From: Methylobacter sp.
Lineage (GTDB): Bacteria; Pseudomonadota; Gammaproteobacteria; Methylococcales; Methylomonadaceae
Direction of reading: 5' to 3'
DNA: 64,000 nt
NCBI GenBank assembly: GCA_036741905.1
Contig: DAINRH010000001.1
Coordinates: 34,617-98,616, forward strand
The notes beneath the pieces are model-generated. The model was not told the origin of the DNA. It did no database searches and was given only the letters and a program-made list of their open reading frames with translations. How positions within the stretch are numbered: position 1 is the stretch's first letter; the number at the start of each line of letters is the position of its first letter. The translations under genes were made by a program, and so were the position numbers. This document shows positions 1 to 64,000 of the stretch, piece by piece.

Positions 1-237
1 GCCTGATCAACCTGGTTAAACAAAAGGGGTTAAGTCCGGCAAAAAATAACGCATGACAGCCATAATTCCAGGCTGCTGATTCAATTCGAGTATGAGTGCA
101 GTCAAGTTGTCGATAAGACCGGAATCCAGGTGTTTCCAAAATAGAACAAAGATGAATCTTTATGTCGGCTTAGTAACCCTGCAAAATCAAAGGTCACGTG
201 GAGTGATTATATTTCCGTTTCACGTTGAGCATTCTTC

Positions 238-657
238 GTGGCGTGGGAGAACATCTTGCCGCCTGGGGGGTACGTCACCAAAAGCAGTCCGCCGGAGGTA
301 TTGCTGCGTGCGATCCATGATGTCTATGCAGGTCACCGCTTTCTGAGTGCCGACATCGCCCAGGCGCTGGCGCTGGAAAAGCTTGGCAGTGAACGTATTG
401 CCTTGGAAACATTGACGGTGCGGGAATTCGAAATTCTGCGCCTGTTGGTCGAAGCGCGAACAGCGGAGGAAATCGCGCAAACTCTCAACATCAGCCCGAA
501 AACCGTCTGCAATTGCCATTACCTGATCAAGCGTAAACTCGGCGTTGCCGGAGACATAGAGCTAACGCGATTGGCGATCAGGTTAAATGTGATTAACCTT
601 TTGGAGCTATCAGCTTCAGTAACTCCCGTCATAGAAAATGAAGGATTTTCGCGCTAA
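238..657 (+). CDS. LuxR/NarL-family response regulator, C-terminal output part only (receiver domain missing or decayed)
   Basis: GYVTKSSPPEVLLRAIHDVYAG and LTVREFEILRLLVEARTAEEIAQTLNISPKTVCNCHYLIKRKLGV form a LuxR-type HTH. GTG start, with an in-frame stop at 226-228. The frame-2 ORF 92..346 ends in a receiver-like remnant VIIFPFHVEHS, suggesting frameshift or truncation. Confidence 0.6.
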   Translation: MAWENILPPGGYVTKSSPPEVLLRAIHDVYAGHRFLSADIAQALALEKLGSERIALETLTVREFEILRLLVEARTAEEIAQTLNISPKTVCNCHYLIKRKLGVAGDIELTRLAIRLNVINLLELSASVTPVIENEGFSR

Positions 658-827
658 ACCTTATTAATCCAATAAGCGTGGAAAAAAACCGAATAACAGC
701 ATCGAAAAGAGACTCCGATCTTTGCTAGGGCTAAGATTCCAGGTTATTTTAGATTGTGTGCCCGGTTGAGTGTGGTCACTTCCAACTCTTACTTTTTAAG
801 CTGTAAACGGTGGGTAAAAAAATCTGC

Positions 828-1985
828 TTATTGGTATCGTTGGACTTCAACGTATCTGAACTCACGCGGAGAGCAACCAAACTGCTGTTTGAATGCACGA
901 CTAAAATGCGCAGTATCGTTAAATCCCCAGCGAAACGCGATGTCGGATAGTCGATGGCCTGCATAAACCGGATTAAGCATATCCTTCCGGCAATTTTCCA
1001 GTCTGCGCTTCCAAACGTAGCGCATCAGTGAGGTCCCTTCGTCTTCAAACAGGTCGTTAATATAACGCGCCGACAAGCCTGCATGGCGGGTAATCACGCT
1101 GGTGTCGAGATTAACATCCCGAAGATTTTGCTCGATAAAAGTCTTGATACCGTTAATCGAGACTGACCGGCTTCTGGACAGATTGAAGTCAACCGGGCGC
1201 ACCGATGTTACCGCCAATGTCAGTAAATCTAGCGCATGATCGGAAAGGGTGGAAAATTCGTGGGCTTGTAACTGGTCGGCATGAGTAGCGGACGAGCGCA
1301 GGAAATTTGATGCAACAAAACCGATGCCTTTAGTACCAGGAATGCGCAGTGCAGTGCAACGGTCTATCCCCGCAACCCTGTCCCTGAGCACAGCCCGGGG
1401 GATTGAAAGAATCAACCGTGCTTATCCGGTTGTCACACACATCTACTAAATGTAGTGAGGCAGCGTTCGCTGGCATATAGTTCAGCCTTGATGGAAGCGG
1501 TGCGTAGACAATCAACATACTACCTGTAGTGCGTGTGTGCGTAAACCGGATAAGCACGGAATCAACTTGGTGAACTCGTCAGGACAATGGATTCGATGCG
1601 GGCAGGTCGCGTCATAAATGGTCATATCGCCAGGCTGGAGCAGAACTTCTCTGCCATTTTGCTCCAACAGGTAGTCGCCGGAAACAAGCATGACCACGAA
1701 GTAGGCATCCTGGCTGTTCAAGTGCGGCTCTCTGGGTAATCGCTCTAGCGAAATTGCACTGGATTGAATGGTCGACAGTTGAAGATTCCCCCAAGGGTAA
1801 ATAGTCAGGTCTTGGGACAATTCGCCATGGGCAGATGAGGTTATTTCAACATTGGCGTACTCCCGGCATATCACCTCACGCAACCAGTCGTGTCTCTCAC
1901 GCGGTGCAATAGCGTTGGTCGAAAACTTGAGACCGCCTCTGTCAGGATTAACTGGCAGTTCATGGGATAACGCAGTCATATTCAT
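828..1985 (-). pseudogene. AraC/XylS-family transcriptional regulator interrupted by a MITE
   Basis: ORF 1512..2015 is an AraC_binding_2-like N-domain ending in DEFTKLI. ORF 828..1415 is the AraC HTH (GLSARYINDLF...LSDIAFRWGFNDTAHFSRAFKQQFGCSPREFR). Deleting 1417..1566 joins them in frame as DEFTKLILSIPRAVLRDRV. Confidence 0.85.
1417..1558. mobile_element. 142-bp MITE-like non-autonomous element
   Basis: Perfect 15-bp terminal inverted repeats: CGTGCTTATCCGGTT at 1417-1431 and AACCGGATAAGCACG at 1544-1558, extending imperfectly inward. It is flanked by an 8-bp direct repeat GAATCAAC (1409-1416 and 1559-1566). There is no ORF inside. Confidence 0.85.
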
Positions 1986-2171
1986 GGTACAGACCTTGTT
2001 TAAAAAAATATTCATTTATTATCTTCATATAGAAATCGAAACAGCCGTTACAGTCAAGTTTTAGTTCCGTTTCACACCAGCGGGAAACAGCAAAAAACTT
2101 CATACTAAAACTAATCCGGCTGGCCACTACTACCATTCGGCAAAACTTTCAACACACTAAAGGACAATAAA

Positions 2172-2612
2172 ATGGAAGAACTACTCAACCACACAGCAAC
2201 CCGAATTGCGCTTATCGCCTCCGGCATTTTCTTTATGACGGGCTTGCTAACAGGCGCATGGAAATACATCTGCATGAGACAGCATCAAAACGCTGAAGCG
2301 CCGCACTATGTAAACACCGCCCACCGTGCAGCTCTGCTGTACGCGTTTGCAGCACAATTGCTTGCCGTTTTCGCCGCGACTAGCGCATTTTCCGATAGGG
2401 TGAATACCATCGCCGTTATCTTTCCGTTGCTTTTTTTTAGCATCGCCATCGTGCACTATATCAACCTTGGCTTGACCACCGAAAGCAATAACAGCATGCG
2501 CGATTCCACCGACCGGAAGAAAGATTATCTTATCCTCAATATCCTGGCGGTGGCAGAAATCGGCGGTTTTTCTGTGCTGTTGCTGGGTTTCTTTTTGCGC
2601 ATATTTGGTTGA
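2172..2612 (+). CDS. small integral membrane protein (about 4 TM helices), unknown function
   Basis: 146-aa ORF with hydrophobic stretches IALIASGIFFMTGLLTGAW, ALLYAFAAQLLAVFAATSAF, IAVIFPLLFFSIAIV and ILNILAVAEIGGFSVLLLGFFL. AGGA lies upstream of the ATG. Confidence 0.6.
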   Translation: MEELLNHTATRIALIASGIFFMTGLLTGAWKYICMRQHQNAEAPHYVNTAHRAALLYAFAAQLLAVFAATSAFSDRVNTIAVIFPLLFFSIAIVHYINLGLTTESNNSMRDSTDRKKDYLILNILAVAEIGGFSVLLLGFFLRIFG

Positions 2613-2777
2613 ACGGCCTGCCTACCAAGAAGTAGTATGGTCTATAGACAAAAGGTCATGATATTCCGGTAAATTTACCCGATTATTTGAGACTTGAACC
2701 TATGGATGCCCTAGGAGGCTGTCCGAGAATAGAGAACCTACTGCGGATGTAATGGTCAACTAAAACAGGACACTTTC

Positions 2778-2891
2778 TTAGGCAGGCTTTCTATGGAATT
2801 CCCGCTCAAATTCCAGCGGGGATTGATAGCCTAATTTTGAGTGCGCGTGTCTACCATTGTAAAAAGCTAAATAATGCCCTATGGGTGACAT
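2778..2891 (-). pseudogene. remnant of an rve-type (IS3-like) transposase C-terminus
   Basis: Minus-strand translation MSPIGHYLAFYNGRHAHSKLGYQSPLEFEREFHRKPA* matches the conserved end of DDE integrase-core transposases (YN..RPHS.LGY.SP..F). The rest of the gene is absent. Confidence 0.5.
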
Positions 2892-2905
2892 AATGAATTC
2901 TCGAA

Positions 2906-3328
2906 TTATTGGTTTTTGGGCTGTTTCTTAACGGGGTGTTCTTCTTGCGATCTCGCGCTTAGCCGCGACAAGTCTTCGGATAACGAATCTCCCATCGCTT
3001 GCAGCCCTTTCACCAGCGAGCCAATCATTTTTTCCTCGGCTGGTTTAGTTTCGGCATCATCCATCAGAATCGCACGAAAACCGTGCTTCATAAACGCATT
3101 AAGCTTGGCGTTGATAACCTTGGGCATTTGTAATGCAAAAGCATCGAAATGATCGGCTGCCTGTTCAATTTGAGTCTGTGCATCATTCTTTTCGGAATCT
3201 GGCAAAGACTGTCTGAAGCCGCCATCCTGCTTTTGCCGTGTTTTATCAACAGTAATCACGGGTTCTGCGCTTGTAGTCCCTACTGCCAACAGGAGAGACG
3301 CAAGTAGAATGGGTTGAATTCGACACAT
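2906..3328 (-). CDS. secreted protein, unknown function, co-oriented just downstream of the giant repeat protein
   Basis: Signal-peptide-like N-terminus MCRIQPILLASLLLAVGTTSA-EP. ATG at 3328; an alternative TTG at 3337 overlaps the upstream stop. Confidence 0.55.
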   Translation of the reverse strand: MCRIQPILLASLLLAVGTTSAEPVITVDKTRQKQDGGFRQSLPDSEKNDAQTQIEQAADHFDAFALQMPKVINAKLNAFMKHGFRAILMDDAETKPAEEKMIGSLVKGLQAMGDSLSEDLSRLSARSQEEHPVKKQPKNQ

Positions 3329-3333
3329 GGCAA

Positions 3334-6300
3334 TCAATAAGCGACGTTAATGGATACCGGCGTGGACAGTTCTTTGGCGTCGTCCATACCCGTTATAGTC
3401 ACCGAAGCCGACTGTGGCGTAGTCGTTTTGCTAAAACTGATCCGGTAGGATGTGGAACCGATGGGTTGGCCGTTAACCTCCCAGGCATAGCCAATCACCT
3501 TGCCGTCAGGATCGGTACATTTGGCTTCGACATAGACCACATAGGACGATGGTTTCGCCATCAGTTCGCACACCGGCGGCTGGTTCTGAACCAGATTCAA
3601 CGGCGAATTAACGGTTGTCGTTTCGCCCATTTTGCTGTTCAGTGTGTAACTGACAACATGGCTGCCGGCTTCACTTATGTTGGACACCATATAGCTGCGG
3701 TTGGTGAATTCATCCACCGGTATGCCATCGACTTTCCAAAGCTGGCCCACCACGGAATCGAGCGGGTGGCCGCCGTAAAGGGTGGGCCTGACCGTAACTG
3801 TCATGGGCGCCCGGTCGTAATAGTTGGATTTGCCCACCTTCAGCGTGACGGTATACGGCACCGCCTGCTCGGCGACGATGTGCTGGGTTAGCACGGTTTC
3901 ATGTTCACGGGCATCGCGGACGGTCACTGTGACATCGTACTCGCCGGCATAGACCACCTGGCCGGCAGCCCGGTTTGGGAAAGCGTCGTTCTGGCGTCCG
4001 TTGACATTGGCAGGAAATGACCATTCGTAACTCAAGCCCTCAAAGCGTCGGTTCATTTCAGGGCGGTCATGATTGACCATCAGGATAATATCGGACGGCG
4101 CCTGAACAGTCAGCTGTTTCATGCTCATGGTGAAGTTAGGCCAGACGTATTGCCAGGGAATGTATGAAACCGTGGTTTCTTTGGTGGTAGTGTCCTTGAA
4201 GCCATCCACCCAGGCTCGGAAGATCAGAGGTTTGGTGTCAACCATGTCCTGTGGTGTCGGCGTCCAGTCGAGAGTGTCGCCGGATACGAGTGAACCATCC
4301 GGCTTCTGCCATTCGGATTTGGTGGTATGCACGCTGACCATGCCACCCCAAGATGGTCGGACAGAACCCTCGTAGTGATAGGTTTTGCCGGTTTCGACAT
4401 CCCGCTGGCCTTTGGCGCTGACGCTGGGTCGAGTCGGCGTTTTGACGATCAGATAATGCCGCGCGACCGACCAGGCACTGGGATCGTCGGCTCGGGTGTC
4501 GGCCGGTCGGGTTCTCAGGGTCACGTACACCTTGCCTTCCTGCTCCGCAGTGATCGTCGCCGTTGCGCCGGTCGTGGTTGTGGTGCCACTGGGCGCTTCG
4601 ATGGTCCATTCATTAACTGTGGTGGCGGTCAGTACCCCTTCACGGTGCAGTTCGGCCGCCAGGGTGGCCGCATAACCGGGCGCCATGTGACGCGGGCCGG
4701 TGATGGATGCCTCCAGAGTCGAGTATGCCCACACTTCGATCGGCGTGGCGTAGCTTTCGACCAGGGTGTTCTTGTTGATCATCTTCGCCCGTACCAGGCG
4801 CCTACCGGGATCCTGCATGGCAACGTTATGACGAATAGTATTGGACTTCTCGATGGCTGTCCAGGTCACGCCAGCATCCGTACTTTCCTCCCAGGACACT
4901 TCCTTGAGGGCAACGCGATTATCCGGCGTCATATTGAGGTTCAGTGTGAAGGTTTTAGGTGCGGGACCGTCAATGGATTTGCTGGTGATTGTGCCTTCGA
5001 TCGGTGAACCTTTGACAACATCAATGTATCGTGCCCACGAGGTGAGCGTAGTGTCCAGTCCGTCGACGTTCGAGACCAGCTCCGATACGGCGGTCAGCTT
5101 CATAAACAGATTGCCGACCGGATTGATCTGGAATTCGGCTTCGCCGTTCACCATATCCTTCATTTCAGTGATAGGGGTTTTTACCGACTGGGAATTGGTT
5201 TGAGCGAGTATTTGAGTGCGCCATTGGCCCATGGTGTCTGGCGTATAGATAATACCGGTTTTGCTATATTTGCCGACTTTGACTTTGATCGTGGCAATTT
5301 GGGTGTCAGGTATTTTTTGTGGAGCCTCGATAACCAGTTTCATGTTGCTCTCGGTGCCGCCAATTGCGGTAATTACCTGCTCGCTAAATATTGACGGAAA
5401 ATCTTGCCAAGCGACGCGCAAAGTGACAGGGCGTTCTTCGAGAAGAGCAAGGTTAGGCGTATTGATCCAGTAAGAGCTTTCGTTCAAGACATCGCCACGT
5501 TCAAACGACTGTTGACTGTCGGTAACAGTGATTTTCATCTTGGCGTTTGTTTGAACGCCAGCGAGAATGGTGGCACGGGTAATGGCCTGTCCGAGCGGGA
5601 CATAGTATTTACCTTCTGTGATTTTATAGCCACCTTTCAGTTTAATGGTTGGAGGCGAGAGGTCTTTAACGGTAATAGTTAAATCGCCCGATTGGATGGG
5701 TAAGGTCATGCCGTCGGCGAATAGGCGACTCACAACATAAGAGAGGGTTCGTGGACCAACGCTGGTGAGTGGGCCAACAAATTTATACTGATTGAATAAA
5801 AAACTTTTGGTCAAGTCTGAATCGCCAGAAAAATTAGCGATACAAACTCGGTTTCCATTTGCCGCAGCAGCCTTGGCTGTATCGGGATTATCGTATAAGG
5901 TACAAGTTAATCCTGAGTCATGGGCAAAAATAAGGTTTAACTTTTCAATGCCGATATAGATATCCGTTTTACCGGTAAACTTGAAAGTTGGCTGGGCTAC
6001 CGGTATTACAGTAATATTTTTTATTAATGGTTCTGAGTCATAGCGAGTACCCTTCACCCAGCGAGAAATAAGGGACTGCACCAGATAATCACCAGGTATA
6101 CCGGGATGTCCATAGAGGATTGGTAAACCGTTATTATCAGATCCAGGATTCATGTCAGATAGGGTAGTTGTTAAGCTGACATAACATTTCCTCGGATCCG
6201 CCTCAGCCTCTGACTGTACAGATGTTAACGGGCATGAATTATCTGCAGAGGGTTGAATGGATGCGTCTACGCGAGTTTCGGACTGATAAATTGTGGTGGG

Positions 6301-9300
6301 CGACACTATCAAGACCGGCATTGGAGGATTTTTTACAGCAAATAACCTGGTTTTGATGCCAGTTCCGCTGGAGCCTGTAATGTTAAGCTGGGCTGTGTAG
6401 CTGCCGGCAGGCAAACCTGATCCTGTCAAGGTAAGCGGGACGCCCACCCTTGAATCCAGTGAGGATAACGTTTTGGTTTCAATGGTTGCTGTTCCGTTTT
6501 TGATAATCAAGGTGCCTGACAGCGGGGCATTACAGGCATAGGCTTTGTAGGTTGCATTGTAATTGGGCTCTTCGTAAGAGAGTAAAGCAGGAATATCTAA
6601 CGAAGAAATTACGGGTGGAGCACATGCCACAGCAACTGTTTTACTGACTTCTCCGATTTTTACTAATTTACTGCCGTCGAATTTATGCACTTCAGCGGTG
6701 ATCGGAAAACTTCCAGCGGCTTCGATGGTTCCCGACATACTGGGCAACGTGCCGCTGTTATTGACGGTCATGCCTGGAGGCGGGTTAACCATCACAACAT
6801 AGCATTTATCCGGGTCAGCTTGTGCAGCGGCGGCATCATTTGTAAAGGGGCAATTGACGACAGTCGGATTACCAAGGGCGGCAGTGACCGTTTCTTCGCC
6901 TACCGTGACACTAAGACTTGGCGAGATACTGAGGGCTGGCAGGTTGACAGGGGTTATGGTCAAGGTTGCCGTTTTGCTATCTACGCCCGAATTGCTGGAA
7001 GCCGTCATGCGTACCGTGTAGGTACCTGTGTTGATAAGCCCCCCATTGGTGAAGGTGTAAACAAGGTTTTCGCCATTAGACGTTGAAATCGGGGATCCGG
7101 ACGATACGATGTTGTTGTCGCTGTCAAACACGTCTACATTGATTTTTCCATTGGCGGAACAGGCGGGCAGAGAGTACGTGCCATGAGCCTCAAAAGCAGT
7201 TGCCTGCAGGATACTGTTTTGTGGCAAGGTGAATGAACTGATGGATGGGCCGTTACAGATAACATTGATTATGCCGTTACCCGTTATGGTTTCACCACCC
7301 TTGTCGGTGGCGGAAAACTCAAAAGTTAAAGTGCCTGAATAGAGACCGTCTGCAGGCGGCGTGTAGACAAATTTGTTGTCAACAATAGCCAGGGTTCCGG
7401 TTGTCGGAGGTCTAATGATGGCTAGGGAATAGGTCTCGGTTTTGCCTGCAGTGACGTTAGGGTCAATGATCGTTGGAGGAGTGGCTAAACTCGTTTCTGT
7501 GGATGTAGTGGTCAGCGTGGCTGATGCTTCAGTCGGTGCCGCATTGGCCCAACCTTCGGCTTCGATGCTGGGCGAGCTATTGAGTGAGCCTATTACGGTC
7601 TTGACGGTGTAAAAATAAGATGTGACGCCGGAAACGGTCGTGTCGTCCATGCTAGAGGTTGGCGCTGTAAGTGTGGCGATTTTGGTAAAAGATCCTCCGG
7701 ATGTTGATGTTCTCCAAACCTCGTAACCTGTGGCGTCAACGACTGCCGACCAATTTAACCCCACCTTATTGGTTAGGGTACCTTGTGAAGCAGTCAGATC
7801 CGAAACGACCCCAGGCATTTTGCCCCAGCCCTCGGCCTGGTCTGAATCTGGAGAAGAACCTACCGAATTTTTTGCAACGACTGTGTAGAAGTAATGGGTT
7901 GTCCCGGAAACAGTGATGTCGTCAAAACTGGTTTCAGTTACATTAGAACCCACAATACTGCCTTTGGTGCCGGCCGCAGTAGATCGGTAAATGTCGTAAT
8001 TGGCGGCTGCGGGATCCGCTGTCCAGCTTACGGTGGACTTGCCGTAAAGGGTGCCTTGAGTCGCTGTAACACCTGTTACTTTTGATGTTGCAATAATGGC
8101 GTAGCCCATGGCTTCGTTACTGGGTTGTGCTGTTGCAGAACCAACAACGGATTTGACCGTATAAAAATAGGGGGTCATGCCGGATACGGTGGTGTCTTCA
8201 TAATAACCAATCGCCATGGTACCGAGCATGGCAATTTGGGTTGATGTTCCGCCAGAGGTTGTGGAACGCCAGACTTCGTAGCCTGTGGCATCCGGGTTTT
8301 CCGACCAGATCAATCCCACTTTGTTTTGCAGGGTACCCTGCGTGGCGGTTAAATCGCTTATAGCACTTGGGATTTTCCCCCATCCTTCTGCCTGTGCTGA
8401 ATCTGGAGAAGAGCCTATGGAATTTTTTGCAACGACTGTGTAGAAGTAATGGGTTGTCCCGGAAACAGTGATGTCGTCAAAGCTGATTCCCGTCACATTA
8501 GAACCCACAATACTGCCTTTGGTGCCGGTGCTGGTAGAGCGATAAATGTCGTAATTGGCGGCCGCGAGGTCCGCTGTCCAACTGACGGTGGATTTGCCGT
8601 AAAGTGTGCTTTGAGTTGCTGTAACACCCGTTACCTTTGATGTTGCGATAATGGCATACCCCATGGCTTCGTTACTGGGTTGTGCTGTTGCAGAACCAAC
8701 AACGGCTTTGACCGTATAAAAATAGGGGGTCATGCCGGATACGGTGGTGTCTTCATAATAACCAATCGCCATGGTACCTAGCGTGGCAATTTTGGTTGAT
8801 GTTCCGCCGGAGGTTGTGGAGCGCCAGACTTCGTAGCCTGTGGCATCCGGATTTTTCGACCAGCTCAATGCCACTTTGTTTTGCAGGATACCCTTCGTGG
8901 CGGTTAAATCACTAATAGTGCTTGGGATTTTCCCCCAACCTTCAGCTTGGGTTGAATCCGGAGTAGAGCCTGCGGAATTTTTTGCAACGACTGTATAGAA
9001 GTAATGGGTTGTCCCGGAAACAGTGGTGTCGTCAAAACCGGTTCCCGTCGCGGTGCCAATAAGACTGCCTTTGGTGCCAGCGCTGGTAGAGCGATATATG
9101 TCGTAATTGGCGGCAGCAGGATCCCCTGTCCAGCTAACAGTGGATTTTCCATAAAGAGTTCCCTGGGTAGCATAGACATTTTGTATCGCGCCGGAGACAC
9201 TCACGTTGGCGGAGCCGTTGAACGTCGCTCCACCCTTGTCGGTGACACGGTAGGTGAAGGCGTAGCTGCTTCCACCTCCACTGGCTGGCGGCGTGTAGCA

Positions 9301-10452
9301 GACCTTGTTCGAAACGATGGATGCCGTTCCCTTGGTTGGCTGACTGAGAACGGAGAAGGTGTAGTTTTCACCTTGCGGATTGTTGGCGTCGGTGACGGAG
9401 GGTGTGACGCACTGCTGCGTGCCGCCGACCACCGCCAAAATAGCCGCGCTAGTTGCCGTAGGCGCGACATTGGCCCAGCCGACATCCTGGTTGCTGTCAG
9501 GGCCAGGACCATTGATGTTCTTGGGTGTCACCGTGTAGTAGTAGAGGGTCGTGGTCGAGATCGGGTCAGAGTACGTCGTGCTCGTGGTATTCCCGATATA
9601 CGATCCCTTTGTTCCTGATATCGTAGATCGGTACACATCATAGCTGTTGGTAGAGGACGAGGCAGGCCATGACACATTTATAGCATTCGTCACCGTGCCG
9701 TCTGTGGCTATTAACCCGGTGATCTTTGAAGGCGGCGGCGTGGGATTGGTGACCGTGCCGGAAGCCGTACCGTTGATGGTGTTGCCGGCCTTGTCTATTA
9801 CCTTGATCGTGAAGCCGTAGTTTTGAGTCGGGCCACTCGTTGGCGGAGTGTAACAAACCTGATTCGAAACAATAGAAGCAGTTCCGGTTGCCGGTTGAGA
9901 AACGATCGAATAGGTGAAAGTATCCGGTGACGTGGTGTCCGGCTGATTAAGGTTCGGATCCGTCACACTCGGGGCAGCACACACTTGGGCACCGCCGATC
10001 GTGGAACCAGGAAGCGAAGCGCTTGTCGCTGTCGGTGGATTGTTGGCCCAACCTCTGTCTGTGTATCCGTTGCACCATAAATAAAGTGATGGGCTGCCGA
10101 CCTCCATGTAGTAATCATACGTCTTACCAGGCGTTCCTCCAGTGTCCTCCGCCCAAAGATAGTAATAACCGCCGGGAACATACTGCGATTTGTACATTGT
10201 CCACGTAGTTTCCGTCGGCAACTTGCGGTAATAAAGCTCGTAGTGGTTATAGTTAACATATGTGCAACTCCCGCCGGATGCGATGGTGTGAACAACCTTA
10301 TTGGAGTACGTCCCGTCCGTCGCTGTGGAATTGATTAACGCCTGCGCGTTGCCGGCGAAAAGGATCGCAGTCAGCGCCACTAACAAGGAGAAGGATTTCC
10401 TGAAGAATGCGAGCATCGTCTTTGACCCTATGATAATTCTGAAAGTCATCAA
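3334..10452 (-). CDS. giant secreted/surface repeat protein (Fn3-like, Ig-like and C-terminal PKD-like modules)
   Basis: 2,372-aa uninterrupted ORF. Signal peptide MLAFFRKSFSLLVALTAILFAGNAQA (alternative start 10416). Repeated YDIYRST..GTKGS...YFYTVVAKNS and YEVWRSTTSGG...YFYTVK Fn3-like units. PKD-like end: CTDPDGKVIGYAWEVNGQPIGS. Confidence 0.85.
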   Translation of the reverse strand: MMTFRIIIGSKTMLAFFRKSFSLLVALTAILFAGNAQALINSTATDGTYSNKVVHTIASGGSCTYVNYNHYELYYRKLPTETTWTMYKSQYVPGGYYYLWAEDTGGTPGKTYDYYMEVGSPSLYLWCNGYTDRGWANNPPTATSASLPGSTIGGAQVCAAPSVTDPNLNQPDTTSPDTFTYSIVSQPATGTASIVSNQVCYTPPTSGPTQNYGFTIKVIDKAGNTINGTASGTVTNPTPPPSKITGLIATDGTVTNAINVSWPASSSTNSYDVYRSTISGTKGSYIGNTTSTTYSDPISTTTLYYYTVTPKNINGPGPDSNQDVGWANVAPTATSAAILAVVGGTQQCVTPSVTDANNPQGENYTFSVLSQPTKGTASIVSNKVCYTPPASGGGSSYAFTYRVTDKGGATFNGSANVSVSGAIQNVYATQGTLYGKSTVSWTGDPAAANYDIYRSTSAGTKGSLIGTATGTGFDDTTVSGTTHYFYTVVAKNSAGSTPDSTQAEGWGKIPSTISDLTATKGILQNKVALSWSKNPDATGYEVWRSTTSGGTSTKIATLGTMAIGYYEDTTVSGMTPYFYTVKAVVGSATAQPSNEAMGYAIIATSKVTGVTATQSTLYGKSTVSWTADLAAANYDIYRSTSTGTKGSIVGSNVTGISFDDITVSGTTHYFYTVVAKNSIGSSPDSAQAEGWGKIPSAISDLTATQGTLQNKVGLIWSENPDATGYEVWRSTTSGGTSTQIAMLGTMAIGYYEDTTVSGMTPYFYTVKSVVGSATAQPSNEAMGYAIIATSKVTGVTATQGTLYGKSTVSWTADPAAANYDIYRSTAAGTKGSIVGSNVTETSFDDITVSGTTHYFYTVVAKNSVGSSPDSDQAEGWGKMPGVVSDLTASQGTLTNKVGLNWSAVVDATGYEVWRTSTSGGSFTKIATLTAPTSSMDDTTVSGVTSYFYTVKTVIGSLNSSPSIEAEGWANAAPTEASATLTTTSTETSLATPPTIIDPNVTAGKTETYSLAIIRPPTTGTLAIVDNKFVYTPPADGLYSGTLTFEFSATDKGGETITGNGIINVICNGPSISSFTLPQNSILQATAFEAHGTYSLPACSANGKINVDVFDSDNNIVSSGSPISTSNGENLVYTFTNGGLINTGTYTVRMTASSNSGVDSKTATLTITPVNLPALSISPSLSVTVGEETVTAALGNPTVVNCPFTNDAAAAQADPDKCYVVMVNPPPGMTVNNSGTLPSMSGTIEAAGSFPITAEVHKFDGSKLVKIGEVSKTVAVACAPPVISSLDIPALLSYEEPNYNATYKAYACNAPLSGTLIIKNGTATIETKTLSSLDSRVGVPLTLTGSGLPAGSYTAQLNITGSSGTGIKTRLFAVKNPPMPVLIVSPTTIYQSETRVDASIQPSADNSCPLTSVQSEAEADPRKCYVSLTTTLSDMNPGSDNNGLPILYGHPGIPGDYLVQSLISRWVKGTRYDSEPLIKNITVIPVAQPTFKFTGKTDIYIGIEKLNLIFAHDSGLTCTLYDNPDTAKAAAANGNRVCIANFSGDSDLTKSFLFNQYKFVGPLTSVGPRTLSYVVSRLFADGMTLPIQSGDLTITVKDLSPPTIKLKGGYKITEGKYYVPLGQAITRATILAGVQTNAKMKITVTDSQQSFERGDVLNESSYWINTPNLALLEERPVTLRVAWQDFPSIFSEQVITAIGGTESNMKLVIEAPQKIPDTQIATIKVKVGKYSKTGIIYTPDTMGQWRTQILAQTNSQSVKTPITEMKDMVNGEAEFQINPVGNLFMKLTAVSELVSNVDGLDTTLTSWARYIDVVKGSPIEGTITSKSIDGPAPKTFTLNLNMTPDNRVALKEVSWEESTDAGVTWTAIEKSNTIRHNVAMQDPGRRLVRAKMINKNTLVESYATPIEVWAYSTLEASITGPRHMAPGYAATLAAELHREGVLTATTVNEWTIEAPSGTTTTTGATATITAEQEGKVYVTLRTRPADTRADDPSAWSVARHYLIVKTPTRPSVSAKGQRDVETGKTYHYEGSVRPSWGGMVSVHTTKSEWQKPDGSLVSGDTLDWTPTPQDMVDTKPLIFRAWVDGFKDTTTKETTVSYIPWQYVWPNFTMSMKQLTVQAPSDIILMVNHDRPEMNRRFEGLSYEWSFPANVNGRQNDAFPNRAAGQVVYAGEYDVTVTVRDAREHETVLTQHIVAEQAVPYTVTLKVGKSNYYDRAPMTVTVRPTLYGGHPLDSVVGQLWKVDGIPVDEFTNRSYMVSNISEAGSHVVSYTLNSKMGETTTVNSPLNLVQNQPPVCELMAKPSSYVVYVEAKCTDPDGKVIGYAWEVNGQPIGSTSYRISFSKTTTPQSASVTITGMDDAKELSTPVSINVAY
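7520..9185 (-). repeat. three near-identical 555-nt (185-aa, double Fn3-like) tandem units inside the giant gene
   Basis: The string GTAGAAGTAATGGGTTGTCCCGGAAACAGTG recurs at about 7887, 8442 and 8997, a period of 555. The protein segments VTGVTATQ.TLYGKSTVSWTAD...AMGYAIIATSK repeat. Confidence 0.8.
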
Positions 10453-10760
10453 TAATTGACGTTAATGGAAACTGGCGTGGACAATTTTTTGGCGTTGTCC
10501 ATCGCGGTAATGGTCACCAAGGCCGCTTGTGTGTGCCGGTTTTGCTGAAGCTGATCCGGTAAGAGGTTGATCCGATCGGCTGCCCGGTCACCTGCCACAA
10601 GTAGCCAATGATCTTGCCGTATAGGGTTACCTTGGGTGACAGTGATAATCGGTGGTGTGCTAGGCGATGCTCCGTGGGCGACTTGATCTGTTAAAGACAG
10701 CGTGACCAACAGCAAGACCTGAAAAGGTTTGGCAAATGAAGATGTGAACAAACGATGCAT
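10449..10760 (-). pseudogene. decayed small secreted ORF carrying a frameshifted copy of the PKD-like 3' end of the giant gene
   Basis: 10449-10640 aligns at nucleotide level with 3334-3520. The C-termini are LVTITAMDNAKKLSTPVSINVNY versus SVTITGMDDAKELSTPVSINVAY. An alternative frame reads YGKIIGYLWQVTGQPIGSTSYRISFSKTG, so the ancestral frame is broken. The stop overlaps the giant gene's ATG (ATGA). Confidence 0.5.
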
Positions 10761-10858
10761 AACGGCCTCCTTATATTGAAGCGTGTATTGGGCAATAAAT
10801 TGTGTGAATTGATAAGCGCGAAAGACTGCGAAATAACGCGCCTTTTAAAAAGTTTGGG

Positions 10859-10900
10859 CAAAAAAAACCGAACACTGAAAGATCAGGTTCGGTTTTGGGT
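10859..10900 (-). terminator. rho-independent terminator ending the leftward plasmid-like gene array
   Basis: 8-bp stem AACCGAAC/GTTCGGTT (10866-10873 and 10887-10894). On the minus strand it is followed by T9; on the plus strand by TTTT. Confidence 0.7.
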
Positions 10901-10913
10901 TTAGTGCGGAAAA

Positions 10914-11189
10914 TTACAGATATTTCCGTTTGGTTTTGTTTAAATTATTGATGGCAACGCGCAAAACAACACTGTAAGGGTCGGTGAGTTTAAGCATTCG
11001 ACCCAGACACCTAGCGCGAGCTGCAATTTTGAGTCGTTGCCTGAGTTCAGGACCCGACTGAACTTGCTCACGTAGCCATCGAAGATAAGCATTTTCATCG
11101 CCACCATGCCAATTCGGTGAGGGCGAGGAAGGCGATGAATGATTACCGGGGTTATCAAGACAGTACGCATCGAATGCGTATTGGCACAT
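10914..11189 (-). CDS. hypothetical protein
   Basis: ORF with AGGAGG 6 nt upstream of the ATG at 11189. It is the last gene before the terminator. Confidence 0.5.
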   Translation of the reverse strand: MCQYAFDAYCLDNPGNHSSPSSPSPNWHGGDENAYLRWLREQVQSGPELRQRLKIAARARCLGRMLKLTDPYSVVLRVAINNLNKTKRKYL

Positions 11190-11202
11190 AGCAACCTCCT
11201 TT

Positions 11203-12285
11203 TTAGGAACAAGACCGAAGTGCAAACGCATTCGGGCCCCGCTGATTCAGGACATCCAGCCAGTCGATACTTTTGACTTCGACCGGTATTGGCCCTTTGG
11301 GTTCACGAATCACCGCTTCAATTCCCTGGGCTTCTGCACGCTCGGCAAGTTTTGTCGCAGCTTCAGACCCTGCCTGAATACCTCTTAACAATGACGGACG
11401 ATCTAAGTCCGACCAGATGATCAGTTTTTCAACCCCGTCAGGTATTTCAAACCTTGCCATCAATGTTGCATTAATCAACGGCCATGTCACCATACCGGTA
11501 GCTTCATTAACGGCCAAAGCCGTTTCAATGCCTTCAGTAACATATAACACGCGACCAGGATTTCCTAAGCGAATAGCCGACCCCGTCACAATCTTGTCAG
11601 ACGGTACCGGCATCCATTTCTTAGAATCTGCACTAACTTTACATCCATTGGGCATCAGAAACGTGCGATGAATGGTGATGGCTTCATTGCCCTTTTGGAT
11701 CAATGCAAGCATGGCAGGATAATAACCGATCAATTTACCGTTATCATCCTTGTACTGCATATTGGGATGAAAACGGATTGAAGGCCAATCGGGAATCAAG
11801 CTATCCAGGCCGCGAGACTGCAAATAAAGCCTTACAGGTTCGGCGTCTGGATGATGAAGCGATTTTGATTCCTGCCAAACAGTACGAAGAATCGCTTTTA
11901 GCCAGTTATCGTCCACAGAGGATTTTGACTTCGTACAAACAGGCCTCTGTGCAACAATGGGTCTTTGGTGATGTTCATCGGTCGACAACCCAAGTACATT
12001 GGAAACAGCCATTAATGCATCAGGAAAACGCCAACCTCTAAGCCACATCAATAACGAAAAACCATCCGGTTTGGCACCACAAGTATTGCAGATGCCTCCA
12101 CCTGAGATGTCGGCATCACGAAACAACTTAAAGCCATCTTTTCCACCGTGGACAGGACAACCAATATGCCTGCCAGGTTTTAAAATAGCGCGTTCAAGCT
12201 CGGGCGCCAGGGAATCTAAAACGGACAACCAGGAACCACGAACTGCATTTCTGATAACGTCAGATTCAAGCGACTGAGTGTTCAT
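11203..12285 (-). CDS. primase-like protein (P4-alpha-type Zn-ribbon plus Toprim domain)
   Basis: CPVHGGKDGFKLF...ICNTCGAKPDGFSLLMWL is a primase Zn-ribbon. VTEGIETALAV and IIWSDLD are Toprim-like acidic motifs. Confidence 0.7.
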   Translation of the reverse strand: MNTQSLESDVIRNAVRGSWLSVLDSLAPELERAILKPGRHIGCPVHGGKDGFKLFRDADISGGGICNTCGAKPDGFSLLMWLRGWRFPDALMAVSNVLGLSTDEHHQRPIVAQRPVCTKSKSSVDDNWLKAILRTVWQESKSLHHPDAEPVRLYLQSRGLDSLIPDWPSIRFHPNMQYKDDNGKLIGYYPAMLALIQKGNEAITIHRTFLMPNGCKVSADSKKWMPVPSDKIVTGSAIRLGNPGRVLYVTEGIETALAVNEATGMVTWPLINATLMARFEIPDGVEKLIIWSDLDRPSLLRGIQAGSEAATKLAERAEAQGIEAVIREPKGPIPVEVKSIDWLDVLNQRGPNAFALRSCS

Positions 12286-12509
12286 GCGATCACCTTATCG
12301 ACAATACCAACGGTCTTAATGAAAAACATCGCATTCAAATAAGATTCCTTACCGTTATCCCATCGAATCGTTACGTAGAAGTCCCTGCTACCTCGACCCA
12401 CTTCTTTGAGCCTAACAACTTCCCCCAATGATTCTTTGGTTACGCCAGGAAGAATATCGTCGCAAACGGGACGTACTTGAGTTCCAATTTTAATATTGCG
12501 GTAAAACAT
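12282..12509 (-). CDS. hypothetical protein (75 aa)
   Basis: ORF whose stop overlaps the primase start (ATGA). It is preceded by a hairpin element and GGAGAAA. Confidence 0.5.
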   Translation of the reverse strand: MFYRNIKIGTQVRPVCDDILPGVTKESLGEVVRLKEVGRGSRDFYVTIRWDNGKESYLNAMFFIKTVGIVDKVIA

Positions 12510-12527
12510 GATTTTTCTCCTAGAAAT

Positions 12528-12592
12528 GTCCCGACAACCGAGACTTCCTTAATGCCCGTCCAGGGAAAATTAAGGAAGTCCCGGAAGGCCGG
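12528..12592 (-). repeat. intergenic terminator-like hairpin element (family copy)
   Basis: Arms GACTTCCTTAAT/ATTAAGGAAGTC. The apex is a CCC-N5-GGG loop. The SD and ATG of 12282..12509 follow. Confidence 0.6.
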
Positions 12593-12607
12593 ATGAAAAA
12601 TCCATCC

Positions 12608-12659
12608 GAGAGAAAAACATGCCCCATAAGGAGAAAGTGTTTTTTCTCCCTGATGGGTG
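12608..12659 (-). repeat. intergenic hairpin element (second, tandem copy in the same gap)
   Basis: Sense strand: CACCC-ATC-AGGGAGAAAAAACAC...GTGTTTTTCTCTC. Confidence 0.55.
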
Positions 12660-12818
12660 ATTTAATTGAAGTATCTAACACAAGTACCCAGCGGTCACAT
12701 ACCTAAGATACTGGTAAAGGTAAAGCCAATTTGCATAATGTCACATCGACCAGATCCTCGTTTGCACGCTATAAAATAGCGATAAGTGAACCAATCCAAG
12801 CAACGCCATTAATCAAAT

Positions 12819-13055
12819 TCATAATAAACCTGCTTTTCTCAAACCATCTTCCACGCATTTATGAAGCGGTGATGGCGTGCAAGCAAAGTGCTGCAAGATT
12901 GAATTCAGCGTTTTATCATCAAGTTCAATGCCATAGTGTTCACGCGCAAGTTTTGCGGCTTGATACTCCGGCAAAGTCTCGTTGAGGATATTCTGGTAGT
13001 GCTCCGAGCACGCTTCCAGATCCTCGTCCAAAACATCGTCGGCTTCATTTAACAT
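12819..13055 (-). CDS. small acidic hypothetical protein (78 aa)
   Basis: ORF starting MLNEADDVLDEDLEACSEHY, with GGAGG upstream. Co-oriented in the array. Confidence 0.5.
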   Translation of the reverse strand: MLNEADDVLDEDLEACSEHYQNILNETLPEYQAAKLAREHYGIELDDKTLNSILQHFACTPSPLHKCVEDGLRKAGLL

Positions 13056-13063
13056 AAAACCTC

Positions 13064-13900
13064 CTAAGCAGCGTGAGCTACAAGCTTTTTGACTTGAACA
13101 GGACGATGTTCGGTAATTTCAACAACGTCATAATCCTCAAGAAGATTGATAAAATTGCTTCGGATAGAATCACATGCTGCATCAAACGCGCAAACCAGTT
13201 CAACACGATCGCGAAGACTTTCCATTGACCAATCTTCGGCACAAAAGTCCTCGCCCTGATCAATGCTTTTATTTGCCACCATTAATCGTGAAGGCGGAAC
13301 GCTGAAATTGGATCGAGGATTTCCACAAACACCACAGGCATTTGATAAGGAACAGTCTGCCAATTGAGATTTGAGCCGAATAATCACCGATAATTTCTCA
13401 TCATCTGAAATGGACAAGTCCTGAATTGTAGATTGCCCAAGATATACGTTAGGTAGCCAAGAATTCTGGCTTTTGAGTATTTCTTGAGCAATAACTTTTT
13501 CGTTATTGTCCTGAAAAGTTACCGGCGGCACTTTTTTGAAGTTCCGCTGAGAACAGGTAGGACAGTAACTAAGATGCCCGGTGAGTTGCAGATGAGAATC
13601 ATGCAAAACCAGATAACCGCTAGAACGTCCATTTGAACCAATGGTATAACGATGACCTTGCTCATAAGTAAAGTCGTCAATAGGACTTCTAATGTCATCC
13701 CAATAATCAACACCCAGTAATTCGTAAGCCTTATCATCCTGTGAAGACGACAAACCAAGACGGTGAAACTTGACATTATTGGCATAGGACGTTAGACGAT
13801 TCCAAGAACTCATGGTGTCGTAACGAAAATGCCCTTGTAAAAAACCTACCATTGCGGAACGGCTGCGACGGTCAACTTTCTTTTGATAAAATGGTGTCAT
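13064..13900 (-). CDS. hypothetical protein with two Cys pairs (possible Zn ribbon)
   Basis: 278-aa ORF with CPTCSQ and CGVCGN. Preceded by a hairpin element and SD. Confidence 0.55.
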   Translation of the reverse strand: MTPFYQKKVDRRSRSAMVGFLQGHFRYDTMSSWNRLTSYANNVKFHRLGLSSSQDDKAYELLGVDYWDDIRSPIDDFTYEQGHRYTIGSNGRSSGYLVLHDSHLQLTGHLSYCPTCSQRNFKKVPPVTFQDNNEKVIAQEILKSQNSWLPNVYLGQSTIQDLSISDDEKLSVIIRLKSQLADCSLSNACGVCGNPRSNFSVPPSRLMVANKSIDQGEDFCAEDWSMESLRDRVELVCAFDAACDSIRSNFINLLEDYDVVEITEHRPVQVKKLVAHAA

Positions 13901-13930
13901 GATGTTTCTCCTGCTTTGAAAAGTAAAAAG

Positions 13931-13980
13931 CGGGAAAAAACAATTGTCCCAGTGGGAAAATGAATTTTCCCGCGTGGGTG
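13931..13980 (-). repeat. intergenic hairpin element
   Basis: Arms CGGGAAAA/TTTTCCCG, apex TCCC-ACT-GGGA, 5' ACCC-ACG-CGGG. Upstream of 13064..13900. Confidence 0.6.
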
Positions 13981-14003
13981 AATAATATTATTTAAAGGTT
14001 AAA

Positions 14004-14426
14004 TCAATCGCCGGATATACTGTATCCAGTAATTGAAAACCGGTAAGAACCTGTTTCATTGCGATCAAGGCCAGAAGTAAAGTCCTCACGTACAAGACGC
14101 AATATTTCCTCCAAACCCGACTGCAAATCATCAGTTTCCTGACCTTCTATATCAGCGCTCAGTTTTAAGCCGGATGAATCGGCACATGGAGAATCAATGA
14201 TTTTTTCCAACCGAGTGATTTCCGATTTAGCTTGATCAAGAGCTTTGCTTAACTCGAAATAGCAAATTCCTAAATCCGGCCAGTCTAAAGATTCCTCCCA
14301 AACCGGTTCGCCTTCATCTGACACGCCAATAGCACTTAGTTCAATCGTTTGCTTAATCTCTAAAGACGCTTTGCAAACATTGATTAAAGTGCGTAAAGAA
14401 ACGCCTGGTATTGTGATAGTACTCAT
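14004..14426 (-). CDS. acidic hypothetical protein
   Basis: ORF from MSTITIPG (ATG 14426), D/E-rich. Preceded by a hairpin element. Confidence 0.5.
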   Translation of the reverse strand: MSTITIPGVSLRTLINVCKASLEIKQTIELSAIGVSDEGEPVWEESLDWPDLGICYFELSKALDQAKSEITRLEKIIDSPCADSSGLKLSADIEGQETDDLQSGLEEILRLVREDFTSGLDRNETGSYRFSITGYSISGD

Positions 14427-14445
14427 AGTGATTTCCAAAAAAAAA

Positions 14446-14493
14446 CCGGTAAACACTAATATCCGCGACGGGAAAGTGTTTCCCGGTCGGGTT
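14446..14493 (-). repeat. intergenic hairpin element
   Basis: Arms CCGGGAAACACT/AGTGTTTACCGG followed by T8. Upstream of 14004..14426. Confidence 0.6.
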
Positions 14494-14509
14494 AAATGAA
14501 AAGAATGAA

Positions 14510-16111
14510 TTAAGCAGCGGTTACCGAAGCAACTTTGCCGCCATCATCCAGGGTAATAACAAACGACTTGCTATTTAGCGATGGACAATTAAAAGAACTA
14601 GGTATCAATTTCTTCATTGCATCAGCAGGATCACTTGCGGTATTTGCGACAGTAAACGAGGAAAAAGCATAGACATCGGACTCATGCGTTGATTCCTGAA
14701 ACTCGTCGTACTCAGATTTATAGCTTGAAATCTGTTTTAGGATATAACCTGAAGCATCACCCTTTGGCACAACAGCTAAACCACTTTGATCTTCACCGTG
14801 GTAGAAAGCGGAGTCGGCAATTTCAACCACATCGTTGCCAATCTGAATTCGGTACGCGTCACAAAAATGCACATAGACCGTAGTCCACTCGCCTTCAAAA
14901 AGCGCTCCGTGTGATGCATTGACCAGTTCAGTCGTCAATTCTTCATCATCGAGATACCGAATCATAGGATAAATCCAGTGAGCATTATCAAGTCCATCGT
15001 TATAAATCAGGCTTTCCCTTTTCCATGCGAACATGTGCAAAGCAGAGCCTTCATTCTGCATATCATCATTAAAGTTAACAACTTCGCGACTTTCAACTTC
15101 TGATCTGGTCAATGCTTTGTCAGGGTGACGCGTAAAATCGCTATAGACTTCGGTGTCACACACAGGGTAATCGTCATATTCGTGAAGAACTTCACGAGGA
15201 ACAACGGGAACGTCATTAAGCAAGCTTAATAGTTTCCAGTGCTTCAGCGTGTCGTAAAAGAGCACAAAAACATCAGCAGGTGCTGTAGTTTTAAACAACG
15301 TAAAATGCTTCTCCATTTCTTGCGCTAAGACAGTCCTGACAAGAGCAATGACTTCTTTTTCATCAATAAGCTTATCCCGATCCGGTAAACGCGCATAAAA
15401 ACGCGAAGAATCAAGATGAATAACATGCTTCATGGAGACTCTATGGTTACTATACGACTTGTAAACGGGCAGGCCTTGTAAGTACACTTCAAAATCACGA
15501 ACAGTACTGTTCGAATTATCAACACCATCCAAATAGACGGCACCAATTTCGGTGTCTACGAAGTGAAGTCCTGAATCAAGCGCACATTTTCTATCAAGGC
15601 TTGTGCCGTTGAATTCAACTGGAATCGGAAAACCCTGTGCAAGCTGATTAAGCATGCTCTCGATTTGTTCGATTTCCAGATCAACGCCAAGCATTGTGAT
15701 AGCGGTAATGCCGTCCCAGTCAGTCACAGGTGATACGATGACAGGCTTGAACGACAGTACATCGTCAGTATTAACGGAAATACGACCGCTTTTACTGACA
15801 ACCGTCATGTGACGACAAGCAAATAAGGCGGACAAAAAGCCGATACCAAATGGATGCTCTTGAGCAACCACATCAGCGTCCCATCCGGATTCAGCGACAG
15901 TCAACAGGGTCTCGATAGAATCGATACCGCAACCATCATCAGTTACCCGAAGAATTTTGGTTTCAGGTGCAAACTCAAAAACGACTTGAGTCGCATTAGC
16001 GCGGCGGGCGTTTTGCATCAGCTCGCCAAGAACCGTGGTCTTATTGGTAAAGCTGAATTTCAAGCTTTTTACCAGGTTGGCTTGGTTAACTTTCATTGCT
16101 ACTTCTTTCAT
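14510..16111 (-). CDS. GHKL-superfamily (HATPase_c_3-like) ATP-binding protein
   Basis: ELMQNARRANATQVVFEF...LRVTDDGCGI are the N-box and G1-box of Bergerat-fold ATPases. GGAG lies 7 nt upstream of the ATG. Confidence 0.65.
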   Translation of the reverse strand: MKEVAMKVNQANLVKSLKFSFTNKTTVLGELMQNARRANATQVVFEFAPETKILRVTDDGCGIDSIETLLTVAESGWDADVVAQEHPFGIGFLSALFACRHMTVVSKSGRISVNTDDVLSFKPVIVSPVTDWDGITAITMLGVDLEIEQIESMLNQLAQGFPIPVEFNGTSLDRKCALDSGLHFVDTEIGAVYLDGVDNSNSTVRDFEVYLQGLPVYKSYSNHRVSMKHVIHLDSSRFYARLPDRDKLIDEKEVIALVRTVLAQEMEKHFTLFKTTAPADVFVLFYDTLKHWKLLSLLNDVPVVPREVLHEYDDYPVCDTEVYSDFTRHPDKALTRSEVESREVVNFNDDMQNEGSALHMFAWKRESLIYNDGLDNAHWIYPMIRYLDDEELTTELVNASHGALFEGEWTTVYVHFCDAYRIQIGNDVVEIADSAFYHGEDQSGLAVVPKGDASGYILKQISSYKSEYDEFQESTHESDVYAFSSFTVANTASDPADAMKKLIPSSFNCPSLNSKSFVITLDDGGKVASVTAA

Positions 16112-16140
16112 GGTTTATCTCCAAATTTCAATTAAAAAAA

Positions 16141-16186
16141 CCGGGAGACAAAACATTCCCACTGGGAAGTCGGTTCCCGGCGGGTT
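16141..16186 (-). repeat. intergenic hairpin element
   Basis: Arms CCGGGA/TCCCGG, apex TTCCC-AGT-GGGAA, then T7. Upstream of 14510..16111. Confidence 0.6.
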
Positions 16187-16457
16187 AAAAAATAAATCTA
16201 ATAAAATCGCATCACGGCTAAGCCGTTTCATAAGTATCACGCCGGAGCGCTTCATTGATTCCTTATTTAAAGTGCTGAACTGGCACTGCTCTTGAGTCCT
16301 CTTAGAGAACTACAAAAAATCGTCTTTCCACAATACTTAAACCAAGCACTCTGGAAAGACGGTAAAGGCATTATGCCAGTTACTGTCAAAATAGTAAGAT
16401 CAAAAGACGCTCAAATTACGCGTCTTTTGAGGGGGTAAAATTAACTCAGTTCGTGAG
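16185..16457 (-). repeat. ~270-bp structured intergenic module, copy A (upstream of the GHKL ATPase gene)
   Basis: Near-identical to 24840-25108. Contains hairpins CAAAAGACGC/GCGTCTTTTG, CGTCTTTCCA/TGGAAAGACG, AGTGC/GCACT and ACGGC/GCCGT. Confidence 0.85.
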
Positions 16458-16938
16458 CGAAAACTTCTGCTACGGACGAGATTGCTTTTAGCGGAGTTGC
16501 TTCAAGGTTGTCAAAGCCAACAAGACGGTACTGATTCATCCATGTGGATTCGCAATCGGAACATCTGACAAGACCCCACGCGGACAGTTCATCAGCCTCA
16601 ATGCCAACATTGGCCTGAACATTATTAGCGCCACAATTCGGACAAAATTGGCCGTCACGAGCAACATAATTTTCCTGTTGCTTATTGATTACAGGATATT
16701 CTGCATCAAACGCGGCAAAAACATCTGCCACACAAGAATCATTATGAATAATGGCCTCAATGTGACCAATAAATTCCGTGCCATCCTCAAGCATCGCTAT
16801 CTCGTCGCCATCGGCACCCTCAATATCGAAATCCTGAATAGCAACCTGAATGGGAGCGGAGGAATTCGAATAAATCGCTTGAACAATGCCTCCTTCAACG
16901 TGAATGACAAGACGGATTTGATTTGTATTTGTAGTCAT
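16441..16938 (-). CDS. hypothetical protein, paralog of 17035..17364, with a C-terminal 4-Cys region
   Basis: The MTTNTNQIRLVIHVEGGIVQAIYS N-terminus resembles the neighbouring gene. CPNCGA...CSDCES is present. Confidence 0.55.
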   Translation of the reverse strand: MTTNTNQIRLVIHVEGGIVQAIYSNSSAPIQVAIQDFDIEGADGDEIAMLEDGTEFIGHIEAIIHNDSCVADVFAAFDAEYPVINKQQENYVARDGQFCPNCGANNVQANVGIEADELSAWGLVRCSDCESTWMNQYRLVGFDNLEATPLKAISSVAEVFAHELS

Positions 16939-16963
16939 GGTGTTTTTCCAAAAAATATAAAAA

Positions 16964-17009
16964 GGGAAAACACCGGCCCGTCGAGGAAAGTTGTTTTCCC
17001 TGAAGGGTT
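16964..17009 (-). repeat. intergenic hairpin element
   Basis: Arms GGGAAAACA/TGTTTTCCC. Upstream of 16441..16938. Confidence 0.6.
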
Positions 17010-17034
17010 AAGTCAATCTAAGTGAGTTATTCGC

Positions 17035-17364
17035 TCAATTGAGTATTGTGGTTGCTTTCATAACACTGAGCGCAATAGGCATCGCCAAGTCTTTTTGCTG
17101 TTTGTCGACCATGTGAATTTCTTCGTCAAATGCCGCAAAAACTTCTGCCACATAATTAGAATCATCCATGGAAGTGACATCATCGAGAGCGACAAACTGA
17201 TCACCATTGGTGAGTGTTACAAGCTCGCTATCATCGGCGCCATCTGCCATATCGTAATCCGCAATAATAAACCTTATAGGTACCAATGAGTCCGAATAAA
17301 CGTCTTTCACAAGTCCTTCTTCGACGCGGATAACGATACGGATTTCATTTGCATTTGTAGTCAT
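17035..17364 (-). CDS. acidic hypothetical protein, paralog of the N-half of 16441..16938
   Basis: MTTNANEIRIVIRVEEGLVKDVYSDSLVPIRFIIADYDM compares with MTTNTNQIRLVIHVEGGIVQAIYSNSSAPIQVAIQDFDI. Confidence 0.55.
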   Translation of the reverse strand: MTTNANEIRIVIRVEEGLVKDVYSDSLVPIRFIIADYDMADGADDSELVTLTNGDQFVALDDVTSMDDSNYVAEVFAAFDEEIHMVDKQQKDLAMPIALSVMKATTILN

Positions 17365-17390
17365 GGTGCTTCTCCAAAAAATAAAAAAAA

Positions 17391-17434
17391 GGGAAACACT
17401 ATGCCCATCAGGGAAGTGTTTTCCCTATTGGGTT
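17391..17434 (-). repeat. intergenic hairpin element
   Basis: Arms GGGAAAACACT/AGTGTTTCCC, apex TCCC-TGAT-GGG, then T8AT6 and GGAG. Upstream of 17035..17364. Confidence 0.65.
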
Positions 17435-17480
17435 AAGTCAATCGTGGTGAGTTATAGCTTATGAGCGTGACGTTTATAAT

Positions 17481-18701
17481 TTAAGATGGTTTGTCCTGGC
17501 TTTGGGCCATACGTGTAACACTATCTTTCTCGTACCACCGACTGTTCCGGTAGTCCTCATCACCGATTTCGTCAACCAAAAAGCAGTCAATGTCATCAGC
17601 AAATTCCTGGTCAGATCCTTTGTTAAACAAAGCATTCAGATCAACCAACACCTCGGCCTTTTGAATCGCATCAACATGGCTTTCAGCTTCAATATCGCAT
17701 ACCTTGACACGCACAATGGCGTAGATGTGGACGTTGTGTTTTTTGACACCATTGCTGGAAGATGGGACGGTATACAGCAACCGTTTTTCAACCAGCATTT
17801 CCTCAGTAATGTCGACCAACTGGTCAACACAAAAGAATTCGAGAATCGACTCTTTAACGCTGACATAGTGCGGCCCAACATGATCAGTCAACCCGTAAAC
17901 GAGTTCATCGCTTGGGTAGTTGTCATCTTCCAACTGATGAATCACTTCAGCAGACAAGGCAAGAACGCGATCGGTAACATCAAGATCACAAGCGCCATCA
18001 ATATCCATCGCGGTGTCGTGAACCCAAGCCTGCGGCTGGAAATGAGCAATGACGCGCCGATCATCAACGACTTGAACGTCTACAGGTAAAACTTGATACC
18101 TGTTGTTATCGGCTAATTCGGCTTGGCTTAGTAAAACACTTACACCAAGCGGAAAATTAACCGAATAACAGTGCTCTTGTCCGAACAATACATGACAAAT
18201 AACCCCATCTGCATTAGGCCCGGTAAAAACATCCTGGTCAGAGTCAGTGTCCGAAGTTTCGCCTTGAATGGAGATAAGTCGAGTTCCAACAGGAAGATGG
18301 ATCAATTTAGTATCGTCACCAATGCTCTCATAACACTGAGCGCAATAAGCCTCATTAAACAAGGTAGTAACTTTTGCTCTGCACTGGTCACAAGTCCAAT
18401 AAGGCTTATCGAACGTAAAATCCTGATATTCCCAGTTGTGCCGGGCAGCAAGATTTTTTGCCAGAGTGCGAAGATCCTCAAGATTAGACATACCAGCATC
18501 AGCGATACAATAAGCCTCATTATTGAGATTTCTTGTATAAGCTGAGAAAAATTGAGGATTATCGTCATCAACTTCACAAATGGTTTCATTCGCTTCGGGA
18601 TCGAATTCGCCTTTTACCCCGTGAATCTCAATGCTCACGTAAAGCTCGGGCTTGGATTCAAGAAGGCTGGTATATTGGTCAAAATATTCATCATCAAACA
18701 T
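17481..18701 (-). CDS. hypothetical protein (about 406 aa)
   Basis: Long ORF. The start MFDDEYF at 18701 has GGAGAACC upstream. CDQCRAKV...CAQC Cys pairs are present. Confidence 0.55.
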   Translation of the reverse strand: MFDDEYFDQYTSLLESKPELYVSIEIHGVKGEFDPEANETICEVDDDNPQFFSAYTRNLNNEAYCIADAGMSNLEDLRTLAKNLAARHNWEYQDFTFDKPYWTCDQCRAKVTTLFNEAYCAQCYESIGDDTKLIHLPVGTRLISIQGETSDTDSDQDVFTGPNADGVICHVLFGQEHCYSVNFPLGVSVLLSQAELADNNRYQVLPVDVQVVDDRRVIAHFQPQAWVHDTAMDIDGACDLDVTDRVLALSAEVIHQLEDDNYPSDELVYGLTDHVGPHYVSVKESILEFFCVDQLVDITEEMLVEKRLLYTVPSSSNGVKKHNVHIYAIVRVKVCDIEAESHVDAIQKAEVLVDLNALFNKGSDQEFADDIDCFLVDEIGDEDYRNSRWYEKDSVTRMAQSQDKPS

Positions 18702-18723
18702 AAGGTTCTCCAAAAAATAAAAG

Positions 18724-18776
18724 CGGGAAACCCAAAGCAACCCAATTGGGAAACGATTAGAGTTCCCCTGGTGGGT
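18724..18776 (-). repeat. intergenic hairpin element
   Basis: Apex CCCAATTGGG with imperfect GGGGAAC/GTTTCCCG arms. Upstream of 17481..18701. Confidence 0.55.
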
Positions 18777-18787
18777 AAAATTAATAA

Positions 18788-19072
18788 TTAAACAGACTTT
18801 TCCATGTAAAACATTTCAAAGACGTCATCAAATTCTTCAAACATCGAGTAAAAATTCTTCGGAGCATAAAGATCCTTGAATTCTTTCAACGCTGCTGTAG
18901 TGGACTTTCTTTTACGACTCAACCAAACTTTTTTAATACCGGGTTGCTCGCAAAATGCCGTTATTGCCTTTCTGATTTCCAATTGCTTGGTAAAGCCAGA
19001 GCCATTGTTATTCCAATAGCTGGCAGCATCTTTCGGAATCGTTTTCAGGTTGTGGACAATTACTTTTTTCAT
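18788..19072 (-). CDS. hypothetical protein
   Basis: ORF from MKKVIVHNLK, preceded by a hairpin element. Confidence 0.45.
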   Translation of the reverse strand: MKKVIVHNLKTIPKDAASYWNNNGSGFTKQLEIRKAITAFCEQPGIKKVWLSRKRKSTTAALKEFKDLYAPKNFYSMFEEFDDVFEMFYMEKSV

Positions 19073-19094
19073 CTTCGTAGTCTCTCTAGAAAAA

Positions 19095-19140
19095 CGGGAA
19101 ACCACATAAGCCCAATAGGGAATGTGATTCCCGGTTGGGT
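19095..19140 (-). repeat. intergenic hairpin element
   Basis: Arms GGGAATCACAT/ATGTGGTTTCCC, apex CCCT-ATT-GGGC. Upstream of 18788..19072. Confidence 0.6.
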
Positions 19141-19200
19141 AAAGAATTGAAAAAATGGCGAATCAAAAACCTGATTTGCCGGTTAAAGATTAAATGAACG

Positions 19201-19392
19201 TTAAATTTTGGAGCTTAGTGTTTTACGAAACATACCCGCAGCATCAGTATCAAGATGGTCGGCAAAAATATCATCGCCATCCACCAAAACATGAGTGCCA
19301 TCGTCATTGTTTGTGTAAGTAAAGCCCGCGTTGTATTCATCGCACAAATCAGCCAGTTTCTTCAAAAACTCGGATTGCTTTTCAGTCAGCAT
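19201..19392 (-). CDS. small acidic hypothetical protein (63 aa)
   Basis: ORF with AGGAG upstream. Co-oriented. Confidence 0.45.
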   Translation of the reverse strand: MLTEKQSEFLKKLADLCDEYNAGFTYTNNDDGTHVLVDGDDIFADHLDTDAAGMFRKTLSSKI

Positions 19393-19410
19393 AAATTCTC
19401 CTAAGAGATT

Positions 19411-19446
19411 GGGTTAAAAACCGGCTAATCGAAAGTGATTAGCCAG
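19411..19446 (-). repeat. simple hairpin variant of the intergenic element
   Basis: GGCTAATC/GATTAGCC stem followed by TTTTTAACCC. Upstream of 19201..19392. Confidence 0.45.
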
Positions 19447-19459
19447 AAGTGAATATCAA

Positions 19460-21364
19460 TCAAGCTGCCAACAAATTGCGGCTGATTCTGAATAGCTCAG
19501 AACGCAACTCGGACACGTTGTTTATACAGATCGATTGATCAAATAAATGACTCGTGTCGAAACAGATGCCCACGCCTACAAGCTCAATCCCGGACGATTC
19601 GCAGCGCTTGATAACGGCTTTTGCGGCACATTCATCGTCAGGCTGTCCATCGGTCAACACCATAATGACTTTCCGTTCTTCACGGGTAGCAATCACGGAT
19701 GATGCGGCATACCACAAAGCGGCATGAAGCGGTGTACCTCCATTGGTAACAGCCGAGAATGCAGAAGCATTAGGACGAACCTTTTGCCCATGTTTCAACA
19801 GCGGAACAACATCATCAGAATCACCAAACGGGAATCGCGTCACGGCAGGATTAACGCCTGAAATACCTTCAAGTGCCAATGCCAATGCCATAGAGGATTC
19901 GATGGCTAATTGAATCAGCCTACGATTTGAGTCCGTACTGTAAATTCCATTCATTGAGCCTGAACAATCGACCAGCAAATGAATGGCGGTATTAGGTGCC
20001 TGCTTATGACTCCTGCGTTCGAAAACACGAGCATCGCCTTGAATCAAGCGCGACAGTTTCCGTCCATCAATACGATTACCCGAGCGTTTATTCACGGAAC
20101 GATCACAACGACTGGATTGAACCAGACCTTGAAGCGAAGCGCGAATTTTGCCGGAGTCACTTAAAACCTTATTCATTAAGTCGTTCCCAACAGAAGAATT
20201 CCGGTGAGGATCCATAGCGATGGGCATGTAAATATCAGCATCGTAACTATTGCGAGATTGACTGCCTAAAAGCTCTTGAACAGCTTCAAATATATCTTGA
20301 GGCACATCATCTTCACTGGCTGATAAAACAGAAGCCAGGGCTTGCAGCGTGTGCTCGCTATCCTGATCTTGTGAATCATCGGCACCACTACCAGTAGAAT
20401 CAGCATGACTCTGTCCAGATTGAGAATCTTGATCTTGATGATCGGTATCAGCGTCGTTCTGAGAACCTGCGCCTTGACTTTGATCTTGATCGTCCTGTCC
20501 AGATGCATCCTGATCTTGAGCGGATTGACTGTCATCAGTATCTTGATCGGGTTGAGAATCATCACCTTGCGACTGATTATCCTGTGAAGAATTGCCGGAG
20601 CTTGGATTGGTTAAGTCATCATCCTGATCATTATTGCTTTGTCCAGATTGAGATTGTGACGACGAATCATCACTTCCTTGTCGCTGAGACTGGTTAGACT
20701 GCTGCTGTTGACGCGCTTTCTCCTGCTCAATTTCCTGCTCTTCTTCAATCATGCGCAAGATGCGGTCGGCAAGCCGAACACAGTCACGCGTTACTTGAAA
20801 CTCAGGGACTTCAGATAAAAGAGCCACAAGTCTTGTTACCGCACCCACTGGAAAAGTATCTTCTAGTAATGATTCTGCGGTGTCTGCATACGACGCTAGA
20901 GCAGTTTGGCCCAAGACATCGTTACGAAGACGAAACAACAAAAACTGCGACAAAACGTCAGCTGGATGAATCTGTTCATTTTGACCGATTATTTGAAATC
21001 CACCGGTTTGAACAAGATACTCAACCACCTTCTCAGTAGTCCGTTTAGTGCCTGGATAAGTATTCTGCATTAATTTCTCAATACGGATATCTTCCAGGAT
21101 GTTGACGATACTTCTCCGAATAGGACTGGTAGCTGCTTTACGAAAATCAGTAAATTCGGTAAACCGAACATGAGCTGCTTCATGTGCCAAATAGCCCCAT
21201 GCCACATCCTTGTAAGACGGATCTTCAAGGTTGTAAGCTGGCAAGTTAATCGTATTTCCATCTGTATACGCATCAGAACCGCCAACTTTAACTTTGACGC
21301 CAAATTTGTTACCCAGTGCAGCGGCAACGATAGGGAATGCGTTATTCAAACTTTGATTTTTCAT
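19460..21364 (-). CDS. CobT-like von Willebrand factor A domain protein with an HEXXH motif and an acidic Q/S/D-rich linker
   Basis: LAHEAAHVRF is an HEXXH motif. VDCSGSM...GGTPLHAAL...VLTDGQPDD is a vWA MIDAS-like motif. The low-complexity DQDSQSGQ tract spans about 20300-20700. Confidence 0.7.
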   Translation of the reverse strand: MKNQSLNNAFPIVAAALGNKFGVKVKVGGSDAYTDGNTINLPAYNLEDPSYKDVAWGYLAHEAAHVRFTEFTDFRKAATSPIRRSIVNILEDIRIEKLMQNTYPGTKRTTEKVVEYLVQTGGFQIIGQNEQIHPADVLSQFLLFRLRNDVLGQTALASYADTAESLLEDTFPVGAVTRLVALLSEVPEFQVTRDCVRLADRILRMIEEEQEIEQEKARQQQQSNQSQRQGSDDSSSQSQSGQSNNDQDDDLTNPSSGNSSQDNQSQGDDSQPDQDTDDSQSAQDQDASGQDDQDQSQGAGSQNDADTDHQDQDSQSGQSHADSTGSGADDSQDQDSEHTLQALASVLSASEDDVPQDIFEAVQELLGSQSRNSYDADIYMPIAMDPHRNSSVGNDLMNKVLSDSGKIRASLQGLVQSSRCDRSVNKRSGNRIDGRKLSRLIQGDARVFERRSHKQAPNTAIHLLVDCSGSMNGIYSTDSNRRLIQLAIESSMALALALEGISGVNPAVTRFPFGDSDDVVPLLKHGQKVRPNASAFSAVTNGGTPLHAALWYAASSVIATREERKVIMVLTDGQPDDECAAKAVIKRCESSGIELVGVGICFDTSHLFDQSICINNVSELRSELFRISRNLLAA

Positions 21365-21390
21365 GGTCTATTCCTAAAAATAAAAAAATA

Positions 21391-21434
21391 GGCAAACCAT
21401 GACCCAAAGGGGCTATGTTTGCCCCTAGTGGGTT
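21391..21434 (-). repeat. intergenic hairpin element
   Basis: Arms GGGGCAAACAT/ATGGTTTGCC, apex CCCC-TTT-GGGT. Upstream of 19460..21364. Confidence 0.6.
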
Positions 21435-21590
21435 AAAAACTAAAAATATCTGTCAAGGGAAATAATAATCCCCAATAGTTGATTCAGTGTTTTTCAAATC
21501 ATCAAAAAATTTTATAAGTTTTTTAGATAGCTCAAACAATCCAGGATCAGAATGCAATCGCGAACATTCAATAGCAGCTGGTAAAATGAA

Positions 21591-21640
21591 GGCGGGGCAA
21601 CAACGCAACCCATACGGATTGAATTGCAACCCGCCGGGTG
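21591..21640 (-). repeat. possible degenerate hairpin element just after the DUF3150-like gene stop
   Basis: Sense strand begins CACCC-GGC-GGG. GGCGGG/CCCGCC forms the outer stem. Confidence 0.35.
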
Positions 21641-21653
21641 AAAATAAATAAAA

Positions 21654-22958
21654 TCAGAACCAGAAGTCCGTAGATTCTGCGGTTTCTTCTGATTCGACTA
21701 GATCGTCGTCATCAATATCCTCCCGATCGTCTTCAGATGAAGATTCAACCGGCGTAACATCAGCGACTTGAGTAACCGCTTTAGCAGTGACTTGAACATC
21801 GTCTACAAGTGATCCAAGAACGTTTTCTACCAAACCAAGTAATGCATCGGATGGTACGAAAGGTTCGGCGGCTTCTAAAGGTTCCTGAGTAATAGTATCT
21901 TCTTTCGAAGAGTCGTATTTAGCCAGGAATGCATCAAAACCAGGAAGATCGTCAACCTCACTTTCAATTTGAACTTCAGGTTGTTCACCTAAGTCGTTAT
22001 CTTCAGTATCCGTTATAATCTCCAACACAGGCTGTTGAACGATATCTTCATCGGCAAGCGTTGAATCGGCATCTGGAATGATTTGATCATCCAAATCGTC
22101 TTCAAGCTCAATATCAGAATCGATAACAGTATCTGGTTGCAATAAACCACTACCATGCCGTTTGATCTTTTCCGGATCGGACAATAACAAACCAAGACGG
22201 AACAGGCTATGAAAGACAACGCCGTTATAAGGACCACTTTTGGGAAGCAAATCCAAAACACTATCGATTTCATCAACAACCGGCATACACCGATGATCGA
22301 GAAAACCAAGACTGTCGAGCTTGTCACGTATTCTTCGAAAACCATTCAATGCCCGAGCGGTCACTGAATCTTTACCAACAAATGACCTATCGATAATCTG
22401 ATTGGCATCTTGAGAAATTTCCCTAAAAAGTTGTTCACTCATAGTGAGTGCGCGACGTTCAAGAGATTCTTCTTGTTCAGGTTTAGATACACGAAAAACC
22501 ACATAATCAAAACGCAGCTTGGCAGCTACAGTTCCAACCGGTTCAATGGCTCTACGAATAGCATCGCCAAACTCAGCGTGACAGCGAATCCATTCTTCAG
22601 TATCGGCGGTGTAGCTTGCCAAAAACAGATCTCTTTCCTGATAAAACTTCTTGGAAAGCGCATCAAGCTCTTGGGTAATCCTTGAAATTTCAGTCCTTGG
22701 ATTAGCAAAACCACCAATAAAACGGGTACCTGATTCAAGACAAATCCGTTCCGCTTCTTTCTTAATACGGTTAAATTCCTTCAACTTGTCAGGATTAATA
22801 GTCTTCTTAGTGCCTAGTGATGCCAAATCTTCCGGTGGAAGTCTGGAACCATCGGCAAGCACAAGGTCTTCAGCCCGAAGTTTTTTCGAACTTGTCCAAA
22901 TACTGATGTCGAGTTTAACGACGTCAACTTGGTCAAGTATCATGTCTGCATTTTTCAT
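21654..22958 (-). CDS. DUF3150-like protein with an acidic C-terminal tail
   Basis: N-terminus VDVVKLDISIWTSSKKLRAEDL...LPPEDLASLGTKKTINPDKLKEFNRIKKEAERICLESGTRFIGGFANP. Recognised from memory of the DUF3150 family, which typically neighbours CobS/CobT-like genes. Confidence 0.55.
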   Translation of the reverse strand: MKNADMILDQVDVVKLDISIWTSSKKLRAEDLVLADGSRLPPEDLASLGTKKTINPDKLKEFNRIKKEAERICLESGTRFIGGFANPRTEISRITQELDALSKKFYQERDLFLASYTADTEEWIRCHAEFGDAIRRAIEPVGTVAAKLRFDYVVFRVSKPEQEESLERRALTMSEQLFREISQDANQIIDRSFVGKDSVTARALNGFRRIRDKLDSLGFLDHRCMPVVDEIDSVLDLLPKSGPYNGVVFHSLFRLGLLLSDPEKIKRHGSGLLQPDTVIDSDIELEDDLDDQIIPDADSTLADEDIVQQPVLEIITDTEDNDLGEQPEVQIESEVDDLPGFDAFLAKYDSSKEDTITQEPLEAAEPFVPSDALLGLVENVLGSLVDDVQVTAKAVTQVADVTPVESSSEDDREDIDDDDLVESEETAESTDFWF

Positions 22959-22985
22959 ATCTGCTTCTCCAAAAAAAGTAAAAGT

Positions 22986-23032
22986 GAAGAGACAGATTGC
23001 GTCCCATCAGGGCGAAAAATGCCCCTTCTGGG
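22986..23032 (-). repeat. intergenic hairpin element
   Basis: Sense strand: ACCC-AGA-AGGGGC...GCCC-TGAT-GGGAC, then a T-rich run and GGAG. Upstream of 21654..22958. Confidence 0.5.
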
Positions 23033-23051
23033 TAAGTAAAAAATTAAAAGT

Positions 23052-23795
23052 TCAGAAGTAAAAGTCTTCCTGTTCAGGTGCGATCATGGTTAGATCAACC
23101 CTTTTCACAAGCAAACCCATTTCTTCTGCGATTTGACGAATGGATTCCAGATCAGCGTCAAAAAATGACAACGCTTCGGTTTCCAGTTTGAGCTGGTCAC
23201 TAATTTCAACACCATCCTCATGAGACAAGGAAACAGTGATACCTTCGGGTGCGTTTTTCTTCAGCACCATAAGCAGCAACAAAGAAGCAACACCATTCTC
23301 TTTCGACAAACACCCCGCATCTGGTTTAACAAAATCACCATAATCATGAATGATCATTTCTGCCCACAAACAATCCGGATATGTACGCAGAATCGCGGTG
23401 GCATAACCGGTAGCCAGACCTCTTGAAAAATGATGCGCGGGACTATCCAACATGGGAGAAGGTATTTTAATTCGCCAATAAATATGCGGATCATTCTCTG
23501 TAGGCGGATGGTCTACACCAACGGGCTTTGAAGATATGGGAGGAACGTTGCTAATTTTTCCGTCATCACCAATCCAGGCTTGTCCAGAATGTTTATAGCC
23601 TTTTCGCTGTTTCGAGCGTATCAGTTTATGCATATCGTCGGGATGAACAATGCCTTTGGTGTTGGACGCCATCTTTGCCCCCGATTTCCCCCAGAATGTT
23701 GTGAAGGTGCCATCGTGATTATAACGAAGGGCCCACAACTTTGAGGAACCGTCGGGATTGTCAAACCGATAAAAATCAAATGGGTTAAGGTTCAT
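23052..23795 (-). CDS. WGR-domain-like protein
   Basis: SSKLWALRYNHDGTFTTFWGKSGAKMASNTKGI...RSKQRKGYKH resembles a WGR domain. The ATG at 23795 lies 2 nt after the upstream stop. Confidence 0.45.
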   Translation of the reverse strand: MNLNPFDFYRFDNPDGSSKLWALRYNHDGTFTTFWGKSGAKMASNTKGIVHPDDMHKLIRSKQRKGYKHSGQAWIGDDGKISNVPPISSKPVGVDHPPTENDPHIYWRIKIPSPMLDSPAHHFSRGLATGYATAILRTYPDCLWAEMIIHDYGDFVKPDAGCLSKENGVASLLLLMVLKKNAPEGITVSLSHEDGVEISDQLKLETEALSFFDADLESIRQIAEEMGLLVKRVDLTMIAPEQEDFYF

Positions 23796-23797
23796 TG

Positions 23798-24769
23798 CTA
23801 TTCTCCCCAAGCATCACCGAAAACGTCTTTGGCAATGCGATGGATAGCTTCACGTTGAGTCGGCTCTGCACGTAATGTGAGCGCACGGTCCAACGAATAC
23901 GCCAGCGCATTAGGAGCGCGTTTGTAAGCAATCATCAAGTTCGTCCAGCGCACCAGAGTCCGTGTGGACATCGTAACGCTTAATTCACCTGAGCTGTCAG
24001 AACCACCGACAAAAAGCCGACGGATTTCATTAGCGACCTCAATCATTTTATCCGTCAAATTTCCCATAACCGCATCAACAGAAATACCCATGCTAACAAG
24101 CGCCGCTTGCAGGATGGACTTCTCAATAGAAGCTTCAGGATAACCGACTTCCATTAATCTGAACCGATCCAAAAATGCAAGGTTTTGCTGCATGATGCCT
24201 TGATAAAGACCGCTTTGATCACCTTGACCTGCGGAGTTGCCGGTAGCGATCAGACGGAACTTAGGATGAGGTTTAATCACTTCACCGCCGTTTTGAGGAA
24301 TGACCAAAGGTTGCCCTTCGATAATATCGTTCAAACCAGCGAGTTCAGAGGGATCCATCAAGTCGATTTCATTCAAAATCAACAGATGACCATCGCGAAC
24401 AGCTTGAGCAAGCGGACCCTGCATAAAAGACATGGAACCATTGACAAGCATAAATTGACCAATAAGATCGTTCAGCTCAAGACGACCATGACAGGTGACT
24501 TGATTAACGGGCCAATTCAAGCGAGAAGCAACCTGGCAGATCAGCGAGGTTTTGCCTGAACCGGTAGGGCCAGTCAAATACAGCGCATCGCCGAGAGGAT
24601 TGGCAATAAATGCCAAGACATCGCGTAGATGTTCATTTCTGAACACATACTCTTTATTGGCTGGAATTAAAGGATGCAGAGCATCTTTAAATCCTTCAAC
24701 AGTCATTGCGGCAGGAGCCACAATGCCAAAAGTTGAACCAATCGCGAATTTTTTAGTTTGAGTAGTCAT
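23798..24769 (-). CDS. CobS/MoxR-like AAA+ ATPase (AAA_5)
   Basis: Walker A LTGPTGSGKTS, Walker B LLILNEIDL, then FRLIATGNS. Confidence 0.75.
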   Translation of the reverse strand: MTTQTKKFAIGSTFGIVAPAAMTVEGFKDALHPLIPANKEYVFRNEHLRDVLAFIANPLGDALYLTGPTGSGKTSLICQVASRLNWPVNQVTCHGRLELNDLIGQFMLVNGSMSFMQGPLAQAVRDGHLLILNEIDLMDPSELAGLNDIIEGQPLVIPQNGGEVIKPHPKFRLIATGNSAGQGDQSGLYQGIMQQNLAFLDRFRLMEVGYPEASIEKSILQAALVSMGISVDAVMGNLTDKMIEVANEIRRLFVGGSDSSGELSVTMSTRTLVRWTNLMIAYKRAPNALAYSLDRALTLRAEPTQREAIHRIAKDVFGDAWGE

Positions 24770-24789
24770 AGTGTTTTCTCAGATTAAAC

Positions 24790-24842
24790 CAGAGAAAACA
24801 CACAGTTCCCAACCGGGAAAAATGAATTTTCCCCAGTGGGTT
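24790..24842 (-). repeat. intergenic hairpin element
   Basis: Sense strand: ACCC-ACT-GGGGAAAA-TTCA-TTTTTCCC-GGTT-GGGAAC. Upstream of 23798..24769. Confidence 0.55.
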
Positions 24843-25108
24843 AAAAAATAAATCAAATAAAATCACGGCTAAGCCGTTTCATAAGTATCACGCCGGAGCG
24901 CTTCATTGATTCCTTATTTAAAGTGCTGAACTGGCACTGCTCTTGAGTCCTCTTAGAGAACTACAAAAAATCGTCTTTCCACAATACTTAAACCAAGCAC
25001 TCTGGAAAGACGGTAAGGGCATTATGCCGGTTACCGTCAAAATAGTAAGATCAAAAGACGCCCAAATTACGCGTCTTTTGACTGGATAAAATTAACTCAG
25101 TTCGTAAG
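24840..25108 (-). repeat. ~270-bp structured intergenic module, copy B (upstream of the CobS-like AAA gene)
   Basis: Aligns end to end with copy A with few substitutions. It even includes the ...AACTGAGTTAA gene-end string. Confidence 0.85.
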
Positions 25109-25133
25109 TAAGAAATTCTATTTAAGAAAGGAA

Positions 25134-25496
25134 TTAGTATTCCGAAGGCAGCAACAGAACGTCGTCGAACAAATAAAAGCTCCAGGTCCCCTCAATCAAA
25201 GTTGTGGATGGCACATGCTTTGATTTCAGTTCTTTACTATCGCCATCTTTGACAACGATTATGCAAGATCCATTTTGAGACTCCACCGTAATAAACAAAA
25301 ACGTCTGATCCTTTAGCATTGGGAAGTACTCGGTCGCAATAACATCCAACAGCCAATAGCTTTCGGTTTGCTCCGCAAAATACTTGACGCCATCGGTGTA
25401 TGTCATCGCAGGCATCAACGGGTGTCTATACCAGTGTTCCGTGCCAATAAACTGCATCAGCTCAGAGTCCAATGCTTCTTTTCGTAGTGTTTCCAT
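25134..25496 (-). CDS. hypothetical protein (possibly DUF6876-like)
   Basis: 120-aa ORF with FIGTEHWYRHPLMPAMTYTDGVKYFAEQTESYWLLDVI. The family assignment is from memory only. Confidence 0.45.
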   Translation of the reverse strand: METLRKEALDSELMQFIGTEHWYRHPLMPAMTYTDGVKYFAEQTESYWLLDVIATEYFPMLKDQTFLFITVESQNGSCIIVVKDGDSKELKSKHVPSTTLIEGTWSFYLFDDVLLLPSEY

Positions 25497-25522
25497 GTGA
25501 ATCTCCAGGTAAAAGTAAAAGA

Positions 25523-25571
25523 CCGCAAGAAACGCAACATCCGCAAAGGATGAGTGTCTTTGCGGAAGGTT
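25523..25571 (-). repeat. intergenic hairpin element
   Basis: Arms CCGCAAAGACAC.../...GCGTTTCTTGCGG. Upstream of 25134..25496. Confidence 0.5.
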
Positions 25572-25663
25572 AGAAATAAAGAATGATCAGGCCGTAGTCA
25601 TCACAACCCTATGTACTTGTTGAATACCGGCTGTGATGTAACAGTTCAGCATTCCGGGCCTGT

Positions 25664-26014
25664 TTAGCAGATAGCTAATGCCTGTTTCGCAAAATCATGA
25701 GCAGAGTCAATTTCACCTGCAAGCAAGGCCTGGCACGCATAAAACGCAAATTCCTTTCGCTTTATAGCTTTAACGGAGGCATCGGGTTCTGGGAACGCCG
25801 AGACTTCTTCAGCACTAAAACGCAAGGTTTCGCCGTTCACTTCTTCGAAATCATCGAATAGCAAAGGCATATTTTGGGTGTTATCCCAAATAGTGCTTTC
25901 ATCAAATGCAGTCTGGGCCAATTGCTTGGCGGATTCGGCATCTGTCGCGGTTACACCCACAACAACGCGGTGGGTGTAGTCAATTTCGTATGTGACAGCG
26001 AATTTTGTAGTCAT
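25664..26014 (-). CDS. hypothetical protein
   Basis: 116-aa ORF preceded by a hairpin element and AGAGGA. Confidence 0.5.
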   Translation of the reverse strand: MTTKFAVTYEIDYTHRVVVGVTATDAESAKQLAQTAFDESTIWDNTQNMPLLFDDFEEVNGETLRFSAEEVSAFPEPDASVKAIKRKEFAFYACQALLAGEIDSAHDFAKQALAIC

Positions 26015-26041
26015 GGTTATGTCCTCTAAAGGTTTAAAAAA

Positions 26042-26083
26042 GAGGCAACTATTCCCAATGAGGACGTTGCCCCTTATGGGGTT
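26042..26083 (-). repeat. intergenic hairpin element
   Basis: Arms GGGGCAACGTCC/...AGTTGCCTC. Overlaps the TAA stop of 26082..26423. Upstream of 25664..26014. Confidence 0.5.
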
Positions 26084-26423
26084 AGTGAGGTTTTCTATTT
26101 TGGATGGATTCGAATTTGCCTAAAACAGCATCACGAATGTCATTAGGATCCAATCCAGATACCTTGCAGCAGTTGATGAAACTGAAGGGATTTAGATCGC
26201 CGATGTTCGTCAGCCAGTTGTATATTTCAACAACCGTTTTCATTGAACATCTATTGTCAAACAGATTGTGTAACGAATCTTCCAGAAGACAATCGCAGAT
26301 ATGCGCAATTTCTGTATCAGTCCAGGGCGGTACTTCTTCAGGCAAGGTCTCTGTGCTTTGTAGCCACAGCCATTGATCATCGAACAAGTCGAGATTTAGG
26401 CTACGATCAAAACCTCGTCGCAT
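26082..26423 (-). CDS. hypothetical protein
   Basis: 113-aa ORF preceded by a hairpin element and GGAGG. Confidence 0.5.
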   Translation of the reverse strand: MRRGFDRSLNLDLFDDQWLWLQSTETLPEEVPPWTDTEIAHICDCLLEDSLHNLFDNRCSMKTVVEIYNWLTNIGDLNPFSFINCCKVSGLDPNDIRDAVLGKFESIQNRKPH

Positions 26424-26439
26424 GGTGCCTCCAAAAATT

Positions 26440-26485
26440 CGGGAAACATATGCGCCCAGTCGGGGTCAGTGTTCCCCGATGGGTT
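26440..26485 (-). repeat. intergenic hairpin element
   Basis: Arms GGGGAACACTGA/...ATGTTTCCCG, apex CCCC-GACT-GGGC. Upstream of 26082..26423. Confidence 0.55.
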
Positions 26486-26514
26486 AAGGTTAATGATGAG
26501 TTAAGGTTTTAGAA

Positions 26515-27516
26515 TCAAAACCAAAAATCACCGTCTGTAGAAGACATAATTTCGTCCATTGAGAACGGAACTTGTGCCTTTTCTTCGCCTTTAAGCGTAA
26601 AACGTGTTCGCTCAGTCGATTTCTTGCGGAAGGTTTCCAAAAAAGCGGGATCAACATCGGGATGCAGGGCCATTAATGCAGCCTTGTAGTCGATATTACC
26701 TTGCGTAAGATAGCGATTGATTCTAAGACCACTGCTTTCGGCTTGAGCATAATCACCCATTAATTTAAGGAGATTTTTCTCGATATCAGCCTGCTGTTTT
26801 TCATAAGGTTTAATCTTGGACGCGAAGTCCTTAATTATTTCTTCAGCACTGTGATAATTTGCTGCCAGCACGTTCCATTGATCAATTTCCAGTCCAGACG
26901 GAATGAAGATGTCACGATCAATATCAGTCGCTGGTGGCTGATTTTTCAACAAATAATCAGCAAACTTTCGACCCTCGATAATCAAACTATCAATGACCAA
27001 ATCATTCTTTTTAATCAAAAAGTCTAAAGGCGGCTCCTTATCGTTCAAATAAAACGACAAATAACCTTCATTAGTTCCAGCGACTACAATCTGCTGCTGA
27101 ACTTGATAGTAATAACGCCTATAAACTTTCGATTTAGTGCCATTTTGCTGCGCATCTCGAAAATTAACTTCCATTGGAACTTTAAGTTCTACAGGAATTC
27201 CATCATCGTTCAACCCATCAAAAGAAGCCCTTAGAAAAGGATGATCTTCTGATTCTGCACATAACGGTAAAACTATCGTGTTATGACGATTTTCAAAAGA
27301 CCTTCGAGCTGTTGCCTCAAGTCTAATTCCTCTTTGGACAAAGGGATTACTGTCCAGATTATCTGGAAGAGTAATTCCCTTCTTCTCGTTGTATAAACGG
27401 TAAATTGTCTTTAAAGGACATTGTCCAAGAACAATAATTGCTTCTGATGCAGAAACACCCAAATTGCGCCATTGGTGCCATTCGGGCGTGCGCTGTTGAA
27501 GATTAACGACTTTCAT
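26515..27516 (-). CDS. YqaJ-type (lambda Exo-like) recombination exonuclease
   Basis: MKVVNLQQRTPEWHQWRNLGVSASEAIIVLG is a YqaJ N-terminal signature. GGGAG lies 6 nt upstream of the ATG at 27516. Sits next to bet and ssb. Confidence 0.75.
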   Translation of the reverse strand: MKVVNLQQRTPEWHQWRNLGVSASEAIIVLGQCPLKTIYRLYNEKKGITLPDNLDSNPFVQRGIRLEATARRSFENRHNTIVLPLCAESEDHPFLRASFDGLNDDGIPVELKVPMEVNFRDAQQNGTKSKVYRRYYYQVQQQIVVAGTNEGYLSFYLNDKEPPLDFLIKKNDLVIDSLIIEGRKFADYLLKNQPPATDIDRDIFIPSGLEIDQWNVLAANYHSAEEIIKDFASKIKPYEKQQADIEKNLLKLMGDYAQAESSGLRINRYLTQGNIDYKAALMALHPDVDPAFLETFRKKSTERTRFTLKGEEKAQVPFSMDEIMSSTDGDFWF

Positions 27517-27554
27517 AAAAGACTCCCAGTAAATAATGGGCGTCATGAAAAAAA

Positions 27555-27586
27555 CCAAGTGGGCTTTCAGTGACGCCCAACGGGTG
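27555..27586 (-). repeat. short hairpin variant
   Basis: Sense strand: CACCC-GTT-GGGCGTCACTGAAAGCCCACTTGG followed by T7. Upstream of 26515..27516. Confidence 0.45.
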
Positions 27587-27597
27587 AAAGTAATTAG

Positions 27598-27732
27598 TTA
27601 ACCAAGAACGGCTCTAACAATATCAATTACATTTCCTTCTGGAAACGCAGCTCTTCCTAATAATGAAACCAGAAAAACTGATGAAAATAAAAAAGCTGAA
27701 ATTAGGCCAAAAATTAATTTAAGAATACTCAT
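27598..27732 (-). CDS. 44-aa hydrophobic peptide (single TM), below the ORF-track cutoff
   Basis: Translates to MSILKLIFGLISAFLFSSVFLVSLLGRAAFPEGNVIDIVRAVLG*. AAGGA lies 6 nt upstream. It has its own hairpin element at 27754-27799. Confidence 0.4.
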   Translation of the reverse strand: MSILKLIFGLISAFLFSSVFLVSLLGRAAFPEGNVIDIVRAVLG

Positions 27733-27753
27733 GACAATCCTTTAAATAATGAA

Positions 27754-27799
27754 GGGCATCATGAAGTCCCGAGGGGCATACATGATGCCCTGTAGGGTT
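27754..27799 (-). repeat. intergenic hairpin element
   Basis: Perfect 10-bp arms GGGCATCATG/CATGATGCCC, apex CCCC-TCG-GGAC, 5' ACCC-TAC-AGGG. Upstream of the 44-aa ORF. Confidence 0.65.
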
Positions 27800-27808
27800 A
27801 AAAGTAGA

Positions 27809-28426
27809 TTAAGCCAAATTAGCTTTTGCTTCAGCTAAAGGTGACTTCTTGTTGTTGACGATACTACTAGCTTGCTCTGGAGCTTTACCTTCAGAAGAAT
27901 TCTCTTTAGGAGGGTTCTCTTTAGGATTTGGCACAGAAGCAGCTTGCGTATTAACAGGATCTTTCTTTTGCGGAAGATTAATCAAAGTGGCTTCATAAAG
28001 TGATTTAGCCTTATTAATTTCTTCATTCACAAAGAGCAAGTTGAATCCTGAGAAGTTTTCGCCGGCATAATCAAGTGCTGCTTGAAATGCACCACCGGCT
28101 TTCTGAGCACGATCAATAAGTCTTGGTGCCATTTTTGTAGCTTCAACACTTGGAGCCTGATCGGTCGAATCTGACATATCAATGACAGTAGACTGACCTT
28201 CGATAATGCGTTCAGCTTCGTCCTGGTCATAAATACCGACAAAACCAAATGCAATACGAGAACATTGAATCATAGCCTTATGCCGTAATAACCGCTTAGT
28301 ATGAGTCTGCCAAGGGCCATTGATAGTGTAAGGAGCGCCGCCGTTTTTAGGTGTACCAGTAAAAGGTGGACGGTAAGTTTCATCAAGAAATTCTTTAATG
28401 CGAATAGGATGAGTTCTACCTTTACG
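27809..28426 (-). CDS. bet: Bet (Red-beta family) single-strand annealing recombinase, exon 2
   Basis: In-frame translation RKGRTHPIRIKEFLDE...GPWQTHTKRLLRHKAMIQCSRIAFGFVGIYDQDEAERI parallels lambda Bet RKDRNHPICVTEWMDE...GPWQSHPKRMLRHKAMIQCARLAFGFAGIYDKDEAERI. Confidence 0.85.
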   Translation of the reverse strand, partial: RKGRTHPIRIKEFLDETYRPPFTGTPKNGGAPYTINGPWQTHTKRLLRHKAMIQCSRIAFGFVGIYDQDEAERIIEGQSTVIDMSDSTDQAPSVEATKMAPRLIDRAQKAGGAFQAALDYAGENFSGFNLLFVNEEINKAKSLYEATLINLPQKKDPVNTQAASVPNPKENPPKENSSEGKAPEQASSIVNNKKSPLAEAKANLA

Positions 28427-30851
28427 ATCGGGTAAGGAAAAGATATTGCTATCTTTCCCTCCCCTAAGAACCGTGCGTGAAAGTTTCCCTTCACACGGCT
28501 CAAGCCTTTCAAAGATCGGTTTCGCGATCCGGCTTTCTGACTTTCAAATAACGGCTATGAACTTTCCTGTGACAGTTGGGATGGAGTATCACGAGATTGG
28601 AGTTTATATCCTTTCCGCCTTTCGCTTTTTCTACAATGTGATGAATGTTAAAGTTCTCCACGTTGTCAATTCGCGTTTTGCATACTGGACATATACCTTT
28701 CTGTTGTACCCATAATTTTGCGAGTTTAGTCCTTCTTACCGATTCTTTAGTCATTTTGACTTCAAGTCTCTTTTCAAAATATTGTTCATATTTTGGGTCG
28801 TATGGATTAGCATCCGCTTGAATCTTGATGTGTCGTTCGATAGGAACCGCTGACATTACTGCCAACCTTGTCGAATGCTCACCTTGATTTTCCCCCGAGA
28901 AGACCCAGTTCCGGTTGTCTACTGTCTTAAAGTATTTATTTTTAATCCAGAGCTTCCCTTTATTGGGGTGTCTTCTTTCTGCCCATTTCCAGGTTTTAAT
29001 CCAAACTTGGTGATCTACATAGCTAAAAGTTTCCTTTGCCACCGTACCTTTATGGTAATTCGCCCATCCTGTTATTACAGGGTTCAATAGGTTGATAACA
29101 TTTTCAGTTTTGGCGTTTTTGTTACTATCCAAAATTACTTTTACCTTTCCCAGAACATTTTTAATACTGTCTTTGGAGGGCTTAATGAGCAGTTTGGAGT
29201 CGTATTTTCTGAAATTCCAACCTAAGAAGTCAAAACCATCGTTTATGTGAGTGATTTTGGTTTTCTCGGGTGACAATTCCAGACCTCGTTCCTTGAGGAA
29301 GCTTTCAACCAGCGGTTTAACTTCATCTTCCAGTTGTTCTTTCGAGTCTCCTGTTATGATGAAGTCGTCCGCATATCTGATGAAATTTACTTTCGGGTTT
29401 TTAGATTTCCTTTCTCCATTTTCCCGATATTGCAGGATTTTGAAGTTTTGGTTTAGCACTTTTTCAAGGCCGTCTAAAGCCAGGTTTGCCAGCGTAGGAG
29501 AAATAATTCCCCCTTGTGGAGTGCCTGTTTCCGTATCAGTGAATTTTCCATTGTAAATAACACCTGCTTTTAGCCATTCCCTTAATATCTTTCGATCTAG
29601 GGGAATGTTTTCCAATAGCCATTCGTGAGAGATATGGTCAAAACACCCTTTGATATCGGCTTCTAAGACCCATTCTGCATTCAGCCTTTTGGCTAAGACT
29701 TGGAAGCCTCGTTCTCTGGCATCTGCTGTGGCTCTTTCTGGTCGAAAACCGTAAGAATTTGAATCTGCTGTAGTTTCTGACACGGGTTCTAGGGCTAACA
29801 AGTGTAGTGCTTGCATAGCTCTGTCCTTCATAGTCGGGATTCCCAGTTTTCTTTTCTTACCGTCTTTTTTAGGTATTTCAACTCTTCTTAAAGGTGAAGA
29901 TTTATATCCCCTTCTTTTCAGACTATCTATAGCTTTGGCTTTGGTTTCTGGTGTGTTCCAAGTTTCCCCATCTACACCAGCAGTTCTTTTGCCTTTGTTT
30001 TCAGTCACTCGTTTTACTGCGATTGCTTTTGCAGCAAACGAGCGCGTTAGTATGTGCTGGAGTTTTTTGACTTTTCCCCAGCGTCCTTCCGCAGTAGCCT
30101 TCACAATACGCGCTTGTAGTCTCTTAACATTTTTGTGGCATTCGACCCATTCGACATCGTGCCAATGCTCAATCATGTCAGAGGATGCCCCGGCATCATC
30201 AATTTTCATTGTTTTTGCTGTCATCAGCTTTTCCTCTTTAAAGATTAATTTCAAGCTTTCTCATGAAGAAAGACCATGCGAGAAGTCTGCCCAGTTTCCT
30301 GTGGAATGATGTCGCATTGCTACTCAACTCCTATGTCCATGCCATTACAGCTTGACCATTCGCTTTCTCTCGCTTTCTTATACCCCCTAAGTCAATAGAT
30401 TACCTTACGGTTCTCCTGCCATTGCTGGCGACTCGTGGGGCTTACCTTGTTCCATTTAAGTAATAATACAGATGTTTTAGGCTCTATCTCTCTCCCGATG
30501 GATGCGTTGTTCCTGTGATTGATATTTACACTCAATCAACCGATCCATATACCTTTTGGTTCAAGCTTATCAGCATCTTTAGCTTGTCATGCGTAACGAG
30601 ATTTAAAATGATAGTTCACATATGTTGGCCATGACATCCTTAGCCTAGAGCTTATACCCCTTAATGCTAGGAGATTTAGGTTATCCTCGCGGAATCACCT
30701 AGACCTTGCGGTCAAGCTTCATTGTCTTGGCAGCTTCACACCTCTCCGTTACCAGAAACGCATGTGCCAATAGGCTCGGAGTAAGGAAATACTCGGTTTC
30801 TTTTAGGGATGCCCTAATTGAAACAATTACTTAAACAACTTCAAGTCACAC
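28427..30851 (-). mobile_element. group II intron (2,425 nt) inserted in bet, in sense orientation
   Basis: The 5' end is GTGTG (30851-30847). Domain V GAGCCGTGTGAAGGGAAACTTTCACGCACGGTTC lies at 28501-28468. Domain VI is a hairpin with a bulged A, and the 3' end is ...CCCGAT. Intron TTACGCAT (30596-30589) and GTAAAT (30529-30524) are complementary to the last 13 exon nt ATGCGTAATTTAC (EBS2/EBS1-IBS2/IBS1). Confidence 0.9.
28509..30254 (-). CDS. group II intron-encoded reverse transcriptase/maturase with a C-terminal HNH endonuclease
   Basis: RT motifs include RYADDFIITG. A maturase X region follows. The HNH is CPVCKTRIDNVENFNIHHIVEKAKGGKDINSNLVILHPNCHRKVH. The start may be an internal Met (30224 or 30209). 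Confidence 0.9.
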   Translation of the reverse strand: MKLIFKEEKLMTAKTMKIDDAGASSDMIEHWHDVEWVECHKNVKRLQARIVKATAEGRWGKVKKLQHILTRSFAAKAIAVKRVTENKGKRTAGVDGETWNTPETKAKAIDSLKRRGYKSSPLRRVEIPKKDGKKRKLGIPTMKDRAMQALHLLALEPVSETTADSNSYGFRPERATADARERGFQVLAKRLNAEWVLEADIKGCFDHISHEWLLENIPLDRKILREWLKAGVIYNGKFTDTETGTPQGGIISPTLANLALDGLEKVLNQNFKILQYRENGERKSKNPKVNFIRYADDFIITGDSKEQLEDEVKPLVESFLKERGLELSPEKTKITHINDGFDFLGWNFRKYDSKLLIKPSKDSIKNVLGKVKVILDSNKNAKTENVINLLNPVITGWANYHKGTVAKETFSYVDHQVWIKTWKWAERRHPNKGKLWIKNKYFKTVDNRNWVFSGENQGEHSTRLAVMSAVPIERHIKIQADANPYDPKYEQYFEKRLEVKMTKESVRRTKLAKLWVQQKGICPVCKTRIDNVENFNIHHIVEKAKGGKDINSNLVILHPNCHRKVHSRYLKVRKPDRETDL

Positions 30852-31223
30852 GTAAATTACGCATTCAATCCAAGTTGAGCAAAGTTTGCCACCTTCAGGT
30901 GTAATGATTTCATCGGCGTAAACAAATTCAAGCCCATCCATATCGGGATGCTGATTAATGATACGAGACCATCCATCAACTCCGACAACAGGAACGATAC
31001 CGTTCTGTTTATCGGGATACGCATAGATTTCCTTGGTAAACGGATTTAAACCGTACTGATCAGCAACGATCAATAAAGCAGTCATCTGTTCATCGCTAAC
31101 AACGCCGTCTTTAACCTTAAAAGCCGTAGCCTTCAAAGTGTCGATCAATTTTTGTTCGTCCGAAAAACTAAATTTGTCAGCGAATTTTTTGAACAGTGAA
31201 TCTTTTTTACTAGTGCTACTCAT
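30852..31223 (-). CDS. bet: Bet (Red-beta family) recombinase, exon 1
   Basis: LIVADQYGLNPFTKEIYAYPDKQNGIVPVVGVDGWSRIINQHPDMDG parallels lambda Bet LIVANQYGLNPWTKEIYAFPDKQNGIVPVVGVDGWSRIIN. GGAG lies upstream of the ATG at 31223. The exon ends ...CVIY immediately before GTGTG. Confidence 0.85.
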
Positions 31224-31249
31224 GGTGTACTCCAAAAATAAATTAAGAA

Positions 31250-31290
31250 GGGACACCAAAAGTCCCAAAGGACAAATGGTGTCCCAAGGG
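31250..31290 (-). repeat. intergenic hairpin element
   Basis: Arms GGGACACCA/TGGTGTCCC, apex GTCC-TTTG-GGAC. Upstream of bet exon 1. Confidence 0.65.
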
Positions 31291-31369
31291 AAAGTAAAAA
31301 TCAGCTAAGCCTAATAAAACGAAACGGCGCTAAACTTTAAAAAAGCTGATAAATTAAATAACCTGACCA

Positions 31370-31849
31370 TCAAAATGGTATGTCGTCGTCAAAATCATCG
31401 TAAGCAGGTCCATCATAAGCAGGAGGTGCGGAATGAGAATTAGATTGTGACGAAGTAGGCCCGGTGGAAGATGGCTGCGAAGGTGAAGATCCGGTTGAAG
31501 ATGATCCTGAAGAATCGTTCGGTTTTCCGCCTAACATTTTCATTTCGGTAGCATGGATTTCAGTCGAGTAACGATCCTGGCCGGATTGATCCTGCCATTT
31601 ACGTGTACGAATAGGACCTTCAAACAGAGTTAAAGAGCCTTTTTTAAGATAGTCCCGCGCAATTTCAGCAAGCTTTCCAAAAAGAATAACACGATGCCAT
31701 TCAGTTTTTTCTTTACGTTCACCTGAAACTTTATCTTTCCAGGATTCTGTAGTTGCAAGACTGATAGTGGCTACAGCTTTACCTTCTTGAGTAAAACGGA
31801 TTTCTGGGTCTGAGCCTAAACGGCCGATAACTTGAGCTTTGTTGTACAT
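31370..31849 (-). CDS. ssb: single-stranded DNA-binding protein
   Basis: [39 protein letters not shown]...[16 protein letters not shown] is an OB fold. There is a G/S/P-rich linker and an acidic tail DDFDDDIPF. Confidence 0.95.
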
Positions 31850-31881
31850 GGTAAATCTCCTTATTAGACAAAAAGAAAAAA

Positions 31882-31921
31882 GGAGACCATTGCCCTGGGG
31901 GAAATGATCTCCCAGAGGGTT
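31882..31921 (-). repeat. intergenic hairpin element
   Basis: Arms GGAGATCAT/ATGGTCTCC, apex CCCC-CA-GGGC. Upstream of ssb. Confidence 0.6.
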
Positions 31922-32057
31922 AATTCGACGTCAATGCTTCGATTTGGGCGTGACGATTGTTGATTAAAGCAGTGTATGTATCCAAATATTGCTTGGCAGC
32001 AGACAAAGCGGTTTCCATGCTGAACATCAGTACAGCAAAAATCAGTAACTTTTTCAT
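31920..32057 (-). CDS. 45-aa peptide with a signal-like N-terminus, first ORF of the leftward array
   Basis: Translates to [51 protein letters not shown] lies 7 nt upstream. Below the ORF-track cutoff. The 92-aa track ORF 31864..32142 is in another frame and looks spurious. Confidence 0.35.
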
Positions 32058-32079
32058 AGTGTATTTCCTTGGGTAAAAC

Positions 32080-32124
32080 CAGGGAAAACACATGAGCCCA
32101 GCAGGGAGTGTTTCCCTGGAGGGT
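32080..32124 (-). repeat. intergenic hairpin element
   Basis: Arms CAGGGAAACAC/GTGTTTTCCCTG, apex CCCT-GCT-GGGC. Upstream of the 45-aa ORF. Confidence 0.65.
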
Positions 32125-32245
32125 AAAAAAAATAAATATCACGGCTAAGCCGCTTCATAAGTATCACGCCGGAGCGCTTCATTGATTCCTTATTTAAAGT
32201 GCTGAACTGGCACTGTTCTTGAATCCTCTTAGAGAACTACAAAAA
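32123..32245 (-). repeat. partial (~120 bp) copy C of the 270-bp module, at the head of the array next to rep
   Basis: Shares ATCACGGCTAAGCCG.TTCATAAGTATCACGCCGGAGCGCTTCATTGATTCCTTATTTAAAGTGCTGAACTGGCACTG.TCTTGA.TCCTCTTAGAGAACTACAAAAA. It lacks the two distal terminator-like hairpins. Confidence 0.8.
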
Positions 32246-32392
32246 TTAAAGATACTTTGTCACAAAAAAAGCAATTAATCAGTTCGAAAGAGCACGAAAA
32301 AACGCGCCTTTCGGTGCAATGCAAAAAAAGATCAAAAGAGGCCGAAAAATCGCGTCTTTCACCCCGATGCAATTGTTTATAAGCGCATATTA

Positions 32393-33526
32393 TTGGAGAC
32401 CGTTAAACATCTACCCTTAACGGCCATGTCATCAAAAAATATGCAACAAGAAAAAAAGTTCGAGCCACCCGCAGTGGAAGCTTTTGATTGTAAGCAAATC
32501 GACTTGTTTCAATCCTTTCTATGCAATCACGAAGAACAGCGCGGAAAGCTGTCAAATGCCTTTCCGCTATGGGATTGCCTTCCCCGATATTCAATGTCGC
32601 GGCGAGCCGCACAGAAAATGCTAAAAGCCGGAACGTTTCCGAAGCTACTAAATATTGCGTGCCAATATTTAGGCCGAAAGATTAAGATTGAGATTCAGCC
32701 AGCCCGGCTTAATGATAATGGCGTGGTCACGGAATACTACCCTGGGACCAGCGAAGAGCTCGTTGAAGATGCCCTTCGAAAAATTGCGACATTGCAGAAC
32801 CATGGTTACTACGATGAAAGCCGCCCCAGACATGGCGTGTCATTTACGATCTACCAGTTACGCAAAGAATTGAAGAAACAAGGTCACACCCGCTCCTACC
32901 AGGAAGTTGTTCTGAGCTTAAGAATCTTGGCACGCAGCTCAATCGAAATCAGCTCCGAGGATAAAAAAAATAAGATTTACGACGTCTGCACCTATTTCAG
33001 CCGGCTGTCGACTGTATCAAGGGTCGGCTTGGAAGAAGATCCTGACGCGAAGTGGTATGTTGAATTCCATCCCCTGATTACCAAGGCGATCAGCGCCATT
33101 GATTACCGGCAGTTTAACTACGAACTAATGATGAGCCATAAAACGCAACTGGCTCGCTGGCTGCATAAATATCTCGTTGCCAAATTTATCAACGCATCGG
33201 TTGGTCAAAAGTTTGAAATGCGGTTTAGCACCATTAAACGTGATAGTGGATTGCTGGAGGGTTATGGGCGAAATCGCGCCGGGATGGAGGCAGTAAGAAA
33301 TGCGCTTAATGAATTAGCGAATAATGGAATATTGCAACCGATTCTAGAAAAAGAAGGCAAAGACGAAAAAGTTACGCCATTTATGGAAAACAAAATTATC
33401 GGCTCAAAGAGTGAGGTCGAAGACATCGTTTATACCGTCTTCCCCTCCGCCCAATTTTCAAGCGAGTCGAAAAGAGCAAATGCAAATGTTAATCGCCTGA
33501 AAGAAAAATCATCCGCAGACCGGTAG
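32393..33526 (+). CDS. plasmid-type replication initiator (RepA/TrfA-like; call rests largely on context)
   Basis: 377-aa ORF transcribed divergently from the array. Its stop lies inside the first of 7 iterons. TTG start at 32393, alternative ATG at 32426. No strong motif recognised by eye. Confidence 0.55.
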   Translation: METVKHLPLTAMSSKNMQQEKKFEPPAVEAFDCKQIDLFQSFLCNHEEQRGKLSNAFPLWDCLPRYSMSRRAAQKMLKAGTFPKLLNIACQYLGRKIKIEIQPARLNDNGVVTEYYPGTSEELVEDALRKIATLQNHGYYDESRPRHGVSFTIYQLRKELKKQGHTRSYQEVVLSLRILARSSIEISSEDKKNKIYDVCTYFSRLSTVSRVGLEEDPDAKWYVEFHPLITKAISAIDYRQFNYELMMSHKTQLARWLHKYLVAKFINASVGQKFEMRFSTIKRDSGLLEGYGRNRAGMEAVRNALNELANNGILQPILEKEGKDEKVTPFMENKIIGSKSEVEDIVYTVFPSAQFSSESKRANANVNRLKEKSSADR

Positions 33527-33807
33527 GTACAGGTGGCGGCTCTGCCCGATTTTCGGTAGGTATAGCAGGCGCAGATAGGTAGGAATAGCTGGCGGGGGGG
33601 AGGGCAGGGATAAAAATGAGCTATTAAGGGCGTTTTGATCGGTAGGTAGAGGTGGCGGGTGGTTCAATTTTCGGTAGGTATAACTGGCGGGGTATCAATT
33701 TTTCGGTAGGTATAGCTGGCGGGGCAAGAAAATGATGGGGTGAAAAAGCGAAATCTGTGGATAACTTTAGGCTGTTCGGTAGGTATAGGTGGCGGGGCAA
33801 TTTTGTA
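33521..33807. promoter_or_regulatory. iteron array (7 direct copies of ~TCGGTAGGTATAGCTGGCGGGG), candidate oriV
   Basis: Copies start at about 33521, 33553, 33574, 33639, 33671, 33703 and 33786, all in the same orientation. An A+T-rich tract with TTATCC repeats follows at about 33815-33890. Confidence 0.8.
33766..33774 (-). promoter_or_regulatory. consensus DnaA box
   Basis: The plus strand reads TGTGGATAA, the reverse complement of TTATCCACA. It lies between iterons 6 and 7. Confidence 0.6.
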
Positions 33808-33959
33808 AGGCATTGATTTGTTGAAATTAAATAATGTTTTTTTTGCCCTTATCCTTTTATCCTTATTACTATCCTTTTTTTAACCGTCCGGCATCCGTCT
33901 TCGTCACCCAAAAAACACATCGATACAAAACAACTTCATGATCACTAAAAGGACAAAAA

Positions 33960-34373
33960 ATGAGCAAAACGAAAAATAGAGATTCTTACCAGCCTGATGG
34001 CCTAAATCGACTTTTTTGGCTTGCAGCAAAAAATATAGCCGTACCTGATCCTGATTTTGGCGCAAAAGACAATGTGCTTTTTGCAATGTCTTTGTATTCC
34101 GGTGTCAAGCTAAAGGACATCAGAATGAGCGATATGGTCGACATGGTCATTCATGCGTTGGCTGAGTATTTCCAGCACAAAGGTATCGCTGTAAACGATC
34201 TTCATGATTTGCTTAATCCGCTTCGAACCGATTACGCGGTGCTAACAAACCAGAAGTGGGATCAGAACCAAGCTTCTCAAAAAATCATTGAAAGCTGCAT
34301 GACTCGATTAGCCTTAGCGCAGATGCGATCTAAATGTGACTTAATGCCGGACAACGACCTAGGTTGTTGCTAA
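33960..34373 (+). CDS. hypothetical protein (137 aa)
   Basis: ORF downstream of the oriV region with AAAGGA upstream. No family recognised. Confidence 0.45.
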   Translation: MSKTKNRDSYQPDGLNRLFWLAAKNIAVPDPDFGAKDNVLFAMSLYSGVKLKDIRMSDMVDMVIHALAEYFQHKGIAVNDLHDLLNPLRTDYAVLTNQKWDQNQASQKIIESCMTRLALAQMRSKCDLMPDNDLGCC

Positions 34374-34383
34374 TAGTGAATTT

Positions 34384-34545
34384 ATGCTGCAAGACATTGC
34401 TAAATTCAAAACGTCTGTTCGAGTTGCCGCTGAACGACGGAATCCGCGTACTGGTGAAATGCTCCATTCACCCGAGAAGAAAGTTGTGAAAGTGACGCTG
34501 GCGAAAATCTTAAGGGATGCTCGGCGAATTAAGAAAAAAATGTAA
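34384..34545 (+). CDS. 53-aa HU/IHF-like fragment (beta-arm half only)
   Basis: Translates to MLQDIAKFKTSVRVAAERRNPRTGEMLHSPEKKVVKVTLAKILRDARRIKKKM*. The RNP.TGE...KKVVKF pattern is typical of HU/IHF arms. The N-terminal helical half is absent. Confidence 0.35.
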   Translation: MLQDIAKFKTSVRVAAERRNPRTGEMLHSPEKKVVKVTLAKILRDARRIKKKM

Positions 34546-34558
34546 TTTCATGCCTGAC

Positions 34559-34581
34559 TGGCAGTTGTTAAAAGCAACTGC
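34559..34581 (+). terminator. hairpin after the HU-like ORF (weak terminator candidate)
   Basis: GGCAGTTG-TTAAAAG-CAACTGCC stem-loop. No clear U-run follows. Confidence 0.3.
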
Positions 34582-35454
34582 CTAGCAATTTATTAACTGT
34601 GAAAAAAATAGCCAACATAGCCTTTGCATTTCTGGTTGAAACGCTGGGGCTTCCAGGTCTCATAAAGTCGGCCTACAAGGTGCTTGCATACCAGATGAAA
34701 TTTCGGATCGAGTTTCCTGAAAACAGTCGTTGTCACTGTATTTACCGATCCGATCATTTTTCTCCTGACATCCGGGGTTCTGCTTTGGATGTATCTGGAC
34801 GAGATGCTGTCTGAAATCCAAAAATATCAACCTTAGAATTATTTTCTGCTACCCGACAGGAAGCTCAGTATTAACATTTAACGGTAACCAACTCCCGCCA
34901 ATCCGTCGTATAGCGCTGTGAAACCCGTTCCGCTTTCAACGTCCAGGTCTTATCAAAATCGGTTGCTGCTACTGAAATGGTCTTCGGAAAGCGCCGGTTG
35001 ATTTGATCGACAAATATCAAGTTTTTAATTGAGAATTTTAATCTGGTTCAACTACCGCAGTGGAGTGTGTTGAAGTTTCATTCCACGGTTATGATCAAAC
35101 TCCGCAGGAATTGTTTAAGATTCTTGAAGGCCATAAGTTTGTATGTCAGCTCGATAAGCAATTCCAATTGTCACTAAGTCATCTCGGGCTTCAATGCATA
35201 CTTTTGAACCACATCCATGGAAAAACAACAACTCGGAACAATTGATAAGGCTTTGATAGCAAGGTTGTCCATAACGGTGATGGAAAAGTTAATTCTGAGC
35301 ATAATCGGCTTAAATCGGCAAAGATCGTTTGACATCAGGGGGGCATTCCTATATTTTCAAACGATTAAGTTTAGGGGGAGTCGTGCTTGCTTCCCTATTT
35401 CGTATCAGGCGAGTGCATGGTTTATAACCCAATCGTCCATGAGGAGTTTGAGAA

Positions 35455-35655
35455 ATGGCCGAGATGGAAGACCGCTGGTTATCAATTAATGAGATATGCA
35501 AGCACCTCGGTGTCAGCAACGACACTGTGTACAAGTGGATTGATAGGCACGACATGCCAGCTCATCGCATGGGACGCCTCTGGAAATTCAAAAAAGACGA
35601 GGTAGACGATTGGGTGAAAGCTGGTGGGGCTGCTGAGCGCGTAAAGAAAGAATAA
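35455..35655 (+). CDS. excisionase/MerR-type HTH DNA-binding protein immediately upstream of brxA
   Basis: WLSINEICKHLGVSNDTVYKWIDRHDMPAHRMGRLWKFKKDEVDDWV is an HTH_17/Xis-like domain. Confidence 0.7.
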   Translation: MAEMEDRWLSINEICKHLGVSNDTVYKWIDRHDMPAHRMGRLWKFKKDEVDDWVKAGGAAERVKKE

Positions 35656-35662
35656 GATTAGG

Positions 35663-36274
35663 ATGAAGAACGATAGATACAGCATGTCATTTACAACGGG
35701 CGGCCTCTTTTACCGCGAATCGGTTAAACTGGCTGCGTTGTTTATTGAGCTCAATGATTGGAATGCCGTTAGAAACAAAGTCCTTTCTGAGAATCTGTTA
35801 CAGGCGAGAACGCAAAATACGTTGAAACGTGTTTGCCGGGAGATTATTTCAAGGCTAAAAACGCTCGCTCCCCATGAGATCGAATTACTGATACACGGTA
35901 GTTCCCAAGAGCAAAACTATCTTTTGTGGATCGCAGTTTGCCGTCGCTACAAATTCATTGCTGACTTCGCGGTCGAAATTATTCGTGAACGTTACCTTAG
36001 CCTTAAGACAGATCTACATTACGAAGATTTTGATGCATTCTTTAATAGAAAATCAGAGTGGCATCCTGAACTTGATGAAATACAGCCAGCGACTAGAAGT
36101 AAACTGCGCCAGGTGTTGTTCAAAATGTTACGGGAAGCGGAGCTTTTGACTGCCAATAATATAATCAATGCGGCCATGCTGACTCCAAAGCTTGTGGAGA
36201 CTACACTTCTCCATAGCAAGCAGGATCTTTTAATTTTTCCGATATTTGAGTCAGATTTGAAAGGATGGAAATAG
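35663..36274 (+). CDS. brxA: BREX protein BrxA (DUF1819)
   Basis: MSFTTGGLFYRESVKLAALF...LLQARTQNTLKRVCREIISRLKTL, with the expected size and position upstream of brxB and brxC. Confidence 0.8.
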   Translation: MKNDRYSMSFTTGGLFYRESVKLAALFIELNDWNAVRNKVLSENLLQARTQNTLKRVCREIISRLKTLAPHEIELLIHGSSQEQNYLLWIAVCRRYKFIADFAVEIIRERYLSLKTDLHYEDFDAFFNRKSEWHPELDEIQPATRSKLRQVLFKMLREAELLTANNIINAAMLTPKLVETTLLHSKQDLLIFPIFESDLKGWK

Positions 36275-36885
36275 TGGCTTCCAGTATCACAGCGTTAAAC
36301 ATACAAGAAAGCTTTGAGCATCTTCTGACTGTTCTCTCTGGACAAAGATTTTTACAAAAAGAGGGGCTTGGTAACGAGGTTCCATTCTTTATTTGCCCAT
36401 TCGATGTTAGTGTTTCTGTTGATGTCACTAGGCTTCAAAAGCAACTTGTCAATCGTCTTGAACAATCCGGCATTAGGGTGTTGGAAATCAATCTATATGA
36501 TCTCTCCATTGAGATTCTCAAAGACCGTGGCGTTTGGGAGCAGATCATTGAAATGGAACCCACCGTGTCAAAGGACCAACTCAAAGAGTTGCTCCAGGGG
36601 ATTTTGGATCCTGAGACTAATTTAGTACCTGCTATCGCTACCAAGCTCAAGAACAACGAATTTGAAGTGCTCTTTCTGACAGGTGTCGGAGAGGTTTTCC
36701 CTTATATCCGATCGCATCATGTACTCAATAATTTACAGAGTACCGCAAAAGAAAAGCCAACCCTTATGTTTTTTCCTGGAGCCTATACCCACTCCTTGGA
36801 ATCCGGTGCATCACTTGATTTATTCGACAGATTACACGACGACAAGTACTACCGAGCGTTCAACATCTTTCACTGCGAAGCCTAA
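36265..36885 (+). CDS. brxB: BREX protein BrxB (DUF1788)
   Basis: FLQKEGLGNEVPFFICPFD...LFLTGVGEVFPYIRSHHVLNNLQ. Overlaps the brxA end. Confidence 0.8.
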   Translation: MEIVASSITALNIQESFEHLLTVLSGQRFLQKEGLGNEVPFFICPFDVSVSVDVTRLQKQLVNRLEQSGIRVLEINLYDLSIEILKDRGVWEQIIEMEPTVSKDQLKELLQGILDPETNLVPAIATKLKNNEFEVLFLTGVGEVFPYIRSHHVLNNLQSTAKEKPTLMFFPGAYTHSLESGASLDLFDRLHDDKYYRAFNIFHCEA

Positions 36886-36896
36886 ACGAGGGCAAT

Positions 36897-39800
36897 GTGA
36901 CAACTCTTAAAACTATTTTTAAAAAGCCAGTTGACCGCCCGATTGAAGGGGTTATTAAAGCAGATGATGAAGCAAGCCTTCGTCTTGAGATCGAAGAATA
37001 CGTGCTGACCAATGAGGTGGAAAAGCGTCTGGAGTCATTCCTGGATGCTTACAACACCTACGAAGGTGCTAACGGTGTTTGGGTTTCCGGCTTCTTCGGT
37101 TCCGGTAAATCACATCTTTTGAAGATGCTTGCCTTGCTGCTTGAAAATCGTGAGATTGATGGTGTTTCGGCTATCGACCTGTTCTTGCCAAAATGTGTGG
37201 ACAACGAAATTCTTCGTGGTGATCTAAAACGGGCTGTTGCTATTCCCTCGAAAAGCATTCTGTTTAACATTGATCAAAAAGCGGATGTTATCAGTAAGAC
37301 CCAGATTGACGCGCTACTCGCAGTTTTCGTCAAGGTATTTGATGAAACATGCGGTTACTATGGAAAGCAGGGGCACATTGCCCAATTTGAACGCGACTTG
37401 GACAGTCGTGGGTTATATGCGGAGTTCAAGACAGCCTATCAAGTAATATCCGGAAAGGATTGGCATAAAGGACGGGAACAAGCGCTTTTGGAGTCGCAAA
37501 GCATCGCAAAAGCTTATGCCAAGATAGCTGGCGATCCTGAAACATCGGCATTGGGCATTCTCGACAAGTACAGAAGCCAGTATCGAGTGTCTATTGAGGA
37601 TTTTGCGGAGCAGGTCAATGCCTACGTGGATAGGCAATCGCCCGACTTTCGACTGAACTTCTTTGTTGACGAAGTTGGGCAGTATATTGCAGAAAACGTG
37701 AAGTTGATGACTAACCTGCAAACTATTGCCGAGAGCCTTGCCACCAAATGTAGAGGCCGTGCTTGGGTTATTGTGACTGCTCAGGAGGACATGAATACAG
37801 TGTTAGGTGAGATGGGGCACCAGCAGAGCAACGACTTTACCAAGATCCAAGCCCGTTTTGCTAATCGAATGAAGCTCACTAGCGCCGATGTGGCCGAGGT
37901 GATTCAAAAACGTCTATTATTGAAAAATGACGAAGGTGTTCAGCTTTTAACTGATGTCTATCATAATCAATCAAATAATTTTAAAACCCTGTTTGATTTT
38001 GCCGATGGCTCTCAAACCTATCGCAATTTTCAAGATCGCGATCACTTCATTCACAGTTATCCATTCATTCCATACCAGTTCGCCTTATTCCAGGCGGCGA
38101 TTGCCAACCTCTCACAACATAATGCATTTGAGGGTAAACATAGCTCGGTTGGTGAACGATCAATGCTCGGCGTATTCCAACAGGTAGCCATTCAAATCGG
38201 CAGTCATCAAATTGGTCAGCTCGTGACCTTTGATCTTATGTTCGAAGGGATTCGCACGGCTCTGAAGTCCAACATCCAACGAGCCATTCTGCAGTCCGAA
38301 AAACACCTCGATGGCCCATTCGCTATTCGCCTGTTGAAAACTCTTTTTCTGGTCAAATACGTGAAAGAGTTTAAACCGACGCTTCGCAACCTATGCGTAA
38401 TGATGCTGGATGGTTTTAATCAGGATCTGCCTCAACTCCGCAAGTCGGTAGAAGAGGCTCTTCAATTACTCGAACAGCAGACTTACATCCAGCGCAATGG
38501 TGATCTCTACGTATATCTGACCGATGAGGAAAAGGATGTCGAAGAAGAAATTAAGAACACCGATGTTGAATCAACCGATGTTGCCGCTGAACTGGAAAAA
38601 ATCGTCTTTGATCATGTAGTAAAAAACAAAAAAATCCGTTACGAGGATAACGGCCAGGATTATCCCTTCTCAAGAAAACTGGATGACCGCTTGCATGGGC
38701 GCGAATATGAGCTGACCATTCATATCATCAGTCCTTTCCATGAATTTGCCGATAATCAAACTTCGCTGATCATGCATTCTTTTGGGCGAGATGAACTTCT
38801 GGTCGTAATGCCACAAGATGCACGACTTGTACGCGACATCTTGATGTACAAACGCACAGAAAAACATATTCGCCAGAACATCTCTATCACCCAGCAAGAG
38901 GCGGTTAAACGTATTCTCACCGACAAGGGCTTCCAAAATCGGGAGCGTTACACCGAATTACAAAAACGCATTCAAAGCCTGCTGGGCAAAGCCAAACTCT
39001 ATGTCGCAGGCAGTGAAATCGAGATTAGCGGTGAAGACCCACAAACTCGAATCAGTCGTGGTTTTCATGAGCTCATTACCCGAGCCTACCCCAACTTGCG
39101 GATGTTACGAGGAATTAACTACACCGAGAACGATGTCGCCAAATGCCTCAAGTATTCCGAAGATGGATTGTTTGGCAACGATACGACATCATTGGCGGAA
39201 TCAGAGCAAGAGTTATTGGCCTTCATTCAAAGCAACACCCGCAATGGAATTCGTACAACTCTGAAAAGTCTGCTGGATAAATTCGAACGAAAACCTTATG
39301 GCTGGTATTACGCAGCTGTGCTCTGCACACTTGCCAATCTGTGTGCTCGTGGCAAGGTGGAGGTTCGAACCGACGGCAATATTCTTGAGGAGGATGAGCT
39401 TGAACGAGCATTGCGCAACACGCGCGAACAAAGCAATGTCGTGCTGGAACCGCAAGTTGATTTTACGGCATCACAGATGCGCAACCTCAAAGAATTCTAT
39501 GCGGATTTTTTTGATTCCCCACCTCGCGCAAATGAAGCCAAGGCACTTGGCAAAGAAACTGGCGAAGCACTACAGGAATTAATTAATCAACTGGCTCCGC
39601 TGTCGTCCCAGTCATCGCAATATCCCTTTCTGAATGCGCTGACCTTGGTGCATGAGAAATTAAAGGAACTTGGCGGTAAACCCTACGCCTGGTATCTGAC
39701 TGATTTGTTGCGCCAGGAAGATGAGTTACTCGACTTGAAGGAAAAGATCATTGATCCGGTTCGCAAGTTCATGAACGGACCACAGAAGGAAATCTATGAT

Positions 39801-40439
39801 AGTGCCCGACAATTTGTACAGGTACAGAATGCTAATTTCTCTTACATCGAAGGCGATGATTCTTCTCAGATTATAGAAGCACTGGCAGATCCAGAGTGTT
39901 TCAAGGGTAATCGTATGCAGCAGGTGAAGGCTCTTGTTGATACCGTCCAAGTAAAGGTGACAACGCAGATCCTTGCTGAAATCACCCAAGCCATAGATGC
40001 CTCCCAAGCACTCAAGGAGCGTCTGTGCGGTATGACCGAATTTTCTGAGCTCTTAGCAGAGCAACAGGAACAAATAACGCTATCATTCACCAAGTTTGCC
40101 CAGTCTGTTGAATGTCAAAAATTGATAGCCGTGATTCGCGACACCCTGCGACGCTTCGAGGAAACTGACTACCAGTGCCTGCTGTCCAAAATGTCGTCCT
40201 GGACCCAACCAATACCAGAGCCGACTGCATTACAAAACCCAACGCCAGAACCACATGCTGGGGCAGCACCTGTAATTGTTAAGCCCGAACCCCACATTGA
40301 ATATATCCACAGTCGGTCGGTTCGAGTCTCCTTCAACAAGGCCTGGCTTGCAAATGAATCGGATGTAGATCGCTACCTGGAATCCATGCGTGAAGCACTG
40401 CTCGCAGAGATCCGTAGCGGAAAAAGGATTCAAATATGA
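36897..40439 (+). CDS. brxC: BREX ATPase BrxC/PglY
   Basis: 1,180 aa. N-terminus KPVDRPIEGVIKADDE. Walker A GFFGSGKSH at 37089-37115. Walker B FFVDEVGQY. Confidence 0.9.
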   Translation: MTTLKTIFKKPVDRPIEGVIKADDEASLRLEIEEYVLTNEVEKRLESFLDAYNTYEGANGVWVSGFFGSGKSHLLKMLALLLENREIDGVSAIDLFLPKCVDNEILRGDLKRAVAIPSKSILFNIDQKADVISKTQIDALLAVFVKVFDETCGYYGKQGHIAQFERDLDSRGLYAEFKTAYQVISGKDWHKGREQALLESQSIAKAYAKIAGDPETSALGILDKYRSQYRVSIEDFAEQVNAYVDRQSPDFRLNFFVDEVGQYIAENVKLMTNLQTIAESLATKCRGRAWVIVTAQEDMNTVLGEMGHQQSNDFTKIQARFANRMKLTSADVAEVIQKRLLLKNDEGVQLLTDVYHNQSNNFKTLFDFADGSQTYRNFQDRDHFIHSYPFIPYQFALFQAAIANLSQHNAFEGKHSSVGERSMLGVFQQVAIQIGSHQIGQLVTFDLMFEGIRTALKSNIQRAILQSEKHLDGPFAIRLLKTLFLVKYVKEFKPTLRNLCVMMLDGFNQDLPQLRKSVEEALQLLEQQTYIQRNGDLYVYLTDEEKDVEEEIKNTDVESTDVAAELEKIVFDHVVKNKKIRYEDNGQDYPFSRKLDDRLHGREYELTIHIISPFHEFADNQTSLIMHSFGRDELLVVMPQDARLVRDILMYKRTEKHIRQNISITQQEAVKRILTDKGFQNRERYTELQKRIQSLLGKAKLYVAGSEIEISGEDPQTRISRGFHELITRAYPNLRMLRGINYTENDVAKCLKYSEDGLFGNDTTSLAESEQELLAFIQSNTRNGIRTTLKSLLDKFERKPYGWYYAAVLCTLANLCARGKVEVRTDGNILEEDELERALRNTREQSNVVLEPQVDFTASQMRNLKEFYADFFDSPPRANEAKALGKETGEALQELINQLAPLSSQSSQYPFLNALTLVHEKLKELGGKPYAWYLTDLLRQEDELLDLKEKIIDPVRKFMNGPQKEIYDSARQFVQVQNANFSYIEGDDSSQIIEALADPECFKGNRMQQVKALVDTVQVKVTTQILAEITQAIDASQALKERLCGMTEFSELLAEQQEQITLSFTKFAQSVECQKLIAVIRDTLRRFEETDYQCLLSKMSSWTQPIPEPTALQNPTPEPHAGAAPVIVKPEPHIEYIHSRSVRVSFNKAWLANESDVDRYLESMREALLAEIRSGKRIQI

Positions 40440-41500
40440 TCAAACAACTCAAACTTACCAATTTTACTAACTTTAGCAGATTGAGAATTGACTTCTCGCC
40501 CAAGATCAATGTGATTATAGGTGAAAATGGTACCGGCAAAACTCATTTGCTAAAAGCAGCCTATGGCCTTTGTGCCGGAAGCGCTCTGCACAAGAACAAG
40601 CCAAATATCAGCCAGGATGAGATAGAAACTGCTCTTACGACCAGAATGTTACGTCTCTTTATGCCGCTTGATGACAAGCTTGGCAAGATGCACCGACAGG
40701 GTTCTGCTGAACAAGCCCAGTTGCATGTAGATTTTGCTTTAGGACAAAAGTTAACCGTCACGTTCTTCAATAACTCTAAGTCTCTGGTTATTCAAGACAG
40801 CGCCAATTACGAACAATTTCAAGCCGAACCTGTTTTTATCCCAACCAAAGAAGTTCTCTCCTTTATGAAGGGATTCACAAGCCTGTACGATAAATACGAC
40901 CTCTCATTCGACCAGACATATCGTGATGTCTGTGGATTCTTGGATTTACCTGAAGTCCGCGCAGAAACCCTACATGAAAAATCTAAATGGGCGATGAACG
41001 AGATTCAAGGTATCTGCGGTGGACGGTTTATCTTCTATGGTGGCGGCAAAGTTACTTTCAGAACCGACAACGCCGAGTATTCGGCAAATGCGATGGCAGA
41101 AGGATTCCGTAAGGCGGGCATGCTGTCGCGTCTGCTCGAAACAGGCGTCATTCGGCCCGGTGTTAGCGGCCCGCTTTTTTGGGACGAACCAGAATCTAAC
41201 ATGAACCCCAAGCTTATGAAGCTACTGGTGCAGATTCTGCTGGAATTGTCGCGCAACGGGCAACAGATTATCCTTGCCACTCATGACTATGTACTACTCA
41301 AATGGTTCGACCTGCTTATGGACAAGGGTAAGGAGGATCATGTACGTTTCCACGCTCTGTATAAGGACACCGAGACCGGTGCAATTAATGTGGATAGCGT
41401 TGACGATTATCGAGCCATCTCCCCGAATGCAATCGCAGAGACATTCAATGATCTGACAAAGGAGCAGGTCAACCAAAAAATGGGGAGCTTGGGTAAATGA
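40436..41500 (+). CDS. ABC/SMC-head-type ATPase (AAA_21-like) inserted between brxC and pglX
   Basis: Walker A GENGTGKTH, Walker B LFWDEPESNMNP, H-loop ILATHD. ATGA overlaps with both neighbours. Confidence 0.75.
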   Translation: MIKQLKLTNFTNFSRLRIDFSPKINVIIGENGTGKTHLLKAAYGLCAGSALHKNKPNISQDEIETALTTRMLRLFMPLDDKLGKMHRQGSAEQAQLHVDFALGQKLTVTFFNNSKSLVIQDSANYEQFQAEPVFIPTKEVLSFMKGFTSLYDKYDLSFDQTYRDVCGFLDLPEVRAETLHEKSKWAMNEIQGICGGRFIFYGGGKVTFRTDNAEYSANAMAEGFRKAGMLSRLLETGVIRPGVSGPLFWDEPESNMNPKLMKLLVQILLELSRNGQQIILATHDYVLLKWFDLLMDKGKEDHVRFHALYKDTETGAINVDSVDDYRAISPNAIAETFNDLTKEQVNQKMGSLGK

Positions 41501-42021
41501 AGCTGAAGGAACGCGATCTAGAAATTAATTTCACCGATGCCATAGATGGACTTATATTTGACCAAATGAAACCTCACTTACCCGATTTTCATGGCATCGG
41601 TGAAATGCACCGAGTTGACTTCATTGTGGAATTCGATGAGGCCATCGTATTTGTTGAAGTTAAAGATCCAGGTAACCCAAACGCTCAGATAAAAGGGTTG
41701 GAAAAATTTCATGCAGGACTGAATGACGGTACGTTGAGCGCCACATTTTCGGCAAAATTCATCGACTCATTTCTGTATCGTTGGGCAGAGGAAAAAATAA
41801 CCAAACCGGTTTTTTATATTAATCTTGTTACTTTGGATGCGGAGTTGTTACTAAGTTTTTCAGACGAAATAGCCAAAAAGCTCCCACCTATGGGCAAGTC
41901 ACTACCCCGTTGGAAACGTCAGTTAGTTGAAAACTGTCAGGTCTTTAATATCGAGACTTGGAACGAAAATTTCCCGAAGTGGCCCGTCACTCGTCTAGCC
42001 TCGGTCACAGGAGGAACATAA
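41497..42021 (+). CDS. small PD-(D/E)xK-like protein partnered with the ATPase
   Basis: HRVDFIVEFDEAIVFVEVKD (D41...E54-x-K56) has a restriction-endonuclease-fold pattern. 174 aa. Coupled to the upstream ATPase. Confidence 0.5.
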   Translation: MKLKERDLEINFTDAIDGLIFDQMKPHLPDFHGIGEMHRVDFIVEFDEAIVFVEVKDPGNPNAQIKGLEKFHAGLNDGTLSATFSAKFIDSFLYRWAEEKITKPVFYINLVTLDAELLLSFSDEIAKKLPPMGKSLPRWKRQLVENCQVFNIETWNENFPKWPVTRLASVTGGT

Positions 42022-42026
42022 AAATA

Positions 42027-43820
42027 ATGAATACGGCAAAACTAAAAAAATTCGCCCAGTTTGCCCGACGCTGCCTGATTGATCAGATTTCAAGCAAACT
42101 GGAACTGGTACTGGCTGAGGACAGCGCGGCGCGGCGTGAGAGCATGAAAGCTGTCAAAAAGCTTGAAGAACAGATCAGCGAGCATGGCGAAGAACAGGTG
42201 ATCGAAAAGATCGCCTACATCTGGTTCAATCGTTTCTGCGCCTTGCGCTTCATGGATGTAAACAACTATACCCGCATTGGCTTGGTATCGCCCGCCGAAG
42301 GGCAGTTCCAGCCGGAAATTCTGGCTGAAGCCAAGATGGGGCATATCGACGAGGACATGGTGCCTGAAAAAATCCGGCAGCAGATTTTTGCCCTGCTCGG
42401 CGGCACTACGCCCAGCCGCGATCCACAGTCCGAAGCCTACCGCTTATTGGTGGTCGCTTCCTGCAACGATTACCACAAAGCCATGCCTTACCTATTTGAG
42501 CGCATTGCCGACTACACCGAACTTTTAATGCCCGATGACCTGCTTTCGGGTAGTTCCATCCTGGCCTACACCCGCGAAGCCATGACACCGGACATTTGCC
42601 AGGATGTCGAGGTAATCGGTTGGCTTTACCAGTTCTACATCTCTGAAAAGAAGGATGCCGTTTTCGACGGACTAAAGAAAAACAAAAAAATATCCCCGGA
42701 AAATATCCCTGCCGCCACTCAGCTTTTTACCCCACATTGGATTGTGCGCTATTTGGTGGAAAATTGTTTAGGTCGCCTGTGGATGCTCAACCGTCCCAAC
42801 TCGCGGTTGGTTGAAAAGATGGAATATTACATTCAAGCCGAGCAGGTCGAGACTGACTTTTTGCGCATCAACAAGCCTGAAGAGTTGAAACTCTGTGATC
42901 CCGCCTGCGGTTCCGGGCACATGCTGGTATACGCCTTCGATCTGCTTTATGTTATCTATGAAGAAGAAGGCGTTGATCCTGCCGAGATTCCAGAAAAGAT
43001 CCTGACCCATAACCTCTACGGCATCGAAATCGATGAGCGTGCTGGCGAACTGGCTGCGTTTGCCCTGACCATGAAGGCAAGAGCTAAACAGCGTCGTTTC
43101 TTTCGCAAGCCGGTACAACCTAATATCTGTGTGCTGGAGAACATCCATTTCGACGAAGCGGAAATCAACGAGTACATGGATTTCGTTGGGCAGGATATTT
43201 TTACGCTGGGATTGAAAGCCACCCTGAGCCAGTTTGAAGAGGCCGACAACTTTGGCTCTTTAATTCGCCCTGAAATGACCGACGTGGAAGGAACGCTATA
43301 TATTCTTGAAGCAAAGGATGCCGCCGGACATCTGTTTCTAAGCCTGACCCATCAGAAGGTGCTGCAAGCGTTAAGACAAGCCGACTATCTCAGTCCGAAA
43401 TATCATGTGGTGATTGCCAATCCGCCTTATATGAGTGGCAAAGGCATGAATGGCAGATTGGGGGCATGGGCCAAAGATAATTATCCCAATAGTAAATCGG
43501 ATCTTTTTGCCATGTTCATCGAGCGCAATCTGGAACTCTCAGTTAAACAAGGCGCTGTTGGCATGATTACCATGCAGAGTTGGATGTTTCTGTCTTCATA
43601 CGAGAAACTGCGTGATAGCATCCTCGATAAATATACAATTCTTTCCATGGCACATTTAGGCGCACGAGCCTTTGATAGTATTGGCGGCGAAGTGGTTTCG
43701 ACAACGGCTTTCGTTTTGGAAAATGCCCATCATCCTGAATACAAAGGAGCTTATGTTCGTTTGGTTGATGGCAATTCCGAAGCTGAGAAACAAGCCGCTT
43801 TCAAAGCGGCACTTGGATAA
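42027..43820 (+). CDS. pglX: BREX methyltransferase PglX, N-terminal half (methyltransferase domain) as a separate ORF
   Basis: MNTAKLKKFAQFARRCLIDQ...IAYIWFNRFCALRFMDVN is the PglX N-terminus. NPPY lies at 43419-43430. AGGAGG precedes the ATG at 42027. The ORF stops after ...AYVRLVDGNSEAEKQAAFKAALG. Confidence 0.85.
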   Translation: MNTAKLKKFAQFARRCLIDQISSKLELVLAEDSAARRESMKAVKKLEEQISEHGEEQVIEKIAYIWFNRFCALRFMDVNNYTRIGLVSPAEGQFQPEILAEAKMGHIDEDMVPEKIRQQIFALLGGTTPSRDPQSEAYRLLVVASCNDYHKAMPYLFERIADYTELLMPDDLLSGSSILAYTREAMTPDICQDVEVIGWLYQFYISEKKDAVFDGLKKNKKISPENIPAATQLFTPHWIVRYLVENCLGRLWMLNRPNSRLVEKMEYYIQAEQVETDFLRINKPEELKLCDPACGSGHMLVYAFDLLYVIYEEEGVDPAEIPEKILTHNLYGIEIDERAGELAAFALTMKARAKQRRFFRKPVQPNICVLENIHFDEAEINEYMDFVGQDIFTLGLKATLSQFEEADNFGSLIRPEMTDVEGTLYILEAKDAAGHLFLSLTHQKVLQALRQADYLSPKYHVVIANPPYMSGKGMNGRLGAWAKDNYPNSKSDLFAMFIERNLELSVKQGAVGMITMQSWMFLSSYEKLRDSILDKYTILSMAHLGARAFDSIGGEVVSTTAFVLENAHHPEYKGAYVRLVDGNSEAEKQAAFKAALG

Positions 43821-43823
43821 ACC

Positions 43824-45311
43824 ATGGCCTTTATCCTAGAAACCCTGCTGCAACAGCCTGAAGGCAAAACGCTCGAATTCAAGCGAGATTTATCCTCGCC
43901 TAAACCGCTGTTAAAAACCTTGGTGGCATTTGCCAATACCGCCGGCGGTCGTCTAGTCATTGGTGTGACAGATAATCATCAACTCATCGGAGTTGATGAT
44001 CCGTTAACTGAAGAAGAACGTATCTGTAACATGATTGCCGATGCCATTTCGCCCCGTCTGGTACCGAATGTCGAAATGATCACGATTGAAGGCAAGACCT
44101 TATTGGTGATTGAGGTTTATCTCAGCAATTCGCGCCCACATTGGCTGAATACACAAGGCTCTGAGCTAGGCGTCTATGTCCGGTTGGGTTCTACCAATCG
44201 GCAGGCGGATCGTGAGTTGATCGCTGAGTTGCAGCGTTCAGTGGATGGCATTGCCTTTGATGAAATGCCTATGCCGGAACTTTCCATTGATGACCTGGAT
44301 CTGGCCTCTGCTCAAGCTCTGTTTGGTGATACACGACGCTTGGATGAGCAAACATTAATCACCTTAAAATTACTCACCGACTATCAGGGTCGACGGGTGC
44401 CGACCAAAGGCGCTGTCTTGCTTTTTGGTAAACAGCGCAGCTTTCACTTTGCTGACGCATGGATACAGTGTGGACGTTTTTTTGGTACCGAAAAAATAGA
44501 TATTTTTGATCATATCGATATCAATGCGCCACTGCCCAAAGCGGTGGATGAGGTCATGCTGTTTTTAAAGAAACATGCGTTTCGCGGTGCTGATTTATCT
44601 GAAATTCGCCGCAAAGATGTCTGGAGCATTCCGCTGGGCATCTTACGCGAAGCGGTCATCAATGCTATTGTTCATGCCGATTATTCCCAGCGCGGCGCTC
44701 CGATTCGGATCGTGTTTTTGGATGATCGCATTGAAATCGAGAATCCCGGCCTGTTCCTGCCTGGATTAACCTTGGAAGACATCAAACAGGGTACCTCTAA
44801 AATTCGTAACACCGTGATTGCCCGCGTCTTTAGGGAGTTACATTTAATCGAGCAGTGGGGCACCGGAGTACGTCGCATTTTTACCGAAGCCAAAGCGCTT
44901 GGGCTACCCGAACCTCAACTTATCGAAACGGGCATGAGGGTGCGCTTTATCATCTCGCTGCTGGAACCGATTCCGTTGCTGCGCACTACAAAACACGTAG
45001 ACGGTACAGTCAACGAACAAATCGATTCACGGCTAGAGTCACGGCTAGAGTCACGGCTAGAGTCAACGCTCGCCGCTAAAGTATTGTTGAAGCTGCATGA
45101 GCAAGAAACCGGTAAATCCGCACTCGCTCAACATCTAGGACACAAAACGGTTTCCGGCGAACTTCATAAACAAGTCAAACGATTACTGGAGTTGGAACTG
45201 ATTGAAATGACCCTGCCTGATAAACCCAATAGCCGTTTGCAGAAGTATCGGCTAACCGATAGCGGCCAGGACTTGATTAACGCAATATTGGATGAAAACA
45301 GACAGTCATGA
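43824..45311 (+). CDS. AlbA_2 (Schlafen-like) plus HATPase_c_4 plus wHTH putative regulator (RecG-like annotation class)
   Basis: PEGKTLEFKRDLSSPKPLLKTLVAFANTAGGRLVIGV is an AlbA_2 domain. REAVINAIVHADYSQRGAPIRIVFLDDRIEIENPG is HATPase_c_4. It starts 3 nt after the pglX-N stop. Confidence 0.75.
   Translation: MAFILETLLQQPEGKTLEFKRDLSSPKPLLKTLVAFANTAGGRLVIGVTDNHQLIGVDDPLTEEERICNMIADAISPRLVPNVEMITIEGKTLLVIEVYLSNSRPHWLNTQGSELGVYVRLGSTNRQADRELIAELQRSVDGIAFDEMPMPELSIDDLDLASAQALFGDTRRLDEQTLITLKLLTDYQGRRVPTKGAVLLFGKQRSFHFADAWIQCGRFFGTEKIDIFDHIDINAPLPKAVDEVMLFLKKHAFRGADLSEIRRKDVWSIPLGILREAVINAIVHADYSQRGAPIRIVFLDDRIEIENPGLFLPGLTLEDIKQGTSKIRNTVIARVFRELHLIEQWGTGVRRIFTEAKALGLPEPQLIETGMRVRFIISLLEPIPLLRTTKHVDGTVNEQIDSRLESRLESRLESTLAAKVLLKLHEQETGKSALAQHLGHKTVSGELHKQVKRLLELELIEMTLPDKPNSRLQKYRLTDSGQDLINAILDENRQS
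45027..45066 (+). repeat. 12-nt tandem repeat TCACGGCTAGAG, three full copies plus a partial fourth (encodes SRLESRLESRLES)
   Basis: Three exact units at 45027-45062 and a partial fourth, in frame within 43824..45311. Confidence 0.85.
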
Positions 45312-46726
45312 GTGCAGAACAAGCAACCGAAAATTTTTTAGAACAGAAAAAACCTCAGCTCAACTTCATCAAAACACGCGATGACGCCGATATTGTCGTA
45401 TTCGAAAAAACTGCTAACGATACATTCAAATTATCCACCAGTAATAGTTGCTCATGGTGTGGTGAAAATGGGGAGTTCACACAGAAAGAACTACGACCAC
45501 GCATTGAACCCTGGCTTACATCCTTGTTTCAGTCAGAACATCTCACTCTTTTAGCCGGTTCCGGTTTGACTCATGCCGTGCATCTTTTATCAACGGGTGA
45601 AAAGGCCACTGGGATGGACAAGATAGAATTTAGTATCTTGGCAAAAAAAATTAGCGCTGCTACAGAAGCATCAGCAGCCAGCGCAGATCGTAAAGAAGGA
45701 AATATTGAAGATCAAATTCGGGTAGCTAATGAATTACTTCGCGGCCTAGAGATTTTAGGATGTAAACAGGCAGATCAGATTCGTATAGAAATAACCGAAG
45801 CCCTAAAAAGTTTTGCAGAATCAATCCTCAAAAGCGAATCCAGTATTGCTAACGGAGAAGACCAAAAACGGGAAAAAGCCTTTAACACCCTCATCAACTT
45901 CCTGATGAGCTTTGCCAGTCGCACCGGAACCCGCGATCGACTTAATATTTTCACCACTAATTACGATCGCTTGATCGAAGCGGGCGCAGAACTGGCGGGT
46001 TTGCATCTACTGGACCGATTTTTAGGCAACTTGATGCCAGTATTCCGTTCATCGCGGCTGGATTTGGACATGCACTACAATCCGCCCGGCATTCGGGGTG
46101 AACCGCGATACCTTGAAGGTGTTACACGGTTCACCAAGCTGCATGGTTCGGTTGATTGGGTGCAGACTGGTAAAGACATTCGCCGCGTCGGACTACCCTT
46201 TGGCGCGGAGAGCGTAGAACCTTACCTGAAAGCACCTGCGCTAAAGGGGGCTACCGCGCATCAACTGATGATCTACCCCAATTCCGCGAAGGACAGGGAA
46301 ACATCTGCCTATCCCTATGTTGAGCTGTTCCGGGATTTTGCAGCGGCTACCTGCCGCCCGAATAGCACTTTGGTGATCTACGGTTACAGCTTTGGTGACG
46401 AGCATATCAACCGTATCATTGAAGATATGCTCACTATTCCATCTACCCATTTGGTCATCATTTCCTATGACGACCCGCTTGGACGCATCATCAAAACCTA
46501 CGAAAAAATTGGTCGTCCCTCGCAAACCACTTTATTGGTCGGCAACCATTTAGGTGATCTTAAAACCTTGACCGAACACTACTTACCTAAATCGGCCATT
46601 GATAAAGCCACCTTCCGCATGAGCGAACTACTCAATCAACGTTTTGGCACACAGCGCACAGAAAACAAAGCTGTAAATGCTGCTCCGAGCATGAATGACG
46701 ATGAAACTTTTGGTGGGCAAGTATGA
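45308..46726 (+). CDS. SIR2-like (SIR2_2) domain protein
   Basis: LLAGSGLTHAV...NIFTTNYDRLIE...KLHGSVDW...VIYGYSFGDEHIN. ATGA overlap with both neighbours. Confidence 0.8.
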   Translation: MSAEQATENFLEQKKPQLNFIKTRDDADIVVFEKTANDTFKLSTSNSCSWCGENGEFTQKELRPRIEPWLTSLFQSEHLTLLAGSGLTHAVHLLSTGEKATGMDKIEFSILAKKISAATEASAASADRKEGNIEDQIRVANELLRGLEILGCKQADQIRIEITEALKSFAESILKSESSIANGEDQKREKAFNTLINFLMSFASRTGTRDRLNIFTTNYDRLIEAGAELAGLHLLDRFLGNLMPVFRSSRLDLDMHYNPPGIRGEPRYLEGVTRFTKLHGSVDWVQTGKDIRRVGLPFGAESVEPYLKAPALKGATAHQLMIYPNSAKDRETSAYPYVELFRDFAAATCRPNSTLVIYGYSFGDEHINRIIEDMLTIPSTHLVIISYDDPLGRIIKTYEKIGRPSQTTLLVGNHLGDLKTLTEHYLPKSAIDKATFRMSELLNQRFGTQRTENKAVNAAPSMNDDETFGGQV

Positions 46727-54802: not shown

Positions 54803-56869
54803 ATGAACGAACTTGACCAGAAAATAAATACACACTTCGCGGGGCTTGTTGTCCGAAAGGATCTTGTTAAAACCGTCAAGGGTAATGCGATTGTACCTTC
54901 CTATGTTCTTGAGTATTTGTTAGGCCAGTACTGCGCAACCAGCGACGAAGCCTCCATTCAGACGGGCATTGAAACTGTTAAGGAAATACTGCGTAAGCAC
55001 TATGTACACCGGAATGAAGCTGGCTTGATTCGTTCTCATATTAAGGAAAAGGGACGCTATAAGGTCATCGACAAGATCAGCGTAGCATTGAATGACAATG
55101 CAGATGTTTACGAGGCTGCTTTTTCTAATCTTGGCATCAAAAGAGTATTGGTTGATTCTCGAACGGTGAAAGCACATCCGAAACTTTTGGTCAGCGGTGT
55201 CTGGTGTATTGCAGATCTTGAATACGAGTTTTCCGAAGAAAAAGATGACAGTCCTTGGATTCTATCGTCGCTTAAACCTATTCAATTATCGCACTTCGAT
55301 TTTGATGGCTATGTGGCGGCTCGTAAACAATTCACAACCGATGAATGGATTGATCTGCTTGTTCAGAGCATTGGCTTTAATCCGGAATTGTTTGGCAAAC
55401 GCAGTAAGTTGACTCAACTCGTTCGTCTTATCCCTTTTTGCGAGCGTAATTATAATCTTATCGAACTGGGTCCCAAAGGAACGGGGAAGTCGCATATCTA
55501 TTCAGAGTTTTCTCCTCATGGCATTCTTATATCAGGCGGCGAAGTTTCAGTTCCCAAGCTGTTTGTTAATAATTCATCCGGAAAAATCGGCCTGGTTGGG
55601 TACTGGGATGTAGTGGGGTTTGACGAGTTTGCCGGCAAACAAAAAAGGGTAGAAAAAGCACTTGTCGATATTATGAAAAATTATATGGCTAACAAGTCTT
55701 TTTCGCGTGGTGTTGAAACCTTCGGTGCAGAAGCATCAATGGTTTTCATCGGCAACACTCAGCACACTGTTCCCTATATGCTGAAGCATGCCGATTTATT
55801 CGATGAGCTACCCGATAAGTTCTATGACTCGGCATTCCTTGACCGAATCCATTATTACATCCCCGGTTGGGAAGTGGATATTATTCGTGGTGAGATGTTT
55901 TCCAAAAACTATGGCTTTGTGGTGGATTACCTTGCCGAAATTCTTCGGGCATTGCGTAACCACGACTATTCAGACCGTTATAAAGAGCACTTTTCTTTAT
56001 CTTCTGATCTATCGACTCGGGACAGGGATGGAATAAACAAAACTTTTTCCGGGCTAATGAAAATCCTATACCCTCAAGGCGAGGCCTCTAAGGATGAGAT
56101 TGAAGAAATTCTTAAGTTTGCTATTGAAGGTCGCAAGCGTATCAAAGACCAATTGATGCGCATTGATTCCACCTACCCGGATGTGAATTTCACCTACATG
56201 GACCAGTCTGGTCAAACCCATTCTGTTAAGACACTGGAGGAAGAAGAATACCCGCATTATTACTATAAGACAGCTGTTGATACTGCGACAGGCATAGCTG
56301 ATACAGACAGTGATCCACAAGGAACTCCAGTAGCCGAATCCTTTGTCAAGGAACAGCATCTGACCTTTCAAGAAAATCAGAAAGGAATATCGTTCGATGC
56401 CTTGTTTGGCGCTTATCTGCGAGGCGCAAGTAAAATAACTATTACTGATCCCTATATCCGTCTGCCTTACCAAGTGCGTAATTTTATGGAGTTCCTCGAA
56501 ACGGTCGTGAAGTACAAGTCACAGGACGAAGAAGTCACCGTTCACCTAGTGACGTCAGAAGACGATTTCAAAGCTGAACAGCAGCAAGAGAGTTTTGAAA
56601 AGATAAAGGAATCCTGTAGCGCAGTCGGCATTGACTTTAGCTGGGAATTTGATGGAACAGGGAGCATTCAAACCCGCCACATAGTGACTGACCACGGCTG
56701 GAAAATCTTACTGGATTGTGGCCTCGATGTCTTTCAGAACTATGAAATGAATGATGCTTTCACCTTTGCCAACCGCCTACAGAAATTTAGGGCTTGTAAG
56801 GCATTTGAGGTGACTTTTATCACAAATGGAATAATGTCAACAAATACGGACGGACAAGAGCATGAGTGA
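54803..56869 (+). CDS. brxL: BrxL (BREX AAA+ protein) with an atypical MIT_C/PLD-like C-terminal domain
   Basis: FAGLVVRKDLVKTVKGNAIVPSYVLEYLLGQYCATSDEASI is the BrxL N-domain. ELGPKGTGKSH is the P-loop. The C-terminal 166 aa (56369-56866) align with my recollection of the human MITD1 C-terminal domain (ITDPYIR...NFMEFLE...HIVTDHGWKILLDCGLDVFQ). Confidence 0.8.
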   Translation: MNELDQKINTHFAGLVVRKDLVKTVKGNAIVPSYVLEYLLGQYCATSDEASIQTGIETVKEILRKHYVHRNEAGLIRSHIKEKGRYKVIDKISVALNDNADVYEAAFSNLGIKRVLVDSRTVKAHPKLLVSGVWCIADLEYEFSEEKDDSPWILSSLKPIQLSHFDFDGYVAARKQFTTDEWIDLLVQSIGFNPELFGKRSKLTQLVRLIPFCERNYNLIELGPKGTGKSHIYSEFSPHGILISGGEVSVPKLFVNNSSGKIGLVGYWDVVGFDEFAGKQKRVEKALVDIMKNYMANKSFSRGVETFGAEASMVFIGNTQHTVPYMLKHADLFDELPDKFYDSAFLDRIHYYIPGWEVDIIRGEMFSKNYGFVVDYLAEILRALRNHDYSDRYKEHFSLSSDLSTRDRDGINKTFSGLMKILYPQGEASKDEIEEILKFAIEGRKRIKDQLMRIDSTYPDVNFTYMDQSGQTHSVKTLEEEEYPHYYYKTAVDTATGIADTDSDPQGTPVAESFVKEQHLTFQENQKGISFDALFGAYLRGASKITITDPYIRLPYQVRNFMEFLETVVKYKSQDEEVTVHLVTSEDDFKAEQQQESFEKIKESCSAVGIDFSWEFDGTGSIQTRHIVTDHGWKILLDCGLDVFQNYEMNDAFTFANRLQKFRACKAFEVTFITNGIMSTNTDGQEHE

Positions 56870-59429
56870 TTTTTCTGCACCACTTTCCAAATGGTTTTCC
56901 GAACGTCCGAAATGGTTGCAAATGGCAGCCAAACGCCTTCTGGAGCAAGATAGCATAGATATTCCAAATCTTGCCGTGTTGTGCCAACAAGAAGCGAAAG
57001 GCCAACTCGTCAGGTCTGATTGCACTCTCCCTGCCAATGCTTTCGATGCTGATTCCTCAGGAACCATTCGTTTGTGCTCGCTCGACAATATTGAAGGAGT
57101 AAACGCACTGGCCCCGCGAAAATCTCTTGAGTTTGGCAAAAGTAATATCGCTGTCGTTTATGGTCATAATGGTTCAGGTAAGTCTGGCTACGTTCGACTA
57201 CTAAAACATATTTGCGGAGCCCGTTACCTTGGCACGCTGCATCGTAATGTCTACACTGCCGCACCTGGAGTACAGAAGGCATCGATCACATTTGAGAAAA
57301 ACGGAACTACAATTTGTCATGAATGGGCTGGCCAGGGATTTCTTGATGACCTTAGAAGCGTGGATATTTTCGACACCTCTTTTGGCCGAGTTTTTATAAA
57401 CAGCGAAGACGAGGTGAGCTATGAGCCTCCGGTATTGTTGTTTTTTAGTTCTCTCATCACGATATGCGAAAAGGTCTCTGAAATATTGGATGCTGAGGCC
57501 GCTCGGTACCCATCAAAAAAGCCAACTATTTCAAGTGTGCTGAAGATGACCTCAGAAGGTATCTGGTTCGATAGTGTATCCAGCAAAACCTCCTCGACTG
57601 AGGTTACGCAACACTGTTCATTTACAGTTGCAAACGAAAAAGAGCTTCAGGAACTTCAACAGCGCCTTGCCGAGCAAGCACCATCAGATAAGGCGAAGCA
57701 GTTAAGAAACCAAAAACAGTATATAGATTCTCTTGTTGAAGAGGCGGAGAAATATCTTAATCAACTTTCCGATGATAATTGTCGGCAAATTATCGCGGTG
57801 AAGAAAAATGCCATTTTTAAGAAGAATGCCGCTGAAGTAGCTGCACAACAAGTATTTATTGGAAGCCACCTCGAAGGTATCGGTTCAGATGTATGGAAAG
57901 AGCTTTGGGCTGCTGCCAGAAATTACTCAACAACTTTGGCCTATAGAGATCAAGATTACCCTCATGTTGCTGACGACTCCCGTTGCGTACTATGTCATCA
58001 GACGCTTCCTCCAGAAGCCAAAGCTAGGCTTCTCTCCTTTGAAGAGTTTGTGAAAGGAGAAATGCAAAGGGCATCTGCTAACGCCATTAAGGAATTTAAT
58101 ACCGCAATTCAAGCAATTAAAGACGTCCCTACAGTAGACTCGCTAAAAACAAGAGCCGATGCTGCGGGGTTACAACAAAATGAAATCACCATTCCGTTGT
58201 ACGAGTTCTTCTCTGGTTTACAGAAGCGGAAGGAGGCACTACCAGATCTTGAATCCGACGACGGACTCCCCCCCATCACACAGAAACCTGCATGGATTGA
58301 CGAGGCCCGCAAACTATCTGCCGGTTGTGGCGAACGTGCAGAAAATTACGACAAGGATGCCCAGAACGAAAACCGTGACGGACTAAAGGTGAAATTGAAT
58401 AGTCTTCTGGCAAAAAAATGGCTTTCTGAGCATCGTACCACCGCAGTCGAGCAAGAAATCGAAAGGCTAAAACTACAGGATTTAATTCAAGCAGCCAAAA
58501 AATCAACTAACACTAGATCTTTGTCCCAAAAAAAGGGTGAATTGGCTGAAGCGCTTATTACAGATGCTTTCGTCCAGCGTTTTAATAATGAACTTAAAAG
58601 TTTGGGAGCAGACCGGGTCAAAGTAGAGCTGGTGAAGTCGAAGGTTTCGAAGGGGCGGGTTCTTCACAAACTTCAGCTTCGCGGTGCATCTGATAGCTCA
58701 TTGTCTGAAGTGTTAAGTGAGGGCGAAAGTAGAATTGTATCCATCGCTGCTTTTCTGGCTGATGTCACTGGTAAGAGCAATCATGCCCCCTTTATCTTTG
58801 ATGACCCAGTATCATCACTCGACCAGGATTTTGAGGAGGCAGTGGTACAGCGGCTGTTAGGTATTTCCTTCGATAAACAGGTCATAATTTTTACCCACCG
58901 CTTATCGCTATTGGGCACGATTAGACATTTTGCAGACAAAAAATCAATCAAGCCTGACATAATAAGCATCCGGTCGACCGACTGGGGCACTGGCGAACCA
59001 GCTCCGATTCCGCTTTCGCAAAGTGATATCAAAACAGCGTTAAATATTCTGATTAACCAGCGGTTTCCTCTTGCGAAGAAGGCCAACGATGCTGGTGAAT
59101 TCGAAATGGCGGAAATTTATATCAAATCTATTTGCAGCGATTTTCGAACACTCGTTGAAAGAGCGATTGAAAATGATCTGCTTTGTGGCGTGGTGCAGAG
59201 ATTTCAGCGACCGGTTCACACTTTAAGGCTAAAAGACTTAGCCAAGCTCAAAGACACAGATTGCGAGAAACTTGATTCCCTCATGACCACATACTCTGGT
59301 TTTGAACATTCACAGCCATCTGAGTCACCGATTGAATTGCCGACGCCTGAAGCGCTTCTTGTTGATCTCTTGACCTTGAAAGATTGGCGTGAAGAGTACA
59401 TAAATCGGCCTGTACCTCCAGTATCATGA
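56862..59429 (+). CDS. AAA_13-family ATPase (RloC/PrrC-like architecture)
   Basis: Walker A GHNGSGKSG at 57162. The Cys pair CVLCHQ at 57984 lies in a predicted coiled-coil insert. Walker B FIFDDPVSSLD, followed by FTHR. The start overlaps the brxL stop by 8 nt. Confidence 0.65.
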   Translation: MSDFSAPLSKWFSERPKWLQMAAKRLLEQDSIDIPNLAVLCQQEAKGQLVRSDCTLPANAFDADSSGTIRLCSLDNIEGVNALAPRKSLEFGKSNIAVVYGHNGSGKSGYVRLLKHICGARYLGTLHRNVYTAAPGVQKASITFEKNGTTICHEWAGQGFLDDLRSVDIFDTSFGRVFINSEDEVSYEPPVLLFFSSLITICEKVSEILDAEAARYPSKKPTISSVLKMTSEGIWFDSVSSKTSSTEVTQHCSFTVANEKELQELQQRLAEQAPSDKAKQLRNQKQYIDSLVEEAEKYLNQLSDDNCRQIIAVKKNAIFKKNAAEVAAQQVFIGSHLEGIGSDVWKELWAAARNYSTTLAYRDQDYPHVADDSRCVLCHQTLPPEAKARLLSFEEFVKGEMQRASANAIKEFNTAIQAIKDVPTVDSLKTRADAAGLQQNEITIPLYEFFSGLQKRKEALPDLESDDGLPPITQKPAWIDEARKLSAGCGERAENYDKDAQNENRDGLKVKLNSLLAKKWLSEHRTTAVEQEIERLKLQDLIQAAKKSTNTRSLSQKKGELAEALITDAFVQRFNNELKSLGADRVKVELVKSKVSKGRVLHKLQLRGASDSSLSEVLSEGESRIVSIAAFLADVTGKSNHAPFIFDDPVSSLDQDFEEAVVQRLLGISFDKQVIIFTHRLSLLGTIRHFADKKSIKPDIISIRSTDWGTGEPAPIPLSQSDIKTALNILINQRFPLAKKANDAGEFEMAEIYIKSICSDFRTLVERAIENDLLCGVVQRFQRPVHTLRLKDLAKLKDTDCEKLDSLMTTYSGFEHSQPSESPIELPTPEALLVDLLTLKDWREEYINRPVPPVS

Positions 59430-60655
59430 AAGTCCTCCATACCTCTGACTGGCATATCGGTAGAACACTCTACGGGCGAAAGCGCTATGAGGAATTTGAA
59501 TCCTTCCTAACCTGGTTAGCCGAGACCATCCAGCAAGAACAGATCGACGCGCTTCTTATTGCCGGAGATGTTTTTGATACCAGTACCCCAAGCAATCGGG
59601 CACAGGAACTCTACTATAGGTTCCTGTGTCGAGTGGCAACTTCATCCTGTCGGCATATCGTCGTAATTGCCGGTAACCACGATTCTCCTTCATTCCTGAA
59701 TGCCCCCAAGGAACTCCTCCGTGCTATTGATGTTCATGTTATCGGCTCGACCACCGAGAGCCCTGACGATGAAGTTCTAGTGCTGCAGAATCATGATGGC
59801 TCCCCGGAACTTATCGTTTGTGCAGTGCCTTACCTAAGGGATCGTGACATTCGAGTGGCGGAAGTCGGTGAAAGTATCGATGACAAAGAACGCAAGTTAA
59901 TTGAAGGTATCCGCACACATTATTTTGAGGTGTGCGAATTGGCTGAACAGAAGCGCAAGAGCTTGGACGTCGAGATACCTATTATCGCCATGGGGCATCT
60001 TTTTACTGCCGGTGGCCAAACGATTGATGGGGATGGTGTCAGGGAACTTTATGTCGGGTCGCTTGCCCATGTGACGTCAGGAGTTTTTCCGGAATGCATC
60101 GATTATCTTGCTCTGGGGCATCTCCACGTACCCCAAATAGTCAATGGTTCCGATGTCATGCGCTATAGCGGTTCGCCACTGCCGATGGGTTTTGGAGAAG
60201 CCAAGCAGGAAAAAAGTGTTTGTTTGGTGGAGTTTACTGGCAAAGAAGCAAAAGTCGCACTTCTCACAGTTCCGGTTTTCAAGAGGCTTGAGCGTATCCG
60301 TGGTGGATGGGATGAAATTGCTGCTCGGCTACTTGAAATTTCCGCATCGCAAAGCGATGCCTGGTTGGAAATCGTGTATGAGGGCGAGGACGTCGCTGGA
60401 GATCTACGCGAACGGGTGGAGGCACTAAGCGCCGGGACGCTGATGGAAGTTCTTCGCATCAAGAATAACCGGGTCATAGATCGTGTGCTCAATCGTAGCC
60501 ATGATGAGGAAACGCTTGATGATTTAAACGTCAACGATGTATTTGAGCGCTGCTTGGTAATGCATGGTGTATCAGAAGATCAGCGCCCTGAGCTGTTGCG
60601 TGCCTACCAAGAAACGATCACCTCTCTTTATGAAGATGATGTCCAGGCGCAATAG
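59426..60655 (+). CDS. sbcD: exonuclease SbcCD subunit D (Mre11-like phosphoesterase)
   Basis: MKVLHTSDWHIGRTLYG...LLIAGDVFD...IAGNHDS...GHLHVPQ is collinear with E. coli SbcD. ATGA overlap with the AAA_13 gene. Confidence 0.9.
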   Translation: MKVLHTSDWHIGRTLYGRKRYEEFESFLTWLAETIQQEQIDALLIAGDVFDTSTPSNRAQELYYRFLCRVATSSCRHIVVIAGNHDSPSFLNAPKELLRAIDVHVIGSTTESPDDEVLVLQNHDGSPELIVCAVPYLRDRDIRVAEVGESIDDKERKLIEGIRTHYFEVCELAEQKRKSLDVEIPIIAMGHLFTAGGQTIDGDGVRELYVGSLAHVTSGVFPECIDYLALGHLHVPQIVNGSDVMRYSGSPLPMGFGEAKQEKSVCLVEFTGKEAKVALLTVPVFKRLERIRGGWDEIAARLLEISASQSDAWLEIVYEGEDVAGDLRERVEALSAGTLMEVLRIKNNRVIDRVLNRSHDEETLDDLNVNDVFERCLVMHGVSEDQRPELLRAYQETITSLYEDDVQAQ

Positions 60656-60666
60656 CGAGGTAAGGA

Positions 60667-63600
60667 ATGCGGATACTACAGGTACGTTTTAAAAATTTAA
60701 ACTCACTGGTTGGAGAATGGGAAATTGATCTGTCACACCCGGCCTTTGCATCGGATGGCATCTTTGCCATTACCGGTCCAACGGGTGCGGGTAAGACCAC
60801 GATACTCGATGCCATCTGTTTGGCGCTCTATGGACGAACGCCTCGACTCAACAAGGTCACTAAGAGCGGCAACGAAATCATGTCACGGCAAACTGGCGAG
60901 TGCTTTGCCGAAGTGACATTTGAAACACAGTCCGGCCGCTTCCGTTGTCACTGGAGTCAACACAGATCACGAAAAAAGCCAGGTGGTGAGCTACAGAGCG
61001 CTAAACATGAGATTGCGGATGCCGACTCTGGTCAACTCTTCGAGACTAAAATACGAGGTGTTGCCGAGCAGATAGAAACGGCCACCGGCATGGATTTCGA
61101 CCGTTTTACCCGTTCGATGCTGCTGGCTCAAGGAGGATTTGCAGTATTTCTCCAAGCAGCTGCAGATGATCGTGCACCCATCCTGGAACAAATCACCGGC
61201 ACCGAAATTTACAGCCAGATTTCCATACGAGTTCATGAACGCCGCTCGGATGAGCGAAAGAAACAGGATATTCTGCAATCCGAGTTTGCCGGGATGCAAT
61301 TGCTGAGTGAAGCAGATGAACAGCAATTTAAAGAAAGCCTGGACCAGAAAATTGATCAGGAAATCGATTTAAATAAACAGATGAGCCATAAAAATCAGGC
61401 AATTGCCTGGCTGGATGGCATTGGACTCCTTGAAAATGAGTTGGCCATTCTTGACGAACAGAAACTGGATTTGCTGGCTCGCCAGGAAGTGTTTAAGCCT
61501 GAACTTGAAAAGCTTGAGCGGGCTAAAAAGGCTCTGGAATTGGCCGGTGAATACGCCCATCTTTGCACGTTGCATCGTGAGCAGGAAACAGATTGCCAAT
61601 CTCATAGCGAATGTTTGCAGGCACTTCCCGGACAGGAGTCCGAAGTCAAACTGGATGAGGAGGCTTTGAAGCTAACCAGCGACAATTTGGCACAGAAGAG
61701 AACCGAGCAACAGCACGCTCAGTTTATGATTCGAAAGGTTAGGGAGCTGGATCTCAAGCTTCGGGAAAAAGAGGCACCGATCAAAGTGGCGGGGGACGTT
61801 ATTGCAGAGAGGCAAAAAGCTTCGGATGTCCTTTGTACCAAAAATAATGAAGATTGCAGTGTTCTCGAAGCGCAGACGATTGCTTTTGATGGGGTCGTGC
61901 AACTTCTCGCTGAAACCCAGGTGGATGAAGGGCTCATCGAACACCTTACCGGAATTCGAAGTAGATTCGATACGCTCCGCGAACTTGATGGCAAGCATCG
62001 TGACAAGTCACTGGAGCGTAATACTGTTGAGACTCAAAAGATCGAGACCGCTCAGGTCTGGGACGATTTCTCAACGCAACTTGAGGTTCAGAAAAAAGAG
62101 CTCGTTGCCGCCCAAGGTGCTCTTGGTCAACAGCAGCTCGAACTGAAGCATATCTTGGCAGGCCGAGAAGCTGCGGATTGGCGAAATACCCACACGGAAC
62201 GTAAAGACAGAAAAGCGCTTCTGGAAAGAGTCAGCGAGTCGGTTCTGTCATTAGCTGAATCGAGGCGTAATCTAAGCGAACTCAATAACCGAAATGAAGC
62301 ACTGACCGCCGATAAGGGAACGTTAACTCAACAAATCAAGGAACAAACTGAAAAGCAGGCAGCTTTTGAACGGGAAATGCACTTGCTTGAAACGCAGCTT
62401 TCCTTGCTCAAGAAAATCCAGGATTTTGAGGAGGCACGGCATCAACTTCAGGATGGCGAGTCCTGTCCACTGTGCGGTGCAAAAGACCATCCCTTCGCCG
62501 CAGGAAATATACCTGTACCCGATGAAACCACGGCCGCGCTTACTCGTGTAAGAGCCGATCTTAAACAAGTCAATGAGGCTCTTTCCAGCTTAATGATTAA
62601 ACAGGCTGAAACCCTAAAAGATCTGGATCAAATTGCAACTCAGCAGAAGGAATGTATAGACAAAATCACAAATCAAGATAACCGGATTAATGATGGACTT
62701 GCAGTGCTCTCGGTTGAAGTCCCAGACACTAACTTGGTCGAGGTTTTACAGGTCTTACGACAAGAGAACGACGACAATCTGGAAACTACATTGAAGGTGG
62801 TTCAGGCTATTGAGGGACATGATAAGCAGATAGTCACTTTGCGTGAGTCTTTGGAAAAGACAAGGGAAGCTGTGGGCCAGTTGGAGCGAGATACGCAGGC
62901 AGCAGCTCACAATAAGGAGTCTGCAGAACAAGCTGTCGATCGGTCGAAAAAGGAATTAGAAGTGCTTGCCGCTCAGTTCCAGAAAGTACAGGATGATGCG
63001 CTATACGATGTTTCTCTGTACGGGGTCAAAAGCTTGTCTACGGATGAGCTGGATCAAGTTCAGCTTGGCTTAACCTCGCGTCGCGACCAGTGGCTGGCTC
63101 GACAAAAGCAAAGCATCGAGCTTGAAAAGTATATTTCAACCCTGACGCTCCAAACACAGCATCAAACCGAGCAAATCAGAAAATCCGAAATAGAGCTAAA
63201 AAACCAGCAAGGTGTTCTAAGCATCTTAATGCGTGAGCAAGATTCCTTTACCCAAGAACGGCAAGAGCTTTTCGGTGACAAGAACACTGACGAAGAGGAG
63301 GTCCGTCACTCTAAGGCGATTGAGGAAGCCGAGAGTAATCTGGAAAACACACGTCGGAAGCTCAATTCTGCGAACCAGGAACTTGGTAACCTAAAAAGCA
63401 GAATTGAAGCTCTTGAGAAATCAATAGCTACCCGTGTCGAACAATCAAAAATCGGGCAAGAGACATTCCAGGTTCGACTTGGTAAGTTTGGCTTTACTGA
63501 CGAAGCCAGTTACCTTACTGCCTGTTTGCCAGAAGATGAGCGCAACAACTTGATGCTAAAAGCTGAGCAATTGGCAACCGAACAAACTGAGTTGAATGCC

Positions 63601-64000
63601 AGAAGTCGCGATAAAACTGTTCTTCTGGATGCAGAGCGACTAAAACAGGTAACGGATCAACCCCGCACTCAGATAGCACAAGAATTAGATAGCCTTATCA
63701 ATGACCTGAAGATTCTGCAACAGGAAGTTGGAGGAATTCAGCAAAAACTAATTGATAACGACAGTTTAAGACTTAAACAACAAGAACGAGCTAAAGCAAT
63801 TGACGCGCAAAAACGTGAATGCTCACGCTGGGATAACCTTCATGAACTTATTGGTTCCGGCGATGGTAAAAAGTATCGCAACTTTGCGCAGGGTTTGACG
63901 TTTGAGATGATGATTGGTCATGCCAACAGACAACTGCAGAAAATGACAGATCGCTATCTTTTGACACGCGATGATAACCAGCCCCTTGAGCTCAACGTAG
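60667..64000 (+). CDS. sbcC: exonuclease SbcCD subunit C (Rad50-like), 3' end beyond the window
   Basis: MRILQVRFKNLNSLVGEWEIDL...ITGPTGAGKTTILDAICLALYG. Long coiled coil with the zinc hook CPLC at 62464-62475. The frame stays open to position 64000, so the ORF track misses it. Confidence 0.9.
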   Translation, partial: MRILQVRFKNLNSLVGEWEIDLSHPAFASDGIFAITGPTGAGKTTILDAICLALYGRTPRLNKVTKSGNEIMSRQTGECFAEVTFETQSGRFRCHWSQHRSRKKPGGELQSAKHEIADADSGQLFETKIRGVAEQIETATGMDFDRFTRSMLLAQGGFAVFLQAAADDRAPILEQITGTEIYSQISIRVHERRSDERKKQDILQSEFAGMQLLSEADEQQFKESLDQKIDQEIDLNKQMSHKNQAIAWLDGIGLLENELAILDEQKLDLLARQEVFKPELEKLERAKKALELAGEYAHLCTLHREQETDCQSHSECLQALPGQESEVKLDEEALKLTSDNLAQKRTEQQHAQFMIRKVRELDLKLREKEAPIKVAGDVIAERQKASDVLCTKNNEDCSVLEAQTIAFDGVVQLLAETQVDEGLIEHLTGIRSRFDTLRELDGKHRDKSLERNTVETQKIETAQVWDDFSTQLEVQKKELVAAQGALGQQQLELKHILAGREAADWRNTHTERKDRKALLERVSESVLSLAESRRNLSELNNRNEALTADKGTLTQQIKEQTEKQAAFEREMHLLETQLSLLKKIQDFEEARHQLQDGESCPLCGAKDHPFAAGNIPVPDETTAALTRVRADLKQVNEALSSLMIKQAETLKDLDQIATQQKECIDKITNQDNRINDGLAVLSVEVPDTNLVEVLQVLRQENDDNLETTLKVVQAIEGHDKQIVTLRESLEKTREAVGQLERDTQAAAHNKESAEQAVDRSKKELEVLAAQFQKVQDDALYDVSLYGVKSLSTDELDQVQLGLTSRRDQWLARQKQSIELEKYISTLTLQTQHQTEQIRKSEIELKNQQGVLSILMREQDSFTQERQELFGDKNTDEEEVRHSKAIEEAESNLENTRRKLNSANQELGNLKSRIEALEKSIATRVEQSKIGQETFQVRLGKFGFTDEASYLTACLPEDERNNLMLKAEQLATEQTELNARSRDKTVLLDAERLKQVTDQPRTQIAQELDSLINDLKILQQEVGGIQQKLIDNDSLRLKQQERAKAIDAQKRECSRWDNLHELIGSGDGKKYRNFAQGLTFEMMIGHANRQLQKMTDRYLLTRDDNQPLELNV

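Follow-up and report, generated by a model that had tools for sequence, protein, structure and literature searches.

Why should a hairpin that looks like an intrinsic terminator stand directly in front of one start codon after another within an operon? The question is raised by a 64-kb stretch of Methylobacter DNA (64,000 nucleotides; the window), which, read on its minus strand, carries a module of about 75 nt directly 5′ of nearly every gene in a 20-kb plasmid operon array whose gene content includes ssb, recT, exo and a toprim primase. In the array genes that have no copy, stop and start codons overlap or abut. The first-pass annotation had described the hairpin layout in nearly every gap and put the number of copies at about 22, and both statements hold: we count 18 covariance-model matches and four variant or degenerate copies recognised by eye, and the five arm pairs that it quoted are found at 27754, 31250, 17391, 32080 and 12528. 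Every copy is on the minus (coding) strand, within 12.5–32.1 kb. A loose regular expression finds 17 copies on that strand, and neither the plus strand nor the window beyond these limits has an independent one. The covariance model, trained on the module copies themselves, returns 17 window matches at E ≤ 0.004 and one marginal match at E = 0.06, each of them on the minus strand within the array, with none in the remaining 44 kb. REP/BIME elements and T7 intercistronic RNase III sites are likewise repeated intergenic hairpins within operons, but, REP/BIME being taken first, the module is not a dispersed repeat of this type: it is specific to its gene context, confined to the array in the loci searched and to the coding strand, ends at start codons, and has arm sequences that differ between copies instead of being conserved.

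Nearly every gap reads, on the minus strand, as a T-rich flank, (A)ACCC, N3-4, a GGG-arm, a CCC-N3-5-GGG apex, the complementary arm ending in CCC, a T-rich run, the SD and the ATG. Six segments can be told apart in the RNA: “a,” with the sequence (UU)AACCC; “b,” a GGG and a variable arm; “c,” arm′ with its CCC; “d,” a further GGG; “e,” complementary to the whole of b, ending in CCC and followed by the U-rich run; and “f,” the SD and the spacer to the AUG, which resembles b and is complementary to the e of its own copy. As had been proposed, it is structure and a few clamps that are conserved: arms, loops and internal loops vary, and nothing but the CCC/GGG clamps and the UUAA flank is constant. 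One reading of the clamps is that SD/anti-SD pairing is echoed from segment to segment, from GGAG in f to CUCC/CCC in e, GGG in b, CCC in c, GGG in d and CCC in a.

With e complementary to both b and f, two mutually exclusive folds are available. In register 1, a:d closes b:c, and the SD, in many cases with the AUG, is hidden in an e:f hairpin that follows and has the U-run for a loop; in register 2, b:e and c:d form a terminator-like hairpin followed by the U-run, leaving a and the SD free. Nearest-neighbour energies, calculated for 67 copies from the window and three other plasmids, place register 1 below register 2 in 60 copies, with a median difference of −6.7 kcal/mol. The full-length minimum free energy (MFE) fold is register 1 in most copies, most MFE folds pair 8 or more of the 17 nt surrounding the SD/AUG, and the folding z-scores of 10 window copies range from −2.5 to −5.8. 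Register 2 is preferred in six or seven of the 67, examples from the window being the exo copy and those at 26014 and 12509. The preference differs between orthologous copies on different plasmids and is thus too inconsistent to support a simple “tuning by protein demand.”

The earlier description of a terminator-like hairpin therefore captured a real structure, b:e, which together with the T-run alone does look intrinsic, but only half of the element: the f:e pairing and register 1 were missed, the U-tract is uneven (1–7 U in the 8 nt after the b:e stem, mean 5.1 in the window), and stability favours the other fold in 60 of the 67 copies. Because register 1 locks away the 5′ arm of the terminator, the paradox of a terminator inside an operon largely dissolves; and because e pairs with the SD and start codon, with the T-run serving as a loop, the main function would move from transcription to translation initiation.

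The pairings are specific to the copy and have been maintained by compensatory change. The mean energy of b:e duplexes is −14.8 kcal/mol for cognate and −7.9 for non-cognate pairs, and in 27 rows the cognate partner comes out best among the 67, where about one such row is expected by chance. The corresponding values for e:f are −12.9 and −7.7 kcal/mol (best in 20 rows), and for b:c −10.5 and −8.0 kcal/mol (best in 7 rows). The arms had been noted to differ between copies yet stay complementary, and the covariation bears this out: the register 2 (b:e) score is 0.367 against 0.225 ± 0.013 for shuffled partners (0/500 reach it), with slid partners at 0.216 or less, and the register 1 score is 0.275 against 0.173 ± 0.010 (0/500), with slid partners at 0.145 or less. 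All nine pairs of the e:f helix have changed on both sides, and between the cobT copy and its orthologue on the Methylobacter plasmid L001 there is a triple compensatory change, C to U in b and G to A in c as well as in e. Folds of the sense strand are 2.2 kcal/mol more stable than those of the antisense (Wilcoxon p = 8e-4) and contain 160 G·U pairs where the antisense folds have 87, an indication that the acting molecule is RNA and not DNA.

The copies can be followed down the array on the minus strand (window coordinates; scores in bits from the covariance model). Sub-operon 1 opens with the copy of a 45-aa ORF at 32052..32124 (a to ATG+3; model R1, 56.1 bits, E = 1e-13), whose MFE fold is register 1 at −30.7 kcal/mol (z −4.9). 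The ssb copy (31844..31920; 32.9 bits), whose TAA-CCC overlaps the upstream stop codon, is bistable, with a terminator-like MFE, an e:f centroid and a ddG of −3.4; the recT/bet copy (31218..31291; 34.7 bits), which by position corresponds to the SXT “bet attenuator,” has its registers no more than 1.4 kcal/mol apart. A 44-aa ORF comes next (27727..27798; 26.5 bits), with a slight preference for register 2, and then the yqaJ/exo gene (27511..27585; 19.5 bits, E = 0.004), where the registers are equal in energy. There follow a 113-aa ORF (26418..26484; 41.8 bits; register 1, z −4.5), a 116-aa ORF with the upstream stop inside TAACCCC (26009..26082; 30.6 bits) and the DUF6876 gene, whose variant copy (25491..25567), identified by eye and by folding, has a 9-bp b:c and no clear a:d (ddG −6.9). 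The first cistron of sub-operon 2, a cobS-like AAA gene, has its copy at 24764..24841 (62.5 bits; register 1, z −5.8), followed by the DUF3150 gene (22953..23033; 48.7 bits; register 1, z −3.7). An orphan copy at 21584..21639, found by regular expression and reading, consists of a to e only with no gene behind it; the L001 plasmid has a gene at this position (17375-17455). Next are the cobT-like VWA gene (21359..21433; 60.9 bits; register 1, z −5.7) and a 63-aa ORF whose degenerate copy (19387..19446; reading and terminator scan) is a plain hairpin, then TTTTTAACCC, then the SD. Copies precede a 94-aa ORF (19067..19140; 47.8 bits), a 406-aa ORF (18696..18776; 37.8 bits), a 109-aa ORF with the best score of all (17359..17433; 71 bits; register 1, z −4.95, 69% of the ensemble) and a 165-aa paralogue (16933..17008; 65 bits; z −3.4). 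Sub-operon 3 begins with the HATPase gene (16106..16185; 63.1 bits; z −3.9); beyond it lie a 140-aa ORF (14421..14492; 54.2 bits), a 278-aa ORF (13895..13979; 62.8 bits) and an orphan copy (12600..12658; 15.2 bits, E = 0.06) in tandem with the last, a variant before a 75-aa ORF coupled to the primase gene (12504..12591), which has 12-bp arms GACTTCCTTAAT/ATTAAGGAAGTC and in which folding favours register 2 by 4.7 kcal/mol. A repeat search also recovered, on the same strand, three copies of a 120-nt promoter/operator-leader module (family D2), one at 32126..32245, directly upstream of an element copy and conserved in L001, the others at 24850..24969 and 16199..16318. The operon-end terminators (family D4) are plain hairpins, unlike the modules: a canonical one ends sub-operon 1 (25047..25093, minus strand), with counterparts at 16396-16442 and 32328-32374.

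On balance we believe that the module is probably a cis-acting translational attenuator of modular build, with an upstream hairpin that would also block the built-in terminator. Judging from the energies, the a–d hairpin would fold first during RNA synthesis and withhold b, so that no terminator hairpin could form while RNA polymerase crosses the U-run; once f is transcribed, e would pair with it and translation of the next cistron would be attenuated. For expression, the module would then have to move toward register 2, where b takes hold of e and the SD becomes free, with the 3-bp a:d helix as a lock on this shift. The strong covariation of b:e would be unexplained if register 1 were permanent, so a trigger must exist. 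The lock might be released by a factor or RNase that acts on UUAACCC, which is conserved and single-stranded, or, in a minority of copies, by a ribosome terminating just upstream. The simplest trigger, a stopped ribosome covering a, fits only about 9 of 57 copies, those with an upstream stop-to-a gap of 9 nt or less; across the 57, the distance from stop to CCC is 0–105 nt, with a median near 21. The refolding barrier is estimated at ~17.5–18 kcal/mol, and at ~11 without a, by nested direct-path heuristics that ignore pseudoknotted toehold routes and proteins.

Before f has been made, the terminator fold is more stable than the a–d hairpin in 62 of 67 copies. This balance at the moment when the U-run is transcribed, the strong b:e covariation and the GC-rich b:e base beside the U-run in many copies (46/67 have 5 or more U among the 8 nt that follow) would suit conditional intrinsic terminators as the main function, b:e and the U-run shedding a set fraction at each junction to give graded polarity, with a–d tuning the leak and SD pairing secondary. 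We nevertheless hold this to be unlikely: the a–d hairpin would form first and is separated from the terminator fold by a computed, heuristic barrier of ~18 kcal/mol; many copies have a poor U-run or none at all, above all in the GC-richer plasmid (that of Methylomonas DH-1, where it is weaker), yet e:f is kept; U-tract quality shows no correlation with hairpin energies; and the covariation of f with e extends as far as the AUG, a feature for which termination has no use. The same barrier, with register 1 as the full-length MFE in 60/67, led us to reject b:e as the adopted fold of the transcript. Register 2 does share with intrinsic terminators a GC-rich stem base followed by a U-run, but its apex is 11–18 nt with a nested 3-bp mini-stem, where a terminator loop would have 3–8 nt, and it sits before start codons inside operons; it is because of this loop that a simple terminator scanner missed nearly all copies, with their GGG/CCC stem base and 1–7 U in the next 8 nt. 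Finally, the orthologous SXT array is described as one large operon (PMC4344509) with high transcription of its bet and exo genes (PMC4542580), which also argues against termination at each junction. Graded polarity and regulated antitermination are possible secondary roles.

With e cut off from f, b:e is favoured by ~6 kcal/mol. A cut between e and f would also free the SD, and the modules might be sites of RNA processing or stability, with RNase E cutting the polycistron in the U/A-rich flanks, or RNase III cutting it in the helices, and the hairpins capping 5′ or 3′ ends of the pieces. T7 intercistronic RNase III sites and ompA-type 5′ stabiliser hairpins are precedents, the single-stranded flanks on both sides of the stable hairpins are U-rich and G-poor, and a cut before AACCC would put the a–d hairpin at the extreme 5′ end. 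We judge this quite improbable as the main function. The RNase III sites suggested by the first-pass annotation do not agree with the helices, which at 8–12 bp plus 3 bp, not ~20 bp, are too short for canonical substrates and unlike the T7 sites in this respect; either hairpin would protect an end, with no need for three-way covariation; and the match of f to e in every copy is unexplained unless translation control is also the point.

A role at the DNA level, with hairpins in single-stranded DNA that signal priming or recombination or serve as ssDNA promoters when the element is transferred or replicated, is very improbable: the array encodes ssb, recT, exo and the primase, and the modules are inverted repeats in DNA too, but the better-folding sense strand has about twice the G·U pairs, which are C·A mismatches on the other strand, the SD and ATG belong to a covarying helix, the copies keep a fixed distance to start codons, on the coding strand only, in ten loci, and the homologous array lies just downstream of traN in plasmid loci L008–L011. 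In L009–L011 a covariance-model search finds no module in the traU/traN genes upstream of the arrays; in SXT, we take the homologous array to lie between traN and traF, away from oriT.

Translational attenuation by competing helices is well known from ermC, where 1:2 and 3:4, with the SD buried, compete with 2:3, with the SD free, and occupying the first strand flips the structure. The module shares this logic with ermC and cat, but it is repeated before each cistron instead of once per gene and has no conserved leader peptide. Leader-peptide attenuation of the erm/cat/trp type was rejected: there is no conserved short ORF, a mini-ORF of 4 to 46 codons being present at the promoter modules only and at none of the internal copies, and the upstream gap is 9 nt or less in only 9/57. 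As in riboswitch platforms and trp-type attenuators, exclusive helices would choose between termination and SD access, and the order of cotranscriptional folding would matter; unlike them, the module has no aptamer-like core, its antiterminator partner c is inside the terminator loop, and its terminator fold is the translation-ON fold. A riboswitch was likewise rejected, as there is no conserved ligand-binding core: only the clamps and the UUAA flank are constant, and the loops vary because they must match e. Translation starts are also masked by local or long-range pairing in hok mRNA (tac/fbi metastable folding), IS10 fold-back inhibition and phage Mu com-mom, and relieved by refolding after processing or upstream protein binding; these resemble the module in the masking, but are single-gene systems of other architecture with no sequence relation to it.

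The first-pass annotation recognised no described family of this architecture. This stands for Rfam 15, in which the module matches no family at E ≤ 1 and, with a score reaching the gathering threshold as the requirement, only group II intron families were matched, but not for the literature on SXT and IncC elements. For SXT, the passages of PMC4542580 that treat it (citing Garriss 2013) describe a single “strong translational attenuator upstream of bet,” where transcription is high and translation is hindered through RBS sequestration; in IncC, a predicted structure of vcrx089 sequesters its RBS (PMC7498323). The array module, with its SD and start codon helical in the stable fold and that helix kept by compensatory change, is a many-copy relative of this attenuator, known so far from single genes of these resistance elements. 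The SXT bet attenuator would be the same module, an identification that rests on its position, directly 5′ of a cistron in the same ssb-bet-exo-cobS gene array, on the wording of those passages and on a weak covariance-model match in R997 (E = 0.009). Where they describe an RBS-hiding stem-loop for single genes, we find a family of ~20 copies and, beyond that description, the anti-sequestor/terminator-like b:e fold, the a:d and b:c lock hairpin and the conserved UUAACCC.

More tentatively, the ~20 modules might form one post-transcriptional regulon, in which a single trans factor (protein, nuclease or RNA, encoded by the element or the host) recognises the single-stranded UUAACCC and unlocks a:d; we regard this as a possibility with the odds clearly against it. 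Such a factor would flip all junctions together from “read through, do not translate” to “translate,” a global RNA switch within the array that serves recombination and defence evasion in MOBH conjugative elements, namely SXT/R391, pAQU, pQBR55 and the methanotroph megaplasmids, with IncC included by literature report only. The module itself is present in the homologous ssb-bet-exo-cobS-DUF3150-cobT array of the SXT/R391 ICE R997, pAQU2, pQBR55 and other MOBH plasmids: the model built on methanotroph plasmids matches gene starts in R997, at the bet-proximal copy and 7–9 others, and also matches pAQU2, pQBR55 and plasmids of Pseudomonas and Azospirillum.

Nearly all intergenic gaps of the array, read on the minus strand between 12.5 and 32.1 kb, have the same layout: a T-rich flank, (A)ACCC, N3–4, GGG-arm, an apex of CCC-N3–5-GGG, the complementary arm with its terminal CCC, a T-rich run, the Shine–Dalgarno sequence (SD) and ATG. 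This agrees with the first-pass annotation, whose five quoted arm pairs were all found in the sequence. A loose regular expression returned 17 minus-strand copies in the whole 64-kb window, with no independent copy on the plus strand and none outside the array. A covariance model gave 17 window matches at E ≤ 0.004 and one marginal match, all on the minus strand and within the array; with four variant or degenerate copies added by eye, the earlier estimate of about 22 copies is borne out.

At the RNA level, each copy can be divided into six segments, of which a is (UU)AACCC, b the GGG and 5′ arm, c the strand ending in CCC, d the apex GGG, e the 3′ arm complementary to b, and f the SD and spacer up to AUG. 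Comparison of the copies shows that the sixth segment, f, resembles the b arm of its own copy and is therefore complementary to e, as at 24.8 kb (CUGAGAAAACACU-AUG vs. GUGUUUUCUCUGG), at 32.1 kb (CCAAGGAAAUACACU-AUG vs. GUGUUUUCCCUGG) and in the Methylomonas DH-1 plasmid (GGAGCAAGCC-AUG vs. GGCUUGCCCC). The start of b is in turn complementary to the CCC-bearing strand c within the “apex” (GGGCAU/AUGCCC, GGGGC/GCCCC, GGGAA/UUCCC), and the leading ACCC of a to d. The module thus has two mutually exclusive registers: in register 1, b:c is closed by a:d and followed by an e:f hairpin whose loop is the U-run and whose stem takes in the SD and AUG, while in register 2, b:e and c:d pair and leave a and the SD unpaired. 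The terminator-like hairpin originally described is register 2; it is real and structured, but it is only one of the two states of a more elaborate element. The 5′ flank is U-rich and nearly free of G, with the consensus UUAACCC, in which the A at −1 (57 of 63 copies) is not accounted for by pairing. In the DH-1 plasmid, which is richer in GC, the U-run behind e is weaker while e:f is retained.

Folded from a to AUG+3, most copies have register 1 as their minimum free energy structure, and it is more stable than register 2 in 60 of the 67 copies from the window and three plasmids (median difference −6.7 kcal/mol); fold z-scores of ten window copies range from −2.5 to −5.8. As alignments by MAFFT alone were too rough within the arms, we used two covariance models together with alignment-free comparisons of cognate and non-cognate duplexes. 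In the latter, the cognate b:e duplex has an energy of −14.8 kcal/mol vs. −7.9 for non-cognate pairs and is the best of 67 in 27 rows, e:f has −12.9 vs. −7.7 kcal/mol (best in 20 rows) and b:c −10.5 vs. −8.0 kcal/mol (best in 7 rows), where chance would give about one. In the model-based alignments, which are biased toward the fitted structure as the cognate test is not, covariation was 0.275 for register 1 (shuffled 0.173 ± 0.010; slid partners ≤0.145) and 0.367 for register 2 (shuffled 0.225 ± 0.013; slid partners ≤0.216), and none of 500 shuffles reached the observed value in either case. That the arms differ between copies yet remain complementary, as had been proposed, is thus upheld by both approaches for b:e. 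Direct evidence that b pairs with both of its partners comes from the orthologous copies at cobT, where a single change from C to U in b is matched by G to A in c and in e.

When the U-run has been reached and f is not yet made, the energy model favors the terminator-like fold over the a–d hairpin in 62 of the 67 copies, by a median of 6.2 kcal/mol. The a–d hairpin is transcribed first, and the estimated barrier to its refolding is ≈17.5–18 kcal/mol, compared with ≈11 kcal/mol without a; these are upper bounds, as they leave out pseudoknotted toehold paths, which the complementarity of e to the unpaired P2 loop would permit. On these estimates a:d would behave as a lock that keeps b unavailable, allowing polymerase to pass the U-run, and once f is made register 1 would become the ground state. 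The reading we favor, with rather better than even confidence, is that each copy would be a cis-acting translational attenuator in which e:f is the sequestor and b:e the anti-sequestor, with the upstream lock (a:d and b:c) both withholding b:e and blocking termination by b:e and the U-run. That b:e is strongly selected implies use of register 2. Array genes without a copy have stop and start codons that overlap or abut, from which it follows that independent initiation of translation in the array normally goes through the module.

Two candidate triggers remain, a factor or nuclease that targets UUAACCC, and action of S1 or the 30S subunit at the U-rich loop combined with unlocking. Coupling by a ribosome relay, in which segment a would be covered by a ribosome that halts upstream, is retained for a minority of copies at most, since the gaps from stop codon to CCC are too long and too variable and it fits about 9 of 57 copies. 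The non-coding parts of the window held no candidate small RNA with GGGUUAA, and Pfam found no RNA-binding domain among the small ORFs, so an RNA-binding regulator among them was set aside on this evidence. Tuning by protein demand was likewise rejected: the window copies of ssb, recT and exo lean open, a tendency not shared by the orthologous copies in the Methylobacter plasmid.

Among the alternatives to the attenuator, the copies could be conditional terminators that impose graded polarity, which would draw on the fold favored at the U-run; we consider this unlikely. No correlation was found between U-tract strength and hairpin energies, and the ordinary terminators of the array differ in look from the element: plain hairpins (AAAAGACGC...GCGTCTTTT) lie at 16396–16442, 25047–25093 and 32328–32374, and two of the three close preceding sub-operons, so that sub-operons 2 and 3 are each preceded by one. 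Individual sigma-70 promoters for each gene were dismissed, with fewer matches than expected by chance and none in the gaps. Slightly less probable still are modules for processing and stability. A role at the DNA level is very improbable: the sense strand folds better than the antisense by 2.2 kcal/mol (p = 8e-4) with 160 vs. 87 G.U pairs, and this, with the involvement of SD and AUG, places the action of the element in the mRNA.

The three sub-operons each open with a promoter/operator-leader module of 120 nt (minus strand, 16199–16318, 24850–24969 and 32126–32245; 93–100% identical), directly downstream of which the first element copy lies and upstream of which the plain hairpins are found. 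It contains the palindromes AGTTCTCTAAGAGGACT and AGTGCCAGTTCAGCACT, a TAAATA box and an SD plus ATGAAGCGC, is kept in the Methylobacter plasmid, and probably serves as a promoter-operator with leader, under the control of an activator or a repressor; no match to the sigma-70 consensus was found within it. A mini-ORF (MKRSGVILMKRLSRD...) begins in each module (minus strand, 32182–32054, 24906–24853 and 16255–16115). Two of the three window copies cross the whole element and stop at or over the ATG of the next gene (42 and 46 codons), the third has 17 codons and those in the Methylobacter plasmid 4–9, so it is not a conserved leader peptide, and control by one was discarded.

Two orphan copies on the minus strand, at 21584–21639 and 12600–12658, consist of segments a–e without SD or downstream gene. 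The counterpart of the former in the Methylobacter plasmid precedes a gene of 145 aa, which suggests, from the sequence comparison, that the gene was lost from the window and the 5′ half of the module stayed behind. The adjacent paralogous genes at 16441–16938 and 17035–17364 (minus; N-termini MTTN(T/A)N(Q/E)IR...) were duplicated along with their upstream elements, as repeat family D3 with 71% identity; the element arms have diverged since then, with compensated changes.

The array encodes ssb, recT/bet split by a group II intron, a yqaJ/lambda-exo nuclease, a cobS-like AAA ATPase, DUF3150, a cobT-like VWA protein, a HATPase and a toprim/zinc-ribbon primase. Its closest relatives are Methylobacter and Methylomonas plasmids, and the same set of genes forms the array conserved after traN in MOBH conjugative elements (SXT/R391 ICEs, pAQU2, pQBR55, Pseudomonas and Azospirillum plasmids). 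A model built solely from methanotroph plasmid copies matched about 27 times in Methylobacter sp. YRD-M1, 30 in Methylomonas AM2-LC, 15 in Methylomonas DH-1, 17 in pAQU2, 18 in a P. mandelii plasmid and 11 in pQBR55, 8–10 times in the SXT/R391 element R997 (including a copy before bet) and a few times in an Azospirillum plasmid. With few exceptions, the matches lie along the coding strand up to a start codon; those on the opposite strand are weak or overlap a coding-strand copy, and the traU/traN genes upstream of the searched arrays had none. A homologous array in Allochromatium vinosum pALVIN02 (locus L006, 1520–7975) has GC-rich versions of the same logic, with hairpin, U-run and SD in its gaps and an SD region again like the 5′ arm (e.g., CUGGAGACAG ... 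GCGUCUCCAU ... AUGGAGAUCC-AUG). Their scores under the AT-rich model are low, so that the family probably extends beyond what this model detects.

On entering a new host, IncC plasmids and SXT/R391 ICEs depend on part of the block to withstand restriction and CRISPR attack, and vcrx089 of IncC has a predicted structure sequestering its ribosome-binding site (PMC7498323). For SXT, a strong translational attenuator ahead of bet is reported (PMC4542580, citing Garriss 2013). The ssb-bet-exo-cobS-DUF3150-cobT block also drives recombination between elements. The accessible portions of the literature ascribe the translational control of the block to a single stem-loop, before bet or vcrx089, and by those portions one orthologous instance of the element is already known experimentally; functionally, the element belongs with the SD-sequestering attenuators. 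The first-pass annotation recognised no described family, which is partly true: Rfam 15 has no match even at E ≤ 1, and no description of a multi-copy three-helix module was found in the searchable literature. These sources give no account of a module repeated ≈20-fold, of its dual terminator/anti-terminator/sequestor design, of a conserved lock strand or of so wide a spread over MOBH elements. In this array the same three-helix toggle stands before nearly every cistron, and it is conserved from Vibrio and Proteus elements through to methanotroph plasmids, a defined and testable RNA family that could be entered in Rfam. The module gives a concrete model for block genes that are “highly transcribed but poorly translated”, a specific strand, UUAACCC, for finding the trigger, and a natural design with one strand common to anti-terminator and SD sequestor.

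The intron in recT/bet (28300–30850, minus; Rfam RF02012 and RF00029) has an ORF for a 581-aa reverse transcriptase/maturase at 28509–30254, and an ltrA intron occupies the matching site in the YRD-M1 plasmid. A Rep3-like gene is divergent from the array start. A 2372-aa ORF (3334–10452, minus) with a signal-like N-terminus and Big_9/PKD-type repeats has no element copies in or around it; its segment has a GC content of 0.49–0.53, compared with 0.43 in the array. Beyond the array, a long BREX-type defence island on the plus strand (36897–60655) encodes BrxC-like ATPase domains, an AAA_21/AbiEii-type ATPase, an Eco57I/MmeI-type methyltransferase, a Schlafen/AlbA_2 protein and a pair of SIR2_2 and HerA (DUF87).

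Follow-up and report, generated by a model that had tools for sequence, protein, structure and literature searches.

A group IIB intron within a lambda-Bet-type recombinase gene of a Methylobacter-like methanotroph

The whole stretch of Methylobacter sp. DNA that was analysed, 64,000 nucleotides long and here called the window, carries ssb, bet and exo genes together with a primase, CobS/CobT-like genes, DUF3150 and DUF6876 genes and a BREX operon. The bet gene is divided into two exons by an insertion with the features of a group II intron (Table 1). A sequence-only reading of the same DNA had placed the end of exon 1 at ...TGC GTA ATT TAC (30852), the start of the intron at GTGTG (30851) and the start of exon 2 at CGT AAA GGT (28426), and direct reading confirms all three. 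Read on into the intron, the exon 1 frame meets a stop after two codons (TAC GTG TGA). The joined exons (372 + 618 nt) are in frame and encode a 329-aa product, ...CVIY/RKGRTHPI..., in which the slash marks the exon junction. As that reading had proposed for the lambda Bet type, the spliced product is collinear with phage Bet proteins, namely that of Stx2a_WGPS8 (CRIYRKDRNHPI) and those of three further phages. Exon 1 by itself scores 65.9 bits against TIGR01913 (bet_lambda), matching positions 12-107, and an intact orthologue of the protein (95.7% identical) reaches 95 bits against a cut-off of 76.95. Judged from these matches, the split host gene is a lambda-Bet-type annealase gene. An annotation would best treat the two bet fragments, together with the intervening 'retron-type RT', as one spliced gene.

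Table 1 Features of the interrupted bet locus, in order of transcription (window coordinates; intron positions in brackets).
Feature	Position	Strand	Basis or remark
ssb	31370..31849	minus	Upstream neighbour of bet within one leftward array; PF00436, E 8.7e-36; phrog_44
bet exon 1	30852..31223	minus	124 codons; PF03837 (RecT) profile positions 5-81, E 1.3e-14
IBS2 AUGCGUA (30864..30858) and IBS1 AUUUAC (30857..30852)	30852..30864	minus	Pair perfectly with the EBS2 and EBS1 loops
Group IIB (CL/IIB1-like) intron	28427..30851	minus	2425 nt, GUGUG...CCCGAU; RF02012 and RF00029; exact insertion relative to G210:C19
Domain I	30446..30845 (7-406)	minus	RNAalifold consensus of 12 introns
AAGC bulge of IIB type, in domain I	30736..30733 (116-119)	minus	Unpaired, conserved in the alignment
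EBS2 UACGCAU	30589..30595 (257-263)	minus	Hypervariable loop between sister introns
EBS1 GUAAAU	30524..30529 (323-328)	minus	Terminal loop of hairpin 30538..30516
Candidate EBS3, G362	30490	minus	Would pair with C+1 of exon 2; proposed from covariation
Domain II	30382..30441 (411-470)	minus	Consensus fold, compensatory changes
Domain III	30279..30372 (480-573)	minus	Consensus fold, compensatory changes
DIVa hairpin	30273..30259	minus	Conserved; upstream of the intron ORF
Intron-encoded protein, in domain IV	28509..30224	minus	571 aa; RT (YADD), maturase X, HNH endonuclease; Shine-Dalgarno upstream
Domain V	28468..28501	minus	34 nt, AGC triad, GAAA tetraloop; RF00029 alignment
Domain VI	28427..28465	minus	Bulged branch-point A at 28433, 7 nt from the 3' end; RF00029 and direct reading
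bet exon 2	27809..28426	minus	205 codons and stop; PF03837 profile positions 122-191
YqaJ/lambda-exonuclease-family gene	26515..27558	minus	Downstream partner of bet; PF09588, TIGR03033, phrog_434

The insertion is recognised as a group II intron by two Rfam models, RF02012 for the 5' part (108.4 bits, E 7e-22) and RF00029 for domains V and VI (68.9 bits, cut-off 40), which match in the correct order and on the correct strand, so that the Infernal-type check proposed beforehand is positive for both. Its ends carry the conserved 5' GUGYG and 3' AY, as GUGUG at 30851 and ...GAU at 28427, and the 34-nt domain V (28501..28468), the bulged A of domain VI and the CCCGAT end described from the letters were all found in place. 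For domains I-III and DIVa we derived an RNAalifold consensus fold from 12 related introns, with slid alignments as controls. In domains I-III it comprises 144 pairs; 96% of the cells are paired, against 36-45% in the slid controls, and 90 of the 144 pairs show compensatory changes, against 23-35 in the controls. The domain I-IV fold, named in advance as one of the points at which the intron interpretation might fail, could thus be modelled, with covariation across the 12 introns. Domain I contains the 4-nt AARC bulge in the lambda-epsilon' region that serves as the criterion for class IIB (PMC12350094), here AAGC.

The exon-recognition loops assigned by the sequence-only reading are borne out by exact complementarity and by covariation with the 5' exons of the 12 introns. 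UUACGCAU at intron positions 256-263, together with GUAAAU at 323-328, complements the last 13 exon nucleotides, AUGCGUA-AUUUAC, and all pairs with the flanking 5' exon are Watson-Crick (6/6 for EBS1, 7-8/8 for EBS2). It is in these two loops that sister introns are hypervariable, and both loops vary in concert with the 5' exons: EBS1 has 5-7 bp of complementarity to the 5' exon end in 12/12 introns, ending exactly at -1 in 9, and the EBS2 loop of each intron compared pairs with its own distal 5' exon. G362 is the column that covaries best with the first 3'-exon base, although it is Watson-Crick in only 9/12 introns. Across the 4.6-Mb genome there is a single exact match to the 13-nt IBS string. 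The same reading had concluded that the intron sits in its cognate homing site. We infer such a site from the perfect pairing with the exon; a second occupied copy of the site was found nowhere among the sequences searched, including 346 family genomes.

The intron-encoded protein has an open frame over 571 codons, free of stops and frameshifts, and scores 387.6 bits against TIGR04416 (cut-off 300). Pfam finds four domains, RVT_N, RVT_1 with YADD, GIIM and HNH, so the RT, X and HNH domains read from the translation are all present and intact. By far its best match is the T.el4h RT (PDB 6me0_C, E 3.5e-193), ahead of LtrA of the ML lineage (6e-40) and of IIC RTs (about 1e-33 to 1e-38). T.el4h is a CL/IIB1 intron (PMC2882425), and by this comparison of E-values the protein groups with the CL lineage. 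Its pN/pS is 0.15 relative to the sister intron in G036, a genome of another genus. Taken together, the sequence features describe what is apparently a complete, active and self-splicing intron.

An empty-site allele is available within the same genus. Over 13 kb the genome G210 matches the window colinearly, with 96% identity, except for the 2425 nt, and colinearity with G210:C19 breaks exactly at 28426/28427 and 30851/30852, the predicted splice sites. Its bet is intact and colinear with both window exons, its protein is 95.7% identical and its sequence across the junction is identical to the joined exons. A further 18 intron-less alleles in the family read C.IY/RK at the junction, so that the intron-less homologues, G210 included, show precisely the junction predicted from the window. 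With the RF02012 E-value and the single genomic match to the 13-nt IBS string, the exact breakpoints against G210 put the observation well outside what chance would produce.

This precise empty site can be read in two directions. Precise loss of group II introns through cDNA recombination is a recognised route, and the intron could on that basis be ancestral in this bet lineage and have been precisely lost from G210 and other relatives, leaving the G210 site identical to joined exons. We regard this as very unlikely: site 1, the insertion point in the window, lacks an intron in all 19 other family bet alleles and in 80 viral bet relatives, the closest relatives of the intron lie at unrelated sites, and parsimony strongly favours a single gain over many precise losses. 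A fairly recent insertion of the intron into bet, in sense orientation, is the best explanation of these alignments. That the junctions might instead be an assembly chimera, with an intron-derived repeat mis-joined into the bet contig, deserves mention in a fragmented 413-contig assembly, with several further group II introns situated at the ends of contigs. Yet the two junctions coincide exactly with the GUGUG and AU ends, exon phase is preserved across the insertion and the flanking exon is complementary to the intron's own EBS loops; a mis-join would yield none of these, and we consider a chimera extremely improbable.

Very probably, then, a mobile group IIB intron of the CL/IIB1 type, with its own RT, maturase and HNH endonuclease, has fairly recently entered bet, a gene whose expression would run via splicing and which belongs to the ssb-bet-exo module of a plasmid/ICE- or phage-like element in a Methylobacter-like methanotroph. 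The exact empty-site junction and the covarying domain I-IV fold bear out the earlier description of the insertion in bet as a complete group II intron of the endonuclease type with an ORF of its own. In the mechanism we propose, bet would be transcribed as a precursor on which ribosomes would halt two codons inside the intron, while the intron protein would be translated from its own Shine-Dalgarno in domain IV and would then bind the intron RNA. Branching at A28433 would lead to splicing, and the ligated exons would give the 329-aa Bet, so that Bet expression would depend on splicing. The lariat-protein particle could also reverse-splice into DNA bearing AUGCGUA-AUUUAC/C, where the intron would be copied in by target-primed reverse transcription. 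One could object that the intron is dead or impaired in splicing, and that bet is merely disrupted on a decaying element that makes no functional Bet. The sublineage is present as a single copy in the assembly, and truncated copies occur among relatives, one 5'-truncated (L006) and one that retains the first 624 nt only (G023). Against this, all catalytic motifs and the four protein domains are intact with 571 codons open, the EBS-IBS pairing required for splicing is perfect, and the bet exons show neither damage nor loss of phase and have a pN/pS of 0.06 relative to the intron-less G210 allele. We therefore find a dead intron unlikely and retain the mobile, splicing intron as the preferred reading.

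The element that carries the module was scanned with PHROGs and Pfam. Among about 25 neighbouring ORFs there are no capsid, tail, terminase or integrase genes, and on that basis we refrain from naming the element a prophage. Orthologous modules are located on second replicons in several complete genomes. From its gene content, the element looks more like a plasmid/ICE replication-recombination block than a demonstrable prophage.

Among the closest known systems are the T.el4h/TeI4 family and EcI5 (CL/IIB1; PDB 6me0; PMC2882425), which share the RT, X and D/En HNH architecture of the window intron. The IIB features of its RNA are shared as well, namely the AAGC bulge and the placement of EBS1 in a terminal and of EBS2 in an internal loop, with G362 as a candidate for EBS3. 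Like the T. elongatus families, sister copies of the window intron differ chiefly in the EBS loops. Unlike these systems, the window intron resides in a gammaproteobacterial methanotroph, belongs to a sublineage with a single copy per genome rather than a proliferated one, and lies inside a conserved recombination gene, not in intergenic DNA, IS elements or other introns. In this last respect it resembles the phage and prophage introns of Merk, Jones & Eddy (NAR 2025; PMC12350094), which likewise interrupt conserved DNA-metabolism genes of mobile or viral modules and were validated by the same kinds of evidence (Rfam D1-D4 and D5/D6, an intron-less homologue, EBS/IBS pairings and an RT ORF); in contrast to them, the window element has no virion genes among the ORFs scanned in the 64 kb and may not be a phage. 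Ll.LtrB is likewise a mobile intron whose host, the relaxase gene ltrB of the conjugative element pRS01, is functional and belongs to a mobile element; there, as would hold here, the host gene needs splicing to be expressed and the intron travels between hosts with the element. It differs in structural class and protein lineage (IIA/ML) and in its host gene.

The sequence-only reading had presented the position as unusual on the grounds that bacterial group II introns usually avoid conserved ORFs. It is less unusual than implied, given that introns in mobile-element genes are already published, in the ltrB relaxase and in phage UvrX, DNA polymerase, TerL and RNA polymerase genes (PMC12350094), and the window intron thus belongs to a known kind. 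It is the host gene, bet, that is unusual, while the element type is not new. The 20 curated host genes of Merk et al., which include UvrX, DarB-like, ssb, tail, RNA polymerase, TerL and DNA polymerase genes, do not contain bet/RecT (PMC12350094). The finding adds bet to a short list of phage- or plasmid-type genes that host group II introns and leaves the established knowledge of group II intron biology unchanged.

Relatives of the intron were sought in several collections. The nearest is only 87% identical, and so no donor was identified. Bet-coding flanks were found at none of the 80 closest genome-contig, 30 viral and 80 metagenome relatives of the intron protein. In all 80 viral bet relatives residue 124 is spanned by a single HSP, with no intron-protein-like ORF, and blastn against a phage collection returned uninterrupted bet genes and unrelated RT matches only. 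One RT match, in Pseudomonas phage phi3, proved unrelated to the window intron; Merk et al. place the phi3 intron outside the prophage (PMC12350094). The closest full-length genome-contig relative (L007, 79% identical) was considered as a guide to the home site and rejected: it occupies an unrelated, non-bet site, and its EBS1 pairing needs two G-U pairs, which makes it uninformative on the home site of the window intron. G036 holds two copies, one of which interrupts a 544-aa ORF assigned to no Pfam family.

The other G036 copy, a sister intron 86% identical to that of the window, interrupts the orthologous bet at a different site. Window exon 2 carries an empty copy of this second site, identical to the occupied one from -15 to +18. 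Site 1 of G036, in turn, departs from that of the window at 5 of the 13 IBS positions. Two sister introns at two bet sites in two genera raise the idea that bet of these methanotroph mobile elements attracts one CL/IIB1 sublineage repeatedly and preferentially, the intron finding new targets as its EBS loops change, and is not merely the scene of two unrelated accidents. Splicing could then gate expression of a Red-type recombinase; we offer this as a speculation with low odds of being right. The 96% identical empty-site allele and the sister intron at the second bet site make a ready system for the study of retrohoming specificity and natural retargeting.

The bet gene, which encodes a lambda-Bet-type annealase, is interrupted by an intact group II intron whose boundaries can be read to the base. 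From the ATG at 31223, exon 1 runs to ...TGC GTA ATT TAC, after which GTGTGAC closes the frame two codons on (TAC GTG TGA); the 3' end of the intron, ...CCTTACCCGAT, is followed by CGT AAA GGT, which keeps an open frame up to the stop at 27809. When joined, the exons encode a 329-aa protein, ...IECVIY/RKGRTHPI... (slash, junction), whose alignments with Bet of the lambda-like phage Stx2a_WGPS8 (CRIYRKDRNHPI) and with the Bet proteins of Pasteurella, Acinetobacter and Alcaligenes phages are ungapped where the exons meet. Exon 1 supplies the N-terminal part of the PF03837 profile (positions 5-81) and exon 2 the C-terminal part (122-191).

Coordinates of the intron, its host gene, neighbouring genes and sister copies
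Feature	Position	Strand	Remarks
ssb	31849..31370	minus	leftward array, upstream of bet
bet exon 1	31223..30852	minus	372 nt
Intron	30851..28427	minus	2425 nt
Domain I	intron 7-406		large; RNAalifold consensus
Domain II	intron 411-470		RNAalifold consensus
Domain III	intron 480-573		RNAalifold consensus
DIVa hairpin			conserved, directly ahead of the Shine-Dalgarno and start codon of the ORF; RNAalifold consensus
Intron ORF	30224..28509	minus	571 aa
Domain V	28501..28468	minus	34 nt, AGC triad, GAAA tetraloop
Domain VI	bulged A at 28433	minus	7 nt from 3' end; direct reading and Rfam
bet exon 2	28426..27809	minus	618 nt
YqaJ/lambda-exonuclease gene	27558..26515	minus	leftward array, after bet
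Sister intron, L128 (G036:C2)	5001-7424
Sister intron, L127 (G036:C1)	5001-7424

Of the 346 genomes from this family that were searched, 17 have bet homologues. One of these, the same-genus genome G210, has an uninterrupted Bet (contig C19) that is 95.7% identical across all 329 residues and passes the NCBIfam equivalog model TIGR01913 (lambda Bet; 95 bits, cut-off 76.95), and at the insertion site its DNA matches the window's joined exons base for base (ATTGAATGCGTAATTTAC/CGTAAAGGTAGA). Window positions 18215-28426 align to this contig at 96.2% DNA identity and, without skipping a base, 30852-34018 take up the alignment again at 95.8%, so the window is the G210 locus plus exactly the predicted 2425 nt, without duplication or deletion. 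The remaining intron-less alleles of the family all read C.IY/RK at the junction. The sequence-only reading had given the same exon ends, GTGTG start, exon 2 start and CVIY/RKGRTHPI product, collinear with lambda Bet, and had asked whether intron-less homologues would show a different junction; they show the predicted one, which settles the question in its favour. All 80 viral bet relatives (80/80) are uninterrupted and lack an intron at this site, and Bet-coding sequence flanks none of 190 intron-protein relatives drawn from genome, viral and metagenome collections, with the exception of G036, a genome of another genus. For this lineage, one gain of the intron is a much more parsimonious account than precise losses that happened repeatedly. 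Comparing the bet allele that carries the intron with the intron-less one gives a pN/pS of 0.06, and both exons are undamaged, which fits continued use of bet, although most of this divergence may predate the insertion.

Rfam places RF02012 (group-II-D1D4-7; 108.4 bits, E 7e-22) at 30796..30649 and RF00029 (domain V/VI; 68.9 bits) at 28503..28427, with the two hits in the correct order on the minus strand, and the intron has GUGUG (5') and AU (3') ends. The first ~625 nt of twelve introns (the window intron, two to three close relatives and eight at ~65% identity) were aligned, giving an RNAalifold consensus of 144 pairs. Standard pairs fill 96% of sequence-pair cells, compared with 36-45% after shifting the 3' partners 1-3 columns along, and kept double changes occur at 90 pairs compared with 23-35 in the slid controls, a contrast that is somewhat flattering because the structure came from the same alignment. 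An unpaired AAGC at intron 116-119 is a IIB-type AARC bulge, the IIB criterion applied by Merk et al. (PMC12350094). The intron protein carries RVT_N, RVT_1 (with YADD), GIIM maturase and HNH endonuclease domains and passes TIGR04416 (387.6 bits, cut-off 300). The RT, X and HNH domains, the 34-nt domain V and the bulged A of domain VI, all previously claimed from the sequence, are confirmed. The best solved relative of the protein is the RT of the T.el4h group IIB intron (6me0_C, E 3.5e-193), with LtrA at E 6e-40 only; T.el4h and EcI5 are CL/IIB1 introns (PMC2882425). A pN/pS of 0.15 against the G036 sister intron indicates purifying selection on the protein.

Target recognition can be followed in the same set of introns. 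UACGCAU at intron 257-263 and GUAAAU at 323-328 are fully complementary to AUGCGUA and AUUUAC, which adjoin each other in the exon, as proposed earlier for EBS2-IBS2 and EBS1-IBS1 over 13 exon nt. Domain I is ~92% conserved between the window intron and its 79-86% identical relatives, with the differences concentrated in exactly the EBS1 and EBS2 loops. Each related intron pairs with its own 5' exon: UUGGUC with GACCAA or GACCAG in G036, UUCUUCA with UGAAGAA in G122 and GUCGUC with GAUGAU at locus L007. The eight distant introns do likewise, such that 5-7 bp form in 12/12 introns and pairing stops exactly at position -1 in nine of them. Such independent covariation of loop and 5' exon supports identifying the two loops as EBS1 and EBS2. 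A tentative candidate for EBS3 is G362, which complements the first base of the 3' exon in 9/12 introns. Across the 4.6-Mb assembly there is a single occurrence of the 13-nt IBS string.

The assembly holds one copy of this intron and at least five group II introns of other lineages. Apart from the window intron, five domain V/VI matches above the Rfam cut-off (contigs C287, C203, C25, C182 and C10; loci L315-L319), several at contig ends, show that the genome carries several such lineages, which probably add to the fragmentation of the assembly. The window intron has its nearest relatives, judged by intron protein or DNA, among Methylobacter MAGs and further members of the family (87%, 86%, 84% and 79% identity), which suggests a Methylobacter-like host. 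The closest (87%; L006:1-125, on contig JAQTLI010000293.1 of a Methylobacter sp. MAG) has a truncation at about intron position 331, and ahead of it lie about four ~30-nt repeats in tandem (GTGTTCAG..TTGA..CCAGAAT).

In G036, two copies of a sister intron are 99.9% identical to each other and 86% identical (nt) to the window intron. The chromosomal copy interrupts a 544-aa ORF for which no Pfam family was found, and the second interrupts the orthologous bet on a 349-kb second contig at a different site (GIYDQ/DEAER, ~residue 196). The EBS loops of the sister intron fit the chromosomal site better (6/6 and 6/6) than the bet site (7 bp with one G-U, and 4/6). The window bet holds this second site empty, identical to the occupied G036 site from -15 to +18; the site used in the window is empty in G036 bet, which differs at 5/13 IBS positions.

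Introns in genes of conjugative elements are classical, for example Ll.LtrB in ltrB. Group II introns in phage or prophage genes were long thought absent and are now reported in 20 curated phage genomes and ~9,000 IMG/VR contigs, with host genes that include UvrX, a DarB-like helicase, ssb, DNA polymerase, TerL and RNA polymerase (Merk, Jones & Eddy 2025, PMC12350094); bet, the host gene here, is not among them. Sister copies in the T. elongatus family have been shown to diverge in their EBS loops (PMC2882425), and the window intron differs from its relatives likewise. Given these precedents, the present intron is well supported as belonging to a known kind of element, and what gives it modest interest is that bet is the gene interrupted and that two different sites are occupied in orthologous bet genes.

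With the anatomy, exact insertion, intact ribozyme and protein, and exon pairing shown, the known biology of group II introns allows a course of expression and mobility to be inferred. Transcription of the array would run through the intron, and exon 1 translation would halt two codons inside. The intron protein, made from its own ribosome-binding site, would help folding, and branching at A28433 followed by exon ligation would restore bet mRNA. The lariat-protein particle could then reverse-splice into DNA matching EBS1-3, after which HNH would cut the bottom strand and reverse transcription would be primed.

Further along the leftward array lie genes for DUF6876, a CbbQ/MoxR-type AAA protein, DUF3150, a CobT-like VWA protein, a GHKL ATPase and a Toprim primase, and several complete genomes carry orthologous modules on second replicons. 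The ORFs scanned in the window included no capsid, tail, terminase or integrase genes, and a prophage reading of the host element was therefore not adopted; the block is read as a plasmid- or phage-like module for replication and recombination. A type 1 BREX operon lies to the right of the array; colinearity with the G210 contig (96% from 18215) stops at 34018, just ahead of it, and the operon may be a variably inserted block when compared with the replication-recombination genes. Directly upstream of bet, a GGGAC...GTCCC hairpin (31240-31300) matches a repeated intergenic hairpin element elsewhere in the array and is kept upstream of G036 bet.

What the first reader, a model, noticed from the sequence alone, without database searches (positions are those of the whole stretch)
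35455..59429. Type 1 BREX operon with extra genes at every junction after brxC, all translationally coupled
The canonical order brxA-brxB-brxC-pglX-pglZ-brxL is intact, but extra genes occupy every junction after brxC:
- brxC | ATPase plus nuclease | pglX-N
- pglX-N | AlbA_2, SIR2, HerA | pglX-C
- pglX-C | YhcG-like nuclease | pglZ
- pglZ | GxxExxY | brxL
- brxL | AAA_13 ATPase

Most boundaries are 4-8 nt start/stop overlaps or gaps under 30 nt. The locus therefore reads as one long transcription unit mixing at least four putative immunity mechanisms. Embedded single genes in BREX are known (for example GmrSD-type BrxU), but this density, including a split core gene, is unusual. It suggests BREX operons act as a scaffold that captures defence cassettes.
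Basis: partly seen in the sequence, partly recalled or inferred. Interest (0 to 1): 0.7.

Follow-up and report, generated by a model that had tools for sequence, protein, structure and literature searches.

The report
BREX operon packed with defence cargo
This is a complete type 1 BREX anti-phage operon on a mobile element. Other defence genes fill every junction after brxC, which is a published pattern, but here the methyltransferase gene pglX is also cleanly split in two at a site that recurs in many bacteria as an extra cargo slot.

Summary
Sixteen same-strand genes run from 35663 to 60655, and a seventeenth (sbcC-like) runs off the window. They are separated by overlaps of 1-10 nt or gaps of 3-54 nt.

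The core is BREX-1: brxA, brxB, brxC, pglX, pglZ, brxL. The cargo is:
- HEC-02 (ABC ATPase plus NERD nuclease)
- a Schlafen/AlbA_2-HATPase-wHTH gene
- SIR2-HerA
- a YhcG nuclease (PDC-S02)
- a GxxExxY nuclease bracketed by inverted repeats

The "scaffold that captures cassettes" idea is supported. A relative with 94-98% nucleotide identity lacks or swaps four of these modules exactly at start and stop codons. The idea is already published, however (Payne et al. 2024; NAR 2026).

The less ordinary part is pglX. It is cut about 15-20 residues before the interdomain hinge, with no sequence lost, and both halves are intact. pglX-N is under purifying selection (dN/dS 0.125). The same cut site recurs in about 10% of related BREX-1 loci and carries varied systems there: SIR2-HerA, Shedu, DRT, HEC-02, Fic, Helicase-DUF2290. 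I found no paper describing this.

Four occupied internal junctions was the maximum among 58 loci. A single transcript and activity of the split PglX remain untested.

The parts
35663..36274 (+). brxA (203 aa)
   Evidence: PF08849 BrxA 6.6e-55; PADLOC BrxA 1e-86 over the full model
36265..36885 (+). brxB (206 aa); overlaps brxA by 10 nt
   Evidence: PF08747 4e-43; PADLOC BrxB 1e-69
36897..40439 (+). brxC (1180 aa); Walker A GFFGSGKS at residue 65
   Evidence: PADLOC BrxC 1901 bits; Pfam BrxC domains
40436..41500 (+). Cargo 1a: HEC-02A-type OLD/ABC ATPase (354 aa); its ATG overlaps the brxC stop (ATGA)
   Evidence: PADLOC HEC-02A 9.7e-119; AAA_21/AAA_15. Absent from L084, where the brxC stop overlaps the pglX-N start
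41497..42021 (+). Cargo 1b: HEC-02B NERD-like PD-(D/E)xK partner (174 aa)
   Evidence: PADLOC HEC-02B 2.1e-69; E-V-K motif present
42027..43820 (+). pglX-N (597 aa): helical bundle plus gamma-class N6A methyltransferase, with DPACGSG and NPPY motifs
   Evidence: NCBIfam BREX_1_MTaseX positions 1-643 of 1210, 6e-232; aligns to Salmonella PglX 8c45 residues 67-633; motifs; dN/dS 0.125 against L084
43824..45311 (+). Cargo 2: Schlafen/AlbA_2 + HATPase_c_4 + wHTH (Fic-like_C) protein (495 aa)
   Evidence: Pfam 1e-24, 5e-26 and 3e-10; this architecture is reported next to BREX cores in at least 1017 taxa (PMC12839542); retained in L084
45308..46726 (+). Cargo 3a: SIR2 (472 aa); TTNYD motif
   Evidence: PADLOC SIR2 2.4e-165; PF13289
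46723..48885 (+). Cargo 3b: HerA (720 aa); Walker A GNTGSGKS; its last 8 nt overlap the pglX-C start
   Evidence: PADLOC HerA 9.5e-270; DUF87
48878..50677 (+). pglX-C (599 aa): TRD, spacer helices and C-terminal region, i.e. the specificity part of PglX
   Evidence: NCBIfam BREX_1_MTaseX positions 647-1209, 4e-190; aligns to 8c45 residues 639-1217; exact protein P0001 is on 33 contigs
50685..51842 (+). Cargo 4: YhcG/DUF1016 PD-(D/E)XK nuclease (385 aa)
   Evidence: PF06250 2e-55; PADLOC PDC-S02 8e-126
51842..54343 (+). pglZ (833 aa)
   Evidence: PF08665 6e-67; PADLOC PglZ 1124 bits
54342..54789 (+). Cargo 5: GxxExxY/PDDEXK_3 gene (54371-54748, 125 aa) bracketed by a 30-nt inverted repeat (54342-54371 / 54760-54789) built of CACGGAA-type 9-mers
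   Evidence: TIGR04256 2e-40; PF13366 4e-41; inverted repeat 87% complementary; the flanks close the RNA fold, z = -3.0; the segment 54344-54802 is missing from L084
54803..56869 (+). brxL (688 aa); Walker A GPKGTGKS
   Evidence: PF13337 2e-131; PADLOC BrxL 1185 bits
56862..59429 (+). Cargo 6a: AAA_13 ABC ATPase (855 aa), a PDC-S06 candidate
   Evidence: PADLOC PDC-S06 1015 bits; PF13166 5e-15; replaced by a different 740-aa AAA_13 gene in L084
59426..60655 (+). Cargo 6b: SbcD-like nuclease (409 aa); overlaps the AAA_13 stop by 4 nt.
   Evidence: Metallophos + SbcD_C; E 7e-79 to E. coli SbcD 6s6v over residues 1-401
60667..64000 (+). Cargo 6c: SbcC-like ATPase, truncated by the window end (1224 aa in L001)
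   Evidence: AAA_23 1e-22; gene call in L001 with SbcC_Walker_B

Best explanation
This is a functional type 1 BREX operon carried on a conjugative or integrative element. Its inter-gene junctions serve as cargo slots for independent defence modules.

The modules are HEC-02 (ABC ATPase plus NERD nuclease), a Schlafen-like AlbA_2-HATPase-wHTH protein, SIR2-HerA (NAD+-depleting abortive infection), a YhcG nuclease, a GxxExxY mini-cassette, and an AAA_13/SbcD/SbcC block.

They are probably read from the brxA-proximal promoter as one long message. They would act as a second layer when phage inhibitors disable BREX. Both points are inferred.

Cargo turns over by recombination between related BREX loci, with the conserved core genes acting as homology arms. 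That is why breakpoints fall at start and stop codons (shown by comparison with L084).

pglX is not destroyed. It is divided about 15-20 residues upstream of the interdomain hinge into a methyltransferase subunit (pglX-N) and a specificity subunit (pglX-C). The two presumably reassemble non-covalently, much as HsdM and HsdS do in type I R-M systems (inferred). The gap between them is a third, less common cargo slot.
For: - All six BREX-1 core families are present with full-length HMM matches and intact Walker A, DPACGSG and NPPY motifs.
- The split loses and duplicates nothing. pglX-N covers BREX_1_MTaseX profile positions 1-643 and pglX-C covers 647-1209. On Salmonella PglX 8c45 the halves align to residues 67-633 and 639-1217. 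The hinge there is residues 654-659 (PMC11341690).
- Selection in the split state: dN/dS for pglX-N against L084 is 0.125, comparable with brxC (0.123), pglZ (0.060) and brxL (0.071).
- The same cut site recurs with different cargo:
  - P. aeruginosa L002: HEC-02AB plus SIR2-HerA
  - L006: SIR2-HerA
  - L086: Shedu plus SIR2-HerA
  - L030 and L054: Shedu plus DRT RT-nitrilase
  - L014: Helicase-DUF2290 plus a HerA C-terminal remnant
  - L017: AlbA_2 plus Fic
  - L023 and L051: HEC-02AB
  - L084: AlbA_2 plus two unknown genes
- About 105 of the 120 best pglX-C homologue clusters are stand-alone proteins of about 560-680 aa.
- Cassette turnover is seen at codon-exact boundaries against L084.
- SIR2-HerA is independent of BREX. 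Of 80 close HerA relatives, 14 are BREX-embedded and 19 are free-standing with more than 4 kb of BREX-free flank on both sides.
- There is no enrichment of promoter-like sites and no junction terminators.
- The context is a mobile element: Toprim primase, CobT/VWA-DUF3150-MoxR cluster, YqaJ, RecT, SSB, a group II intron and a weak Rep3 match.
Against: - There are no methylome, transcript or phage-challenge data for this or any split locus.
- Went et al. could not express the Salmonella PglX C-terminal domain on its own (PMC11341690), so a free C half is not trivially stable.
- dN/dS for pglX-C is uninformative. Its TRD part is saturated or swapped, and its 3' part differs from L084 at only 9 sites.
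- Three related loci (L018, L037, L078) have in-frame stops in pglX, so pglX does sometimes decay.
- The promoter and terminator scans use simple E. coli-type consensus patterns.
- The defence function of the AlbA_2, YhcG, GxxExxY and AAA_13/SbcCD genes is only predicted.
Confidence: 0.7

Rival explanations
1. The BREX system is dead. The AlbA_2/SIR2/HerA insertion disrupted pglX, leaving two gene fragments, and only the inserted cassettes protect the cell.
For: - Insertion into a core gene is the classic route to inactivation.
- Some relatives carry in-frame stops in pglX (L018, L037, L078).
- The Salmonella C-terminal domain could not be expressed alone.
Against: - Both halves are complete ORFs with their own start codons and Shine-Dalgarno-like sequences. 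No residue of the BREX_1_MTaseX profile is lost.
- pglX-N has dN/dS 0.125 in the split state.
- The same cut site is kept in lineages whose halves are only 50-75% identical, and in about 105 distinct stand-alone pglX-C clusters. Decaying pseudogenes would not stay intact that long.
- All other core genes are intact.
Confidence: 0.12
2. The inserted genes are dedicated accessory subunits that have co-evolved with this BREX lineage, not independent systems. For example, SIR2-HerA would be wired to PglX-C as an effector arm.
For: - herA ends 4-8 nt inside the pglX-C start in the window, L002, L086, L088, L156 and L163. The GATGAGTAA overlap survives even where the cargo has been replaced (L014, L084).
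- 12 of the 14 BREX-embedded SIR2-HerA pairs sit directly upstream of pglX-C.
- The AAA_13-SbcD-SbcC block follows brxL in several phyla.
Against: - Near-identical backbones carry different cargo (L084).
- The same slot holds Shedu, DRT, Fic, HEC-02 or Helicase-DUF2290 elsewhere.
- 19 close SIR2-HerA relatives are free-standing.
- Most related BREX-1 loci have no cargo in that slot.
- SIR2-HerA and HEC-02 work on their own according to published work.
Confidence: 0.13
3. The arrangement is an assembly chimera or a collapsed mixture of several strains' defence islands.
For: The source is probably metagenomic or a draft assembly, and defence islands are mosaic.
Against: - Identical proteins are recorded on 33 contigs up to 220 kb.
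- An independent Logan assembly gives the same order.
- Isolate genomes (P. aeruginosa) show the same split architecture.
- Reading frames and overlaps are continuous across every junction.
Confidence: 0.02

Closest known systems
Type 1 BREX with embedded defence genes (pEFER BREX with BrxU; Salmonella BREX island; 'guilt-by-embedding', Payne et al. bioRxiv 10.1101/2024.01.29.577857; auxiliary and backup effectors, PMC12839542)
   Same: - The order brxA-brxB-brxC-pglX-pglZ-brxL, with foreign defence genes on the same strand between core genes.
- HEC-02, PDC-S02 (YhcG) and PDC-S06 (AAA_13) were defined from exactly such embedded positions.
- Schlafen-HK-wHTH genes and OLD-ABC plus nuclease dyads are already catalogued next to BREX cores.
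   Different: - Four of four internal junctions after brxC are occupied, plus a 3' block. That was the maximum among 58 compared loci.
- pglX itself is divided, and SIR2-HerA sits inside it. Neither paper mentions SIR2 or a split PglX.
Type I restriction-modification HsdM + HsdS (with PrrC embedded in EcoprrI)
   Same: - Methyltransferase and target-recognition functions lie on separate polypeptides that must assemble.
- An ABC-ATPase defence gene embedded in a modification operon has a classical precedent in PrrC.
   Different: - Here the two parts are halves of a protein that is normally a single chain of about 1200 aa.
- The cut lies 15-20 residues before the hinge, so pglX-C keeps the last strand of the methyltransferase-domain region.
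- Assembly of the halves has not been shown.
SIR2-HerA (Gao et al. 2020; Shen et al. 2023) defence system
   Same: A two-gene SIR2 then HerA pair with a 4-nt overlap, full-length PADLOC matches, the TTNYD motif and Walker A.
   Different: It is located inside a split pglX rather than free-standing. About 18% of its 80 closest metagenomic relatives are BREX-embedded.
PARIS (AriA/AriB), which is embedded between brxC and pglX in some BREX loci
   Same: An OLD/ABC ATPase plus a small nuclease partner at the brxC|pglX junction.
   Different: The partner is a 174-aa NERD-like PD-(D/E)xK protein (HEC-02B), not a DUF4435/TOPRIM AriB. AriA models score far lower (1.8e-20) than HEC-02A (9.7e-119).

Membership tests
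BREX type 1 | All six core genes brxA, brxB, brxC, pglX, pglZ and brxL are present on one strand in canonical order | tested here: met
   Pfam, PADLOC and NCBIfam full-length matches. The order is intact, with pglX in two pieces.
BREX type 1 | PglX is a gamma-class N6-adenine methyltransferase with SAM-binding (GxG) and NPPY motifs plus a C-terminal TRD | tested here: met
   DPACGSG at residue 291 and NPPY at residue 465 of pglX-N. pglX-C aligns to 8c45 residues 639-1217. The protein is encoded as two polypeptides.
BREX type 1 | Host methylation at a non-palindromic 6-bp motif and exclusion of unmethylated phage | not testable with these tools
   This needs a methylome and phage assays.
BREX type 1 | PglX as a single polypeptide of about 1200 aa (the usual state) | tested here: not met
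   Stop at 43820 and restart at 48878, with 5057 nt of cargo between. 64 fused PglX ORFs were seen in the related genome loci.
SIR2-HerA | Adjacent SIR2-domain and HerA (DUF87) ATPase genes | tested here: met
   PADLOC SIR2 2e-165 and HerA 1e-269; 4-nt overlap; Walker A and TTNYD present.
SIR2-HerA | NADase activity and abortive infection on phage challenge | not testable with these tools
   Biochemical and phage assays are required.
HEC-02 (Payne et al. 2024) | An ABC ATPase (HEC-02A) followed by a NERD-like PD-(D/E)xK protein (HEC-02B) | tested here: met
   PADLOC 9.7e-119 and 2.1e-69 over full models; ATGA overlap; ExK motif.
PARIS | An AriB DUF4435/TOPRIM effector next to the AriA ATPase | tested here: not met
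   The 174-aa partner has no Pfam or TOPRIM hit and matches HEC-02B only.
PDC-S02 / PDC-S06 (PADLOC candidates) | Sequence membership of the YhcG-type and AAA_13-type candidate families | tested here: met
   PDC-S02 8e-126; PDC-S06 1015 bits. The defence function of these families is itself untested.
RloC/PrrC anticodon nucleases | An AAA_13 ATPase with a C-terminal anticodon-nuclease region | tested here: inconclusive
   PF13166 matches only model positions 11-582 of 713. The C-terminal 160 aa are unmatched. There is no PDB relative beyond a weak AriA hit.
SbcCD | An SbcD Mre11-type phosphoesterase next to an SbcC Rad50-type ATPase | tested here: met
   SbcD matches E. coli SbcD at 7e-79. The SbcC-like ORF has AAA_23 and, in L001, SbcC_Walker_B. 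It is truncated by the window end.

The most novel reading that the evidence does not exclude
A sizeable lineage of BREX-1 systems runs on a natural two-subunit PglX: a methyltransferase subunit plus a stand-alone specificity subunit.

The cut lies at a fixed linker about 15-20 residues before the hinge, and it creates a third cargo hotspot inside the enzyme gene. The start of the specificity gene is translationally tied to the 3' end of whatever cargo occupies the slot. A fossil herA 3' end (GATGAGTAA) persists after cargo replacement.

Specificity (TRD) and cargo can therefore be exchanged as neighbouring modules. The split may also make BREX activity depend on read-through of the embedded abortive-infection genes.
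Probability: 0.45. Interest if true: 0.65.

Novelty: new variant of a known kind. Interest (0 to 1): 0.5.

Why it matters
Embedding of defence genes in BREX is established, so the locus as a whole is mainly an extreme example.

The split pglX is of practical interest:
- It suggests PglX can work as separate methyltransferase and specificity subunits. That would simplify re-targeting of BREX, where only the roughly 600-aa specificity gene would need swapping.
- It would give structural biologists naturally soluble C-terminal halves, which could not be produced from the Salmonella protein.
- It marks a third place to look when mining BREX loci for new defence genes. For example, the 608-aa and 161-aa genes of L084 have no family match.

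The window/L084 pair is a ready-made natural experiment. The backbone is the same while four cargo modules differ.

Tried and rejected
- **Close DNA relatives in E. coli genomes:** none. In plasmids there were only 75-79% matches over parts of pglX. The organism stays unidentified. The best relatives are Methylomicrobium and Methyloprofundus MAGs, and cluster look-up gave no names.
- **PARIS as the identity of the ATPase/nuclease pair:** rejected in favour of HEC-02.
- **RloC identity for the AAA_13 protein:** not supported.
- **A single origin of the split:** NJ trees show split loci scattered among fused ones for the pglX-C 3' part and only partly clustered for pglX-N. The trees are crude and recombination is evident, so origin counts are not reliable.
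- **dN/dS for pglX-C:** uninformative. The TRD part is saturated and the 3' part has only 9 differences.
- **The near-exclusively half-length top hits:** I first read these as meaning that most PglX are split. The genome scan (7 of 72 loci) and my own manual reading of the table of 50%-identity representatives (about a dozen stand-alone C halves among 150) show that the split is a minority state.
- **Literature searches:** nothing for split PglX, PglX+SIR2+HerA, or BREX+SbcCD.
- **Structure prediction of the two halves as a complex:** not possible, because the tool takes single chains from the window only.
Full report
**What is there.** The + strand from 35663 to the window end carries an unbroken array of 17 genes.

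The six type 1 BREX core families are all present in canonical order with full-length matches:
- brxA 35663-36274
- brxB 36265-36885
- brxC 36897-40439
- pglX in two pieces, 42027-43820 and 48878-50677
- pglZ 51842-54343
- brxL 54803-56869

Between them lie the following cargo genes:
- an OLD/ABC ATPase plus a 174-aa NERD-like protein (40436-42021; PADLOC HEC-02A 1e-118, HEC-02B 2e-69)
- an AlbA_2/HATPase_c_4/wHTH protein (43824-45311)
- SIR2 (45308-46726; 2e-165) and HerA (46723-48885; 1e-269)
- a YhcG nuclease (50685-51842; PDC-S02)
- a GxxExxY/PDDEXK_3 gene (54371-54748)

After brxL come an AAA_13 ATPase (56862-59429; PDC-S06), then a genuine SbcD homologue (59426-60655; 7e-79 to E. coli SbcD), then an SbcC-like gene that runs off the window.

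Junction distances in gene order are -10, +11, -4, -4, +5, +3, -4, -4, -8, +7, -1, +27, +54, -8, -4 and +11 nt. Walker A motifs are present in BrxC, BrxL, HerA, the HEC-02A ATPase and the AAA_13 protein. The PglX DPACGSG and NPPY motifs and the SIR2 TTNYD motif are also present.

Promoter-like sites are fewer than in shuffled sequence: 16 against 29, and 4 against 17. No convincing + strand terminator sits at a junction.

**Context.** Upstream lie a Toprim primase, a CobT/VWA-DUF3150-MoxR cluster, YqaJ, a RecT fragment, SSB, a group II intron reverse transcriptase and a weak Rep3 match. These are typical of a conjugative or integrative element. There is no close DNA match in E. coli genomes or plasmids. 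The organism is unknown, and the nearest loci are Methylococcales MAGs.

**The pglX split.**
- The N piece covers positions 1-643 and the C piece 647-1209 of the 1210-position NCBIfam BREX-1 PglX model.
- On Salmonella PglX (8c45) they align to residues 67-633 and 639-1217.
- That structure has its interdomain hinge at residues 654-659, the conserved IPGxPIAYW stretch. The methyltransferase fold spans 227-661 and the TRD 662-849 (PMC11341690).
- The cut is therefore a clean break in a short linker 15-20 residues before the hinge. Nothing is lost or duplicated.
- In fused relatives the linker reads ...AEKNDAIREAAKNPDCGWLFRAS... In split loci the N piece ends after the AEK-helix, and the C piece begins with a 13-20-residue head (MS[N/D/E]...) before FFRAS.

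**Is the split an accident?** No.
- The P. aeruginosa loci L002 and L003 have brxC | pglX-N | HEC-02AB | SIR2 | HerA | pglX-C | pglZ | brxL | AAA_13 | SbcD | SbcC. Their pglX halves are 59-72% identical to the window's.
- In a scan of one genome per species, 7 of 72 related loci with both halves visible are split at the same place.
- More split loci came from protein look-ups (L084, L086) and from the metagenome scan (12 loci).
- The slot holds varied cargo:
  - SIR2-HerA alone
  - Shedu plus SIR2-HerA
  - Shedu plus a DRT RT-nitrilase
  - HEC-02AB
  - AlbA_2 plus Fic
  - Helicase-DUF2290
  - two genes with no family match
- About 105 of the 120 best pglX-C homologue clusters are stand-alone proteins of about 560-680 aa covering 96-100% of the query.
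- In a 50%-identity representative library, my own manual reading of the table finds about a dozen of the top 150 to be stand-alone C halves, with the rest fused or truncated.
- Overall the split is a minority state (about 10-14%), but it is well populated and old.
- dN/dS for pglX-N between the window and L084, both split, is 0.125. That is like brxC (0.123), pglZ (0.060) and brxL (0.071).
- NJ trees do not make the split loci one clade. Split loci also occur in three different subtypes of the methyltransferase C-terminal region. I read this as recombinational spread, several origins, or both. The trees are too crude to decide.
- A herA 3' end overlapping the pglX-C start (GATGAGTAA) persists as a fossil where the cargo has been replaced. 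L014 keeps an ORF 59% identical to HerA residues 636-720, and L084 keeps the last roughly 30 nt.

**Cassette turnover.** L084 matches the window at 94-98% nucleotide identity through brxA-brxC, pglX-N plus AlbA_2, the 3' third of pglX-C plus YhcG plus pglZ, brxL, and SbcD/SbcC. It differs as follows:
- It lacks HEC-02AB. There the brxC stop overlaps the pglX-N start as TGATG.
- It lacks the 459-nt GxxExxY segment.
- It carries 608-aa and 161-aa genes instead of SIR2-HerA, and has a different TRD.
- It has an unrelated 740-aa AAA_13 gene.

Every breakpoint falls at a start or stop codon of a core gene.

Across related loci, junction occupancy is 31 of 64 for brxC|pglX, 33 of 81 for pglX|pglZ (often BrxU-like HEC-05), 11 of 76 within pglX, and 5 of 72 for pglZ|brxL. 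These counts include four loci fetched by other routes. Of 58 loci with all four junctions visible, 22 had none occupied, 14 had one, 18 had two, 3 had three and 1 had four. The last is this locus.

**Are the inserts autonomous?** Of the 80 closest metagenomic HerA relatives, 14 are BREX-embedded. Nineteen are free-standing SIR2-HerA pairs with more than 4 kb of BREX-free flank on each side. The remaining contigs are too short to tell. HEC-02 protects on its own in published tests. This argues against obligate integration with BREX. Even so, the recurrent herA/pglX-C coupling leaves room for regulatory linkage.

**Comparison with the literature.**
- Payne et al. (bioRxiv 10.1101/2024.01.29.577857) showed that BREX, DISARM, Hma and type I R-M systems frequently hold embedded defence genes. 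They derived HEC-02 and the PDC candidates from such positions.
- PMC12839542 catalogues nucleases, OLD-ABC dyads and Schlafen-HK-wHTH genes within BREX cores in thousands of taxa.
- Neither text contains 'SIR2' or 'split'. Targeted searches for a split PglX, or for BREX with SbcCD, returned nothing.
- PADLOC does hold half-length PglX models (PDLC02525 and PDLC02516), so such genes were seen but apparently not discussed.

**Verdict.** The locus is a real and unusually crowded example of a published phenomenon. Its scaffold interpretation is right but not new. The part that goes beyond the literature I could search is the recurrent, precisely placed division of pglX into methyltransferase and specificity genes with a cargo slot between them. 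Function of the split enzyme, co-transcription, and the defence roles of several inserts are inferred, not shown.

Noticed in passing
window 54342-54789; also L019 around 2450-3010 and 9700-10020, and L046 around 11700-12290: The GxxExxY/PDDEXK_3 gene is bracketed by a 30-nt inverted repeat made of 9-nt CACGGAA-type units. The bracketed segment is exactly what a 94-98% identical relative lacks. GxxExxY genes at other BREX junctions in Nitrosomonas and a Desulfuromonadaceae MAG have the same kind of flanks. It looks like a miniature self-contained (MITE- or IVS-like) cassette, and I found no paper describing this.
   Followed up: partly
window 56862-64000; L002, L008, L010, L011, L025, L084: An AAA_13 ATPase, a full-length SbcD and an SbcC follow brxL with 4-11-nt spacing in this window. 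They also follow brxL in BREX loci of Pseudomonas, Desulforhopalus, Alcanivorax, Desulfobulbus and a Verrucomicrobiota MAG, at 66-76% protein identity (AAA_13 and SbcD matched at protein level; SbcC seen where gene calls exist). This accessory SbcCD travels with BREX. No paper linking BREX and SbcCD was found.
   Followed up: partly
L084 7743-10008: In the close relative, the intra-pglX slot holds a 608-aa and a 161-aa protein with no Pfam or PADLOC match. By position they are candidates for an undescribed defence module.
   Followed up: partly
L014 3500-3790: The Halomonas sp. PR-M31 locus keeps a 96-aa ORF that is a remnant of the HerA C-terminus, directly upstream of pglX-C. The slot now holds Helicase-DUF2290. 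This is a fossil of cargo replacement.
   Followed up: partly
L005 and L035: Two Rhodobacterales-type BREX loci carry two tandem full-length pglX copies. L012 and L089 carry a short duplicated pglX 3' fragment next to an AlbA_2-SIR2-HerA cassette placed between pglX and pglZ.
   Followed up: no
window 28509-30254 (- strand): There is a group II intron-type reverse transcriptase/maturase with an HNH domain. Nearby are a short RecT-family ORF (30846-31268), SSB (31370-31849) and YqaJ (26515-27558). Its position suggests the intron may interrupt the recombination module, but I did not examine this.
   Followed up: no
window 3334-10452 (- strand): A 2372-aa ORF has only weak Ig-like (Big_9) and GH85_C matches. 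It lies in a region of higher G+C (about 0.50-0.55) than the BREX island (about 0.43-0.49).
   Followed up: no

What the first reader, a model, noticed from the sequence alone, without database searches (positions are those of the whole stretch)
40436..42021. Uncharacterised two-gene module (ABC-type ATPase plus small PD-(D/E)xK protein) wedged between brxC and pglX
The 354-aa ATPase has Walker A GENGTGKTH, Walker B LFWDEPE and H-loop LATHD. It has no Toprim, HNH or other effector domain of its own.

It is ATGA-coupled to a 174-aa protein with a D41...E54-x-K56 nuclease-fold pattern. This resembles known ATPase-plus-nuclease defence pairs (Septu, PARIS, Gabija, OLD-like), but the partner is not the HNH, Toprim, DUF4435 or DUF4276 type I would expect.

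It is also coupled to brxC upstream (ATGA), so it is expressed as part of the BREX operon. It is a candidate new defence pair or a BREX accessory.
Basis: partly seen in the sequence, partly recalled or inferred. Interest (0 to 1): 0.75.

Follow-up and report, generated by a model that had tools for sequence, protein, structure and literature searches.

The report
Known HEC-02 defence pair inside BREX
The two genes are real and almost certainly an anti-phage ATPase-plus-nuclease pair, but the pair is already published and catalogued as the defence system HEC-02, so this is an ordinary instance, not a discovery.

Summary
A 354-aa ATPase (40436-41500) and a 174-aa protein (41497-42021) lie between brxC and pglX, joined by ATGA overlaps, with the stated motifs.

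The claim of novelty does not hold. PADLOC profiles match both proteins over their full length: HEC-02A at E 9.7e-119 and HEC-02B at E 2.1e-69. HEC-02 is an ABC ATPase plus a NERD-like PD-(D/E)xK nuclease. Payne et al. (bioRxiv 2024) showed that a Dickeya representative protects E. coli from phages and needs both genes. Their Table S8 merges a BREX/DISARM/RM-embedded cassette into the HEC-02 model. A 2026 NAR survey reports ABC-ATPase plus PD-(D/E)XK pairs embedded in BREX.

My own tests agree:
- The ATPase is 32% identical to the tested HEC-02A and folds as a Rad50/SMC/PtuA-like ABC head.
- D41/E54/K56 are invariant and align with the tested family's motif.
- The ATPase sits directly upstream of the small gene in 57 of 58 loci.
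- 41 of 58 loci are BREX or BREX-like.

Caveats: this small-protein subfamily matches the tested one only over its N-terminal third, has not been tested experimentally, and its nuclease fold has only weak structural support.

Side observation: pglX is split at its domain hinge, with defence genes inserted.

The parts
40436..41500 (+). HEC-02A: 354-aa ABC-type ATPase, the proposed sensor/regulator
   Evidence: PADLOC PDLC04213 HEC-02A matches at E 9.7e-119 over residues 1-350. Pfam gives AAA_21, AAA_15 and SMC_N. It is 32% identical, E 3e-58, over the full length to the tested Dickeya HEC-02A. The AlphaFold model (pLDDT 83.9, pTM 0.86) matches Rad50, SMC and PtuA ABC heads at E 1e-13 to 1e-10.
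40520..40546 (+). Walker A / P-loop GENGTGKTH (residues 29-37)
   Evidence: Read directly from the sequence. G29, N31, T33, G34 and K35 are at least 95% conserved in 53 homologues.
41096..41113 (+). ABC signature-like motif AEGFRK (residues 221-226)
   Evidence: A221, E222, G223, R225 and K226 are at least 95% conserved. It lies between Walker A and Walker B, as in ABC ATPases.
41174..41194 (+). Walker B LFWDEPE (residues 247-253), followed by a D-loop-like SNMNP
   Evidence: L247, W249, D250, E251, P252, E253, N255, N257 and P258 are at least 95% conserved.
41273..41287 (+). H-loop LATHD (residues 280-284)
   Evidence: T282 and H283 are at least 95% conserved.
40556..41095 (+). Variable insert region of the ATPase (residues 41-220; corresponds to ABC 'Insert 1/2'); the inferred specificity or sensor part
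   Evidence: Class II ATPases are only 16-41% identical here, but 59-89% identical in the core and C-terminus, while their partner nuclease stays 67-75% identical. Payne et al. propose the inserts as specificity determinants.
41497..42021 (+). HEC-02B: 174-aa putative PD-(D/E)xK nuclease, the proposed effector
   Evidence: PADLOC PDLC04229 HEC-02B matches at E 2.1e-69 over residues 1-168. There is no Pfam hit even at E 10. hhalign against the tested HEC-02B family gives 80% probability and E 1.4e-5 over the N-terminal 61 columns. The model has pLDDT 75.8. Foldseek gives no hit at E <= 1e-3, but the top weak hits are PD-(D/E)xK nucleases.
41617..41619 (+). Catalytic-motif aspartate D41 (the 'D' of PD)
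   Evidence: Invariant in 44 homologues. It aligns with the invariant D43 of the tested family. It immediately precedes strand 42-45 in the model.
41656..41664 (+). E54-V-K56 ((D/E)xK motif), followed by the invariant D57
   Evidence: Invariant in 44 homologues. It aligns with the invariant E56-x-K58 of the tested family. It lies in strand 50-56 of the model, after the beta-hairpin.
40436..40439 (+). ATGA overlap between the brxC stop and the ATPase start
   Evidence: Read from the sequence.
41497..41500 (+). ATGA overlap between the ATPase stop and the nuclease start
   Evidence: Read from the sequence. The same 4-nt ATGA/GTGA overlap occurs in 49 of 57 homologous loci.
36897..40439 (+). Context: brxC (upstream host gene of the embedding BREX type 1 operon)
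   Evidence: PADLOC BrxC E 0, with Pfam BrxC domains.
42027..43820 (+). Context: N-terminal (methyltransferase) half of a split pglX, immediately downstream
   Evidence: PADLOC PglX PDLC02521 positions 1-617 of 1174. It maps to residues 67-633 of Salmonella PglX 8C45.

Best explanation
The two genes are a member of HEC-02, a published two-gene anti-phage system: an ABC-type ATPase (HEC-02A) and a small PD-(D/E)xK-type nuclease (HEC-02B). Here the pair sits as a self-contained cargo module embedded in a type 1 BREX operon, between brxC and pglX.

Most likely mechanism:
1. The two proteins are made in fixed proportion by translational coupling and form a complex.
2. The ATPase, through its variable insert region (residues about 41-220), senses an infection cue and uses ATP binding or hydrolysis to release or activate the nuclease.
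3. The nuclease cuts nucleic acid through its D41/E54/K56 metal site and stops phage propagation.

What is shown here: family membership, motif conservation, the ABC fold, obligate gene pairing and coupling, and recurrent embedding in BREX, R-M and other defence systems.

What is shown by others, for a distant representative only: phage protection and the need for both genes.

What is inferred: complex formation, the sensor role of the inserts, nuclease activity and substrate, and whether the outcome is abortive.
For: Profile matches: full-length PADLOC matches to HEC-02A (9.7e-119) and HEC-02B (2.1e-69).

Published function: HEC-02 from Dickeya dianthicola lowered plaquing efficiency of at least two phages by orders of magnitude in E. 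coli, and both genes were required. HEC-02B is described as NERD-like with a (D/E/Q)xK motif. Payne Table S8 lists a BREX/DISARM/RM-embedded cassette (CAS_00063, count 347) as 'Incorporate into HEC-02 model'.

ATPase: 32% identical, E 3e-58, full length, to the tested HEC-02A. The model matches Rad50/SMC/PtuA ABC heads. Catalytic motifs are at least 95% conserved.

Nuclease: D41/E54/K56 are invariant and align with the invariant D43/E56/K58 of the tested family (hhalign 80%, E 1.4e-5). The D-strand-hairpin-ExK-strand topology appears in the model. The top weak Foldseek hits are PD-(D/E)xK nucleases.

Pairing: the ATPase is directly upstream of the small gene in 57 of 58 loci, with a 4-nt start/stop overlap in 49 of 57.

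Autonomy: the same pair is embedded in a type I R-M system (L007) and a type 3 BREX (L043), and sits next to a MADS ATPase (L017).

Inserts: divergence concentrates in residues 41-220 of the ATPase while the nuclease stays conserved.
Against: - The small protein is not significantly similar to the tested HEC-02B by BLASTP.
- Profile-profile homology covers only the N-terminal 61 columns, at 80% probability. The C-terminal two-thirds may be a different module.
- This subfamily has never been tested experimentally.
- No Pfam NERD or other nuclease family is detected, even at E 10, for either the window protein or the tested one.
- No Foldseek hit reaches E 1e-3, and TM-scores are 0.3-0.4, so the nuclease fold rests on motif, topology and weak hits.
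- That the PDLC0421x-0422x profiles derive from cassette CAS_00063 is my inference; it is not stated in the paper.
- Trigger, substrate and stoichiometry are unknown for any HEC-02.
Confidence: 0.85

Rival explanations
1. BREX-dependent guard or backup effector. The pair is not autonomous. It monitors the integrity of BREX (or of R-M systems in general) and fires when a phage anti-restriction protein such as a DNA mimic of the Ocr type inhibits PglX or BrxC. This is analogous to PARIS, in which AriA senses Ocr.
For: - 41 of 58 loci of this subfamily lie inside BREX or BREX-like operons, always next to brxC or pglX, and others lie inside a type I R-M system.
- There are ATGA overlaps with brxC and no separate promoter signal.
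- PMC12839542 proposes such OLD-ABC-plus-nuclease dyads as a backup layer against counter-defence, and recalls that Ocr inhibits BREX and triggers PARIS.
- The ATPase has partial PADLOC matches to AriA (1.8e-20).
Against: - The tested HEC-02 worked when cloned alone in E. coli MG1655 deltaRM, without BREX or R-M.
- 17 of 58 loci showed no BREX genes in the tblastn screen. One of these is embedded in a type I R-M system (L007). Three others checked (L028, L056, L057) have neighbours with no PADLOC match. Most of the rest were not examined or lie on short contigs.
- No trigger has been identified for any HEC-02.
- Embedding is common for many clearly autonomous systems.
Confidence: 0.12
2. Addiction or stabilisation module. 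The pair acts as a toxin-antitoxin-like cassette (nuclease toxin, ATPase antitoxin or regulator) whose main effect is to stabilise the BREX island or mobile element rather than to stop phages.
For: - Pfam AAA_21 is annotated 'putative AbiEii toxin, Type IV TA system'.
- The locus sits in mobile-element-like surroundings: a group II intron reverse transcriptase, a YqaJ recombinase, a primase and a weak Rep3 hit.
- The tight coupling of the two genes resembles TA operons.
Against: - Phage protection was demonstrated for HEC-02.
- The pair is placed inside defence operons, not at the borders of mobile elements.
- The AAA_21 match is generic to ABC-type defence ATPases.
Confidence: 0.02
3. A core, previously unrecognised BREX subunit, or a housekeeping RecF-like repair ATPase with a partner.
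For: One public source names a fragment of the ATPase 'recombinational DNA repair ATPase RecF'. NCBIfam RecF matches at E 4e-13, but only over residues 2-62 and with 49 bits against a cut-off of 172.
Against: - The RecF match covers only the P-loop region and is far below the cut-off.
- The pair occupies different positions in different BREX operons (brxC|pair|pglX, or inside a split pglX), and also lies in R-M and other contexts.
- It is not among the BREX core families.
Confidence: 0.01

Closest known systems
HEC-02 (Hma-embedded candidate 02; Payne, Hughes, Fineran & Jackson, bioRxiv 2024, doi 10.1101/2024.01.29.577857; PADLOC-DB v2)
   Same: - Two co-oriented adjacent genes: a ~340-355-aa ABC ATPase followed by a ~170-aa protein with a D...ExK motif.
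- Both proteins match the PADLOC profiles over their full length.
- The ATPase is 32% identical to the tested protein.
- The pair is embedded inside another defence system.
   Different: - The tested representative (Dickeya dianthicola) was embedded in Hma, not BREX.
- The window's small protein belongs to another HEC-02B subfamily (PDLC04229, against PDLC04145 for the tested one). It shares only the N-terminal catalytic third with it.
- This subfamily is untested.
BREX-embedded 'OLD-ABC ATPase + PD-(D/E)XK REase' dyads (NAR 2026, PMC12839542)
   Same: The genomic theme is the same: an ABC ATPase paired with a non-Toprim nuclease, nested in BREX core loci. It was reported in 594 taxa and interpreted as a backup effector layer.
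   Different: That survey is purely computational and groups many dyads together. I did not verify that this exact family is in its supplementary data, nor that the ATPase carries OLD-family synapomorphies. My top Foldseek hits were Rad50, SMC and PtuA.
Septu (PtuA-PtuB) and retron-associated PtuAB
   Same: It is a two-gene ABC ATPase plus small nuclease system. PtuA is among the best structural matches to the ATPase model (8EEA, 8SUX, 9N69; E about 1e-11, TM about 0.5). The logic of an ATPase scaffold controlling a nuclease is the likely working analogy.
   Different: The partner is not an HNH nuclease. Sequence similarity to PtuA is limited to the P-loop region (residues 2-48). The ATPase is shorter and has no long helical insertion.
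PARIS (AriA-AriB)
   Same: ABC ATPase plus a separate nuclease. It is often embedded in or next to restriction systems. There are partial profile matches to AriA (E 1.8e-20).
   Different: AriB is a Toprim/DUF4435 nuclease. No Toprim is present here. No evidence of an Ocr trigger.
Gabija / OLD family
   Same: An ABC-type ATPase is associated with a nuclease function.
   Different: GajA and OLD carry a fused Toprim domain, and Gabija needs the helicase GajB. Neither is present here.

Membership tests
HEC-02 | A component: an ABC-type ATPase of about 340-355 aa, homologous to HEC-02A | tested here: met
   PDLC04213 matches at E 9.7e-119 over residues 1-350. It is 32% identical, E 3e-58, over the full length to the tested WP_024108366. 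The ABC-head fold matches at E 1e-13. Walker A, signature, Walker B and H-loop are conserved.
HEC-02 | B component: a ~170-aa protein homologous to HEC-02B and carrying the (D/E/Q)xK motif | tested here: met
   PDLC04229 matches at E 2.1e-69 over residues 1-168, plus nine further HEC-02B profiles. D41/E54/K56 are invariant. Caveat: homology to the tested protein is detectable only by profile, over the N-terminal 61 columns (80% probability, E 1.4e-5). BLASTP is not significant.
HEC-02 | The B component has a NERD-like PD-(D/E)xK nuclease fold | tested here: inconclusive
   The model has pLDDT 75.8 and shows D41 before one strand, a hairpin, then E54xK56 in the next strand. Foldseek finds no hit at E <= 1e-3. 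The top weak hits (E 0.04-0.3) are PD-(D/E)xK nucleases (BspD6I, Can2, Cdn1, XisH, Hjc). Pfam NERD is not detected at E <= 10.
HEC-02 | The two genes are adjacent, co-oriented, with A upstream of B | tested here: met
   True in 57 of 58 loci; the one exception is cut by a contig end. A 4-nt overlap occurs in 49 of 57 loci.
HEC-02 | Found embedded inside other multi-gene defence systems | tested here: met
   Type 1 BREX in the window. 41 of 58 loci are BREX or BREX-like. L007 lies in a type I R-M system and L043 in a type 3 BREX.
HEC-02 | Confers phage resistance, and both genes are required | not testable with these tools
   Shown only for the Dickeya representative (Payne et al., Fig. 2 and Fig. 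S3).
PARIS | The partner is a Toprim (DUF4435) nuclease, AriB | tested here: not met
   The small protein has no Toprim/DUF4435 match in Pfam or PADLOC.
Septu | The partner is an HNH nuclease, PtuB | tested here: not met
   No HNH match. PtuA similarity is limited to the P-loop in sequence, although the fold is similar.
Gabija / OLD | [quoted passage not shown] | tested here: not met
   The ATPase is 354 aa with no C-terminal Toprim. No helicase is adjacent.
BREX type 1 core | A gene present at a fixed position in canonical type 1 BREX operons | tested here: not met
   The pair takes two different positions in type 1 BREX operons and also occurs in R-M and other contexts. It is not one of the six core families.

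The most novel reading that the evidence does not exclude
This BREX/R-M-embedded HEC-02 subfamily may be a guard rather than a stand-alone system. Its ATPase insert (residues 41-220, which diversifies while the nuclease stays constant) would recognise phage anti-restriction proteins that disable BREX or R-M, and then unleash the PD-(D/E)xK nuclease. That would be a PARIS-like 'anti-anti-restriction' layer with a different effector.

A second, independent reading concerns the host operon. pglX is naturally split at its MTase/TRD hinge into two subunits, and that fission point serves as a recurrent landing site for defence cargo, including this pair in nine other genomes.
Probability: 0.15. Interest if true: 0.5.

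Novelty: already known. Interest (0 to 1): 0.15.

Why it matters
As a discovery it matters little.

It has modest value as an example. The window shows a type 1 BREX operon carrying at least four embedded or appended defence modules. It also documents three points about this subfamily:
- The nuclease partner is far more conserved than the ATPase inserts.
- The two genes are almost always joined by a 4-nt overlap.
- The pair is found mostly inside BREX.

These points could guide mechanistic work on HEC-02, whose trigger, substrate and stoichiometry are still unknown.

Tried and rejected
- Pfam and NCBIfam on the small protein gave no family, even at E 10. NERD is not detectable by sequence in the window protein or in the tested HEC-02B.
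- A profile of the small-protein family against PDB sequences gave nothing meaningful (best hit E 0.031, a methyltransferase).
- Foldseek of the small-protein model against PDB and BFVD gave no hit at E <= 1e-3, only a consistent enrichment of PD-(D/E)xK nucleases among weak hits.
- phmmer of the ATPase against PDB sequences gave only P-loop or Walker B-region matches (EcfA, PtuA, Rad50, ABCA3/4), so no close relative has a solved structure.
- Megablast of the pair against PLSDB plasmids found no match.
- The promoter and terminator scan of 34300-44000 showed no enrichment over shuffles (13 promoter-like sites found, 14.4 expected). No convincing internal promoter or + strand terminator lies around the pair. 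This is consistent with operon expression but does not prove it.
- PARIS, Septu, Gabija/OLD and AbiE-type TA were considered and rejected as families because the defining partner domains are absent.
- The RecF annotation was considered and rejected: it is a P-loop-only match far below the cut-off.
- I did not determine the organism. The exact proteins occur in NCBI, JGI and Logan assemblies and in metagenomes without informative names.
Full report
**1. The observation**

The window holds two overlapping + strand ORFs exactly as described: 40436..41500 (354 aa) and 41497..42021 (174 aa).
- The brxC stop and the ATPase start share ATGA at 40436-40439.
- The ATPase stop and the small-gene start share ATGA at 41497-41500.
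- The next gene starts 5 nt after the small gene's stop.
- The ATPase carries GENGTGKTH (29-37), LFWDEPE (247-253) and LATHD (280-284). It also has an ABC signature-like AEGFRK (221-226).
- The small protein carries D41 and E54-V-K56.

**2. Surroundings**

The pair lies in a type 1 BREX operon:

| Gene | Coordinates |
|---|---|
| brxA | 35663-36274 |
| brxB | 36265-36885 |
| brxC | 36897-40439 |
| the pair | 40436-42021 |
| pglX N-half | 42027-43820 |
| Schlafen/AlbA_2-HATPase_c_4 protein | 43824-45311 |
| SIR2 | 45308-46726 |
| HerA | 46723-48885 |
| pglX C-half | 48857-50677 |
| DUF1016/YhcG PDDEXK protein (PADLOC PDC-S02) | 50667-51842 |
| pglZ | 51842-54343 |
| brxL | 54803-56869 |
| AAA_13 ATPase (PDC-S06) | 56862-59429 |
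| SbcD-like phosphoesterase | 59426-60655 |

- No promoter or terminator signal above background separates the pair from brxC or pglX.
- The left part of the window looks like a mobile element. It has a group II intron RT, a YqaJ recombinase, an AAA_5/DUF3150/CobT-VWA set and a Toprim primase.
- The identical operon is present in metagenome contigs.

**3. What it is**

*Profile match.* PADLOC-DB profiles match both proteins end to end: HEC-02A PDLC04213 at E 9.7e-119 and HEC-02B PDLC04229 at E 2.1e-69.

*What HEC-02 is.* HEC-02 was defined by Payne, Hughes, Fineran and Jackson (bioRxiv 10.1101/2024.01.29.577857) as an ABC ATPase plus a NERD-like PD-(D/E)xK protein found embedded in Hma systems.
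- One representative, from Dickeya dianthicola, lowered plaquing of at least two phages by orders of magnitude in E. coli.
- Both genes were required.
- Their Table S8 lists a BREX/DISARM/RM-embedded two-gene cassette (CAS_00063, count 347) with the decision 'Incorporate into HEC-02 model'. This most likely explains the extra HEC-02 profiles that the window matches. That link is my inference.

*BREX embedding.* A 2026 survey of BREX (PMC12839542) reports 594 taxa in which OLD-type ABC ATPases embedded in BREX loci are paired with PD-(D/E)XK, HNH or PIN nucleases instead of Toprim. It interprets them as backup effectors.

*Public annotation.* Public records call the window's exact proteins only 'hypothetical', or 'RecF' for a fragment.

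**4. Independent tests of membership**

*ATPase*
- It is 32% identical over the full length to the tested HEC-02A (E 3e-58).
- Its AlphaFold model (pLDDT 83.9, pTM 0.86) matches Rad50, SMC-head and PtuA (Septu and retron) ABC ATPases at E 1e-13 to 1e-10, with TM about 0.45-0.55.
- The nucleotide-binding motifs are at least 95% conserved in 53 homologues.

*Small protein*
- It is not significantly similar to the tested HEC-02B by BLASTP.
- The two families cross-hit each other's PADLOC profiles weakly.
- hhalign of the two family alignments gives 80% probability and E 1.4e-5 over the N-terminal 61 columns. D41/E54/K56 fall on the tested family's invariant D43/E56/K58.
- The model (pLDDT 75.8) places D41 before one strand and E54-x-K56 in the next strand after a hairpin. 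This is the canonical PD-(D/E)xK arrangement.
- Foldseek gives no hit at E <= 1e-3. The weak top hits are nearly all PD-(D/E)xK nucleases.
- NERD is not detectable by sequence.

So the fold assignment is plausible but not proven. This B subfamily shares only its catalytic third with the tested one.

**5. Co-occurrence**

Of 58 genomic loci encoding a relative of the small protein (one genome per species), 57 have an ATPase homologue directly upstream. The exception is cut by a contig end. The 4-nt start/stop overlap is kept in 49 of 57 loci.

| Context | Loci |
|---|---|
| Close type 1 BREX, brxC\|pair\|pglX as in the window | 19 |
| Close type 1 BREX, pair inside a split pglX | 9 |
| Flanked by weak BrxC/PglX-like matches | 12 |
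| Type 3 BREX (L043, PglXI\|pair\|BrxHI) | 1 |
| Type I R-M (L007, HsdM\|pair\|HsdR) | 1 |
| Next to a MADS ATPase (L017) | 1 |
| Unclassified, or on short contigs | 15 |

The sampling was seeded from this subfamily, so the BREX bias applies to this subfamily only.

**6. Mechanism**

What follows is inferred except where a call is cited.
- The conserved coupling suggests a fixed-ratio complex.
- Two ATPase classes accompany almost the same nuclease. The nuclease is 67-75% identical to the window's, against about 45% or 60-77% for the ATPase.
- The difference lies in residues 41-220, between Walker A and the signature motif. The core and the C-terminus stay 59-89% identical.
- This fits the published proposal that the ABC inserts set specificity and that the small protein is the effector.
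- By analogy with Septu/PtuAB and PARIS, the ATPase would hold or activate the nuclease in response to an infection cue. This analogy rests on my own knowledge of those systems and on the fold match.
- Trigger, substrate and outcome are unknown.

**7. Verdict**

The finding is real, and its functional guess is broadly right. But it is an already named, catalogued and (for a distant representative) experimentally validated system, in an arrangement already described for BREX. Its novelty is therefore 'already known' and its interest is low. The open points are the guard hypothesis and the untested status of this B subfamily.

**8. Side observation: split pglX**
- pglX is cleanly split. PglX-N residues 1-588 equal residues 1-598 of an unsplit homologue, and PglX-C residues 12-605 equal residues 602-1189.
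- On Salmonella PglX (8C45), the halves map to residues 67-633 and 639-1217.
- That is the junction between the methyltransferase lobe and the TRD/CTD lobe. It is described as a flexible hinge in PMC11341690 and PMC11842806.
- The same split recurs in at least nine other genomes with different cargo between the halves.
- I found no mention of a natural split in the papers I checked. That literature check was not exhaustive.

Noticed in passing
window 42027-43820 and 48857-50677: pglX is split into two intact ORFs at the MTase/TRD hinge (8C45 residues 633|639), with three genes inserted between the halves. The same fission point recurs in L004, L005, L008, L010, L011, L014, L018, L019 and L033, with different cargo (the HEC-02 pair alone, or with SIR2-HerA). 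Other genomes have an unsplit PglX. The split may be a functional two-subunit PglX and a cargo hotspot. I found no report of it in the papers checked.
   Followed up: partly
window 43824-48885: Three genes are embedded between the pglX halves: a Schlafen AlbA_2 + HATPase_c_4 + Fic-like_C protein (495 aa), then SIR2 (PADLOC SIR2, 2.4e-165) and HerA (9.5e-270). The last two form a SIR2-HerA defence system. All overlap or abut one another.
   Followed up: partly
window 50667-51842: A DUF1016_N + YhcG_C PDDEXK nuclease (PADLOC candidate PDC-S02, E 7.6e-126) is embedded between the pglX C-half and pglZ.
   Followed up: no
window 56862-60655: Directly after brxL come an 855-aa AAA_13/SMC-like ATPase (PADLOC candidate PDC-S06, E 0) and an overlapping SbcD-like phosphoesterase (NCBIfam SbcD, 2.9e-116, below cut-off). 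This looks like an SbcCD-like or Lamassu-like appended module.
   Followed up: no
window 54803-56869: BrxL carries a C-terminal MIT_C / phospholipase-D-like domain (PF16565, residues 528-673) instead of a Lon-protease domain. This matches the 'BrxL-HKD DNase' variant described in PMC12839542.
   Followed up: no
L004, L005, L008, L010, L011, L013, L014, L018, L019, L025, L033 (ATPase genes): A second class of partner ATPase (~380 aa, ~45% identical to the window's) accompanies a nearly unchanged nuclease (67-75% identical). The divergence is confined to residues 41-220. This points either to module shuffling or to fast evolution of the insert region.
   Followed up: partly
PADLOC-DB profiles PDLC04145 / PDLC04146: The A/B labels look swapped for the original pair of profiles. 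PDLC04145 'HEC-02A' matches the small protein of the tested Dickeya system (1.2e-85), and PDLC04146 'HEC-02B' matches its ATPase (8.4e-183) as well as the window ATPase (3.2e-66).
   Followed up: yes
window 28509-30254 (- strand): A group II intron-type reverse transcriptase/maturase with an HNH domain (RVT_N, RVT_1, GIIM, HNH) lies upstream of the BREX island. The intron RNA was not examined.
   Followed up: no
window 11203-27558 (- strand) and 32393-33526: Mobile-element-like gene set: a Zn-ribbon/Toprim primase, AAA_5/CbbQ ATPase + DUF3150 + CobT/VWA proteins, a YqaJ recombinase, and a weak Rep3-like initiator hit. A 2372-aa Ig-domain protein lies at 3334-10452. The BREX island probably rides on a plasmid or an integrative element.
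   Followed up: no
window 35217-35489: A small ORF lies just upstream of brxA. In the identical metagenome contigs the gene called here is a 66-aa HTH_17 protein, a possible BREX regulator. The best promoter-like site in the scanned region (35329-35357, 10/12 matches) lies within or next to it.
   Followed up: no
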